A DNA stretch of 64,000 nucleotides. Source: Octopus vulgaris (lineage: Eukaryota). Shown here in pieces: positions 1 to 64,000 of this stretch. Made by a program: the position numbers and the translations under genes. Location: assembly GCA_951406725.2 (NCBI GenBank), contig OX597818.1, positions 144,522,001-144,586,000 of the forward strand, read 5' to 3'. How positions within the stretch are numbered: position 1 is the stretch's first letter; each line of letters begins with the position of its first letter. Under the pieces are notes generated by a model. The model was not told the origin of the DNA, did not search any database, and worked only from the letters and a program-made list of their open reading frames with translations.

Positions 1-1149
1 ATTTAATGTATTCTTTATACCTTGTTTATTCCTATGAAGTAAATGTGATATCAGTGTGTTCTCCTAATATGTGTTATTTTTGCTTTATTTACTCTGTCCT
101 CTTGTCTTCTTTGGATGTTGTAGAGATGTCGTAAATAAATTCTTTGATGTATCTTTGTGCATAAGCTTCGGTTGGGATTTTTACAACCGGATGGCCTTCC
201 AAGCTCTTAGATCTTTCTAAATAGTAGTAGTCACTGGACATTGTTCTAGCATCATAGGGTTTCTGTTGTGCTGTTTGTGAGGCAGTTCTACAAACTGCAT
301 GTAAACACGTGGTTTTGAAATATATACAATATTTGTTGTAGCTATTGCCGTATGTTAATTACTGCAATGTGCTGTAGCAATAAATGTTACATAAAGTGGA
401 TTTCTGATAAATTATAGTTCAAATATATTGAAGGCAATGCTGCTATATGATGAAACGAGTCTTTTAAATTATGCCTGCAATACTCAAAGAAATTAGGCTA
501 AGTATAACAGATTACATGCATATGTTTGAAACAGATGCATCTTTTTGTAGGTTAATTAAAGGTCTAATTCAGTGCTATGTTAACTATTAATATTAAAATA
601 TTTAAGATGTCTAAATTTACGAGCACAAGTAATATATAAATATTGGTGTGTAGTTGCTTTGTGACCAAATGGTTATGAGTTCATTCTAACTTCACTGCAT
701 TCTGGCCAAGTATCTTTTGGTGTAGTCATGAGTTAGCCGAAATCTTGTGAGTGGAATCTGATAGACACAAACTGTGTAAAGGCTTCTTTGTGTGTATATG
801 TGTTTGTCTTTCATTACTGGTGTGTTCAGTTTCATGTCTTCATGTAAAAAAAACAAAAAGAAAAAAACAAAGTAACTTAGCTATTTGATAAACAAATATT
901 GATAAAATAAATACCAAACTGAAATATATTCTGGTGTCAAATTGTCCAACTTTTAAAGGGGATACCCCAACATGGATTCAGTCCCATGACTGAAGCAAGT
1001 TAAAGCATATACAAAGATTATTTTAAAATGTTCAGGTTTATATATATTCAAGTATACAGTAAGCATATAGTAATTTTTTGTCAGAAAACAATTTGCATGA
1101 TTGACCATTAAATATTAAATTGGAATAATTGGTAAGGTGGTTGATTGGT

Positions 1150-2020
1150 TAATGCGTAAACATTTTAATATAGAGATTGGGAGAGCTGTCTTTGGAGAAA
1201 GTAGTGTTTCTCTGTGTTGCCAACTGAAGGTCTCTTTCTCTGAGTAAAAGGAAGATTGTATGATGCATGCATATGTATGAACAGCAGTACTACATGGTAG
1301 TGAAATGTGGGTCCTCAACGTAGAAGACATGTGAAGGCTAGAGAGGAATGGAACTAGTATGTTCTGCTGGATGTGCAATGTCAGTGTAGATGTGTGACAG
1401 AGTGTGTATTGAGAGAAAAGTTAGGCATAAGAGGAATTAAATATATGCACGTAGACAATTGTATAAAGAAGTGCTGATCACTTATAGAGGATGGACATTG
1501 TGGAAGTAGGAGAGCCAGGAAGATATAGGACAAAGTACTGTAGGCTGATTTCAAACACAGCCTTAGGAAGATGACAGAAGACCAATATATCTGGTGCCTT
1601 GATGTACTCAAGAAGGCCTGACCACCATAGCAGGACAGGTTTAGCATATCCTAAACCACTTTGGTTAATGCTTGTCTGTTAGGAAATTTCTCCCACACCC
1701 ATTTGCATCCTTTCTGCCAGTCAACCATCTCTACCTCCATCTTTCATCCCTTAACACCAATCACCTCTCTATCAACTGAGAGCAGAATAGGCCCACACCA
1801 CTTCCACCTTACTGTCTCCTCCAACCACTTCTTTTATCTGCCTTCTCTATCCATATTGTTCTCCATCATTAACATCACACCTGTCCACTGTCACCTTCAG
1901 TGCCACCACATACCTCCTACTGCAACCCACCCCCCTCTGAGCTTCTCCTATATCTCTCTTCATTTGTCACAATCACCTTTACCCTTCCTGCCCACCCTCT
2001 CCAAAACTCTATATCACCCC
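1150..2020 (+). mobile_element. Decayed RTE-clade LINE, C-terminal RT region plus C-rich 3' region
   Basis: Frameshifted translation resembles VKGRLYDAC..TAVLHGSEMW..RLERN.TSM..WMCNVS..LREKLGIRG, typical of RTE ORF ends. Boundaries approximate. Confidence 0.75.
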
Positions 2021-2024
2021 ACTT

Positions 2025-2448
<424 letters not shown>

Positions 2449-4074
2449 TGCCTTTACTTTTCTGCTTGTTTCACTCATTGACCTACTCTTATACTATCAC
2501 TGCCTTCAAGGCTTTTCATTTTTTTAGTTGATCAGATCTACACTAGTACTTATTTTAAGTCACATATTTATTCTATGGATCTTTTTTTTTTTTTCCAAAC
2601 TGCTAAGATATGGGGGATGCACACAAGCCTATACTCATGGTCAAGCAGTGAGAGGCAAATGCAAACATGTACACACACAGTTACATACATACCCTTCAAA
2701 CATGATATAGTTGCAAAAACTATTTACCATGCTATCGGCAGGAAGAATGGCTGTGATGGGTAAGTCAGTCATTTGAAAAACAATGTATTTACATCTTTAA
2801 AGACAAGGAATATTGGTAGAATATTTCAATAAAAACAGTAATCCAGTGCAAACACAACAGACCTGATATTGTACTATGGGACAGGGAAGAAAAATCATGC
2901 ACTGTTGTAGTGGTTAGCTGTGCAGACAATGTGAACATACCATCAAATGTTCAGGAAAAAAGAGAGTATTTATGGTGAACTTATGTGAAACTTACAGCTC
3001 TTGTACCTTGGCTATAGATTTTCATATGTACCTATCATCATAGATGCATTAGGCTATATAAGTGATTTGTACAAAAACCTAGAAATGCTAGGATTTTCTA
3101 AGAAAGAGCATACATCCTCCAAATCTTAGCAGCACATTTAAAATTTGTAAAACATTTCAAAGATTTTGCTTTTGAGATCATTTATTTGAATATATACACA
3201 CAATCTGTGCCACCATGATGTTGATGATTATGATTTGGCTGTGTGCATCTACAAAGTTATGTAAAAAGTTATCATGCACCCCCATCCTAAATACTGTGTC
3301 TTATGTCCTGTGAGGTGCATACACTTATGTATATGCATGCACTAACTCAAACATGTATTTACAAACCCCTGGAAAATTTCTTAACTAAAGTCTTGTCAGT
3401 TTGTTAGCAACCAGTTTGAAGTCCCTGAAGACATTAAATCTCAAAGAAAACATATACAAAAGCCTTTTCCTTGAATAAACAATTGTGGCAGAGAGAAAGG
3501 AAACTTGCATGCACGGGTAGCTGGTAATGTTTCTCAAAAAATCTTGCTCAGGCCTGCATGTGCAGATGCACTGACAATATTGACCAGTGGAGGCCATACA
3601 TATGTATTCAGTATTTATTATATTATGCAGCTGTAATAATATTTTATTGACCGACTGATTTAAAGCCCATATTACTTTCCTAGGACTTCCTATAAATAAA
3701 GATGCTTTTAGATATAATGATATTATGTAGTCATTTAGTACTGTGATTGTAGCATTGTTCTTTTATGGAAGCCCCATAAAAAGATTGAGCCAACTGTTTA
3801 CTATGTAAATCCTCTCTAACTAAACAACACAAATGATTTACCCTCTGTATATTGTTTTTATATTTCTGTGACTTCTAGTTTTACTGAAGTCAACATGGTT
3901 ATTTTCTCATTCACTCACCATGTTTAGCAACTGTTTGTAATTATAGTCTGTTACATATTTAAAAGACTAGAGGAGTTGTATCTATAGAAATAATTGATTT
4001 TTATTTATGCATCACATTTAGATTTTTGTCTTATTCCATTTTTCCTTTTTGTTTTGTCTTTCAGAATTCCCTGA

Positions 4075-4191
4075 ATGAGAACAAGCATTACATTCAATAC
4101 AGTTGGTGTACTAAAAAAAAGAAAAGGAAAAAAAAACATGGATTACGGAATGGAAGATGGTGTATTGTTTGTTAGAAAGTCTAATATATAA
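4075..4191 (+). promoter_or_regulatory. uORF, 38 aa (MRTSITFNTVGVLKKRKGKKNMDYGMEDGVLFVRKSNI*)
   Basis: ATG 4075 with in-frame ATGs at 4138 and 4150, TAA at 4189-4191, inside the predicted leader. Confidence 0.5.
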
Positions 4192-4228
4192 ATAAAATAA
4201 TTTCCTTGAACTGTATAAAAAGTAAACT

Positions 4229-4285
4229 ATGAATTTAAAAATCAGCTTAACAGTTCTGTTGCCAATGAATACAGAATGTCAATGA
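4229..4285 (+). promoter_or_regulatory. uORF, 18 aa (MNLKISLTVLLPMNTECQ*)
   Basis: ATG 4229 (second ATG 4265), TGA at 4283-4285. Confidence 0.45.
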
Positions 4286-4308
4286 TACGGCACTGGCAGC
4301 CTCCTTGA
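4276..4308 (+). promoter_or_regulatory. uORF, 10 aa (MSMIRHWQPP*)
   Basis: ATG 4276 and 4282, CCT CCT TGA ending at 4308, 60 nt before the main ATG. Confidence 0.5.
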
Positions 4309-4368
4309 AGTTTGTGTTTTAAGAATTAGAGCAACTCTACTTGTATTTATTACACATAAACAAACAGC

Positions 4369-5373
4369 ATGTATAGCAGACGCTGTTTTGTTTGGTTAAA
4401 AAATAGCCTTCTCTGGAAAAGTAACTTCCGAAAATGTTCATTGACAAAAATTCTGATAGCCTTGTTCAGTCTATCTTCATTAAGTTTTCTTGCATATCAA
4501 TGTCTTATTGATCATTCCCATGTGAAAAGGCATGAAATTCCAGTCTCTACAATTGAATGTCGCTTAAATCCTGTTAGTGGAGGTATGTTTAGTCCTAGTG
4601 ATCATTCTTCTAGCAGTAATCATCGCATAGACAACAAAGTTCTTGTCATCGTGGAAACTCAGTATTCGTATCTTGGACAGGATATCATACACTTATTGGA
4701 AGCGATACGGGTAAAGTACAAAGTTGAACCCAATGGCAAAACCTTGCCCTATTTAACTCATGGAAATAAAGGGAAATACAGTGCTATTATATTTGAAAAT
4801 TTTGATGCTTATGTTAATATGGATGCTTGGAATAGAGAATTACTTGACAAATACTGTCGGGATTTTAATGTAGGAATTATTTCTTTTGTTGCAAGTCGGG
4901 ATAATATAGCCTATTCGAAACGAATGAAAGACTTTCCTCTCACAATTTACCAATACATGGCAATCGAAGATTACGAACTTAATCCAATGTCAAATATTTG
5001 GCGGATCACACGGCCTGGAGAAATAATTCGTGGTCCTTTGAAAGATGATGAGTGGGTCATTTTCCAGTTTGAACATGCTACTTACAAGCCACTTTCTTAT
5101 GCCAAACTGTCAAGGAATTACGGACGCTATATTGATCTTTCTGGTAATACTGTCTTTCCAGCTATCCAAGATTTGGGATTGCTGGATGGAATACAGAAAG
5201 TTATTTTTGGAAATGGATTGAGGTTTTGGCTCCATTGCCTTGTGTTTCTCGATAGTTTATCTTATCTTTCACACGGAAAGCTGAGTTTACCTTTAGATCG
5301 TTATGTTCTTATTGACATTGATGATGTATTTGTTGGAGCTGCTGGCAAACGGATGAAAGTATCTGATGTTCAT
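4369..5373 (+). CDS. NDST: NDST (bifunctional heparan sulfate N-deacetylase/N-sulfotransferase), first coding exon, aa 1-335
   Basis: Type II membrane anchor (ILIALFSLSSLSFLAY) followed by NDST family motifs KVLVIVETQYS.LGQDI, YVNMDAWNRELLDKYC, GIQKVIFGNGLRFWLH, LSLPLDRYVLIDIDDVFVG..GKRMKV.DV. Similarity ends at CAT|GTGAGT (donor 5374, phase 0). ATG has A at -3. Confidence 0.96.
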
Positions 5374-5649
5374 GTGAGTATATCAACTTATTCTTTTATT
5401 GGTTTTAATCATTGAACTGTGGCAGTACTGGGATGTGGCCTTCAAGGGTTTTAATTGATCATATCAATCCCCTGTTCTTATTTTGCTCTGGTACTTATTT
5501 GATCAAACCACTGATTTATGGGACCTAAAGGGAGATTAAAATAATCACAACATCACTTTTAAGCAGCATAAACAGATGGGTTTCAGTACATTTCTGTTTT
5601 CCAGATTAAACCCACAAAGCATTGGCTGGTTTGGGGTAAACACAGACAC

Positions 5650-5687
<38 letters not shown>

Positions 5688-5691
<4 letters not shown>

Positions 5692-5870
5692 TCATCATCA
5701 TCATCGTTTAACGTCCGTTCTCCATGCTAGCATGGGTTGGACAGTTCGACCGGGGATCTGGGAAGCCAGAAGGCTGCACCAGGCTCCAGTCTTATCTGGC
5801 AATGTTTCTACAGCTGGATGCCCTTCCTAACGCCAACCACTCTGTGAGTGTAGTGGGTGATTTTTACATA
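5688..5870 (-). mobile_element. (GAT)n-tailed retroposon 3' end (RTE-related tail family)
   Basis: catcatcatcgtttaacgtccgttctccatgctagcatgggttggac...ggatgcccttcctaacgccaaccac; similar copies near 6090, 7795, 11330, 26901, 32887 and 47121. Confidence 0.8.
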
Positions 5871-5871
5871 C

Positions 5872-6032
5872 AACAGGCTTCTTTAAGTTTCCATCTATCA
5901 AATCCATTCAAAAGGCTTTGGTTGGCTTGAGGCTATAGTAGACACTTGCCCAAGGTGCCATGCAGTGTTACTGAACCCAGAACCATATGGTTGGGAAGCA
6001 AGCTTCTTACCCCACAGCTACTCCTGCACCTA
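5872..6032 (-). mobile_element. tRNA-derived SINE head
   Basis: Reverse complement of the 44470 family (ggctgtg.ggtaagaagcttgcttcccaaccatatggttctgggttcag...caccttgggcaagtgtct). Confidence 0.75.
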
Positions 6033-7794
6033 TGCTGTTAGCATAGTGGAAACAATTTAGATCTGATGGTATTATATGAAGATGATGATGATCATCATTT
6101 AACATCTGCTTTTTGTGCTGGTATGGCCTGGATAGTTTGACAGGAGCTGGTGGGTCAGAAGACTGTGCCAAGCTCGACTGTCTGCTGTGGAATGGTTTCT
6201 ATGGCTGGACGCCCTTTCTAACACCAACAACATTACAGAATATATTGGGTTTATTTTATATAGCATCAGCAAATGACTTAAATGGCATGACCTCTTAACT
6301 GAACAGGGAGTGGTTTTGAGTGAAGTGGCTTTGTGCCAGTTGATGAGAGATTAGAATATAGAGGGATAGAAATAAGTGTCTTCCAGGAAAGTAGATACAG
6401 GGCTACTTTAGAAGGAATGAAAATGGTGAAGATGTGATGGTGGGGAGTACATTCAAGTTACTGGGAGGTGTATATAAGTGGAACCAAAGATTGGATAGGG
6501 TGAGTGGATCTGAAAGTCTGCAAGATTGGTGGCGGGTAGGAGGAAGGGATGTAGTGAATGGACACAAAAAGAGGGGGGGGTGTTAGGAGGATATGTTGCG
6601 GGGGGGGGGGGGTTCAACAAAGATATGTTGCATGCAGGTGGGTTCATGGGGGTGGGTGGGTTTAATGGGAGAGTTGGAGGTAGAGGGGAGGGGAATATAG
6701 CAAGTGGGGGATAGGGAAGGTGTGAAGAAGATCGGTTGTGAGGGAGAGGTTTGTCATGAAACAGTCTTTTACAAAATTGTTTTGTCATTTCATTTGGTTA
6801 ATAAATTAGATTGTCAAAATCTGTTTTAGTTACATATTCTCACCACACACACTTGTGTAAATTGGCGTTTGTAATTACTGGTATTTTCCCTGCTGATCTA
6901 TTTGTATTGAAAAAAGAAAAGACAGAGTTTGATGTATAGGGCAGAATTACGACCAAAATGTTACAAGAATCTGAGTAGTTAGATCAGATGAATTCTAATG
7001 GCAATTTAAATAATTCATTAGAAATTTTTTAATGAATTAGACATTAGTTAAATGTCTCAATCAACATCCAAACATATGTTTAAAAAGAAGCAGAGTTCTA
7101 AAATCTAATTAAATCTAATTTGTATATAAAAAAAGTTGCTAATTAGATTTAAAGAATGTCTTTTCATTGGCTCCTTTTCTTATTTTTCACCTATTTCTTT
7201 ACACTTGTTTCTTTTCTGCAGTTTTTTTAATGAGTTTTTTTCATATGTTTTCTATATGGTTAATGTTTTGAAAAATATGTCAAGTGTAAGAATCTACATA
7301 ACTATTCCATTTGTGCAAGCATATAAAAAAAACAAACCCAAATTCTTTGATGTGTATAAGTTCTTTCGTAAACATATGTATTAAATCTAACTAATTAACC
7401 TTGTGTTATTTTTCATCACCATTACTGAAACTAGAGAAAAAAAATAAACATGTTGTCTCAATAAAAAAAAAATCTTGGAAGTAATAATAAATATATGGTT
7501 ATATTTAGGAGTTTGTTATGCAAATAAGTGGTTTTGTTATTTGATGCTACTTCGTGGCAACTTGGGCAAGAATCTTTTGCTTTGAGCTGATCATAAATAC
7601 ATTGAGGGAAATTTGAGCTGATCATAAATACTTTGATGGAAACTGAACAGAAGCCCATCGTTTTGTGTGAGACCATGTTTACATGCATGTAAATATGTTT
7701 GTCTCTGCATGTCTTTGCACAGTTACCATTTGGGCATCAGTTACGTTTGGCAGTTTGCTTGAAAGTAAGGGTTGGCATTAAAAAGGATATCTAG

Positions 7795-8775
7795 CTCATC
7801 GTCATCATCACCATTTAATGATTGTTTTCTATGCTGGCATGAGTTGGACGATTTGACAGGAACTGGCCAGTTGGAGAGCTGCACCAGGTTTCAATTGTCT
7901 GTTTTGGCATGGTTTCTACAACTAGCTTCCTAATACCATCCACTTTACAGAGTGTACTGATTGCTTTTTATATGGCGCCAGCACAAGAGCTTTTGATGTG
8001 GCACCAGCACGGGAGCTTTTTGTGTGACTTTGTACATGGTGACAGCACAGGTGCCTCGTATGTGGCACTGGCACAGGTGCCTTGCACATGGCACTGGCAT
8101 TGGTGCTTTTAACGTGAAACTAGCACCAGCAGGGGTCACTAAGTAGTTTGCAAGAGAAAGACCCCCACTGCTGAGAGAGGGAGTGGAACCAAGAAAAGTG
8201 GCTGTGTGTCAATGAGAGGTTGGAGTTTGATAGAGAGACAGGGATAAGGGAGGATATGGGGATGGGAGAAAGTTAGATGGATAGAGAGAGAGGGGGGGCT
8301 ACCCACAGAGAACAGTAGGGTGGGAGTAAAAGTAGTACTGAGGGGACAGAGGAGATGTTCCATAAGAGTGTGAGAGGAAACATTTAGAGATAATAAATGA
8401 TGGTGAGAGAAATTGGAGTGGCTGGGAGATGAGTATGTATAGGTGTATGAGGAAGAGTGGAGGGGCCTGTAGTGGGTGGTGGGAGTGTAGGTGAGATGGG
8501 TTTTGGGGGAGTTTTGCCAGATGGCAGAATTATGTGAGGGGAAGGAGTGGTGGTATGGCCATAAAGGACATGCCTTCATATATGGATGGCTGTAACTTTA
8601 GCTTGATGTGTCTTTTCAAGCATAGCAAATTGCCAGAAGCCTTGATCCCTTGTCATCTCTGTGAGGCTCAACATCTGAAGATCATTTCTCACCATTTGTC
8701 CCATGTCTTCTTGGGTCTGCACCTTCCATAGGTTCCCTCCACAATTAGAGATGAGCACTTTATGTAGATGTCCTC
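7795..8775 (-). mobile_element. RTE LINE 3' portion: ORF end, purine-skewed spacer, (GAT)n tail
   Basis: Minus strand 8590-8775 gives RPKKTWD / VRNDLQMLSLTEMTRDQGFW across a frameshift, then a skewed region, then the tail family ending near 7795. Confidence 0.7.
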
Positions 8776-11329
8776 AAACCCATGCCTGCATGGAGAAAGT
8801 AGATGTAAAAACAATGATAATGAACATTGTAAGCTGTGGGGAATTACATATTATCAGTTGCTAAATGACCGCAATAGTTTCGGTGCCTTCTAAAACTATA
8901 GTGTCTTACAGTTTCACCTAGTAGAATTGACACTATCAGTGACTTGGTATTTAGATCCAAAACAAAGCGTATTGCTCCATCAACTAAATCTTCTATCCAT
9001 GACACCCCCACCCCTAAAAAGAAACAAAAAAAAAAAAACTGTCATTTTCCATTTAAGAGGTTATTTGAGCAAAACAGTTGCTGACTGAACATACAGAATA
9101 ATAGTCCATTAATAACATCTGTAAATCTGTGGAAGTTTGTTGATATTCATTTAGTGTTTTCAGTTATTTGACTGGGCCATGCTAGAGCATCACCTTCAAT
9201 ATTTCTCAGTACTTTATTTTATAAGACAGTATATTATCATATGACTAAGCTTTCTGACACAACACTAATTTGCCTTGGCGATCAATGAAATAAAATTGGA
9301 GTCAGTTTACTCTTGACAGGATTTGAACTCTGAGCATATAGGGCCTGAACAAACACCACGAGGCATTTTGTCTGACAATCTAAAAAGTCTGTCAGTTTCA
9401 CTGGTGTATTTAAAAATAGAACAGAAGCTCAATCAGTGGTAGAGGTTTGATTAAAATGTTTAATGTATAATTTAATTGTATAAATATCTGTGTGTGTGTG
9501 TCTTTTCCAATTATGAGTTTAAAGATCGCCAACATAAGATTAGTTGATTCTTGTGTTGATAAATTGCAAAAGACGTTTTTGTTTTTTGAATTATGTTCGG
9601 TGATGAACTTAATAACTGTCAGAATTGCCCTTTGTGTGAGGTTTTGAGAATTCTGGTTGGTTAATTTTTCCAAAATTATATCATTGTAATTGGGAAAATA
9701 TCTTGCTTGGAAAAAGGTGAAATTGGCAACAGGAAGGGTATCCAGTTATAGAAACCTGTCTCAGTGAATTCTGTCAGATCCATGCAAATATGGAAAAGTG
9801 GTGGTTAAAATGACAACGATGATGTTAGTGTTGCAATATCCATTACATTGAAATTTTTAATTTAAATATGAATACTTTACAGTCTCAGTTTGGTTGGTGT
9901 TAAAAAGGTTAAAGATGTAAAAAGAGGTGGTAAGCATAAATTGTATAACAGAAAACATCTGGATATCTTCAGTTTATATTTCTATTTATTTTCCCCCTTT
10001 GTTTACATAATTTTTGACACTTATAGCTTTAGTTAAACAATGAGGTTTAAACTGCTGTTACTGACTCCAGGGAAAACAGAGACAAGAATGTTTTGTATGC
10101 ATGTGATATTTATATAAACCATTTACTTTATAATTTTGTGTTCAGGTAAACTTAAGTTTCCTGTTCAATTAGTTTCAAAGTCTTGTCATTTTGTTAAACA
10201 GCTTCTCAGAAAAAATGGTCTGCCTCATTATTCTGGGAAGCTCCTTTCATTGCTCCAATATATATAGGCATGGCTGTTTGGTTAAGAAGCTTGCAAGTGT
10301 CTTCTGCTATAGCTCTAGCTCATGCCAGCATGAAAATCAGGTATTAAATGATGATAGTAATAATAGAACAATAACAATACTAAAAATGATAATTTCTATC
10401 TTGTGTAGAAAGTTAGTTCTTTTATGTAAGCATATATACACATATTCAAAAACATTGTTCGGCTCTGGGTTGACCAAAGCCTTGAGAGTTGATTTAGTAG
10501 ATGAAAACTGTAAGCATTGAAAAGAGGATGTTGATTTTACACACACACACACACACACATACTCACACATACACACACATACTCACACATACACACACAT
10601 ACTCACACACACACACACATACACACACACACACATAATATATATATTTATATAGATAAGGATAACATTATTAATTAAAATACTGATCTTATCGGGTGGC
10701 CAGGTAATAATTATTATTAAAATTATAATTAATTAACTCTAAAACCACATTAAATGTGGTTTTAGAGTCAAGTTTTGGCTGCTATATCTAGCATGGAGAT
10801 ATCTCTTAGATACCCTTAATTATAATTTTAAAACTACAGGAGTAGTTGAAAGCACTAATATGAAGAAATAATATGTGATATGTAAATAAATATATATTTT
10901 TACAACCATCCAGCATTCTGAACATCTTTTTTTCTTTCATATGTATTAAATCTGTACATCCCCCCCAATACTTCTAACATATATATATATATATGTTTGT
11001 GTGTACATGTTCATTTATATGTTTATGTATGCTTACTGTAATTATTGTGGTGAGTCTGGACAAAAATACCTTGCAATATCTTGTTACATTCCTGTATATT
11101 CTGAATCAAATTACACTGAGATCAACTGTTGCCTTTTATCATTGATGTAGGTCAATTTAATTTACTATATTTACCTCTAAAATTTCTGGCCTTTGTTAGA
11201 AATCAACATATTATTCTTTCTTCAAATCTTCCTAGAGTTTTTCATATATATTTTACAGAAAAGAATTTGTGACCTTCTACAAAAGATAGAAATTATCATT
11301 TTTAGCATTGTTATTTTTTATTATTACTA

Positions 11330-13450
11330 TCATCATTTAATATCTGATTTCCATGCTTCCATGGGTAACACAATTTGACAGGAGCTGACGAGTTGGAGGA
11401 CTATCTATGCTCCAGTATTTACTTTGGAATAGTTTCTGTGATTGGATGCCCATCTCAATGCTACCCACTTTGCAGACTGTAGTGGGTACATATTGTTTTG
11501 GGCACCAGCACCAGAGATCACCACCTCATAACTTGCAAAACTAAGGGCCTATAATGGCACCTTTTACTGAAGGAGAATAGAAGAGTGGGTATTTATTCTA
11601 GGCAAATGATGAGAGTGGGTAAGGTGAAAGGAACAGATTTATAGTTGTAATAGGGTAGTAGTAGTAGTGGAGAAAATAATAGTTGCAAAGTAGTTAATAG
11701 TTGGGGGTGGGGTGGCAGGGAATAGGGGAGGGGATTTCTGACAGGGATTATACAGAATTGGGAAAGATAGTTGAAAGGTGATGGAATGGCTTGTGTAGTG
11801 AGAGCCTATGATAGTGGCTCTCAACTAGAGTCCATATGGCCCCTGAAGGTCCATATAAGATTTTTGGGGGACCATGCCACAAAATAGTAAATTGGGGATC
11901 TACAATAATATTTTAAGGGGCCCCTGAAAAAAGTTTTGCTCTAGATGTATGTATTGGTATATATTGCAAGAAACAGTTAAGCTAGGTTTCTTTCTCTAAC
12001 ATTTTACATTGTTCAACCTACACCGGAAAAGAAAATAGGAATTTGAAAGAAGTTTCTATAAAGCTAGTTTTTAAACATCAAATGGCTATGGGGGGTCCAA
12101 CAGAATGAAACAGTAGTCAAAGGGGTCCATAGATAAAAAATGGTTGAGAACCTCCGGTCTGGGGCCATCTTTATTCTGAGTATGCCACACAAAAGTGTGA
12201 GTGGAAAGGGGGACATGAAGGGAGCAGTAAGCTAGAGTGGAGAGAAATCCTGAGACAGTCATCGATGAAAAGAAAGTTAGGCCAAAGAGGGAAAGGTGAG
12301 AAAGGTGTGGAGAAGGCAGCAAGAGAAGATGAAGGAGAAGAGTGTGAGAAAGTAGTAAGTCTAGTGTGGGAAAGAGATCCTGGAGAGTACCATAGAGGGA
12401 AGAGCAGACTTGGAATGCTGCAGTGGATTTCCAGATGGGAAGACAGTGCAGTGACCCCAAATAGGAAGGCAGTAGAAAGATGATGGTTAGTGAGAGGGCC
12501 TGGATGGGTGCAGTGAAGGGAAAGAAAAGCTAGGTGGCATCCCAGAGGTGTTAGGACAGTCAGTGAGATAAAGGTAAGAAGTGGTGGGTAGCAACAGCGG
12601 TAACCTGGGAGAAGGGATGGGGAGAAGTAAAGTGATGTAACCGTAAGGTGGGTTTGACAGAGACATATATATATATATATACATACACACACCCATATAT
12701 AATATATATATGCATATATATATACACACATACATATAAATATATGCATATATATATATATATACATACATATAAATATATGCATATATATATGCATACA
12801 TATATATAGCAGCTTCTTACATACTACTCTTATGTTAGGGCGTGTCTCACCCTGGGTGGGATGGTCTTATGTAGCACCACATATCACCATTTAGTACAGT
12901 CGTTTATCTTTTGCATCAGATGCAGCATCCTCAGGTCAGCCTTCACCATTTGCCTCAAGTTTTTCTTGGTCTCCTCCTTTCACTGATTCTGTTGACTTGG
13001 TGTGCTTGGGAATTTCTGTATGCTGCACTTATCTTCCATCTGCATCACTTCCCCATACCAACCCAGCAACCTCACTTGCACGCTGCACCTGATGTTTCTC
13101 TAAGCCTATTTCTACTCTCAGATTCATGCACACTAATATTACACATTCATTTGAGCGTGCTAGCTTTAATTCTTTCTCATCTTTGCAAGTCTTCTGCATT
13201 TACGGTTCATGACTTGCAGCATTGCAATTCTAGTACATGCATCATACATATTCTAGCCTCTAGTATTGCACAATTTACTCTTTACTCTGAGGGAAAAGAT
13301 CTTTGTTGCCAGCAGTGGTAATAGCTCTCTGAACTTTTTTAAACCTGTTCTTACCCTGGGTTCTACACTTTCAGAAGTAATCACGTCCCTTGTTAATTAT
13401 ATTTCTTGGGTAACAAAGTTATCAACCACTTCTAGTGAGCCATCATTCAG
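11330..13450 (-). mobile_element. Decayed RTE LINE 3' fragment interrupted by a hAT MITE and a (TA)n tract
   Basis: Minus strand RVRTGLKKFRELLPLLATK and RRPRKT..VKADL at 12900-13360; same architecture as 7795-8775. Confidence 0.65.
11812..12156. mobile_element. hAT-type MITE
   Basis: Degenerate TIRs TAGTGGCTCTCAAC / GGTTGAGAACCTCCG; reverse-orientation homolog of 30321-30645. Confidence 0.75.
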
Positions 13451-14128
13451 GCATTTATGAGAATTTGTTTCTGGTGTGCCCTGAGTATGAATTGCTCCAG
13501 TACATCTGTCACTCTGTTGAAATGCAAAGATCATATGTTGCTGAAAATAGTCACCGTAGTCTAGCATCAAGATAAAATTTATATGGGAATACAGAATAGC
13601 GACATCTATATTTTCAGAAAGATTTCTATCAACATTGGTAAATTTGATGTTAAAATTTCACTAGTGAGTGAAATAGTTACTTTTTATATACTATTAATTA
13701 TGCTGGAAAAATTGTTATTGCTAGTTTTTACTAATTTATTTAATCAATTTCATTGATTAAAAACACATTAGCTTCTTGTTTTTAATTAGATATATAGTAG
13801 TGTACTCATAACCAGGTCATAAACGTGCGTCAAACTGCTCAATTTGGGGATTTTCTTGCGTAACCACCACCAAATGACACTAACTTATCATCACTAAGTT
13901 GGTTTTTTAAAAACTTTTTGTTGTTTCATTAGATATTACAAACTTTTGACTAATTTTTGTGAGAAAACTGTATTTCTACTAGTGCCACTTAATGTATAGC
14001 TTATGCTAAGCTTTACCTAAATGTTATGGTTTAATTAGATAGCTAATAAAATCTCTACCAAAGACAATTATGTTGATGTGTTATGAAGAATGAGCATTAC
14101 ATTTTATCTTTCTCCCTCTGTTTGCGTG

Positions 14129-14133
<5 letters not shown>

Positions 14134-14202
<69 letters not shown>
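14134..14202. repeat. (TC)n microsatellite
   Basis: Pure TC run. Confidence 0.95.
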
Positions 14203-14208
<6 letters not shown>

Positions 14209-14571
14209 GCTTTCTATCTCTTTTAACTTCTCAGCCCTAGGTAGTCATTGCTAGCATACATTCAGTTTTAGTATTGAAAATATTTCACTGAGATTTACCT
14301 TTGAAATTATAATTTTTTACTACACGCACTTTCTTTGTGTGCTTTTGTGCATTCACTGAGAAAGAATTCATTGATTCCTTTTTCTGAAATTTTTTATTTC
14401 TGTTGATTCAAGTTTTGTAGTCATCTTCAAGTTAGCTTGCCATATTTTTTTCTCTTCAATAGTGCTCTGCTTTCAGAATTTAATATTAAAAATAAAATTC
14501 TGAAAGGGTGATATAGGAATAAATATTCCTGAAATATAACAAGAATATTTCTTTGTGCAAAGTTTAGTTAA

Positions 14572-14793
14572 CATTTTAGCATTTAAACTGGCCATGTCCA
14601 GCCAAAGTAATCTACTTGTTTTATCTTCGAACTGACCAAACCTGGCTTCTCTTGCACCTACTTTGCAATGTCATTCTAAAAATAAACAATCACATCATTG
14701 AAGTCTCAAAGCTATGAGATAATGCACGACTAATTCAAATCAGTGAGAATGTACAAACATTACATTTGACAGAGAATTCTGAATGCTAAAAGG
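14572..14793. mobile_element. piggyBac-like MITE, family 1
   Basis: TTAA on both sides, TIR-like ends (cattttagcatt / aatgctaaaagg); homologous to 17289, 23685 and 53353 copies. Confidence 0.75.
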
Positions 14794-16479
14794 TTAATGC
14801 TTCAATGAAATGGAATCATTCAATTTTTGAGCAATAATAATATATAAAATGACTTAAATGAAATGACACCTAAAAAAGTAAAGCAAGGTAATTATTTCAT
14901 ATTCTTTCTTGAAGTACATAAATGCTATTCATGTAACCAACCACTGAAGTATGAAGTAGGAGTGAACCTGGTTTGTCAGTCAGGTTAACAGAAAGGCTTA
15001 CAATGACTTGTAAGAATTTCTGTATGTGTAGTCAGTTTCCTTTGTATAACCATTGTGCAATTAGTTGCCTATCTGTTGGATTGGAGGGTCAGCATTATAT
15101 TTTCTCACAACAAACTTCTGTTTTATCAGGTCTTTTGAAAGACTTGTTAAATTTAAATTTGTGTCCTTCATATTTAAATATCAAATAGCCTAAAACCACT
15201 ATCATCAACTATCCAATATTATTCCTATAATGAAGACAAAATAGATCAATTTGTGAATCTTTATGATACATGAAAATACCTCTATCAAACTTTGTCATTA
15301 TCCAGGAGCACAAAAATGTTGCCGCTCAGCTATTTCATCTCTATTTTTAGAAATGAATATTAAAATGTTTGATAGGAACAATTTTCAGTTAGTCAAAATG
15401 AATGTTTCTAGCTCTCTGTAAGGAAAATTTGTTTTCTACTATAATGGAACAACTGGACGTTATGAAAACTACTGCTGGTTCTAGTAATGTCACTTTTATT
15501 GCCATACTTTCTTGCAAGCATGGCTATGTCATTTAAGGCATTTGAATCATGATCACTTGATTCCAGGTTCAACCCTATGTGCAGCACCTTGGGCTAGTGT
15601 CTTTACTGTAGCCATGGGTTGACCCAAGCCTTGTAAATAAAATTGACTACACAGAAAAGTGTATGAAAGTTTGTTGTACTCTACCTGTTCTTGATTGGTA
15701 GATCTAATCTGTCACCCAGTTTAATACCACCACTTGGGCTGAATGGGAGATTTTTGTGTATTTAGATTGCCCAGTTACTTTCAAGTGTTGGAAAGGAGGA
15801 GTCAGAATCATATTCTGGGTAGAAAATGTATATATTTTAAAACATTTTCTGCTCCTGTTTTTTACGTGTGGTTTTTAAAAGGCGATTTATAAGAAATATC
15901 TAATAAGAGTGTTTGCTTGATGTTATAGTGTGATTATTATTATTATTTAAGGTTGTTGTGATATGGGGTGTGATATGTTATATTGTTGATGATGCTAATT
16001 ATTCTATATATTTTATTGTTTGTATTGTGTTTTATATTGGACAAATGGTTGCCAACTTTTCTCATTTCTGTGGTATATTTATTGCTATTTCCTCTTTTAG
16101 CTTTTGATTTCAGTTGTATGTAGCTTTTTGTGTATTGTGTTTGAGGTTGTCTCTAGTTTTTATGAGGTTGGCTATTCCTGGTATGTTACCTTGTCAGATA
16201 TGTTTCTTTAGATGCAGCTATAATTACGTTAATAATATAATAATTATATTTTTAGATGCATCTATAATTATTATTAATTATCTGTGTTGATGAAACTTAA
16301 TTCTGTTTGCTAGTGGGATGAGTTCCATTGTATTTTTTCATATTTATTTATTTTGACAGATTTCAAAAGTGTTTTTGTTTTGTTCCTTGATATAGTGTTG
16401 ATAATTGCTAGATGTTGTGAGGTAAGTTTAAGAATTGTTTGCCAGGTGGTTGTGATGGCTGGGTATGTTGATCGAAAGG

Positions 16480-17020
16480 TGATGTCTGGGGAAAAGTTGC
16501 TGTAACTTGCTTGGTACTGAATGTGGGTGCGACAGTGTGGATTGTTTAGGGCCTAAAGGGGGTTTGATTGTGTAGGAGGTTAATTGAAGTGTCTCCTAAT
16601 GATGATATTAGTATAGTTAGTTATGATGTGTGTGTGTGTGTGTGTGTTTATTGGCCTTAATCTTACAAGTTTTATCTTGAAAGCTTGCCTTTCTAGTATA
16701 GGGTTGTTTCCTATCAACTTAGAAATGCCATTTGTGATTCGACCACACCCTGCTGTAAAAAGTTCTGTCTTTCTACATTTGGTTATAATTAGAAATGGTA
16801 ACTGTTCTGATTGTAAGAATATTTCCCTAATTTTTATTATGTGAATGTTGTGATAATAATTTTTTTAGTTTCATAAATGTATCAAGGCTACTAGTTTTTT
16901 ATGCCAGAGTTCAGACAATGTTTTGTGCCCTTGTTTACAAAGTGTATTTTTGTGTGAAGTATTTCTTTCTAAATCTGTTTCATGTAAACCTGCAATGCTT
17001 GGAAAGGATAAAACAATGGT
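16480..17020 (-). mobile_element. Possible highly decayed LINE endonuclease region
   Basis: Scattered minus-strand fragments IAGLHET, RKDRT and a frameshifted GD/FN in the order expected for APE endonucleases. Confidence 0.3.
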
Positions 17021-17288
17021 CCTCCTTGTTCTTATCATTGTTGTTACTATCACTGTTAGCCTTTCACTGGATCATTTGTTGTAAATGTTAGACTGTTCTT
17101 TTCAAAGGCGTGGATTGTGTTTTGAGAGAGAAGTTCCTTTGTGAGCTCATTATTTATGGGAATATTGTGAAGACTTTGAAAGACACCTTTATAGGGTGTT
17201 TAGAGCTTCATGCAAATTCATAGCCACTTTCATTTTATGATAGCATCTGTATATGTGAGAAATATTTCTTCTGTCAAATACTGTTTAA

Positions 17289-17507
17289 CCCTTTAGTATT
17301 TAAACCGGCCATATCTGGCCAAAATATTTAATCTGTTTTATGTTCAAACTGACCAGATCCAGGCTCTCACACCTACCCTACAATGTCATTCTACATTAAG
17401 TAATTACACCATCAAGATCTTGAAGATATGAGATAATGCATGATTAAATCAAATCAATGTGAATCAATAGGCATTATGTTTGATAGAATAATCAGAACAC
17501 TAAAGGG
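17289..17507. mobile_element. piggyBac-like MITE, family 1
   Basis: TTAA|CCCTTTAGT ... ACTAAAGGG|TTAA. Confidence 0.85.
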
Positions 17508-20216
17508 TTAACTAGCCTTTTAGCTATGTTACCACTGTTAGACTTCTCTGGTACATTATATTCAATATGGATTTATCCCATAGATTTACTAATCTTTTAA
17601 GATAGTAGCTAAGTATTTTAAGATTTGATTGCAGTTTCTTGCAGATCAAATAAATGCATAGAGGCTTTTTCGTAGTGATGGCTATTTAGTATATACATGA
17701 TATACATTGAGATGGCACTGCTGGACAAATGTGTTGTAGTGACTAGGGAAAGTTCTAGAGGCAGAAGAAAATATAGAAAGAAGTGCTGAGATTAGATCTG
17801 TTGATGTTGTTCGTAAAATGGAATGAGAAGGATCGAGAAGAATAGTGATAGGCCCCACTTATCTTTTGCTAGTACAGAAAAATGGTTGCTAAAATGATAA
17901 TGTCTTTTACACATACACCTGTCTAATGGAGAAACAAAAAATGTTTCTATCATTTGAGAACTGCAGATATTTGCTTAGGTATCCTTTGATGTTATGGTAT
18001 GGATTCAATGATGCAAGTTACCTATACACTGTTCACATGCGTGGCTGAATGGTTAAGAAGTTCACTTCACAGTGACAAAGTCCAAGGTTTGGTTTCACTG
18101 TGAGACATCTCAAGTGTCTTTTACAATAGAGTCTGGTCAACTCAAACTTTATGAGTTTAATTATGGAAAAGATGGAAATTACATGGAAGCTCATTGGATG
18201 GATTGTATTTGTATTTTAAAGGTCTATTTTTATCTCTCATTGTATCATGCTAATTTTGTATTAAAATTACTTTAAGAATACACGCATCTGTGGAATACTC
18301 AACCGTCTACATGTTGATTCAATGAATAGGTAGTTCAGTTGACTGAACAACTGTTTATTCATGGTTGAAATCAGTTTCAATGAGATCCATTTCTCATGCA
18401 AGCACAGAAATCTTTGTGTAGTACATAAAAATTTTCTGTTTTGGACTAGAATTTTATATTCAGAAGTTAGTTGCACTTTTGAAAGAATATGGTAGTTTGT
18501 AATGTTTGGATGTTAAGTCATTGGTACTTAGCCCTTGAAGTAGGTACTCATTGTAATGACTATGTACTATTAGTTACTGTATATATTTACAGAACTAATG
18601 ATTTTATTTAATAGTTGTAAAAGTAGAGTCAACTTCAGGCCAAAAGATTATAATCAGGCAATCAAATAGAGATGGTTGGTGTGTGTGCATACAGCTTTGC
18701 AGTATCAGTTTTATACTTTCTTGGGGTAGTCTTTTGCATCCGCTTTTGTGTGTGTGTGTGATAAATAGAATTTAAATGTAAAGGATATGACATAATTACT
18801 TATCTCACAGTAAAAAGAACAGGTCTTCCAATAAAAGTTGAACCTTCTTCTACTATTACAAGCAATCACATTGCAGAATAGACCAGTTTTTTCTGTAACA
18901 GTGGTAACATAGCTAAAAGGCTAGTTAAACATGTGTGTGTGTTTGTGTGAGTGAAAGCATCTTTATCTTCAGAGTGCTACAGGTAACATTTAATTCTGTT
19001 CATATCCTCAAGGCTTGTCTGATGACCCAGCAGTATGAACACAAGACCTGTCAAAAGGACAGATGAAGTCAGAAAAATGCTTAGGATGTTGAATGAGTGG
19101 GTTGTAAGACTACTTTGAGATATTACAGAGAGTGACCATACCTGTTCACCAATTAAAAGTCTATGTGGAGATTCTTAGATGGTGAGCTTGTCTCTTTGGT
19201 AGAACAGATTTGTAAACAGTGAGCAGATATTGTTGTCATTTGTGAAGTAAATCTTTCTGTAGCTCATCCCCTTGCAACTGCAGTTCTGTGTCAAATGAAG
19301 CCCAGGGATAGGGTGCATGGTTGTTATATCCTTATGGATAAATAAATACACTGCAACAGTGTAATACCAGTATGATCAGAACAAACAGCAGTGACCCTAT
19401 GGAACGTAACAACATTCTTTTAACAACCAACAACCCAACATGCTAACTCAAACTGTAAACTTTGAACTATCAACACACGAACTGTGGAACTAGCTTGAAC
19501 TACCCCACTTAGTCAAACTGCTACTATTTATATGAAGTGATCCAGTTCATTCTTACTAGGGGGGGGGGCATTGTATATATATGTATTATTATTTGTACTC
19601 TTTTCACTCTTGTACTCACAACCTGCTTATTTCAGTTTCAAGATCTTTGTGTTTTGGCAGTCTCTCAACCTCCTTTACAACACTGAAAGGGTTAAGATTA
19701 TCAAAGTTATTATTGCCTTCTAAAATGAAATTTGGCTTTTTCATTCAACCACAGTAGTGATTGAATATATTCTTAAGTCCACCATTTTGTCAATCCCAGC
19801 AACTTCCAAGCTTCCCCACTAATTCAGTTCTCAACTAAATTGCAAACTGTTAATAGTTTTAAAGAGGACACCTCCTCAGCTACTCTTTCGCATAAATACT
19901 TTGAGATTTGGTTCAGTAGAGAAAAAGTTACATCAAAATATCTCCGACTTCAAGTGGGGGGCAGTAAGGCAGATATTTGTCTTCAATTAACATAAATCTT
20001 TTAATTTTAGATTAAAAGTATCCTTCTCTTAGGCTTAAATGATAGAAAAATGCACGAGGAATTCAGAATTGTTAGTCGTATTGAACAAAAATTAGTAGAA
20101 AAACAGTTATGAGGTAAAATGTTACAAAATTTAATGTCAGTAAGTGAGGAAGTAAGGGAGTAATGCTTAAGCAATAAGAATAAAGAATATATTTCTAAAA
20201 TGAATGTTTACATTGT

Positions 20217-20570
20217 AAGGTGGTGAGCTGGCAGAAATGTCAACGCGCCGGATGAAATGCTTATGGGTATTTCGTCTGCCATTACGTTCTGAGTTCAAAT
20301 TCTGCCGAGGTTGACTTTGCCTTTCATCCTTTTGGGGTCGATAAATTAAGTACCAGTTACGCACTGGGGTCGATGTAATCGACTTAATCCGTTTGTCTGT
20401 CCTTGTTTGTCCCTTCTGTGTTTAGTCCCTTCTGTGTTTAGTCCCTTCTGTGTTTAGTCCCTTCTGTGTTTAGTCCCTTCTGTGTTTAGTCCCTTGTGGG
20501 TAGTAAAGAAATAGGTATTTTGTCTGCTGTTATGTTCTGAGTTCAAATTCTGCCAAGGTTGACTTTGATG
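20217..20570 (+). mobile_element. tRNA-derived SINE (second family) with an internal 16-bp x5 tandem
   Basis: ggtgagctggcagaa...gagttcaaattc (A/B-box like), gactttgcctttcatcc...aagtaccag core; (tcccttctgtgtttag)x5 at 20410-20489. Confidence 0.8.
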
Positions 20571-20949
20571 TACAGATTATTTGATTAATTTTTTTTAACT
20601 TTCAAACTTAGCTGAACAGTTTTGTACAATAAATTTAAAAGATGGGAACTGTAAAGAGTGATAAATTAGAAGAACTGGCATTCTTTGCCGCAATATTTTA
20701 AGTAAAAAGTTTCTTATTCTTTACTTTACTAGAAGCAATAGCTTGTCCTATACTTTTACAGGTGTAATAACTTGTCCTGTACTTTTCCAGGTTTATAATC
20801 TTAGGAATATTACTTTTCATGCTCGCATTTTTCCATGTAATCCAACAGCTCCTTTGCACATAAAATGTGCACAAGTTTAAGGTTAGAACAAAAAAAAGAA
20901 TTCTTGTTTCCCATTTTATCATTTATTTATTTATTTATCTTCATTTCAG

Positions 20950-21076
20950 GCCCTGCTTGCAGCTCAGAACCGGTTGCGGAGTCATATCAAGGGTTTCTAT
21001 TTTAATTTGGGATTTTCTGGAAAATATTATCAAAAAGGTACACCAGAAGAGAACTTGGGTGATCGTCTCTTAGTAG
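20950..21076 (+). CDS. NDST: NDST coding exon 2 (ALLAAQNRLRSHIKGFYFNLGFSGKYYQKGTPEENLGDRLLV)
   Basis: Acceptor ...tcatttcAG at 20949 in phase 0 continues exon 1; FNLGFSGK motif; donor G|GTTGGT at 21077 in phase 1. Confidence 0.93.
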
Positions 21077-22164
21077 GTTGGTTTTATCTTTCTTTTATAT
21101 CATTTCTAACTCAAACCCACCAATTCTTAATTATATTATATATTACTAATGATTATAAATTAATCTTATATTGATTTTTTTCTTTTTTTTTTAAATTCAT
21201 GACTTTTGTATGAATATTTAGTTTCTTAAAATTGTCTTTAACAGAATTTCTTGAAAAAGTTGTTGCTACTATTAGATGTTTATACCAAACTTAGATATAT
21301 TCTGATATCTTTTTTCTTAGGATATTAAACATTTTATAGCAAATAGTATTTTCTTTTTTATTTTATAGCAAATACTGTGTACAAACTTTTAATTAGCAGT
21401 AACAATTATATAAAATTAGTAAATTATGTAAAATAATGGTGAGTGGGGATTTTAAATCTTTTTTATTTTTTATTTTTTGAATGATTTAAATAGCACTATC
21501 AAGAGTAAGGTTAATCTTAATAATATTTTCCCTATAAATGCAGTTCTACAATAAGAAGTGGACTTAAGTATCAAATGAGATCGTCAACACTGACAAATAG
21601 AAGAAAAAAAAAAAATTATGTCTTTAACTTCTACAGCAATCTTCAATGCTACAGAAGGATTGCATTTCTAAATGGTTTGCCATAATAGGATAATTCAGAA
21701 TACAAAGCCTATCTTTCTGTTGGTTCCCATGTTAGACATTGCAATATGTTTTGGCACAATATTTTCTGGATTATTCTCCCTACCATCCAAAACAATGCAA
21801 CCACTTTTATAACCATAACTAGAAGTTCTGTAATGTTGAAGATCCCTGTATGTGTAATAAAAGTGAGTTTGAGCCACTGTTTACAGACGTTATCAGTGTA
21901 TATAAGCTCTAACACTATATTCTACCTCTAGTAACTGTCCTCTTCTGGTGGCTAAGTCTACCTTGTTATGTTTGTAAACAAAGAAAGCAGGCACTGCTCA
22001 CAGTTGTAGGTAGTTAATGGATGTTGTAGCTTGCAATTCTGAATAGTAATCCTTGAATGCACCTCTTCTAGTGTAGAGGTATATACATGTAGCATTGTTA
22101 CTCAAGAAACGAATCTCTCCCTCCTCCAAGAGCTGTTATATTCAGCAAAGAAAACTTGGTAATA

Positions 22165-22374
22165 TATGGGGGGGGGTGCTGTAAAGTTCCTGGCCTTGGG
22201 TAAAGGAAAATACCGGAGGATCAGTTAATTATGATTTTATTTAAGATATTCCCATCTCAGATGCAGTGGTCTTTCAGTTTTTGTAAGCCCTGTAAAAGAA
22301 CTTGGAAGTTTAGGCCACCAACCAGGCCTTTCATGATACCCTTAAAGCAAGGAACTTTTCAGCACCCCTTTGTA
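22165..22374. mobile_element. Tc1/mariner-type MITE
   Basis: TA-flanked TIRs ggggtgctgtaaagttcct / aggaacttttcagcacccc. Confidence 0.75.
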
Positions 22375-23684
22375 TTACACTCCCTTAGTATTACACATTT
22401 CTTTCAATAACACATAATCTTAAAAGAATTCTTTTTAAAATATAGTCATATTTTTTAAAAATATAGTTACGATATTAGTGAGAAACCAAAGAAAGTTCTT
22501 GTCATGTTGATGGTTTTCCATTTTAATCACTTCCTAGTTCCAACTGAAAATCCCTTTCTTGAGATGTATTGATAATTTTAGCTTGGCTTTTAGTAGCAAG
22601 TGAAGTTGTGTGCTTTAATCCATGACCACAACACAAATGTTGCAAGGTGTGAAATCTTAATCCCATGTATCCTTAATTTATTATTAGTGAACTAAAAAAA
22701 AAACAAAAAACCCTTTTCGCGACATATTGCTTCTGATTAGATAATGTAAGTTACTTTTTGTCTTCATACTTTTAAAAAAATAATCACTATAATCAAAAAA
22801 ACAAGTAAAACAGAGATTGGCAAGAGTCAAGCCTGGAAAGTTAAGATGTATTAATTGAGTGGATGAGGTATAGAAATTTCAAATATTCAAATTTAATATA
22901 TGATTTTTTATTGTATTTTCAAGCAGAACACTTTATTCTACAATGCTTCACTTGGGAATAGGTACTTGATTATCTGTGAATATTACCTGTAATAGACCAG
23001 AATTACCTTCCTATCTAAACGGAGGCTTACCTCTCATCCTGTGTAGTGCTGCAAAAATGGAATTAAGCAATGACATCATTGGGATTTAAAAAAGGCATTT
23101 ACACTCGCAAATAAGTAAAATGCACACAGGAATGTGTTAAGGTGACATAAGGAAAAAAATTTTATCTGGTTGGTAAATTCCCAACATTGACTAAGATATT
23201 TAACTTAAGATATAATACAATATTCTTTCTCTTCATCAATATTGAAAGATATAGTTGTTTAACCTTTCCCCCCCTGTTATATAGTCTCTCAGCCCACCCA
23301 TTTCATTATAAGTTTTCATTTAGCTCTATGTTCTTCTATTACTAATTCTTCTTAGGTTGACAGAAATAGAAATAGATCTAGTCAGGTTTAGAAGTGGTGT
23401 TTCTTCTATATTTGATCAAACCGTTTTCTGCTATAAATCTACTTAACTAATCTATTTATTTGAAACGAAAAACAACAAAGTGGCTTTGCATGCAATGTTA
23501 GATATTTCCTCTTCTTTCTGTCATATCAAAATACCTAATTGTTTAAATTTTACTTTAGTGACTCTTGCTGATGGATATATTTGTTATAGTTTAGAGCTTC
23601 AATCAAAAATATTCCAGCCTTGACCACCTTGTCTTTTTTGTTATACTTCATAGACCCTTGCTGATGCTTATGCTTAAATAAAGG

Positions 23685-23907
23685 TTAATTCTTTAGCATT
23701 CAGATTTCTCTCTCAAATGTAAAGCTTATTTATTCGTATTGTTTTTTTATTAATCATGCATTATCTTCTAGCTTCAAGTTTTTAGTGAGGTGATTGTTTA
23801 TATCTAAAGTGTCATTGTAGGGTATTTGTAAGAGGCCAGATCAGACCAATTTGAACATAAAGCAAATAGAATATTTTGGCCAGCTATGGCTGGTTTAAAT
23901 GCTAAAG
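23685..23907. mobile_element. piggyBac-like MITE, family 1 (reverse copy, end disrupted)
   Basis: Reverse complement of 17289-17507; its terminal gctaaag is the target site of the adjacent hAT MITE. Confidence 0.7.
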
Positions 23908-23988
23908 CAGTAGTTCCCAACAGTCATTCCCAACCCTTTTATTTAAATGAGTTTTCCCATGGACCCCGTTTAATATGTTTATCCTTGC

Positions 23989-24021
<33 letters not shown>

Positions 24022-24118
24022 CACACACATATATGAAACTTTGAATTTAGTTCAAAGACCCCCAATACTACCTTTGTGGGCCACCAGGGGTCTGCAAAAC
24101 CCAGGTTGGGAACCACTG
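23908..24118. mobile_element. hAT-type MITE
   Basis: TIRs CAGTAGTTCCCAAC / GTTGGGAACCACTG; 8-bp TSD TGCTAAAG / TGCTAAAT. Confidence 0.8.
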
Positions 24119-24171
24119 TGCTAAATATAGGAAAAACAAAACAACTTAAGATGTTAATATACACACACACA

Positions 24172-24212
<41 letters not shown>

Positions 24213-26900
24213 CTTTAAGTACACAGACACACTGATAAACAATTTAGTATACATAATGTTAGGTTGCAACATGAAAATTAATTGAAAACCTGTACCCTAT
24301 TAAACCTCTTGTTGTTGGTGTGTTTAGCTTTAGGTCTGCCTCAAATTAAGCAAACCCACAATCAGTACATTGTTTCAACCAAGATTCACCATTCTTTTTC
24401 TTTTAATTCAAACCTAGTGTTTCTGTGACAATATTCCTCTTTTAATCCACTTGTGCTTTTATGGCAGTTATTTCAGATTAATCTCTTGATATCCAAAATG
24501 TATAAAGTACTGCCAGCTGCCCTCTCCTATGCTTAAAGAACATTTGCCTTTTATTTTCTTTCTTTTTTATTGGTCACCAAGTCTCTCATGATAGTGTCTC
24601 ACCACCATATCTTTCCTCCCTTATTAGCTGTCCTATTTAGTGTCCCCGTAGACATTAAAAGAAGGGGTATTGGTGGTGATTAAGATAAAGAAAATGGTCT
24701 TTTTGAGATTTTATGTATTTAAGATAGTGTTATTGAAACACTTGGATATTAAAGTGATTGCACTTAACTGAAAAACTGTTAAATGATGCAAGAACATCAA
24801 TTGATTGCTCTTTATCTAAGATAAACATAATAGTGAATCTAAATTTGATAGCATATTATATAATTTCAAAAGTAAGCAGTTATTCATCTAATACCTTTGT
24901 TCACATGTATTTAATCATATAAGCTAGTATCTTATTAGAGTAATACTTTTTAATATGTATGCAATGAAATTATCTTTGAGATTACGATAGATTTTAATTC
25001 TGTGTAAGACCTTTGTAGAAATGGTTCAGAATGTTTGTTTGGCAGACTTTCTGTATCAGAAATGTAAGTCAATTTAAGAAATGGTATATCTGAAACACAA
25101 GTGTATAATGATTTTTTGACATTGGACCGTAAATTTGTAGAGGCTCAGTAGTTGATTGATCAACACTGATGTATGATTGGCAGGATTAAAGGCTTATCAA
25201 CCCAGGCAAGATTTGAACTTAATAAAGTAGAAGGTTAGAATTAAATTGTTTGTTAGACATTGTCAAATTCTTCTGTGACTGCCACTTCACATCATCTTAT
25301 TCAATATAACAAATGGCTAAATATCAATAATATATTTCTTTACTACCCACAAGGGGCTAAACATAGAGGGGACAGACAAAGGGATTAAGTCAATTGCATC
25401 GACCCCAGTGCGAAACTGGTACTTTACAAGTTAATACATTGTGTGGAATTTGATTGACAAGAACTGTGCAGAATCTGTTCATGTATCTTTGTGTGTTTGC
25501 CTATTTTGTGTACCATTTTGTCACATTGACTTACTGGTTTGAGAAACAGAGATCAATAAAAATAAGAACCAACCTGAAATGACAAATGAATTAGCAGAAT
25601 TATTATTGTATCAGTGAATATACCTCATGGTATTTGTTCTTGTTGAAATCCCAATGGAGCCAACTTCAACGTATTCACTTAGATTTGATTAAATAAAATA
25701 CCAGACAAGTACTGTGATCGATGTTATCAACTAATCCATCCCCTAAATTTCAAACAATTATTATTATTTCAGTAGGAAGTAGATTGTTCTGTCTTCAACT
25801 TGTGCTGTAAAAGACCTCAGTAATATAGTGGTCAGAGAGCCTGTTTTTAGCCCCATTTGAAAGTATAGTAGATTGGTTTAGTCTCTAAATCTTCAACAAT
25901 CCATGTAAAAACACTCTTGTTAGAAGAGCCTGTATTTACAGAGTGGCAATAAAATGTCTACTATTAAAGAGCTTTGATTCAGTGCTATATTTATTATGAT
26001 TACACATTGAAGAGAAGACAGATGGTAACTTAACGGAAGGGATAAATTAGCAGTAAATGTGGAAGTGGCAATGGCGGTTAGTTGTTTGGATAGGAATTTA
26101 AAAATATAAGAAATTGTGTTAATATGATTTTAAGTCTGAACCACATTTGTTTGAAGTTAACTCTATTTCTGTTTTAATCATGTTGATGGGTTTAGCCTTG
26201 GTTTTTACAATATAACGAGTTAGAAATTATTAATTTACAACTTGTAGGAATAAAACAGAGCTACCAAAAAAAAAAAAGGGAAGGAAGAAAAAATTCACAT
26301 TCTTTGTGCTTGCGCTCAGGGCATTATTTTATGAAGTAAATAGATAAGACACAAACATATATAAAAATAAGAATTCTATGTGTATTTATTGTAAAATTCC
26401 ATTCTTTTATTTTTCCCTTCTCCCTTTTGTTCTGCTTGTTTTCTCTCTTGCCTGTGGGATTTTATTATGAACTCTCCAGAGAAATAAATTAATATCCATG
26501 GGTGGGGAAATGAATTATTTTGGAATTGTGAATAGATATCATTTGAGTTATGAGTTACATCTAACAGTGGGAGAGAGAAAGAGAGTGCAGTAGTAGCTGG
26601 CTATTCATAGTGCTCATCTGTTAGTCATGACTGCTGTAGGTTATGAGTTCAAACTCTACTTTTAGCATTGAAATGTTCTTATAGATAAAGTATCAGTAAC
26701 GTTATGCTACTTGTCATCACTTGATGCTTTTGTTCTCTTTCTGTGTCTCTCTCTGATCCTATCATTGTCCTTTGTTGTCATTTTTGGCAGGTTACTTTTG
26801 GGCTGTACATCACACATATACTTTAAAGAAAATAAAAACATAAATTTCAGAATTATTCCTCTTAGGAAGGATATTCAGTTATAGAAACTAAAAATGAAGT

Positions 26901-27604
26901 TCCGTTCTCCATGCTAGCATGGGTTGGACGGTTCGACCGGGGTTCTGGGAAGCCAGAAGGCTGCACCAGGCTCCAGTCTAAATTTGGCAATGTTTCTACA
27001 GCTGGATGCCCTTCCTAACGCCAACCACTCCGTGAGTGTAGTGGGTGCTTTTTACGTGCCACCTGCACAGGTGCCAGGCGGGGCTGGCAACGGCCACGGT
27101 CAGATTGGTGTATTTTATATGCCACCGGCACGGAAGCCAGTCGAGGCAGTGCTGGCATCGGCCACGAGTCGGATAGTGCTTTTTACGTACCACCAGACCA
27201 GGGATCCTGGCTGGTTCAATTCGATTTCGATTTCGCTTGCCCCAACATGTCTTCACAAGCAAAGGGGGTTGGCAAGGGTGCCTGTCGTACGGTCGCATTG
27301 GAGTATTTTACGTGCCACGGCCACGAGTCGGATAGTGCTTTTTACGTACCATCAGACCAGGGATCCTGGCTGGTTCAATTCGATTTCGATTTCGATTTCG
27401 CTTGCCCCAACATGTCTTCACAAGCAAAGGGGTTGGCAAGGGTGCCTGTCGTACGGTCGCATTGGAGTATTTTACGTGCCACGGCCACGAGTCGGATAGT
27501 GCTTTTTACGTACCATCAGACCAGGGATCCTGGCTGGTTCAATTCGATTTCGATTTCGATTTCGCTTGCCCCAACATGTCTTCACAAGCAAAGGGGGTTG
27601 GCAC
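26901..27604 (-). mobile_element. Young retroposon insertion with 18-bp TSD and about 3 internal 160-bp tandem units
   Basis: AGAAACTAAAAATGAAGT at 26883-26900 and 27605-27622; units start at 27160, 27319 and 27483; CpG rich. Confidence 0.85.
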
Positions 27605-30320
27605 AGAAACTAAAAATGAAGTCCCAAAATTGAAACGAGATGAGGATCCTCTGACTTATGTAGGTCAGCAATATCCTTGAATATGTGCTGATTCCAGCCA
27701 TGGCAATCTGTCCAACCCAAGCAAACAGAATGTGGATGTAAAATGATGATGATGATGATGATAATATATATCACTATTTAGTTTGATAGTTCTTAAAGTG
27801 TGCTTAGCTGTCACTTGCAAGCAAGTTTGATCTAATAGCTTGTGACACACTTTTGATAATTGTTTTAGGTACCTATGTAGTTGTGGACTGTCATAAACAC
27901 CTTCTTGGTCCTCCAACCCATAACCAAGCAGAAGATCAAGGATGTGATAGCTGGAGGAGGAGAGAGAGAGCTCTAAATGAGTACCAGCACTAAGCTGATA
28001 CTCGTGACTGAGTTGACTGGAGCAACATGAAATGAGATTTGTTGGTTGCTCAAGGACATAACATGCTTACCCAACCCAGGAAGTCAGCCTATGACTTCAT
28101 GATTGTGGGCCCAACACCCTAACTTCTAGGCCACTTACCTTCACTCTGAAAGTGTAATATTAAGTCCTAAGTTATGTGTAACTTACAGAGATCATAAGCA
28201 TTAGAGAGAAAGAAAATGATTTGAAATATTTTTAATATTCAAAGCAAAGACTGTTCTTAAATGTATGTTCCATTTTTTTCTCTTTTTAATAATTTATTTT
28301 GAATAAAGTTGAATAAAGTCATTATATGAGGCCTCTTGAAAGCTATTGGAAGATTGTGACAAAAAGCATGCATAGCCATGACACAATGTATCGATTTTAC
28401 TTTGCCAGTCTTTTGAAGACATCGTTATAAATTTGATGTTTTTGTTCACAAAGTGGTAGTGATCATACAGTGCTTTATTGTTAAATGAGGACAGGAAGAA
28501 CCTTGTCATTATTCAGAGTTAACTGGCGCAGAATATGGTCTTGTGAACACCATCTGAAGCATTAATAATGTACATTAAAGGGGAACGGAAACGGGAACAT
28601 TTTAAATGGATTTATCATAACATACACTATGAACATAACACCTGCTGTTTGAAAGATAAAAGATAAATGTGGTTCTAACATATGCATATTAACCATTTCA
28701 ACAGCATGCCCAAATATACTTAGTTCTGAGTTATGGTTGATTTCAGCAGTTTTGATGAATAATAGATTATTTAAGTAGTATAGATGTTAATCAGTGTTGC
28801 TGTGTTTAGGAAATTCTCATAATAATGCATCAAACATAGCATGATTTTTATCAGGCTTAGGTCACTCCACATACTCTCTGTAATTGTTTCTAGAAGGCAC
28901 AATACTCATGTAGATCGTATCCATCTAATATTATTACAGGAAACAAGAGAACAAAACAAACAAATAAATAAAAAGAAAAAAACAAATCTAGAACATTGAT
29001 AACTTGTTAGACTTTTGCATATTTGTTTCTTAGATTTCTGGAGAAATTATTCTGTTTTGGTGATTTATGTATAATGTTCTCTTCCACTTCTGTTCTTTGA
29101 TAATAACTTTGAACAAAAGGATATTTGAAAATAAAGCTTAGTTAAAAGAAACACATTTAGGAAACTGGAATCTCTATCATGTATTTTAGGCCAGTTTTTT
29201 TTTCAAGAAGAATGGAATATGAATTAAGATTGATCTGCAGCATTTTAGTTCTTTTAATTCTTCCCTGGGTAGTCATCCATTCACATTGCCTGAAGGTTGC
29301 AATTCTGTAAGAAAGGGATAAAATTGATTGGACAACCATGGGGGATGTAAAATAGTCAGTCTTGGTGGGTTTGAACCCAGTATGTAGAGAGAAGAAACTA
29401 TATACTGCTTGGTATGCCATGCAGTGATTTATTTTTGACAATACATCACCTTCTAGATTAGGAAAATATTTTATCCTTTCTGAATCATGAAATCTCACAG
29501 GACTGATGCTTATCTCTGGTCTCCATAACATTATGCCAATGAAACCTAATGTCTAAAATATATTGCTTTTGACATCAGAAGAACTGACTTCAATACTGCA
29601 GTCAACATGTATCCAGTCCACACTGAATACCACCTACTGTACTTAGTAAAGGCTAACATGGCCAATGAAGGAATGGTTATGTGATTGCTTGACTTGGTAG
29701 AAAAAGCAGTCAAATATCTCTTGAACTGTACACAGCTATTTTTAAATAAGGTTAGGAAAAATACAGATAATATTATCCCTGGCATCTAAAAAATGTAGTC
29801 ATCAAGATGAGAGCATCTTTTGATCATAAGTCTGCATGATCAAGGTTGACCTGGGGCTAAGCCACGATGTAGTGTTAAGCAGATTTCTCGATTTGGAGGA
29901 AAGTGTTTTGCTCCTAGACACAATTAGCCTAAGCTAACAAGAAGATCTCTGCAATTGCTCAACTTGCAAGAAATAGCTGCAAAGTCTCCTTAAAACCACA
30001 CCCTACTATCTTTCAAATAAAAAAAGCAAAGTTACATGAAAAAAAATGGCCACAGTCAAAATGAAATGAGTAAAAGAATAAAAGAATAAGATATACTGGG
30101 GTCATCATGGTTAATTAGGCATATATATGTGGTGAGGTAAAGACATCAGTTCCACTCACAAGGCTGTTTGATTAAAGCTGATCTGGAGTTAAATGATGTC
30201 TACTGTGTTGGTCCCAGTTACAACACAGTGCCAGCAAAAAGAGATGAACTGTCAATATCTTTGATGCTTTCTCAACTTTTTCATTTATTCTTTGCATCAA
30301 GTGGATTTCACCATTTAGAA

Positions 30321-30645
30321 CAGTGGTTCTCAACCATTTTCCCTCTATGGACCCTTGCGATTCCTGTTTTATTCTGGTGGACCCTCATAGCCATTTGTTG
30401 TTTAAAAATTAGTTGTATGGAAATATCTTTCAAAATTCCTATTTTGTTCTTCTCACACTAACTTGTGTAAGTTGAAGTATATAAAATGTTAGAGAAAGAA
30501 ACCTGTTTCTTGCAAGACACACCAATACATACATCTGAAATAAAAGTTTTCAAGGGCCCTTAAAATACAATTGTAGATCCCCAATTTATTATTTTGTTGC
30601 ATGTACCCTGCAAAATCTTATATGGACCCTGGTTAAGAACCACTG
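30321..30645. mobile_element. hAT-type MITE
   Basis: TIRs CAGTGGTTCTCAACC / GGTTAAGAACCACTG with perfect 8-bp TSD ATTTAGAA (30313-30320, 30646-30653). Confidence 0.9.
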
Positions 30646-30695
30646 ATTTAGAAATAAGTGCTTTGTCCCTAGACACTTTGGTTAGAGTTATTTAA

Positions 30696-30915
30696 CCCTT
30701 TCGTTACTGTATTTCTGTTGAGATGCTCTGTGTTTCTTTCAATTACTTTAAATATAACAAAGAATTTAGTAAAATAACTTAGGTATCATTCAGCTAGTGT
30801 TAAGAACATAAATTGTGACTAAGGGTTGGTGGAAGATTTTAATTCAAAGCTTATGAAAACAAGATATTTATACTCAGAGCCAGAGGCAGTTTCAGCTGGG
30901 TTTGTAACGAAAGGG
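30696..30915. mobile_element. piggyBac-like MITE, family 2
   Basis: TTAA|CCCTTTCGTTAC ... GTAACGAAAGGG|TTAA; homolog at 60096-60296. Confidence 0.85.
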
Positions 30916-32886
30916 TTAATAACCTGTGATGCTTGCCATCACTTCTCAATAATAACCAAACATTGTCTAAAATTAACCTTGGTGATAAGATCCAGTAGTT
31001 TTTCTCTGAAGATAGAAATACAGCTAATGAGATTACTCATTGCCATGTTAATTGCATTGAACCATAGCAAAAAGTGTCTGCTGTCAAACAAACAGTTGCT
31101 GAATCATTAAGTGCTGCCACACAATCTCCGTAAACATTGCTGGCCTATTTCATATTCATTTAATGCCAGTTGGGGAAGTTACTGTATAAATGTAGACAGG
31201 CATACCTACCTCTAATCTAAGCCAGTGTAGAAAATAAATATATAAAATATAATAAATGGATTTTTTCCAGGAGTTATTGCTATATTTGGAAAATTATTAC
31301 AACTCTGTGTAATCATGTAGAAATTGCTTTATGAGAAGTTAATTTAAATTTTTCACTCATATATTTCTGCTGGTTTAGCAAATTTCCCTCCTGCAGTTCT
31401 TCTACTTCCCCATTCTCACTCTCTCTCTATTTGGTTTCTATCAGGAATTGGATTAGAAAGGTTTGTGTGAACTGTTTGTTGTATCAAGTGTTTTACATTT
31501 GGTCCTTGACAACAACAATCACTACTACTTATTTAGCTAGTTAAACTGTGAGAAACAGTGTAACCAGTTTTGTCCAAGAATACACGAAGCCAATGGTGTG
31601 ATTCTAACCTTTCACATTTGGATTAGTAACTTTTCACCTTAGCTATCAGGCTTCAAGTGACTGGCTGGATTTTTAGAATGTTTTCCTGATATTTCAAATT
31701 AGGCTTCAGCAAACTGATATATTTAAGCCAGTATGATGATTTGTATTTAGTATTTACAGTATTTTCCCAATGTATTCTATAACAATACTTTTTTTCATTG
31801 AAATTCTTATAAGTGGATGAGAAGTGATGTTTAACCATTCTTACTTAATATGTTACTGATTACTGTTTTGGGAATCAGAGAAGGCTTAAAAAAGTTGATT
31901 GAAGTAAAATATAGTTTCAACAAATACATCACTGAGGTTAATTACTCTCAGATGCTGCCTGCTTGAAATATCAACATTTGAGTTAGTGATGCCATATTTA
32001 ATGTAGTAAAAATCTTATTTGGAAAACTTACATGGTGAAGAAAGGACATTAACTCAATTACTGGTATTATTTTAATTATTTTGGCAAGTTTAGGAAACCA
32101 CTCTAGATATGTTTCACTATTATTATTAGACTTGTACAATTTACTATAGTTGTTGATGTGGAGGTGTTAAAAATTATATTTTTCACTGCTGCATAGATCC
32201 ATTTACTTAATGATTCTCTCATCACTATGTCTGTGACTGAGAGAGTTTAATAAAGACAAAATGTGTTCAAAGTTGTTCAGGAGGAAGGGGAAGAGCCCAT
32301 AGACTTTGTAGGCCCTTTGAAACTAGTGAAATTGAAGTTGGCACCTGCAGGGAGGAAATTTTTGAGAGCCAACTTTCTGAGTTGGTAAGATCAGACATAT
32401 TGAATAGTGAGGGCTTTGGATGATAGACTCAACAAAGACTATAAGAAGAAAGATGAGTAGGAAGGGAATGGCTGGGTGGAGGTGGCATCAGCTCATCCAG
32501 TGATATTCACTACATTATGTTAACACGAAACATGTTAAGTATGTTGAAATTAATTTATTTACTGTTTCAGAAGGTAAGCTTTTGTCCAATTCTAAAATTT
32601 GAGAACATTTTTTTTCTGCAGAGGAAGGTTTACTCAAAACCTTAAGCTTCTTCTCTGCGTTTGGCACATGGAGTTATCCAAATTTATAAACTTTAGTAAT
32701 TCATTTTTGTTGACAAACATCACTATGATGTTCCTTTGATGCTGGGTTTTTATCTAACATTTCAAAATTGAGTTAAATAAATTAAATTCTTGTCAGTTTT
32801 GAGAAGTAATGAAAGAGATAATTATATCTTAAATAATTTTTATTCATTCAAGACTTATGTTATTGTTAGTATTTATCATTATTGTC

Positions 32887-33060
32887 ATCATCATCATCAT
32901 CATCATTTAGCATCCGTTTTCCATGCTAGCATGGGTTGGATGGTTCAACTGGGGTCTGTGAGCCGGAAGGCTTCATCAGGCCCAGTCAGATTTGGCAGTG
33001 TTTCTACGGCTGGATGCCCTTCCTAACGCCAACCACTCCGTGAGTGTAGTGGGTGCTTTT
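32887..33060 (-). mobile_element. (GAT)n-tailed retroposon 3' end
   Basis: (CAT)n then tccgttttccatgctagcatgggttgg...gccaaccactccgtgagtgtagtgggtgc. Confidence 0.8.
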
Positions 33061-33853
33061 ATTATGATTTAATCTGTTTTTCTATGTTGACATTGATATA
33101 ATTCAGTTTTTAAATTCAACTATATATTATTCTAAAAGCTTTTAATTGGTAGTGTACAGTATCTCTTGCAACTTGCAACAGTGTTGTGTTTTTGGATAAG
33201 ACACCTGACTATACTTGCTATTATGGTAGAGTGTTCAGGTTAAACATATGTAAGATGTGATACCAGCAAGGGGTGGGTGGGAAAAAACAGTTATATTAAC
33301 TTTCCCCAAATTTCAAATTACTAAACATACAGCCATAGAAAAACTTTTAATCTTTTTCTTTTCTATTCTTTATCATAAATGCATACGCATCTTTATTTTC
33401 ACAACCCATGAATAATTCAAATTAATAGATTTTAAGATATATTTTATTAGGGCTAGATATATGAGCAGAATATTCAAACATAAGAGATTATAAAACATCT
33501 TGTACAAATGAAATGAAATTTGCTTTTTATAACATTTTCCTTTATTTTTTTTATAAATGATTTTCTTCTATCAGTATTTTCATTCAAAAGAAAAAAAAGA
33601 AAAATATAAAAAAATGGAATTGGCATGTGTTTTATAATTATCAACTTTTTCATTTGATTAGTTATTGGATTTTTATGTGAGAACTTTATTCATATATTTT
33701 TTTCTTATAATTGTGTGACGAGTATGAAAATATTGAATTTAAAAAAAATTATATTTGAAAGAAAAACAAAAAATTATGTGTAATTTTTTAATGAAATTAT
33801 ATTGATCTATTTGCATGTTGGTTTTTTTTTCTATTAACTTGATTGTCTTGCAG

Positions 33854-33966
33854 AAATGAGAGATAAATTTTGGTGGTTTCCTCACATGTGGCACCATGAG
33901 CAGCCACATAAATTTCAACTGCCAGCCTTGGAGCGAGGAATGTTGCAGAATTATCACTTTGCACAG
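33854..33966 (+). CDS. NDST: NDST exon 3A ((E)MRDKFWWFPHMWHHEQPHKFQLPALERGMLQNYHFAQ)
   Basis: Acceptor ...gtcttgcAG at 33853 (phase 1), TTAAC branch-like site at 33834-33838, FWWFPHMW.H.QPH motif, donor CAG|GTAGAT at 33967 (phase 0); 113 nt. Confidence 0.92.
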
Positions 33967-34242
33967 GTAGATCCTTTGTTTTGGAGAGCGGATTCCTGCT
34001 TTAAATCATACCTGGATCTCTTTGTCTGCAACCATTTAAAAAGAAAAAAAAAAAAAATGCTTTTAACACATGACAGATTTTAAAAAACGGAAAATATCCT
34101 TGTGTTTATCAACTAGAGATTAATAATCAATAGCATGAAAAGTTTTTTAAAAATCGCTTTTATTTTTTTTACCTTGCTAAACAAGAGATAAAGACAGTCA
34201 TCCACACATTCGCGTAGTTGTAATAAATATACATATATACAC

Positions 34243-34274
<32 letters not shown>

Positions 34275-36682
34275 ATAAAAGATAAAGCAAATAAACTATT
34301 AAATAAATAGGAACCAAATTTGATAGATATCATTAAAATATGTATATCTACTTCACTATTTCGAGTTTTAGGTAAATTTCATAAAACGTAGTCTAAAATA
34401 ATTAGTATAGAAAAATTTTTGAGCTGTTTTAGTGAAAGAAGCTAATCTTTGCTCAGGTTTTACTAATAATAGAATTCTGAAAAAAAAGTATTAAATGCAA
34501 TTAATTGGACTTTATGTATGTTTCTAAAATCACATTTCTATTGTAAGGAATTTTATTTTAATTTGATTCTTAGCATAAAACTTCTGTTTAAAATTTTGAC
34601 AGCCATGATTCAATAAACCAACTTAACCCTTCCCATTAATTAATAAATAATAATAATAATTTTATCTATAGTTTCTTTTTAAATAATGGGTGGAGGATGT
34701 ATTTTTTGTTTTAGCAAACCCATATTAAAATTAATGTTGTTTAAATCAAAGCATACATACAAAATTGCTATCAAATAACAGCAGTACACATTTATCTTGT
34801 ATAAATTTAGTGAGGACCCAAGAAATAATATATTAGCTGGGTTTTATCTTTTTGTCATTATTTACAAAGTTTTCTGTGATCAGTCTATGCCAAATCTCAA
34901 TTAATTGGTCAATATTTGTTGTCATGTTAAGTAGAACTAGTTTCATTCAAGGTTGTTGAATAAAAGTAAATACAAATGTATATAATTTGTTGCTTTCTAC
35001 TCTGTCAGTTTTGGAAGAAGTCTTAGTAAGTAGTACAAGTCAGATGATACTTGCTGCCGGAAATAGTCCAACTTCTTTTTCCTTTCTCTTGTTACTTTTT
35101 TTTTTCTTAGCTAAGCAGCTGGAAAGAATATTTTACATGGTTTTTAACCCAATAAATGTTTCTAGTGGTTTCTGTCTGGTTATATTTAACTGCTTTCTTT
35201 AATGTGGTTGTAACAACACATAGTGGCTTTGTAATGCTTCTCTAGTAATATATATTTTATCTTTTTCACAACACATTTCTTTTCAATGTTAAACAGAAGT
35301 TTCTGTCATTTTAAAATGTATTCATTGATCTATGCTTAAAGAAATAGATTAAAAAAAGTGATTGGTAATTTTATGGGGTTGGGGAAAACATTGATATGCA
35401 AAAGTTTCTATCATTTTAAAATGTATTCTGTGATCTATATTTAAGGTAATAGATCTAAGTTTCACATAACTTCTGTCAAATTACTTTCATGTTTGCTATT
35501 AAAGTTGTTGAATCTATTTCCAACCAAAGTTTTTCTCTCTCTGTAAAAGACAGGCTGTATAAGATACATGTCAGGTGTATGCTATTGTTGGTCAGTTACA
35601 ATGTCATAATTGGAGAGGAATGAGATATGTACAATCTATCTATAAGTTAGGAATGTACAAATTTACAAGAAAGGTTGAGTGTAAGGGGTGAGAAAGTACT
35701 TAAGCATCTGATAAGTGCAAGAAAGATGACTGTACAAGCTTGGACATCTAAAACAAATGAAAAATACATGCTGAATGAAAGTGTATCCAGAGTTGATTGT
35801 GGAAGGTAGATGACATAGTAAATTAAAAGGAGCTATAGCTTAAGAAGTATGTATAAAAAGAAAAAAAAACAACCTGTTTATGTCTTTACAGTTATTCCCT
35901 GATTATACCATAGCTGTTCATGAACCAGTATCTTGGAGTTTGATTCATCCAAACACCTATCTTCTTCAAGGATTTTAAAGATTTTCTGTCTTAATAATAA
36001 TAATAATTATAATAATAATAATAATGGTTTAAAATTTTTCCACAATGGCAGTAATTTGGGGAGCAGTGATGAGTTGATTACATCAACCCCAGTGTTTAAC
36101 TTGTACTTATTTTATTGATCCCGAACGGATGAAAGGTAAAGTCAACCTCAGCAGAATTTGAACTCAGAACATTTCGCCCTGCATGCTAATGATTCTGCCA
36201 GCTCACTGCTTTAATAATAATAATAATTATAATAATGTACATTTCTATGCATGCCTGTATGGTTACAAATTTTATTTCTTAACCACGGATCGTTTGGTTC
36301 AATTCTAAGGCACAGTACCTTGGGCAGGTTTCATCTAACATAGTCCTGAGTTGACTAATGTTTTCTATGTGTCTAAGTGTGTGTCAGTGTTCAGTGTTAA
36401 TAAAAAAATTGTTGTATGAATGAAATATTGTAGCAAGTCCTGTATTGGTTGCCTACTCTTACACTTGGTTGATTTTATCTTTTGTTCTCCTGAGGTTGAT
36501 AGAATGAATACTAAAGAAAGTATTGAAGTAGATATAGCCAACTAAAACCCTCATAAAGCTGTTCCTCAGCTTGGTCATAGTTCATTGGCTGAAATCTCTT
36601 TCCTTTAGATCTATTGTTGATGTCAGTTCTTCCTGCAAAATACCTGAACTAATAAAGACCTCCATCACCATATTCTCAACTT

Positions 36683-36885
36683 AGGCGAAATGCGTCGCCG
36701 TATTTCGTCTGTCGTTATGTTCCGAGTTCAAATTCCGCCGAGGTTGACTTTGCCTTTCATCCTTTCAGGGTCGATAAATTAAGTACCAGTTACACACTGG
36801 GGGGGTCGATGTAATCAACTTAATCCCTTTGTCTGTCATTGTTTGTCCCTTCTATGTTTAGACCCTTGTGGGTTGTAAAGAAATA
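36683..36885 (+). mobile_element. tRNA-derived SINE (same family as 20217), 5' truncated
   Basis: gagttcaaattccgccgaggttgactttgcctttcatcc...aagtaccagtt...gtcgatgtaatc. Confidence 0.8.
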
Positions 36886-37499
36886 TATTATCAAAAGAGT
36901 TAAATAGGAGTGTTGTTCAACTTCATGTCAGTCCTCGTTAAGTAGACTTCTGATCAAAAGGGTTCCACCTGTGAGCATCCTGTCTTTTATTCAGGTATTA
37001 ATTATCTAAGTACTAAGTTCACTAATGTGCTCTGAAATTTCTTTTTTAAAATGGTAAAGGTGTAATTTAAAGGAAATTTGACATCTATTTCAAGCAAGTC
37101 AAGAAACCATAGTAAGGCTCCCTTGTCAGGTCAGCATTTTATATTTCTAGAAGCTACTACAGCTTATTCTCTAATTCTTTTGTATTTTATGTTTTTTCAA
37201 AACACAACAAATTGCATCCTTTCCGTTTTTTTAATCATATACGGAATAGTATTGCTGATTACCATCACTGAATTGGGTTTTTGCTTATTGCTCTCAGAGA
37301 AAAGATTAATTCTGTTTCCCTGGTGTTAGTCGTTGGACTATGGCCATGCTGGGGCACCACCTTCCAGGGTTTTAGGTTGATCATTTTGATTTGAGTACTT
37401 ACTTCAGTCTGCTACTTATTTTGTTGGTCCCTATTTATCAAACCACAAACTCATGGAACATAAAGAAGCACTTGTGTAAATCTGAACACAACCTCATTC

Positions 37500-37514
37500 T
37501 CTCTCTCTTGTGTA

Positions 37515-37597
<83 letters not shown>

Positions 37598-37690
37598 CAC
37601 TCACACACTCTCTCTCTCTCTACACACACACACTCTCTCTCTCCCCCTCTTGTACACACACACACACACACACAAACTTTCTCTCTCTCC
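37500..37690. repeat. Compound (CA)n/(CT)n microsatellite
   Basis: Alternating CA and CT runs. Confidence 0.95.
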
Positions 37691-40600
37691 CACCATTTTG
37701 GCTGGATATTGGTTAAATAAATTTCTGGTTGAAAAATAAATTATTGGCTATTAAGTCAATATATAATTATTGCTAGTAAATATAATGCTTTTTCTTGTCA
37801 CCATTTCATCTTGTATGTAATAGGTTCCTTTGTTTCCCAAATATATTTCATGTATTTTGTATGGTTTACAGTGTGGCTAACTTAGTGTTAAATTTGGCTC
37901 ATCAAAGTGTTAATGACAAGAGGGAGAGGTGTATGTTATTCCATTTCTTATTTAACATTATTGTGCTTTTTTTTTTCATTAAGATGTTACTTGGGTTTTA
38001 TAACCTTCAATCTTGGTTTTTATAACCTTGAAACTTCTATGTTTAAGCAAGAATTTTTAAGCATTTTGCCAATTCTTATGACAAAATATTGAAGCATGAA
38101 ATCGTGAGCCTATAAGCATAGAAAGTGTTATCTCAACCACTTAGTTAATGCAGATGCACATAGTTTCTATCTAAAAATAAACAACCATTAGTTGTCAATG
38201 GAATCTTGTTTAGATCTAAAAGTGAATTTCTAGATTTGAAATTCCCCTTTTTTTTTTCTGAATTTCTTGTGGCAACCTCAACCAACTGCTATTCTGCAGT
38301 CAAATGTTTGAATTCTTCATGTATTGTGTGCGTATGTGTAAACTGTATTTGCTAATATATAGTATGCACTTGTGTATAGTATACATCTGTCATTATAGAC
38401 AATGAAATCCTAGAAAAAATGCCTTTCATGTACACGTTTTGTAAGCAGTGCACAAAACTGTGTATCAAAGAGATTATGTGCGCATGTAATTGTGTACGAA
38501 ATTTGTTAGCTAAAACAGTGTAGAAATTATCATATTTTGTACTTTGCTGTCGTTGTTATATGTCATTATATGCTTCATGGCAAATATATTAGTCAGATTC
38601 ACTTTTTTATGTTCATTGTTTAATTGTGAAATCTACCAATGCCTAGAATATGTAGGAAAGTAAGTATTTTTTTAATGTTAAAAATGGTTTAGGTTTTAGA
38701 TTTCATTTTTAACTGTTAACTAAGGCATGATAATTGAATTACAGTAGTGGTATGTAACTGATTTGAGTAGTGATTGCTATGAAATTTTCTTCATAGATGG
38801 AATAGTGAGGGGGTTCTTTTCCTGAACAGTGGCCAGCCAGCTATGAAACATGTCAAAGCAATTACTGTATTGTCTTTATTTTCTTGTGTGCTAAGGGAAC
38901 AAGGTGTATTCATATTTGTTTACTTTCTACTGTGTTAGCATTGTGTACTGTAGTCTAACCGCATTAAATTATATTTACTTGATTATGTTTATAAAATATT
39001 GATTCTTTTATTATGTTTGTAATAAAATATTGATTTTCCTTGTTTCTTTTGAAGATATTAATTACTATTTTGTCATAATTTTTGAAATGTCTTATATCAA
39101 GTTGTCGACTTTGTCATTTTCTTCTTCCCATTAAGAACAAACTTCAATTTTTCACAGTCTCTTTATTAACTGATAGATCTGATATAAGTTGGTTAAGGAT
39201 TAAGAAGCTTTAGGATTTTCCAAGAGGAAGCCTCACTGTCAATCAATATCAGTTTCAGGATACTTACAATTCCATGTTATTTGTTGCTGTTTAACCCCAG
39301 GTCGGCTCTGATCAAGCAGCGAACCTTACAATCAAAGGTGTTCCAATAATGCATATCCTGTCCTTTTGTAGATCTATCATTAATTGTTACATGATTTTTG
39401 GAGGGAATTGGCAGCACTTCTTAAAGAGTATTGATAACAGAGGATGCTGTTACACAGGCAATGGAGATTTGTGACTCCTCCCACCTATACGACACATGTG
39501 TCTTCATAAATGTGGTATTTCATTGTTGAAGACTTGTGTTAACCTCACCTGCCATGAAAGGTTTGCTGTCTATTTGTGGCTTGAAATAGTTCAAAATTTG
39601 ACTTTTGCTGGATATTTCTATGATTATAGTATTGTTCAGTGTATCCTTTCCTTTTTTTAACATGGTCAAATGCACTATGAATGAAATTTGACTGTTATTT
39701 GTATTAGGTTAAGTGAGCATTGGCACTCATTCTATGTTATTTTGTATCCTGCCAATAAAACATAATTTTTTAATTATTCCCTATTTAATAAAATATGGCA
39801 GCCAAATTATGTTGACAAGAGAGAGCATTGGACACAATACAGATATCGCCAAAATACTGATATTAGACTTGTCAGATTTTAAAATAATTTATTTTTATCA
39901 TGCTGGCAAATGAAGAATATATGCTAAAGAAAGAAGAATTTTCTGAATTGTTATTGAATCAAGATTATTTCTGATGATTGACTAATGTAAAACTAACATT
40001 TGATAGTGCTCTCCCCATCCCTCCCTCTCTATTTCTTTCCATGCTCTATCTCTCTCCCCTCCCCCTCTCTTTTCCCCTGTCCCATCTCTATCTCTCTCTC
40101 TTTGCCCTATCTCATCTCCCCCTTCTCCCTCTCTTCCACATTTCTCTCATTTGTTAACATCAGATCATGCTTTTGAATAGGCTTTCGCTATTTTTGTTGT
40201 TGCTTATTTAGGAGTACATTATGCAAACTGTGGTATCTCATCTGCCATGTGTCTGTGTACTAGAAAATAATTTACATTTTAGAGTTGATTCTTATAGGGT
40301 ATTTTAATACACTCTGTACGGGCTCAAATGTATCTTGAAGCAATACTGGATTATTTGGAGATTATTTCATTTAGGCTATCAGTTGCTGTCAAATAAATAA
40401 AGTCAGTATTCGGCTTATTCTAATTGCATGTTCCTAGTGTGAAGTAAATACCATTTTAGTATCCAAGCAACCAGCATTTATATTTAGTTTGTTACATAAT
40501 TCATATATAAATTTCTGAATTCTTTGAGTTTTCTGGTTGTGTTGCAACATGTAATTTCTATTTTTCAGTTAAAAAAACAAAAACAAAACAATGGTTTAAC

Positions 40601-43600
40601 AGATTTGCTGTTTTCCCAACATCTTGAATCTAAACACACGATTTACTTATAACAGATTTTTCTCCTTAAATATTTGTTTTTAATTTCCCTTTAGAATCCT
40701 TAGTCATTTTCATTTTCATAATCAAATTACATTGGGTGTATGTGTATTCACACAAACATACTAACACACACACAAACACATACATGTGTGCACATACACA
40801 CATTATGCAATTTTTTATAACTATTAAATATCTATTAAAATGATAATCAGATGAAAAGCTGACTGTGTAACTGTATTTGATTTTTGAATAATAATATCAA
40901 GCCTGTCCATTTTAGAATGCTGAGAGTTTTAAGGAAATCTTTAAAAGTTAAAAAAGAATTTTAAATTAAGGGCAATGGTAGTGTTATTTTATTGCTCTAC
41001 TACATGTTTACAAAATGTTATTTATATTTCTAATTACACGAAAGGAGTGAGTGGAAAGTAGGTGGGGAGAAAAAGATGATGGGGACTTGCAGACAAACTG
41101 AGAGACAAGTACTAAACAGGAAATGGGACCAATTAATAATGCCAGCATCAGAAAAAATGACTTTGAAATGGTAATCATTAAGTAACCAATAGAAAGCAAA
41201 ACTGCTCTTAAAAATTATTACTTCTTCCTCCTATGCAATTGCTAGAAAAATATTTATACTATTTCCTCTTTGCTACTTCATCAGGATATTACTTTATATA
41301 TATTTCTTTTAATTCAATTTTGCAAGTAAATTGTTATTAGTGATAATAATAATATCAAAAATATTTATTATATTTATTAGGAAGGCAGTGCTTGGCAGAA
41401 TTAGTAGTAATGAACTAAATTTATGAGAACATTTTATTACATTTTGAGTTTAAATACCATCAAGTTTCATTTTGCTTTTCATTCCTACAGGATCAATGAA
41501 ATTGTGTCAGTGAATAGGATGGTCTGTATGGCTTCAGAAGCTAACTTTGAATCCTTAATTATTTGGTCCCAATCATTCTGCACAACACTTCAGCCATAGC
41601 CTTAGATTGACCAATAGCTTGTGAGGGGAATTTGATAGATGGTTAAGTGATAAAAATAATTGAGATTGTGGAATATTGGGGTTAATTACACTGATTAGTC
41701 TTTCTCTACATTTGTGGCTTTGTTAGCAACATTAGAAATTATTCTATTATTGACATTTTTGCTTAACTAAAGACTAGGTCTTTGGATTCATTTGTATCCT
41801 ATTGTTTAGCAAGAACATTAATTTCTTTAATTCCCTCTTTTAACTGCTTTTTAAGTGCTATTGTTTCTTTTGGTGATGGTGGTGGAGGTTTTGCCAAAAA
41901 GGTAATGAAAGAAAATTAATAATCAGATTAATGTTAATGCATATTTATTTCCAGTTAACTTTTTGTATATGTTTATGTATTAACTATGCTAACAACAACA
42001 ACAACTCAACTAATGGGTTTTCATGCAGATGGGGTGTCTTGGAGTTATTCTTCTATCAGTTCTATTTCTCTGTACCAACATGTGTACAATGATGTATGTA
42101 CATTTAATTTGAAAGTCTCCTGTTATTACTTTAGTGTTGAAGTCTATAGTTTGCTGCTAAGGTCATAAGACTGAAATTTGTATGAAGTTGTCACCTATAC
42201 TTTCTGAAACAATCCAGATAATATTAATCATTAATATATTTTTTTGTACCATTTATTTATTTCTGGTTAGGTTTTTTTTAATTTTGAAGTTTCCTACATT
42301 AAGGCTTTATATATTTAACAGGTCTTAAACAATGAGAAACAAATTGATTTCCCTTCATCCAGAAATATGGCAAACCAAAATTTATAAATTAGATGAATAC
42401 ATTCCAAAGTTTGCTGTCATGTAGATAGCAAATGTGTACCTGTACATATGTATGTGTGCAGGTGAACTCACACATATGTATGTGTGCAGGTGAACTCACA
42501 CGCAACATTGGGAGGAGACCAAGTTAACTATTAAATCCTCTTGCCGCTTATTTTCTGTATAAATCTGTTCCAGTGTTGCTTTATTTAGTGATGTTGCAGA
42601 TAAGAAAGCTAATAAATACAATCACATCTACACCTATCTATTGTGTAAACACAGGCTTGCCAAAGAACTGGCTACATCTGGAATGGTGCTTATTATTACT
42701 AATAATAAGCTGAATATAAATATTTTATGTTGAAGATCTGACCTAGTTTGTGAACTGATGTAAAATGTCTGGAAGGAAGATTAGGGGGAAAAAGAAAAAA
42801 AAAGACGTGATCTTGAATTCATGCTACTATATGTAGTTAAAGAGTCAGATGAATACATTTTAACTGTTTGACTTGCCCTTAATCCATCCTTCAGTTATCT
42901 ATGTTCAAACCCTGACAGGATCAGTTTTACCTTTTATCTAAATGGGAATGAGAAAGTAAAACTTTAGATATTTCAGTTGTTGGTTTTTAGCTTTGCATCA
43001 GCCCTGATTGAGTAAACCTGTTAAGAGAGGTGTTCCAGCCATGACATTCTGTTTTACTTTCACCTTAGACATTATCCAATGTAATTTTAAACATTTTTTT
43101 AAAGCTGGTGAGGTGTAGTCTGAGGCATGTTTGGCTGCTGTTTCTATTAGGCTGAGTAACCACATGTAAATCTTCCTTACTGGCTTGTAAGTACTGGTGT
43201 TGATTCAAATGACAGTCATCTAGTTATGAAATTTATGGCTTTGTACCAATGTAAGAAATCATCATTGATGGGATATTATTACATGAATTTTATGCTCTGA
43301 CTTTAAATCCTGATGCAGTCAATATTTCCTTTTAATATTACAGTATCAATACAGTATAGTACTAGTCAAACACTCTAGGGTTAATATGATCCATTTTACC
43401 CTTTTCCTAATGTTGTTGTCAGTTGCCAGGGAACGAAATTTGCTTAGGGAGTGCAAACCCAGGCCCAAAATTTTTTATGTTTATATTAATACAAATGCAG
43501 GTATAACAATAATTTTTATTATCATGAGGATTGACTGAAATGCTCATAGGCTGAGTAAGACACTCATGGAATGTGACCAAATGAAGTTCATTTTTTAGCA

Positions 43601-43614
43601 TAATTCTTCTAACT

Positions 43615-44010
43615 GTCTACATACCTTCCATGAGTGTTGCAGTGCTTGGATTGCATTGGTGAAAAAAGTCATCTACAGCAGATAAGACGTCATCATTACG
43701 GCAAAACTGGTGCCCAGCCAATAGTTTTTTCATGTTAAGAAACTGACGATAGTCAGATGGAACCAAATCACTAAAATAGAAAGGATGATCAACCAGTTCA
43801 AAGTCAGTCAAGCACAGCAGCAATTGAAACCAAAGACTCGTGTGCTGAAGCATTGTTCTAATAAAACAAGACTCCTTTCATCAGTTTTTCTGGGTGTTTG
43901 GTCTTGATAGCCTTTTGTAACTACCTTAGCAAGTTGGCATAGAACTCTCCAGAACCCTCCATCGATGGTGTGATCACTTTGAAGACAGTTATTAAACCCA
44001 ATGCCTTTTG
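43615..44010 (-). pseudogene. Decayed mariner transposase fragment
   Basis: FELVDHPFYFSDLVPSDY..F.NMKK.LAG.QF..DDV.SAV resembles the mariner HPPYSPDLAPSDY motif; upstream KGVLFY*NNASAH resembles GVLFHQDNAPAH; stops and frameshifts present. Confidence 0.85.
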
Positions 44011-44019
44011 CATTTCAAA

Positions 44020-44345
44020 AAAACTGAGGTTTCAGGTTTGAGTTTGGGTTCTGTCTGAACTGGTCTGATCCAGTTTCAATGGATCTGATCTGGTTTGGAC
44101 TGGTCTTATCCAGTTTGGACCAGTTAAGGTTTACTGTTTGATGAAAATGTTTGATAAGATGGTTGATGAAAATATTTGATGTTTGAAGATGCTTTATGAA
44201 AATGTTTAATGGATGTGACTGGTGTGATTTGGTTTTGACCGGTTTGATCTGGTTTGGACTGGTGTGATCTGCATTGGACCAGTCTGATATGGTTTGGACC
44301 AATCTGATCTAGTTTGGATCAGTTAGGGTTTGTTTACATTCCTGT
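44020..44345. repeat. Low-complexity short-period repeat (tggtc/tgatc/tggac) next to the mariner remnant
   Basis: tgatctggtttggactggt occurs near 44086 and 44246 within pentamer-like periodicity. Confidence 0.55.
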
Positions 44346-44469
44346 TTCTGGACAATTAAGCAATAAGAGAATAACAGAATATGCAGCGTATTGAAACTAG
44401 TAAAACAATGCTTAGTTTTTATTTACTTCAATTTACCAATTTAGTAGGTTTTGATTGTTCTGAAGTATA

Positions 44470-44630
44470 GGCGCAAGCGTGGCTGTGTGGGAAGAAGTTT
44501 TCCTTCCCAGCCACATGGTTCTGGGTTCAGTCCCATTGTGTGGAACCTTGGGCAAGTATCTTCAAATATAGCCTTGGGACAGCCAAAGCCTTGTGAGTGG
44601 ATTTGGCAGACAGAAACTGAAAGAAACTTG

Positions 44631-44692
<62 letters not shown>

Positions 44693-44852
44693 ATCTGTTT
44701 GTCTTCCATAGCTGGTGTTGTGTTTGCATCCCTGTAACTTAGTGGTTCAGCAATAAGTATCAGGCTTAAAAAAAAAAGTATGGGAGTCAATTCATTCAAC
44801 TAAAATTCTTCAGCATGGTCGCAGTCTGCTGAGTGAAACAGGTAAGAGAATA
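44470..44852 (+). mobile_element. tRNA-derived SINE, near full length, with internal (GT)n
   Basis: ggcgcaagcgtggctgtgtgg...gggttcagtccc head, ccaaagccttgtgagtggatttgg core, cagcatggtcgcagtc..tgaaac tail; decayed copies near 640, 10265, 15515, 18040, 45580 and 61650. Confidence 0.8.
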
Positions 44853-45448
44853 AGTCTGAACAATCAGAGAATATGTGATTTTTTTTCCCTTTTTTTTTTT
44901 TAAAAAAATATCCTAAATGGCTATCATAAGCCATTGTATTTAATAAAATGACCTTTAAGGAGAAGAGACAACCTGTAATTATATAGCTGAAGTTACCTTG
45001 TGTGTAGAAATCTGCTCATGTTTCATAGGATTTAAAAACAAAGGTAGTGATGACATTTAAAGCCATTTGCTTGTAATTAACATTGTTGTAATTAGGGACT
45101 GTTACTGGGGGTTGATTATTCCTCATGAGAAGCTGAAAATGAGGAAATCAGATTAGTATTCCATGTGGATGAAAGGATAATAATAGTATAAAAAAAACAA
45201 AAAAACTTGTTTGGTGTTTTAAGCCAAGAAGGTGGGAATCAAGGGATTCAGGGAGATCAATTAGTGTGTTTATCTGATGGGGAGTTGGTGGTGACACAAA
45301 AGAAGCTAACCACTAATTATGTATAATTAAGTTGAAAACTGATTAGTCATGCCACTTAAAATTAGTATATAGAACATATTATTTATTTTAACAAACTCTG
45401 TATTTGTGTAGATGTGTGAGTTTGTGTATATATGTGTGTGTATGTATG

Positions 45449-45482
<34 letters not shown>

Positions 45483-46020
45483 TTCATGTACACATACAGA
45501 CATATACACACATGTACTTATATATGTGTGTGTGTGCATATGAGATTAAAAAAAATTTTTTTAGCTAAGTTGTTAATATTAGTTTGCAGTCATAATATCT
45601 AGAGTTCAGTCCCAGGATGTGGCATTTTGACAAGTGACTTTTTACTATAGCCTCAGGTCAATCCAAGCCATATGAATAGGACAGAGGAAGTGGAAATTAT
45701 GCTGAAGCCAATCAGATGGACTGTACCTATGATTCAAATTTATCATGTTGTCTGATATTAATTCTTCCTGAGAATCACATTAAGTACACAATGTGTGAGA
45801 TGCTGAACCACTTATATCAGTATTCAGTAAATAGGTAGTTCATTTGATAAAGCAGTTGGAAATCTCATTGTCAAAACTGGCACTGATCAATTTACTTTTA
45901 ATTTAATTTGTATATGGTTAATAGATCCATCCATCATAAAGTACTAGAAAATTTGACTCTATCTTAATTACAAGCCAACTTTTTTTCCAGTTTGGGTTGC
46001 TAATGAATTATTGACAAGAG

Positions 46021-46065
<45 letters not shown>

Positions 46066-47120
46066 ATTTGTGCATACACAGGAAAGGAGGAGAGACAGGT
46101 GGAGCAGAGAATATAACATTTCATGTGAAGGATCCCATTTAAGCATTGCTATACGAGGTCTGATTTGTTAGGTGATGATTGCCACTGTTAAAGCTAGTTG
46201 TTTCTGTGTCTAATAAGTCTTTGCTATTCAATAATTGATGAATAAAGATATGTCTTAATTCCGATGTGGCTGAAAATTTCAGTAGTATTAGTAAAATAGA
46301 AAACATTACCCAAAGCACTGAATTAATAAATGAAACTTATGCTAAATAAATATAAAATCTCAGCACTTAGCATGCAAAAACATTTCTTATGTGATAGTTT
46401 AATTGTAGCTTACTGTGTTCAAAACAAAACACTCAATCAGGTATTGATTAACAGATTTATAACAGAATAAAATAAATTTCTGCATATCTACTTCAATGAA
46501 ATTCCCTATTGATGTTAGCTATTCTTTTAATAAATAGTTTAAAATTTGTTTTCTATTGGTTTTATCAGACTTACATTTTTAAAGGATAGAAATTTTGGGG
46601 AATCAAACTTCTTACCACATAGTGGCCACACCTGTGCTTATATTCAGATTTTAAAGATTACTGCAACCATGCAATAACTAGTATAAACCTTATTGCAAAA
46701 ACAATAACCAGAAATGAGCAGAGCCCATCTTATTTCATTGTGTAATAATTTCTTTATAATTTTCTCTCAGTGAAATGAATAATATTACTTTTCATTTAAA
46801 ATCTAATAACAAAACAGCCTAGGATTACACATGGTAAACAAAATGTTACTGGATATTTTACCTTTGAATTTCTGCTCAGCCTGCTCCCCAAAATTAATAT
46901 AAAATGCTATTAAATATATATAGAAACTCATAACCAAAGTTAATAAAAGTGAAATTGACCCAAATTGTTTGTGTTGCATGTTTGTTTCACATATATACAT
47001 ACATAAAGAGCCAGTTGTTTGTGCCGACCAAAGCCTTGTGAGTGGATTTGGTTGATGGGAACTGAAAGAGGCCCATCGAGCGCGTGTGTGTACAGATATA
47101 TATATATATATATATATATA

Positions 47121-47890
47121 TCATCATCTATCATCATCGTCATCATTTAACGTCCGCTTTCCATGCTGGCATGGGTTGGACGATTTGACTGAAGACTGGC
47201 GAACCAGATGGCTGCATCAGGCTCTAATCTGATCTGGCAGAGTTTCTACAGCTGGATGCCCTTCCTAATGCCAACCACTCCGAGAGTGTAGTGGGTGCTT
47301 TTACATGTCATTGGCATAAGGGCCAGTCAGGCGGTACTGGCAATGGCCATGCTCAAAAGGTGTTTTTTTACGTGCCACCTGCACAAGTGCCAGTCCAACA
47401 CACATCCAGCCCTGTTAAGAATACTCCTGATGCATTGGGCGATATGATATTCTTGAGAAGACATGTTGAGTCAAGTAAAACCAATATCATAGCTGGGGCT
47501 GGTGCCCCTTGACTGGCTCCTGTGCCGATGGCATGTAAAAAGGACCATCCAAGTGTGTTTGTTTCCAGGCCCACCATACTGGCTCTAGTGCAGTGGCATG
47601 TAAAAAGCACCAGGATGCCAGTACCCGCTACTGGCTCCTGTGTCATTGGCACGTAAAAAGCACCATCTGAATGTGATCATTGTCAGGCCCATCTTACTGG
47701 CCCCCTGTGCCGGTGGCACGTAAAATGCATCCACTACACTCTTGAAGTGGTTGGCATTAGGAAGGGTATCCAGCTGCAGAAACTCTGCCAGATCAGATGG
47801 AGCCTGGTGCAGCCGTAGGCTCTCCAGACCTCAGTCAAACCGTCCAACCCATGCCAGCTTGGAAAATGGACGTTAATCAATGATGATGAT
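47121..47890. mobile_element. Two (GAT)n-tailed retroposon copies in inverted orientation, nested in a SINE
   Basis: 47121-47310 and 47713-47890 are reverse-complementary; host SINE halves at about 47020-47095 and 47895-48110. Confidence 0.8.
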
Positions 47891-50800
47891 ATATAATATG
47901 TGTGTTTATCCCCATAACCACTTGACAACCGGTGTTGGTGTGTTTACATCCCTCTTAGTGGTTTAGCAAAAGAGACCAATAGAATAAGTACTAAGCTTAA
48001 AAAAGAACACAAAAAATAAATACTGGGGTAAATTCATTTGACTAAAAGTTCTGCAAGGTGGTGCCCCAGCATGGCCGCAGTCTGGTGACTGAAACAAGTA
48101 AAAGATATAAAAAACAAAAATGATTGACATACATTATTGAAATAGTTTCTATTTTATAGCATAAGCACAGAGATAGCTTTGTGGTTAAGAAGGTCACTTC
48201 ACATTTATGAAATGTCAGGTACTGTCCCATTCCATGGAACCAAGTTTTTTCTAGTCTAGTTCAAGGTTGACTAATGCCTTGTGAGTCTATTGGGTTGTAA
48301 GCCTGTTGAGTTAGTGTATGTGAATGTTGATATTTTATCTGTTATCATTTGACCGAAATGATGGTTAACATTCCTTATTGACATTATGACGGGTTACCCT
48401 ACACCTTTGAACACCTGTAGAACAAAAAATAAAATAAAATTTTAAAAATCCTTGAAAAGCAGGTGAAGGTGGATGATAGAAAAAAGATACAGCTGTAAAA
48501 TCCTGCCTCAAAATCAATTGTCATCCAAGCCATGTAAACAAGGAAAAATAGATGTTAAACAAATGAACAAGCTTTGTTATACTCGACCTAATGCTAACCC
48601 TCAGTTGTGGTTTGGGAATGTTATCTAAACTGATTTCAATATGTAGAATCCCTGAACAATGGCAGGTTTTGAACTCCTGTTTATCTGGTCAATATTTTTG
48701 AGCACTTGGTTGTTATCATTCTGATATCCTGGACAACATTATTTGAAGGACCGACTTAATGTAGAACCATATAACTATTCAATGCAGTTACATTTATATG
48801 TTATGTGGCCTGTACTGTATTCCAAAGACTAAAAACAAATGTTGTTTTTAATCTAGGCCAGTTGTAATTGAACTTAGTCTATGAACTGTGGTGGGTTTTT
48901 TTCCCCCAATACATAATAAATATACCTAGGACTACTGTAACTAACATATCTTTATTTATTTAATTTTTTTAAGGACTAGAGTATAATCCATTGTTGCTAA
49001 TATTTGCAGGTTGTGTGACCTTGTATAGGGCCCTTGATATTTCAAAATAATTTTTCAGTAATCTCCATTCATAGTTCCTTTGTTTACCCTGTTCTCTCTT
49101 ATTATAAATCTTTTATAATTCTATAATTCTTAAATATGGAAGCAGCAGCAGGAGGGATTTTATTGCTGTATCTGTTGTTGGCTGTTCTCAGTTTTGAAGC
49201 AAATCTAGGGCATGGAAGCAACACAAATCATTGAAAAATAATTCAATACCCTGCAGATGAGTTTAAGAGATTTACTTTGAACATATGTGGGTACGGAACC
49301 ATGGGGTGCTACAAAATTGTCAGGGTTAGTGTTTCAATTGGAACAGAGATAAACACACACACATACACACACACACACAATCCCCCTCCCCCAGAAAAAT
49401 ATCAAAAAATACCATGACAGGTTGAGATATATGACTTAGTGTCATGCCAGTAAAATAAAAAGAAAAAAGCTTAAACAAATACTGGTACAAGTTTTCATCA
49501 CATGTTCCTCCAGTCTATGATAGTTTATGTGAATGACTGCTTTAGAATAATGTTCTGCTTTCAATCCTAAACATTATTTCTCCTTTTCCAGTTATCACAG
49601 TGAATTTTTCCAGTTCTGTAATTTTAGTTTTCACCAGTTTGCATTTTATACATTTTTACATTGTTTCATCTCACCCAGCCTTAGTAGGAATATAAAATTA
49701 CAGGTTTACAAGTGACTTTCTTTCTTTAGATATTCTATACTTATTCCATTGCTTTCCCTTGTCTGTGTATTCTAGTTTTCTCTCTATTTTTGTTTTCATC
49801 TAAATTTCTGTTAACATCTGCTTTTGATATTTAATCCATCTGTGACTGGAGTTTTCAACTGACTTGCCATTCTGTCTACACAATCCTGCACCATTCGCAG
49901 TTGTGAAGCTTTAATCTTTTCCCTACAAATCCTATTTGAAGCCTCCTCTGGTTTTTATTGCTCAAAATTTCTATTTTGAAATGTTTGTGTTTAAATTAAA
50001 ATCTCTCTTCATAATTTTCTTGCAAAGATCTTAAATGAAAAAAAAAAAAAAAATTATGTGAGTACTTTTCATCGTTAAAACACCAGTTTAATTAGATATT
50101 TTATTAGTTCCCATTGAATAGTTGATTTTGAAAGTTACTTCATATAAACAAGTTTATTTCATTAAAGGGTGAAAAAATAATCGGTTTTTTTTTTCTTTGT
50201 TCTGTAGCATCTGATATTGTTAGTGGTATAACACAATAATGGTAATATTGTATGTGGTATAACACAGAAGGTGACTCTACCATATGATATAACACAGTAA
50301 TATTGATGACAATATTGGATAATGCAATAATTGATATTTATTATTTGATATAACACTAGTGATAATATTTTATGGCATAGCAGCAATGATGACAGTCTTG
50401 TTTTTACGGCATAACAACAGTGATGACAATATTATGTATAGTATATTAATAACGGTGACAATAATGGTATAACACAGTAGTACTGAACACATCATAGTTT
50501 TTTTGAGTATGAAACCATGAAAAATTATTTGATTCTGTTTTGTGATTTTGTTTTCCATATAATTTATGTCAGCTTCTGTGTAATAGAGTAATTTAGAATC
50601 CAACAACCAGCGGTGTTGATGGTAGTTGTGGATGCTGGGGTGAGGTTAGAAATATCTCATTCATTTGTCCTTTTTATAGTAAAGTCTGCTCATTTCTTGT
50701 AAGGAAATGTTAATTACAAGTAAACTTAGTCGGGAGTATATTATTCTCTCTTTAGCTTTTGTTAGCAAATTGAAATGCAGATTTCTTTAGAATTCTTTTT

Positions 50801-51282
50801 TTTCACTTTTGATATTTCTAAGCAATTACCAAATTTTGTTTGCTTTTGGAAGACTAAATTAAATTTGCTATAATCATTTGTTTGTCTTTGATTCTTTTAT
50901 ATTTATTCTTAGTCTGTTATTTCCTGACATTTATCATTCTAAGTGGTACATGCATCAAAGCCTCCCCCTCCCCTCACTCTCAGACACATGCATAAACAAT
51001 TTTCTTTCTTTGATGCCTCTGTTATCATTTTATTCATTTTGCTTACAAAATATTCCATTTGTTGCCTTATTTTATTAAAAAAAAAAACATTTCTTCAATT
51101 ACGAGTAATCAATAGTTTCTTTGAGTTGGAAATGTAAAATCAATATTAATTTTTTTTGTTTAATTGCACATTAAATTGAATTACTTTCTATGAGAAATCT
51201 AATGGCATTTTTTTTCTGTGATGTAGAAGTAAGAAAGGTTTATTATATTTCCTGTAAGAATGCTGGAATAACTATCAACAAC

Positions 51283-51330
<48 letters not shown>

Positions 51331-53352
51331 CTGGGAGGATATTTGCAAAATATTATATTTCTCCAAAACTTAATGAGATCAAAATACTACGTTGGATTAA
51401 AAAATGATATTCAATTTGCTTCTTATGCTCAGGTAAGAATCAAACATGGATGCCTTAATGATCATGTGGAATGAACCAAAAGAAAATAAATAAATAAATG
51501 AAATTTTTTTAATTATAAGTTATTTGCATTAGCACACATAGAAGAATCCCTTGAAATAATCAGCTAAAATGCTGAGTAATCTTAATACCTTACACTCCTA
51601 GCTCACATGTTTTAATATGTTTTAGCTAAATATTTTAGGAATTCTAAACTTATAGTAAAATAGTTATTTTGATGCTTGTATCATCCTGAGGTCAAATCTT
51701 TCCAAAATAAATCAATCTAGATTTCTTATCCAGTTAACTTGCTGATACATCTAGCAGGCTGGATTTCAAACAAAATTTATGTTGTTTAGTTCCTGGTTCC
51801 TCAGCCTTTATTTGAGTAAATCTATGATTAAAGACATTCATAGCCATGACCAGACATTTTTTTCCCCTTGGCATTCTGCATCCTGGACTACATTCTTATG
51901 TGTCCTTTTCAAAAAATGGTGGAATGTCATTGGAGTGAAATTTGGTTGCCATTTCTAGCAGATTGAGTTACCTTGTAGATGCTCTCTCATTGACTCTTCG
52001 TCATATAGTTAGAGTTCTAGTTGTGACCATCCTCTCTGTATGGGAGCAACTGTTTATGTCATGAAATATTTTGTAAGCTATTTTTAACATGAGATGGTTT
52101 TTTTCTTTAGCTAAACATCAAACTGCATCTGGTGGTGAGGTTCTAGCTTAGGAGTTTTGGAGAGTATGGAGGTAACCCTTCGTCACCATTACTCCTCAGT
52201 TTGCTCTGACCCAAGGTGGTAGTATTTGTCAAGGGCCTCAGTTATTTGCCAAGTTGCAGATAGCCCTGTGGTTAAGTATACAGGGATCAGAGAAAGGCTG
52301 ACCTCCAGCTATACCACACAAACTCACTGGTGTATGGACATGCCCTGATGTCATGTGAGCCAGTCATTTAACTTGAGAGTTAAACAGACCCTGTGCCTCA
52401 AAGGTAAGCTTGGGAGTGTATTAGACTAGCAAAACAAAGTGTAAATAAACTGGCAAAATATAATGGGGAACTACTGCTTAATCTCCTCCCCCCACCAAAA
52501 AAAAAATCAGGAATCTTCAGACTTTGGCATGAATGTCTGTGATTGCTAATGCCTGGTGAGCATAGTGTTTGGAGAGAAAAAGAGAGAGAAGGGGGTTTCT
52601 TTCTGAATCTTTTTCTTTATATCTTTGTCTTGTTCTTCGACATTTTTCTCTGAATGAATTATCTGTTTTGTAAACCAACAGCTTACATTGTTACCAGGAT
52701 GTTAGAGTCAAGAACTCAACATGAAGGCCATTTTAAATATGTGTAGTATCAATAAATATATGTAGTCACATTTATTTGTATTTAGTCTTCCATAGTTAGA
52801 TCACAAGACACCTTTTGGTTGGCTTGGAATAAGGATCAAACCCATTAACTAGTTTTGTTATTGTTATGACTCATCAGGATTCACTACCTTTTCCCTCTCA
52901 AGTTGTTGATGGGGATAAGTAACAGAAGGCAACTTATTAAAATGGAAACAAAAACACAGCTCATTTGGAACAACTCATTTACATATGATACAAGGTTGCC
53001 AGCTGATATTAATTTATTTAAGTCCCATTACAACATATAAACAGGTTTTCAGGTGGAAGCTAACATATGTTGAAAACTCCGGATAAGTTACTTCTATTAT
53101 TACACTTGTCTAAAGTCTGACTCAACTCTAATTAAACAAACTTATAATCAAAATGTGTTCCAGCTGTGATCACCCCAACTGTTTTGTATATCAGGGATAT
53201 CCAGTATGTCCTTTTATTAAGACAGCAGCAAAATAAATTTGGCTGCTATTTTTAGCAGGTCAAGCAATCACATAAAGGCTTCTACTTTGGTTCTTCATCT
53301 GATGTGAAAACCTGTGGTTTCCTGCTGAACAATTCCTAATAAATTCATTTAA

Positions 53353-53560
53353 CCCTTTAGCCATATCCGGTCAAAATATACGACCTGTTTTATGTACAAA
53401 TCAACCAGATCTGACCTCTCACACTGACCCTACAATATCATTCTAGAAAAAGCAATCGGCATCACTGAAATCTTACAACTATGAAATAATGTATGATTAA
53501 TTCAAAATTGTCTAAATAAATAAACATTGCATTTGACAGAGTAATTTGAATACTGAAGGG
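53353..53560. mobile_element. piggyBac-like MITE, family 1
   Basis: TTAA|CCCTTTAG ... CTGAAGGG|TTAA; internal similarity to 17289. Confidence 0.8.
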
Positions 53561-56500
53561 TTAAAACCATTCAGCTTGTCAAGTAGAATTTGTATATATG
53601 TTAAAGTGGGGTTTAAAAGTCAGCCAAGTGGTTATTGTATCCCACATTGAGCTGACAGGGCAGAGCTTGTAGCAGGTTGTGACCTTTAACATAGCTAAGT
53701 ATTGTATTTCGCCCTGCATTGATAATAATAGAACACTTGAACTACTGGGTTTTTTTACCATAGACATTTTATTTGTATTGTCTTTTAAGGATTAACCAAA
53801 ATGAATATATTATATTTTCAACAATTGGATGCATTTCCTAGTAGACCCCCCCACACACACTCACAAACACTTATCAACATCATTTTAACATCTATATTTC
53901 CAAGATTGTATGTGTAAGACAAAAGTTGCTGAAGCAGGTTTTTCTATGTCTGGATGTTCTTTCTTTCACCAATCTTTACTTGATTCCAAGCTAGGAAATC
54001 CACTCATAAAGGCATTGATCATCCCAGGTTATAGTAGTAGATACTTGCCCAAAGTGCTATGCATTGTGACTGAACCTGAAACCACATGATTGGGGAAATG
54101 AACTTTTTAAACATACAGCTATGTTTCTATGGCTTTCTTCCCAAACAAGAAACCTGATTTATTTCAGTTGATAAAGTCTTTTAGCTACCAAGTTGGTAGA
54201 CAAGCCTATGATTTAATGGCAGTCTTGTAAGTTAGCTTTTGTGTGTGGAGGTTGATGACTGTGACAACTTAAAGGTTTATAACTGGATGGAATTGATTTT
54301 AGCCTTTTATCAATCCAGTCTTGGTTAGAGAAAGCTTCATTGGAGTCAGCTCTGTTTTTGGTCCATTGCTGCTGCATAACTACTATGTCTGACATTGTTC
54401 TGCCAATAAAGTGACAGGGTAATGTGCTAAATTACTTTGTAAATTGTTAAACTACGGTCGTATGTAGAAATCCGAAGACTTTCTTAGTTTAATGTATTTA
54501 AAGTAACAGTTGGATAGATTGGAGTGTGCTGGTTCAACATTTAGTATATCTACCAAAATATATTTTGCTACAAGATAGTAGTGCCTGTGTATGCATTTGG
54601 AACTTTTTGATATGTAATTAGACCAGTGAAAGTAGCTCATGAAACCATGATCTAGATTAAATATTTTAATTAGTCAATTTATCAATATAGACACACACAA
54701 CAGACACTATTTATTTCCCAACTATACATGTTTAGGAATCTAAAACCAAATGCCTATCACAGGAACCTTCTCAGGTTCATGGTACCACACATGAATATGT
54801 GTGCAACACACACATACTAAATATGTGTTGATGTACTGAATGTTGTTTGCAAAAACTTCTCACTGAATTAAAATTTACTTGTATATTTGTTTGTGTGTGT
54901 ATATATATATATAAAGCAGAGTGTCTGTTCTAGTGCATCTCCCTTGCCATTCTCTGGGGTAACACCTTTTCCATTTTGTCTGCTGGAACCATGAGGCAGT
55001 CTGATAAACCTTTTTAGATATTTTTCTGTTGTGAGGAAGAGCAATAAAACAAACACATTTCACCCATACATTTTCCTGAAATTCACTTGTGATACATTGT
55101 ATTATTTGGATGTTAGCTTCTTGTAGTTACCCTTACAATACTTTCACATAGAATGATTTACAAAAAATATAGACAATCTCGACTCTGGAAATTGAAATTT
55201 GCAATGTGAAAAATGTATATTTGATATATATTCTGAGCATTAACTAACTAGAATGAGTTTAGAGAAACAGTGGTGTAACTTGACCTGACTAAATCTGTTA
55301 TTTGGACAGTATTTTGTCTCATCTAATCTTTTTATTCTGGGTTCAAATATTTTCAGGTTAGCTTTCTTTTATATCTATCAATCTGTGATCAAAATTATGG
55401 TATAATGGGTTAGTTCGGTTGTCTATTTTCCCGCCTTTGCAGAAGAGAGTCATCCTTATGCGTATGTAGTCAACGTAATTCACCATTAGTATTCTTTTAG
55501 CCTTTTGTTATTGTTTAATTGTGAATCAGCTCACACTCAGTTAAACTTTCGATCAAAGGTATTCTCACTCTATCCATCCTATCTTTGTTATGTTCATGGC
55601 TTTGACTAAATGGTTTTTTCCTCTTTATATACTGAGTTCAGATCTTACCAAGGTGGATTTTGATCCCTTTCTCCTCTGGATGGGCGAAGGGAGGGTGTTT
55701 CAATGAAATATCACAATTATACTAAATCCCCTGCCACCACCTTATAGCAGTACTTCTATCTTTCCTTATCTACAAAAGTTAACCTTTAGCCTGGTCAAAT
55801 ACAAATATTGTGCAGTTGAGTGACGTTCTTAAGAAACCATGTCTGTCTTTCTGTTTTTGATTTCCACTTAAGTTATTTCTCTGTCTTTCATAATTCTAAA
55901 ATATTGTCTTATTGTCAGTTACAATTATGCTGATGTCTAATTTTGCTAGTATTTTACAAAGGTAAGTTTGATACTTCTGTTATTAGAGAAGAAAAACCAT
56001 TTGCAATGTTTGTGTCTTTTGTTTCCCTCCAAAAAACATCGTCCATATAAATAGAGCAGTGAAGATTGAAAGTTGATGGCTGTGTCTGTTTGCCAAGAAC
56101 TTAAGATACCCAGACTAATAATAATAATGATATGTAATGTTAGTGGGGTTATGGATAGGATACTTCATTACTTGATTGATACTGATCATAATATTGACTC
56201 TGGAAATACAAAAAGGAAAGTTGAACCTTATGACATCAGAAATCTTAACATAAAGCCATTTAACAAAATACTACAAAATATTTTGCCTGGTGCTATTACA
56301 ATTCTCTAATAATAATAATTTCTTAGCCACATGTATAATTCTGTAGGAGGTAGAGGTTTGCTAACTCTGTTATGCAACAAATTATGAACCAGAAATGGGG
56401 TGAGGGAGCCACATAGGATAACTCAGAACACCTCACACTGTAGTACACCTAAGGCACGGACTATCTCCCTTTTAGTTATTATAAGCTCACTTAACCACTC

Positions 56501-57910
56501 TCATCCACCTTCCATAAAATTTACTGGAAATCAGACATTTTCTTTGTACTTTCTCTTTCTACATTTAGTAGTACTTCAAGAAGTTAATGAGGGCTTATCC
56601 TGAGGGGAAACACTCTGTCCTCAAACCTTTCAACTGCTTTAATATGTGTGAACCTACAGTAGTTTAAAGCGATGAATTAGCAGTCTTAAGAATGTCAATT
56701 ATACTGCCTCAGGTACTCATTTCAACTTTCTGTACTCTTGAGTTCAAACCTTTCTGAGGTCACTTTTGTCTTTTTATCCTTTCAGATCCAATAACAAAAA
56801 AAGTACTGACCCAGGGTGGTGGATTGGATTGGATTGGTGGTACTTTAAGAACTTCAAACCAGGACAACTTGTGGTATTTATTCTAGTTCTTTGCATTCTG
56901 AGTTCAAATCTCACCATGACTTACTAGGATAGTAGACTAAATCTCACACCTGGTTTAATACCACCACTTGGCACCTTAAATATCTTTTAGCAGAGTCCAC
57001 ACTGTTGCAAGCATCCAGGTTAGGTCTCTAATTTGAAGATGCTGCTTGCTTGCTTTCCCACCAATCTCAGAAGCCTTGTAATGGGTCATTGGCACAGCCT
57101 TTCTTTCTGACTAATATAGATATATATATAAGATAATCAATAGAATGGGGTGTACATGAAACTTAATATACTTAAGAGAGAAATAGTTGCAACATTCATA
57201 GCTTTATTAAAGATATCAGTGATATAAGGAAAATCAAATTGCTAATACCAACAATTGATTATCTAATAAATTTTCAATTAAAAAGCGGAAAAAAATTAGA
57301 TTGTAAATTTAATGTAATCTATAAGGAAACATTGGATTGGCAGAATTGTATGACCATCAGACAAAATGCCTTATATTTCATTATGGTTCTTTACATTCTG
57401 AGTTCAAATCCTGTTGAGGTCAACTTTGCCTTTCATCTTACTGGAATCAATCTAATCAATTATAACTGTCCCCTAAATATGAGGTCTTGTGCCTTTATTA
57501 GAAATCAACACATAATGTATAAAGTCTTCATGGCTGGTTTATCTAATATCAGATTTAAGATATTTTTTATAAGTATAAAAAATAAATTTAAAAATACACT
57601 TATTGCTTAAAGTTACATGACATTAAGACAGTTTGTATTTTCAAATTTGATTTACAAACTAAAAACTTGTAAAAATATATCCACTTTGTAGCTGCAGCAA
57701 CTACCAAAAGGAAATAACATACCTTACAAATGAAATGAATTCAACTTAAAACAAATTGCAAAAATTGTACAATTTTCAAATTTTAGCCACAACGGAATAT
57801 AGGTATACTTTTGAGTTTTCCAGTGTGTGAAGCTACCATCATTACAATTATAATACAAAAAATACTGCCTCTGCCATAGTTCTCTATTCTCACTACAATA
57901 CTGCTTCCAG

Positions 57911-58026
57911 CTAATTCTGACAAGTTTTGGTGGTTTGGTCACACATGGATGCATACGCAGGCCCATTTTCATGAAAATGCCAGCAGTTTAGAAGAGGACA
58001 TGAGTCTAAATAAAGAATTTGCTCAG
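57911..58026 (+). CDS. NDST: NDST exon 3B, alternative paralogous exon ((A)NSDKFWWFGHTWMHTQAHFHENASSLEEDMSLNKEFAQ)
   Basis: Acceptor ...ctgcttccAG at 57910 (phase 1), CTCAC branch-like site at 57889-57893, open frame, donor CAG|GTAATT at 58027 (phase 0); 116 nt; 18 of 39 aligned residues identical to 3A. Not in the ORF track. Confidence 0.88.
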
Positions 58027-59173
58027 GTAATTTTTTTTTACATCCTCTAGCATCCCTATATTTTTATAATTTGTTATGCACCTATATATATTTTTTTTAA
58101 ATAGATAATTAGATAAACCACCTGTGTGATTAATAGGCCTTGTCTCACTTATTTGCTTTCAATTTTCACTGGTATGTTCATATACTTTCTTCTTAACGTT
58201 GTTTATCTTGTTGCTTAGAAGAATTACTATCTTGGCTGATTTTAAATTTATGCTTGAATTTGAATAATTAAAATCTACCCCTAATTATAAATTAGTAAAT
58301 TGATTTTTCCCATTTCTTAAAAACCCATAATTTTTACTAGTAGATAATTTTCTCGTGTGTGTGATCTCTCTCTCTCCCTCCCTATTTGCGTGTGTGTTTG
58401 TGTGTATATGTGTGTGTATAAATCAGTTTCAGTGAAGATTAAAATGTTTTGCATGGAATGAAAGTCTCTTTAAATTGTTTTATTTATATTTTTTCAATTT
58501 TGTTCTTTATGAACTTTGGGCCCCTTTTATTATTCTAGCAGATTTCAAAATCTTAAGATTATGAAACATTTTCTAATATCAAAACTCGAAGCAGACCTTG
58601 TGAAAGTGGAGATATCAACTATTTCAACAGTTGACCTCCTCACTGCAAAGCTCAAAAGATCTTTCTACAAACTACCTACCATATATAAAATGAAGAACAT
58701 ATGTTCCAAGACTTCAGTTGGAGAAAGTGTGTTCCTCAATGAAAATGGTAAACATTACACATAGATTCACCAATGATGTGATTCAGTCCAAATTGACATA
58801 GCTGATATTCTAATAAACCTGGCATGTGTGTGTGAAAGCTGGCATTAAATTTATTGGGTCAGTTGCTTCAAATCAAACCTTTACACTTTAGGGGGTTTTG
58901 TCAGAACAGTTTGCAGTGTGAATTAGCTATTTAGGAAGTTAGTCTTACCAATTTCATTTTCAGGTTCACTAAATAAAGCATTTTTTAATATTAACACATA
59001 TTTAAATAGTTTACTTTTTTAATGGTTATTTATGATGTAGTTGTTAGGGCAGTGGTATATTTTTGATGAGAATAGTTAAATCTTCTTTCAGACTCCAACA
59101 TTTAAAACTTGACTTCAATTTGTCTGTTGTGGTCCAGCTTGAGAAGAGAAACATATAAAGCAGATGAGAAAAT

Positions 59174-59537
59174 AATATATGACTCTCTTGATAATCCCTA
59201 TGCCAAGATTTCTCTTGCTTTAAACAATATATGACTCTCTTGATAATCCCTATGCCAAGATTTCTCTTGCTTGCTTTAAACAATATATGACTCTCTTGAT
59301 AATCCCTATGCCAAGATTTCTCTTGCTTTAAACAATATATGACTCTCTTGATAATCCCTATGCCAAGATTTCTCTTGCTTTAAACAATATATGACTCTCT
59401 TGATAATCCCTATGCCAAGATTTCTCTTGCTTTAAACAATATATGACTCTCTTGATAATCCCTATGCCAAGATTTCTCTTGCTTTAAACAATATATGACT
59501 CTCTTGATAATCCCTATGCCAAGATTTCTCTTGCTTT
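59174..59537. repeat. 52-bp minisatellite, about 7 copies
   Basis: Unit atatatgactctcttgataatccctatgccaagatttctcttgctttaaaca; gactctc at 59181, 59233, 59289, 59341, 59393, 59445 and 59497. Confidence 0.95.
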
Positions 59538-60095
59538 CTACAATCCCACCAAGACTTTGATTCTATCTTCTGTGACGTCAGATTTGATTCTTCTTTGAAG
59601 GAATTGTTACAGTTGTTCACATTGGAATTCTGCTATCTTCATTAATGTTAAGCAAATATGTGTTCCTGGGCTTCTTTCTGCTGCTCCAGCTCTTCTTCTT
59701 TATTCCCTGATGAAGGAGGACTCACAACATGTTAGAATCCATTGGTTCCAAATATGACATACCCCTATCTACTGTATTGTGCACCCCAACATGCACTGAT
59801 TTACTGGATGGGGTGTAGTGCACAGACTTTCTCCAATATCTAGTTTGTTTTTGTGTGCCTATAGGTTCTGGTGTGTTTCTACAGGGGAGACAGGCAAATA
59901 TTTTTTGGTCGGAACACAAGAGCTGTTGTTCTTCAGCATTTTCATCCCAGTAGAATTATTCTTGCTGCTGCTGTTTCTTATCATGTTTTTGTCTGAATAC
60001 TTGAGAATAGTTGCTCATGTAGTTCACTGTGGAGGTTATGCCTTGTACTTGTGTACCTGGTCCTTCATTTAGAGTATTCCAGCTGCTATTATTAA

Positions 60096-60296
60096 CCCTT
60101 TTGTTACTGGATTTATTTTGAGATGCTCTGTGTTTCTTTCAATTACTTTAAATATAACAAAGAATTTAGTGAAATAACTTATCATTCTGCTAGTGTTAAG
60201 TACATAAATTGTGACTAAGGTTTGATGGAAGATTTTCATTCAAAACTTATGAAAACAGTTGTACTCAGAGCCAGAGCTGGATTGGTAATGAAAGGG
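60096..60296. mobile_element. piggyBac-like MITE, family 2
   Basis: TTAA|CCCTTTTGTTAC ... GTAATGAAAGGG|TTAA. Confidence 0.85.
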
Positions 60297-61776
60297 TTAA
60301 ACTCCAGTTCAGCTATTATAATGAACACCAGTGATCAATGACATTCCTGCTATGCTGTTCCATCTTTTAGGGATATATCTACATTGTCAAATGTGTGTTT
60401 TGTCCCCTTTTAAGACAGTGGCGTATGATTTAATTCGATTATTTCTGGCTTAAAGAGGCTCCCTAGTCATCTACTCTAGCTATTACTGACAACATTGAAA
60501 ATGAATTAGGTTTTGAGACTGACAGTGGGGTGAACAGTTTCAGAAATGATGTCTTTAACTCATGAATACTTAGTACAAAATGTAGAAAAAGTGCAGTAAT
60601 GATTGCTAATTTGTTTCCTGATCACTGTATTCCTTGTACTTAGCACATATTTAATCACTGACTCTATAATCAACATCTATAGCTTCACCAAAGGCATCCA
60701 TGTTGTTTAATTGCACACACAAAAACTACATTCCATTTACTTATTTAATCTCACTTCTAGAAAGCAGCACCACTCTTGTTGAGCAGTTGTTGTGTATAGT
60801 TAAAGCTTGCTTGTATTGAGGAAGCTGTCTTTATATTATTATTCTTTTACTGCTCAGTCATTGAGCTGTGACCATGCTGGGGCACTGCCTTCAAAAGAAT
60901 TATTTTTTCAGATGATACTCATTTGATCAATTCTGTTCATTGAACTGCTAAGTTTCATGGCATAGCAAGCAACATTGGTTGTCATGTATGTACTAAACTT
61001 TGAAGATGGTAGAAGACTTTTTCAGTGGAACTGAACCCAAAATGATGAGCTTGCAAAGTGAACCTATTCACCATTCATCCATCTGTATGTAGTTAATGAG
61101 TTCACTTGTTATTATATGAACATGAATAAATTATCTGTCTGTATTTTATTACAATGTGATAACCAGCTGTTGATAGATATGTATCAATTAATAATGAAAT
61201 AGTTACCTATTCATATACATACACTGTTCTTTTTTGCAAATTGAAACAGAACACTTCTGTATGACTATGTAGCATGTTATTAATATATAATCTGACATTT
61301 GTCAAGTTTATCTTTCCAGTTCTTTGTTACTTGAGGAATTTTGTTCATGGAGATCAGCTGAAAAAATATTGCCATTAGAAAGGGTCCCAAAAACAGAACA
61401 AATTCTTTAAAATTTTTGTTTCTTTCTTAATAAGTAATGTAAAAATTGTAATTAGTCACATATTTATTATTCTTGGTAATTCGTATATATAGTATTGTTG
61501 TACTGTCCAATGGGTTATTAGATATTTTGTTAACCCTATTAATTTTTTTTTATAGGAGGGATGCAGGAGGGTGTTTGAGTGGATTCTAGACTAAGGAATC
61601 GGCAGAAATGAATGAAACTGCACTTAAAAAATCTTTTGCTTATGTAAGCACAGGCAAAGCTGTGTGGTTAAGGGTTTCACTTTACAACTGCATGGTTTCA
61701 GGTTCAGTCCACTGAACTTTAAACCCTGAGTTGACCAAAGCCATGGAAATGAATTGTGGCAGAAACTGAAAAGAAG

Positions 61777-61840
<64 letters not shown>

Positions 61841-62406
61841 AATATGCCATACACTTGCATCGATAAAAATGAGGGAGTAGGAAAGTGTTGAAATAAGCTT
61901 TTCAATGATGTTTAATTATTTTTATATTTAATTATTATCAGTTTAGCTTCACAGATTGGATTATATATTTACAAATAATCTCTAATCTCAGTTAAAAAAA
62001 AAAAAAATTTGCAATATAAATTCGGATGTTATTTGTATGTTGTTTGTGTAAAAAAACCATGTGAATTGTTACTTCATTTGTAAATAAGCTTGTTGAGAAA
62101 AGCTTATTTATGAGATGCCAGCTGAATTGCTGATTGCATTAAATGTTCCATTTATCACTAGTTTATTGTAAGATATTGTAAATTAATAGATCTACTTACC
62201 AGAACTATATAAGTAAACCAGGTTATGGTTGATAGGGTGTAGGGTTTGCGTTTGAGAGGTCTTCAATTGTTTACCATCGTTTGTTGTGTGTTCTAATGAT
62301 TAACACTAACTCAGTTTATTTAGTTACGTTGCTGCTTAGCCCACTTTTAGTAGATCTACCAGCGAAGGTATTTCAGCTATGGTCATCATGTCTTTTTTCT
62401 TCCAAC

Positions 62407-62442
<36 letters not shown>

Positions 62443-63200
62443 CTACATTATCTAATGTACCTTTTTGTTAAGGTGATGAGTCTGAATTGAAGATTTGGTT
62501 GCAATTTGAGCAGGTCAAATAATTGTGTAGAGCCTATCTTGTTAGTTTAAGCTTATTGTCCTAGGTAGTTACAGCTTACTGTAGTGGGAGCACTAGAGTT
62601 AGGGTTTTCATGACAAGTGTTCAGAGGATTCCTAAGTATATGATTTTCATGAGTTAGTCAAAGTAGTACCTGGCAATATTTAAACTAAGAACAGTGAAAG
62701 ACAAAGATAAATAGATTCTATTTGGCTTTGAAGACAATGTAAGATTGTTCAGTTTTTTGCTCAATAATCTGTACAAATGATTTGTTTATAATGATCAAAT
62801 GTATGTGCCATACATTAGCTCACTCCTTCCATGAAATTGATGTTACCTGAACGGGTGAATGGTGTACCATGCGTCAAGTGTTGAAATGATCGCAGAGTAA
62901 TGTGAGATGAAGGTGTTTTACTCAAAAACACAACACACCACCAAATTTAGGAATTGAAACTATGATATCATGATTGAGTGCAACACCCTAACCATTAATT
63001 TAGGAACAAGTTCTGCGATTTTGAAGTCAGGGGATTAGCTTATTACACTAACTCAAGTATTTACTTGACTAGTATTTATCTTATCAACTCCCCCAGAGGT
63101 ATGAAAGGCAAAGTTGCTGTCAATGAGATTTGAAATCAAAACAAAGAGCTAATACTGTAAAGCACTTTTTAATGGTTTTTAATGGTTCTTGTCAATCCAA

Positions 63201-63202
63201 TA

Positions 63203-63240
<38 letters not shown>

Positions 63241-63310
63241 ACTACTACTACTACTACTACTGCTGCTGCTACTGCTACTACTACTACTAACAACAACAAC
63301 AACAACAGCA
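63201..63310. repeat. Compound trinucleotide repeat (ACT/GCT/AAC)
   Basis: Consecutive ACT, GCT and AAC runs. Confidence 0.95.
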
Positions 63311-63664
63311 ATTTATTACATCTTTTTTATAACTTAGTAATTGGAAGTGGGTTGGTGCCTGTAGCCCTTTTTAGAATAACCCCCAAGGTTGGTAGGAGAA
63401 AGGGAGGAAGATCTTAGTCTGTATATTTGCAGCAGTGTACTCTAGTAAAGGCACCTAATAGTCAGGTGACCATGTTAAATTGTGCAACAAGGATAATCTA
63501 CCACCCAAGGACTGTTCCGCTGACTGTCTTCTACATAGTTTGACTTCACCTCATTTCACTCACATGGGACTTTGCTAGAAATTGTTGGATCAAATCCCAA
63601 CTCACATAGATGATGCCCCATTTCTGCCAACACTGTAGTAGTAGTAGTAGTAGTAGTAGTAATA

Positions 63665-63875
63665 ATAATTCTTTGTACTATAGGCACAAAGCTTGAAATT
63701 TTGAAGGAGGATGCTTGTTGATTATCTTGATCTTAGTGCTCAACGGGTACTTATTTAATTGACCCTGGAAGGTTGAAAGACAATGTCAACCTTGTTGGGA
63801 TTTGAACTAATTATGAACAAAATCCTGTTAAGCATTTTGTTTGACATGCTAACAATTCTGCCTGCTCTCTGCTTT
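63665..63875 (-). mobile_element. Decayed tRNA-derived SINE (20217-like family, reverse)
   Basis: ggtacttattt..ttgacc..gaagg.tgaaag...gtcaacct...gatttgaact...attctgcc.gctc; similar reverse copy at about 36060-36210. Confidence 0.6.
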
Positions 63876-64000
63876 TATAATAATAATAATAATAATAATG
63901 ATTCATTTTCGTTTCCAACAATGGTAAAAAAAAAAAATGCTGAAACCTCACACCCATTCGTTCTTTACCATTCAACGAGGGTGGTCCTGATATGTGCCAG

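Follow-up and report, generated by a model that had tools for sequence, protein, structure and literature searches.

It is usual to credit invertebrates with a single NDST. The enzyme sets the N-sulfated clusters that direct all later modification of heparan sulfate, as set out in sections of PMC10864358. Human NDST1 (PDB 8CCY, 8CD0, 8CHS and 9F6Z; PMC10864358) resembles the octopus protein in its three-domain layout, with about 50% identity. Its residues D319, D320, H389, H393 and H529 are all conserved in octopus, and its N401 sequon is found in one (3B) of the two alternative octopus exons described here.

For the splicing pattern, the closest described systems are PKM1/PKM2, fly CRMP and CG42249 (PMC7954323), whose exons, like octopus 3A and 3B, are homologous, similar in length, identical in phase and used one per message, and again like them have their variable residues near a functional site. 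Such clustering near functional sites is the pattern described for homologous exclusive exons in parts of PMC7954323; only nine events in that survey touch catalytic residues. A length not divisible by three, as in 3A and 3B, was found in 377 of the 629 clusters of a human catalogue (PMC5740500). The main texts of both papers name neither NDST nor sfl. The neighbouring literature deals with splicing in cancer, a circular RNA of sfl and, in one case, is a review; none of it mentions the exon pair in its titles or the beginnings of its abstracts. The preliminary description of this DNA, which knew of no account of the pair, agrees with our search of these titles and abstract openings, which pointed to no paper noting the pattern, although supplementary catalogue tables could list the gene. 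The octopus 3A and 3B products and their counterparts are present in RefSeq and GenBank as X1/X2 isoforms, by automatic annotation only (XP_014790254/5, XP_029636122/3, CAI9723640/1, XP_064601752/62, XP_013416453/5 and XP_076368390/1). Because the splicing mechanism is ordinary and the isoforms are already in databases, the surprise is limited.

Two copies of exon 3 in one gene

The window, that is, the whole 64-kb stretch of DNA that was analysed, is part of the NDST gene of Octopus vulgaris (Table 1), and this is the one NDST gene found in the genome. The protein combines N-terminal, deacetylase and sulfotransferase domains in one chain (PF25119, PF12062 and PF00685 on P0001). The first coding exon, which ends at a GTGAGT donor, encodes a predicted membrane anchor helix, the N-terminal domain and the start of the deacetylase domain, including D318 and D319 (human D319 and D320) at 5320-5325. 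Exon 4 lies outside the window, 27 kb downstream of 3B (L006:1308-1493).

Table 1 Features of the NDST gene in the window
Feature	Position	Strand	Remarks
First coding exon, aa 1-335	4369..5373	+	100% to P0001; Pfam PF25119 and PF12062; alignment to PDB 8cd0
Exon 2, constitutive, 127 nt	20950..21076	+	ends in phase 1; donor TAG|GTTGGT
Second possible donor GT, 4 nt before the main one of exon 2	21073..21074	+	would join exon 4 in frame, with loss of both histidines
Exon 3A, 113 nt	33854..33966	+	used by P0075, P0070, P0073, P0074
Intron between the 3A and 3B copies, 23,944 nt	33967..57910	+	
Exon 3B, 116 nt, homologous alternative	57911..58026	+	used by P0001, P0069, P0071, P0072
Cryptic AG within 3B	57923..57924	+	3A joined to shortened 3B would stay in frame
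Premature TAG	57989..57991	+	reached when 3A is joined to the main 3B acceptor; nine exons downstream

The coordinates, the lengths of 113 and 116 nt, the AG/GT sites, the phases (from 1 to 0, at FAQ|GT) and the open frames of 3A and 3B are as first described, and alignment confirms that the two share 18 of 39 residues. Thirteen of these 18 use the same codon, the other five being exactly the synonymous pairs noted before, and the aligned bases agree at 62 of 114 sites. Eleven of the 21 differing columns are found beyond H397, within the loop and helix. Both exons match positions 71-107 of PF12062 (35.5 bits for 3A and 43.7 for 3B; cut-off 25), and a profile made from 36 non-cephalopod segments gives them 56.5 and 58.8 bits; the rest of the 264 kb reaches no more than 6.4 bits, and a reversed control no more than 6.5. 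These scores are far above background, and the resemblance is therefore not due to chance.

No third or decayed copy of exon 3 was found by the profile search of 264 kb or by the genome search, and no further exon copy within the intron between 3A and 3B; the genome searches for extra copies of exons 2 and 3 give lower bounds. A third genome match to exon 3 is noise (E 7.7, with stops). Scattered interspersed repeats in both orientations occur in the same intron. The 2-kb flanks of 3A and 3B have no detectable extended homology, which disfavours a recent duplication.

That 3B might be a pseudo-exon, an exon of a separate NDST paralog or an assembly artefact is very improbable and largely refuted. 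All other coding exons are single-copy in 264 kb, and the genome search gave one match to exon 2, in keeping with the earlier remark that no second copy of exon 1 or 2 was seen between 3A and 3B. Full-length proteins from four octopods and from cuttlefish contain exon 3B, which is identical between Octopus and Argonauta at 39 of 39 residues. Between Octopus and Sepia the identities are 34/38 for 3A and 26/39 for 3B, with 36/42 and 54/63 for the flanking exons. The synonymous codons had been taken as a sign of purifying selection; five codons make this a weak argument, and the conservation of each exon across species is better evidence for the same point.

Joined to exons 2 and 4, each copy gives an open frame, identical letter for letter to P0075 (3A) or P0001 (3B). 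As proposed in the preliminary description, including both copies through their main sites breaks the frame, giving the stop listed in Table 1, and skipping both from the main exon 2 donor leads to a stop five bases into exon 4. In-frame escapes are possible through an exon-2 donor at 21072/21073, which would skip both copies, and through the cryptic AG, which would add a shortened 3B to 3A. In cuttlefish-like Logan contigs, which are at most 5,029 nt long and are therefore spliced, full-length frames of 886-887 aa are A-only on 3 contigs and B-only on 12, and none of the five proteins carries both copies. Each exon thus occurs alone in full-length products, both in these contigs and in the isoforms of three octopus species. 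It is very likely that 3A and 3B are real alternative exons and that both are expressed. They are neighbouring exons of one gene, homologous, of similar length and with the same splice phases, and the type of splicing is that of ordinary tandem-duplicated mutually exclusive exons.

Two of the usual causes of exclusivity do not apply. The 23,944-nt intron rules out steric exclusion, which needs less than 50 nt from donor to branch point. Incompatibility of U2 and U12 sites is also ruled out, the donors GTTGGT, GTAGAT and GTAATT fitting the U1 consensus at 6/9, 7/9 and 8/9 positions; the U12 consensus used for comparison is the generally known one. A search for docking and selector sequences of the Dscam type, which would act through competing intronic RNA pairings, found pairing across the introns only by interspersed repeats that are 70-90% identical.

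The metal loop and the glycosylation site

Alignment to human NDST1 and the residues named in the relevant parts of PMC10864358 bear out the claim that 3A and 3B encode the segment with the metal-binding histidines (human H389 and H393). Exon 3A forms a strand, the metal loop and a helix of the deacetylase barrel. In 3A, H388 and H392 are encoded at 33883 and 33895, in the loop P-H-M-W-H-H-E-Q-P-H-K, and in 3B at 57940 and 57952, in the loop G-H-T-W-M-H-T-Q-A-H-F. The two copies agree in both metal histidines and in Q395 and H397, and D319/D320 and H529 (human numbering) come from shared exons, so that the full catalytic set (D319, D320, H389, H393, H529; alignment to 8cd0, residues from the same parts of PMC10864358) is present in both isoforms. 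The original statement that splicing swaps the active site was therefore too strong: exon choice is likely to adjust the active site, not to put another in its place.

What does change is the surroundings of the metal ligands. The copies differ at human positions 388, 390, 392, 394 and 396, which are held between Octopus and Sepia except for 392 in B, and positions 392/394/398 are H/E/K in 3A and M/T/F in 3B. Exon 3B has an N-glycosylation sequon, N400-A-S (57976-57984), equivalent to human N401, which 3A lacks. To judge from these residues, the swap alters both the charge of the neighbouring loop and the N401-equivalent glycosylation site.

In NodB-type barrels the loops at strand ends have been linked to substrate specificity (parts of PMC10967932). 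NDST shares motif 2, a histidine pair on the loop after strand 3, and the motif 1 Asp with CE4/NodB and with CE18 (Agd3); the structure match to Agd3 (6nwz) has an E value of 1.4e-18. Pfam places NDST in a separate family (PF12062), which is NodB-like but not CE4, and in its motif 2 the histidines are three residues apart (H-x3-H), the first of the three being M or T. The loops described as forming one face of the human cleft are 319-332, 486-512 and 528-538 (portions of PMC10864358). The exon 3 segment lies outside these, so that contact between the variable residues and the substrate is no more than putative. Structure models of the two isoforms have the same strand (384-387) and a helix from 400/401, with pLDDT of 80-96 in the block, and the A model matches human NDST1 with TMt 0.93-0.94; both folds lean on a shared alignment and are thus unable to reveal a functional difference.

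Distribution and age of the exon pair

The exon switch had been ascribed to the one lineage in view, which is too narrow. Isoform pairs that differ only in the exon 3 segment are found in Octopus vulgaris, O. bimaculoides and O. sinensis, and also in Sepia, the chiton Liolophura, the nemertean Lineus and the brachiopod Lingula. The horseshoe crabs Tachypleus and Limulus have A/B pairs in two paralogs, and both copies occur in tandem in one model in the annelid Owenia (P0095) and in Sepia (P0181); a search for more such models with the Owenia two-copy region gave one protein among 16 candidates and is uninformative. Outside Octopus, the exon boundaries are those implied by the proteins, not by DNA. 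In all, 8 of the 30 clusters read have both forms, and 22 have one only, including gastropods, bivalves, insects, spiders, decapods and amphioxus, so that many animals seem to manage without the switch. The single forms are A-like in gastropods and bivalves and resemble B in spiders and insects. The sequon, which is kept in 144 of 183 distinct segments, is present in B and absent from A in all three mollusc pairs. Outside the molluscs, both copies have it in Lingula, Owenia and both Limulus pairs, and both lack it in Lineus.

In the tree, which like the tests of origin rests on 39 columns, the A forms of Octopus, Sepia and chiton group together (support 95/91). There is no all-A or all-B group, each needing 4 changes; the labels A and B were assigned by eye on the very sequences tested, a procedure that works in favour of the all-A and all-B tests. 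The second copy of Owenia groups with the mollusc A forms (86/89), and its labels may be reversed; the horseshoe-crab A copies fall with deuterostomes. AU tests do not reject a single origin (p-AU 0.58), a separate origin in horseshoe crabs (0.525), or a cephalopod-only (0.136) or mollusc-only one (0.268). An octopus-only duplication has p-AU 0.0175, as one of nine tests, and its rejection would fail Bonferroni correction.

Orthology of the A copies would date the duplication to the split between chitons and cephalopods or earlier, and the duplication may be protostome-wide. On these alignments we lean slightly towards a single protostome origin of the pair. A fuller scenario is more doubtful: one duplication in the protostome ancestor may have produced a splice switch in the NDST metal loop, kept in cephalopods, chitons, brachiopods, nemerteans, annelids and horseshoe crabs, with the two enzymes writing cell-type-specific patterns of N-sulfation. 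Other lineages would have lost one copy or the other, gastropods and bivalves retaining an A-like form and insects and spiders a B-like one. Were this true, a splice-controlled heparan-sulfate code would come from a single gene, and these opposite losses would explain why model organisms hid it.

Proposed consequences of the swap and comparison with known systems

We propose that exon 2 is joined to either the 3A or the 3B acceptor, as chosen by splicing factors in each cell type. Messages with both exons or neither would stop early and probably be cleared by nonsense-mediated decay, which would enforce exclusivity. The chosen exon would supply one strand-loop-helix unit to the barrel that surrounds the metal, either with H/E/K and no glycan site or with M/T/F and the N401 sequon. 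The choice would likely shift the rate of deacetylation or the substrate preference, and so change the length and spacing of N-sulfated domains; altered heparan-sulfate patterning by exon choice is what we infer from this. The A and B isoforms are quite probably functionally different enzymes. It is likely, on a somewhat lower estimate, that 3A and 3B are diverged copies of one exon whose choice alters the engagement of the deacetylase with heparan sulfate, with the metal ligands unchanged; that substrate engagement is the main difference is only slightly favoured.

Alternatively, the N401 glycan and the outer face of the helix might be where the difference chiefly acts, affecting folding, stability, Golgi residence or partner binding. 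The presence of the sequon in 3B and not in 3A in every mollusc pair, the glycan density seen at human N401 (parts of PMC10864358) and the 11 differing columns beyond H397 favour this, but five non-mollusc pairs have no sequon difference, and the five positions at the metal histidines differ as well, with the Octopus-Sepia conservation noted above. We consider it unlikely.

It is more improbable still that deacetylation is weak or absent in one isoform, which would retain its sulfotransferase and serve as a brake or modifier in the manner of human NDST4 or the dominant-negative NDST1B. Mammalian NDSTs do vary in the ratio of their two activities, and an inactive splice form decreases sulfation (both from passages of PMC9132247); 3B has the rarer T at 390 (5 of 183 segments) and diverges faster. 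Yet H-T-x-x-H is similar to the usual NodB motif 2 (parts of PMC10967932), the metal histidines, Q395 and H397 are kept in both copies, and A-like forms occur alone in gastropods and bivalves and B-resembling forms alone in spiders and insects, so that both types are apparently able to work alone. We give just as little weight to the idea that the isoforms are equivalent, the pair being kept by redundancy or because it controls the enzyme level through splicing-coupled decay. Only one form is seen in 22 of 30 clusters, and co-inclusion and double skipping both yield stops, but each copy retains its own distinct sequence in octopods and cuttlefish, and A also in chiton, and mere redundancy would be expected to let one copy decay.

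The two conserved isoforms, with no differences but the 21 columns around the metal site, are a natural pair for finding residues that govern deacetylation rate and domain length, a question open in the human structures because no substrate complex is resolved. The pair could also inform the choice of enzyme for heparin biosynthesis.

Exon 12, which is skipped in the described human splice form, belongs to the sulfotransferase domain (portions of PMC9132247), whereas the octopus swap is in the deacetylase. Fly CRMP loses a zinc ligand (PMC7954323), whereas the octopus exons carry, and both retain, two of the three metal ligands. The analogy first drawn with the vertebrates is a loose one. Vertebrates do diversify by four NDST genes and octopus by an exon pair in one gene, but the vertebrate paralogs do not diverge in this segment, since its core is nearly invariant in the 11 proteins compared: these vertebrate proteins have one form of the segment, and octopus has two.

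One gene with two copies of exon 3

The window covers positions 144522001-144586000 of its contig in a genome of 2.8 Gb, and its first long reading frame matches a named Octopus vulgaris NDST protein at 100% identity. Mapping of the protein onto the window and 200 kb of neighbouring sequence gave one NDST gene whose coding sequence stretches over about 98 kb, with every coding exon single-copy except exon 3, which is present twice; a genome search returned at least one match for exon 2 and at least two real matches for exon 3A. The measurements in the preliminary description hold: 3A is 113 nt and 3B 116 nt, both run from phase 1 to phase 0 with AG/GT sites, and they share 18 of 39 residues and five synonymous codon pairs. 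Using a profile from 36 non-cephalopod segments, they score 56.5 and 58.8 bits respectively; background scores do not exceed 6.5. We conclude that the pair is real, and old.

Coordinates of features in the window
Feature	Position	Detail
Upstream exon joined in P0070	4062-4160	
Acceptor used in P0070	4531	inside first coding exon
Exon 2	20950-21076	
SINE-like repeat	26901-27603	
Tandem repeat	27159-27603	164-nt unit, within SINE-like family
SINE-like repeat	32890-33062	
Exon 3A	33854-33966	
Other inverted pair	36072-36172 / 36717-36820	86% over 104 nt; 2 kb downstream of 3A
SINE-like repeat	47126-47394	
SINE-like repeat	47614-47890	
Close inverted pair, SINE-like family	47133-47394 / 47630-47890	80% identical
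Exon 3B	57911-58026	
Stop on joint inclusion of 3A and 3B	57989	

Exon 2 reads openly into exon 4 through either copy, the product with 3A being identical to the database A-isoform protein P0075 and that with 3B to the B-isoform protein P0001. The frame breaks claimed earlier were also found: joint inclusion meets a stop inside 3B, and skipping both meets one five bases into exon 4. A frame shift, with decay of the double-inclusion and skip messages, would fit as the source of exclusivity, and frame-shifting exon lengths are common, in 377 of 629 human clusters in one study (PMC5740500). Two unused-looking sites could rescue the frame, an exon-2 donor 4 nt upstream and an AG 14 nt into 3B. Steric hindrance is ruled out as the exclusion mechanism by the 24-kb spacing, and the donors all resemble ordinary U2 sites. 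The choice of exon would be regulated by splicing factors. In the Octopus sequence, interspersed repeats in inverted orientation flank both 3A and 3B, and inverted SINE-like pairs could allow looping-out of either exon or serve as editing substrates. This SINE-like family occurs across the introns in both orientations, with more copies in the neighbouring sequence pieces L004 and L005.

Both isoforms are already present in databases. O. vulgaris, O. bimaculoides and O. sinensis each have two isoforms, 885 and 884 residues long, with differences confined to 21 columns of this segment; RefSeq alternative models are built on transcript alignments. The cluster of Sepia proteins contains five Logan proteins (from assembly contigs) of 886-887 residues; their contigs do not exceed 5,029 nt, from which we infer that these proteins derive from spliced messages. 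Exon 3A alone is present in one of them (3 contigs) and 3B alone in four (12 contigs), and none has both. The database evidence that both exons are used is strong. Octopus and Sepia share 34 of 38 residues in 3A and 26 of 39 in 3B (36/42 and 54/63 in the flanking exons), and the Argonauta 3B segment is identical to that of Octopus, which indicates that each copy is conserved independently.

A further database protein, P0070 (877 aa), has an upstream join that swaps out the first 54 residues, and hence the predicted membrane anchor; it may represent a genuine soluble isoform or an error of gene modelling.

The deacetylase segment in the two isoforms

The exon-3 segment aligns with human NDST1 residues about 379-417. 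In that enzyme, H389 and H393 (octopus H388 and H392) bind metal together with D320, D319 is the base and H529 the acid, and alanine mutants are inactive (PMC10864358). Both 3A and 3B retain the two histidines, Q395 and H397. Exon 1 encodes the two Asp residues, and the third His comes from a shared exon further downstream. Predicted models of the two isoforms agree in having a strand at 384-387, then a loop, and a helix that starts at 400/401 (mean pLDDT 84.3 and 84.6), and the A-isoform model matches the human fold. Given the retained catalytic residues and the common modelled structure, the active site is trimmed, not swapped as was first proposed.

The residues at human positions 388, 390, 392, 394, 396 and 398 are P, M, H, E, P and K in A, as against G, T, M, T, A and F in B; A carries four basic and four acidic residues, B two and six. 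The sequon equivalent to human N401, where glycan density is described for NDST1 in the same source, is found in B and not in A. This arrangement holds in 3/3 mollusc pairs and 0/5 other pairs, and the single forms of gastropods and bivalves, six in number, resemble A. A direct role in substrate recognition would be favoured by analogy with NodB-type barrels, where strand-end loops are tied to specificity (PMC10967932); against it, the loops named as one face of the cleft in human NDST1 (PMC10864358) exclude this segment.

Distribution and age of the pair

Thirty protein clusters were compared, with 15 members listed for each large cluster; outside Octopus the comparison was of proteins. Among the members listed, at least 8 of the 30 have two versions: octopod, cuttlefish, the chiton Liolophura, the nemertean Lineus, the brachiopod Lingula, the annelid Owenia, and two paralog clusters of Limulus and Tachypleus. 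One Sepia model has A then B in tandem; of two Owenia models, one likewise carries its two copies in tandem and the other has the second alone. The other 22 have a single form among members listed (including Haliotis, Patella, scallops, Mytilus, unionids, decapods, Daphnia, insects, spiders, a scorpion and Branchiostoma), absence from annotation not being absence from the genome.

Of the Owenia proteins P0095 and P0008, the two-copy model, P0095, enters its second copy three residues late, at a point that corresponds to the cryptic AG of octopus 3B, and that copy has alanine at the otherwise near-invariant H397. Limulus has three NDST paralogs (P0040; P0107/P0108; P0031/P0112), two with the pair and the third listed with a B-like form only. 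The malacostracan proteins P0182, P0183, P0207 and P0204 have single forms with G-H-T-Q-P-H-K/L, mostly lacking the N401 sequon and resembling one Owenia copy; theirs is possibly the opposite copy to that kept in insects and spiders.

In a segment tree of 21 rows and 39 columns, with A/B labels assigned by eye and those of the Owenia pair perhaps reversed, the A copies of Octopus, Sepia and chiton cluster (support 95/91), as do the B copies of Octopus and Sepia (98/93) and the A copies of two Limulus paralogs (91/91); neither all A nor all B are monophyletic, and 39 columns give no resolution of the deeper forks. Octopus and chiton share 27/39 residues A to A, 18 B to B, and 15 and 16 in the cross pairs. 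An Octopus-specific duplication was rejected by the AU test (p 0.0175), the sole rejection in nine tests, which leave standing a separate horseshoe-crab origin (0.525) as well as single origins of all A (0.58) and of all B (0.52). The duplication probably predates the mollusc crown, and a single protostome origin seems about evenly balanced against the alternative.

Comparison with known systems

Titles and abstract openings of papers outside the subscription journals gave no description of the exon pair. Homologous mutually exclusive exons are a well-known kind, and in one survey of them only 9 events touch catalytic residues (PMC7954323). A tentative and rather doubtful reading is that a single ancestral switch gave rise to two enzymes whose sulfation patterns differ. 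Vertebrate NDST paralogs differ in activity ratios (PMC9132247), but the segment core is nearly invariant in 11 vertebrate proteins, so that the octopus switch is not a copy of the vertebrate-paralog strategy.
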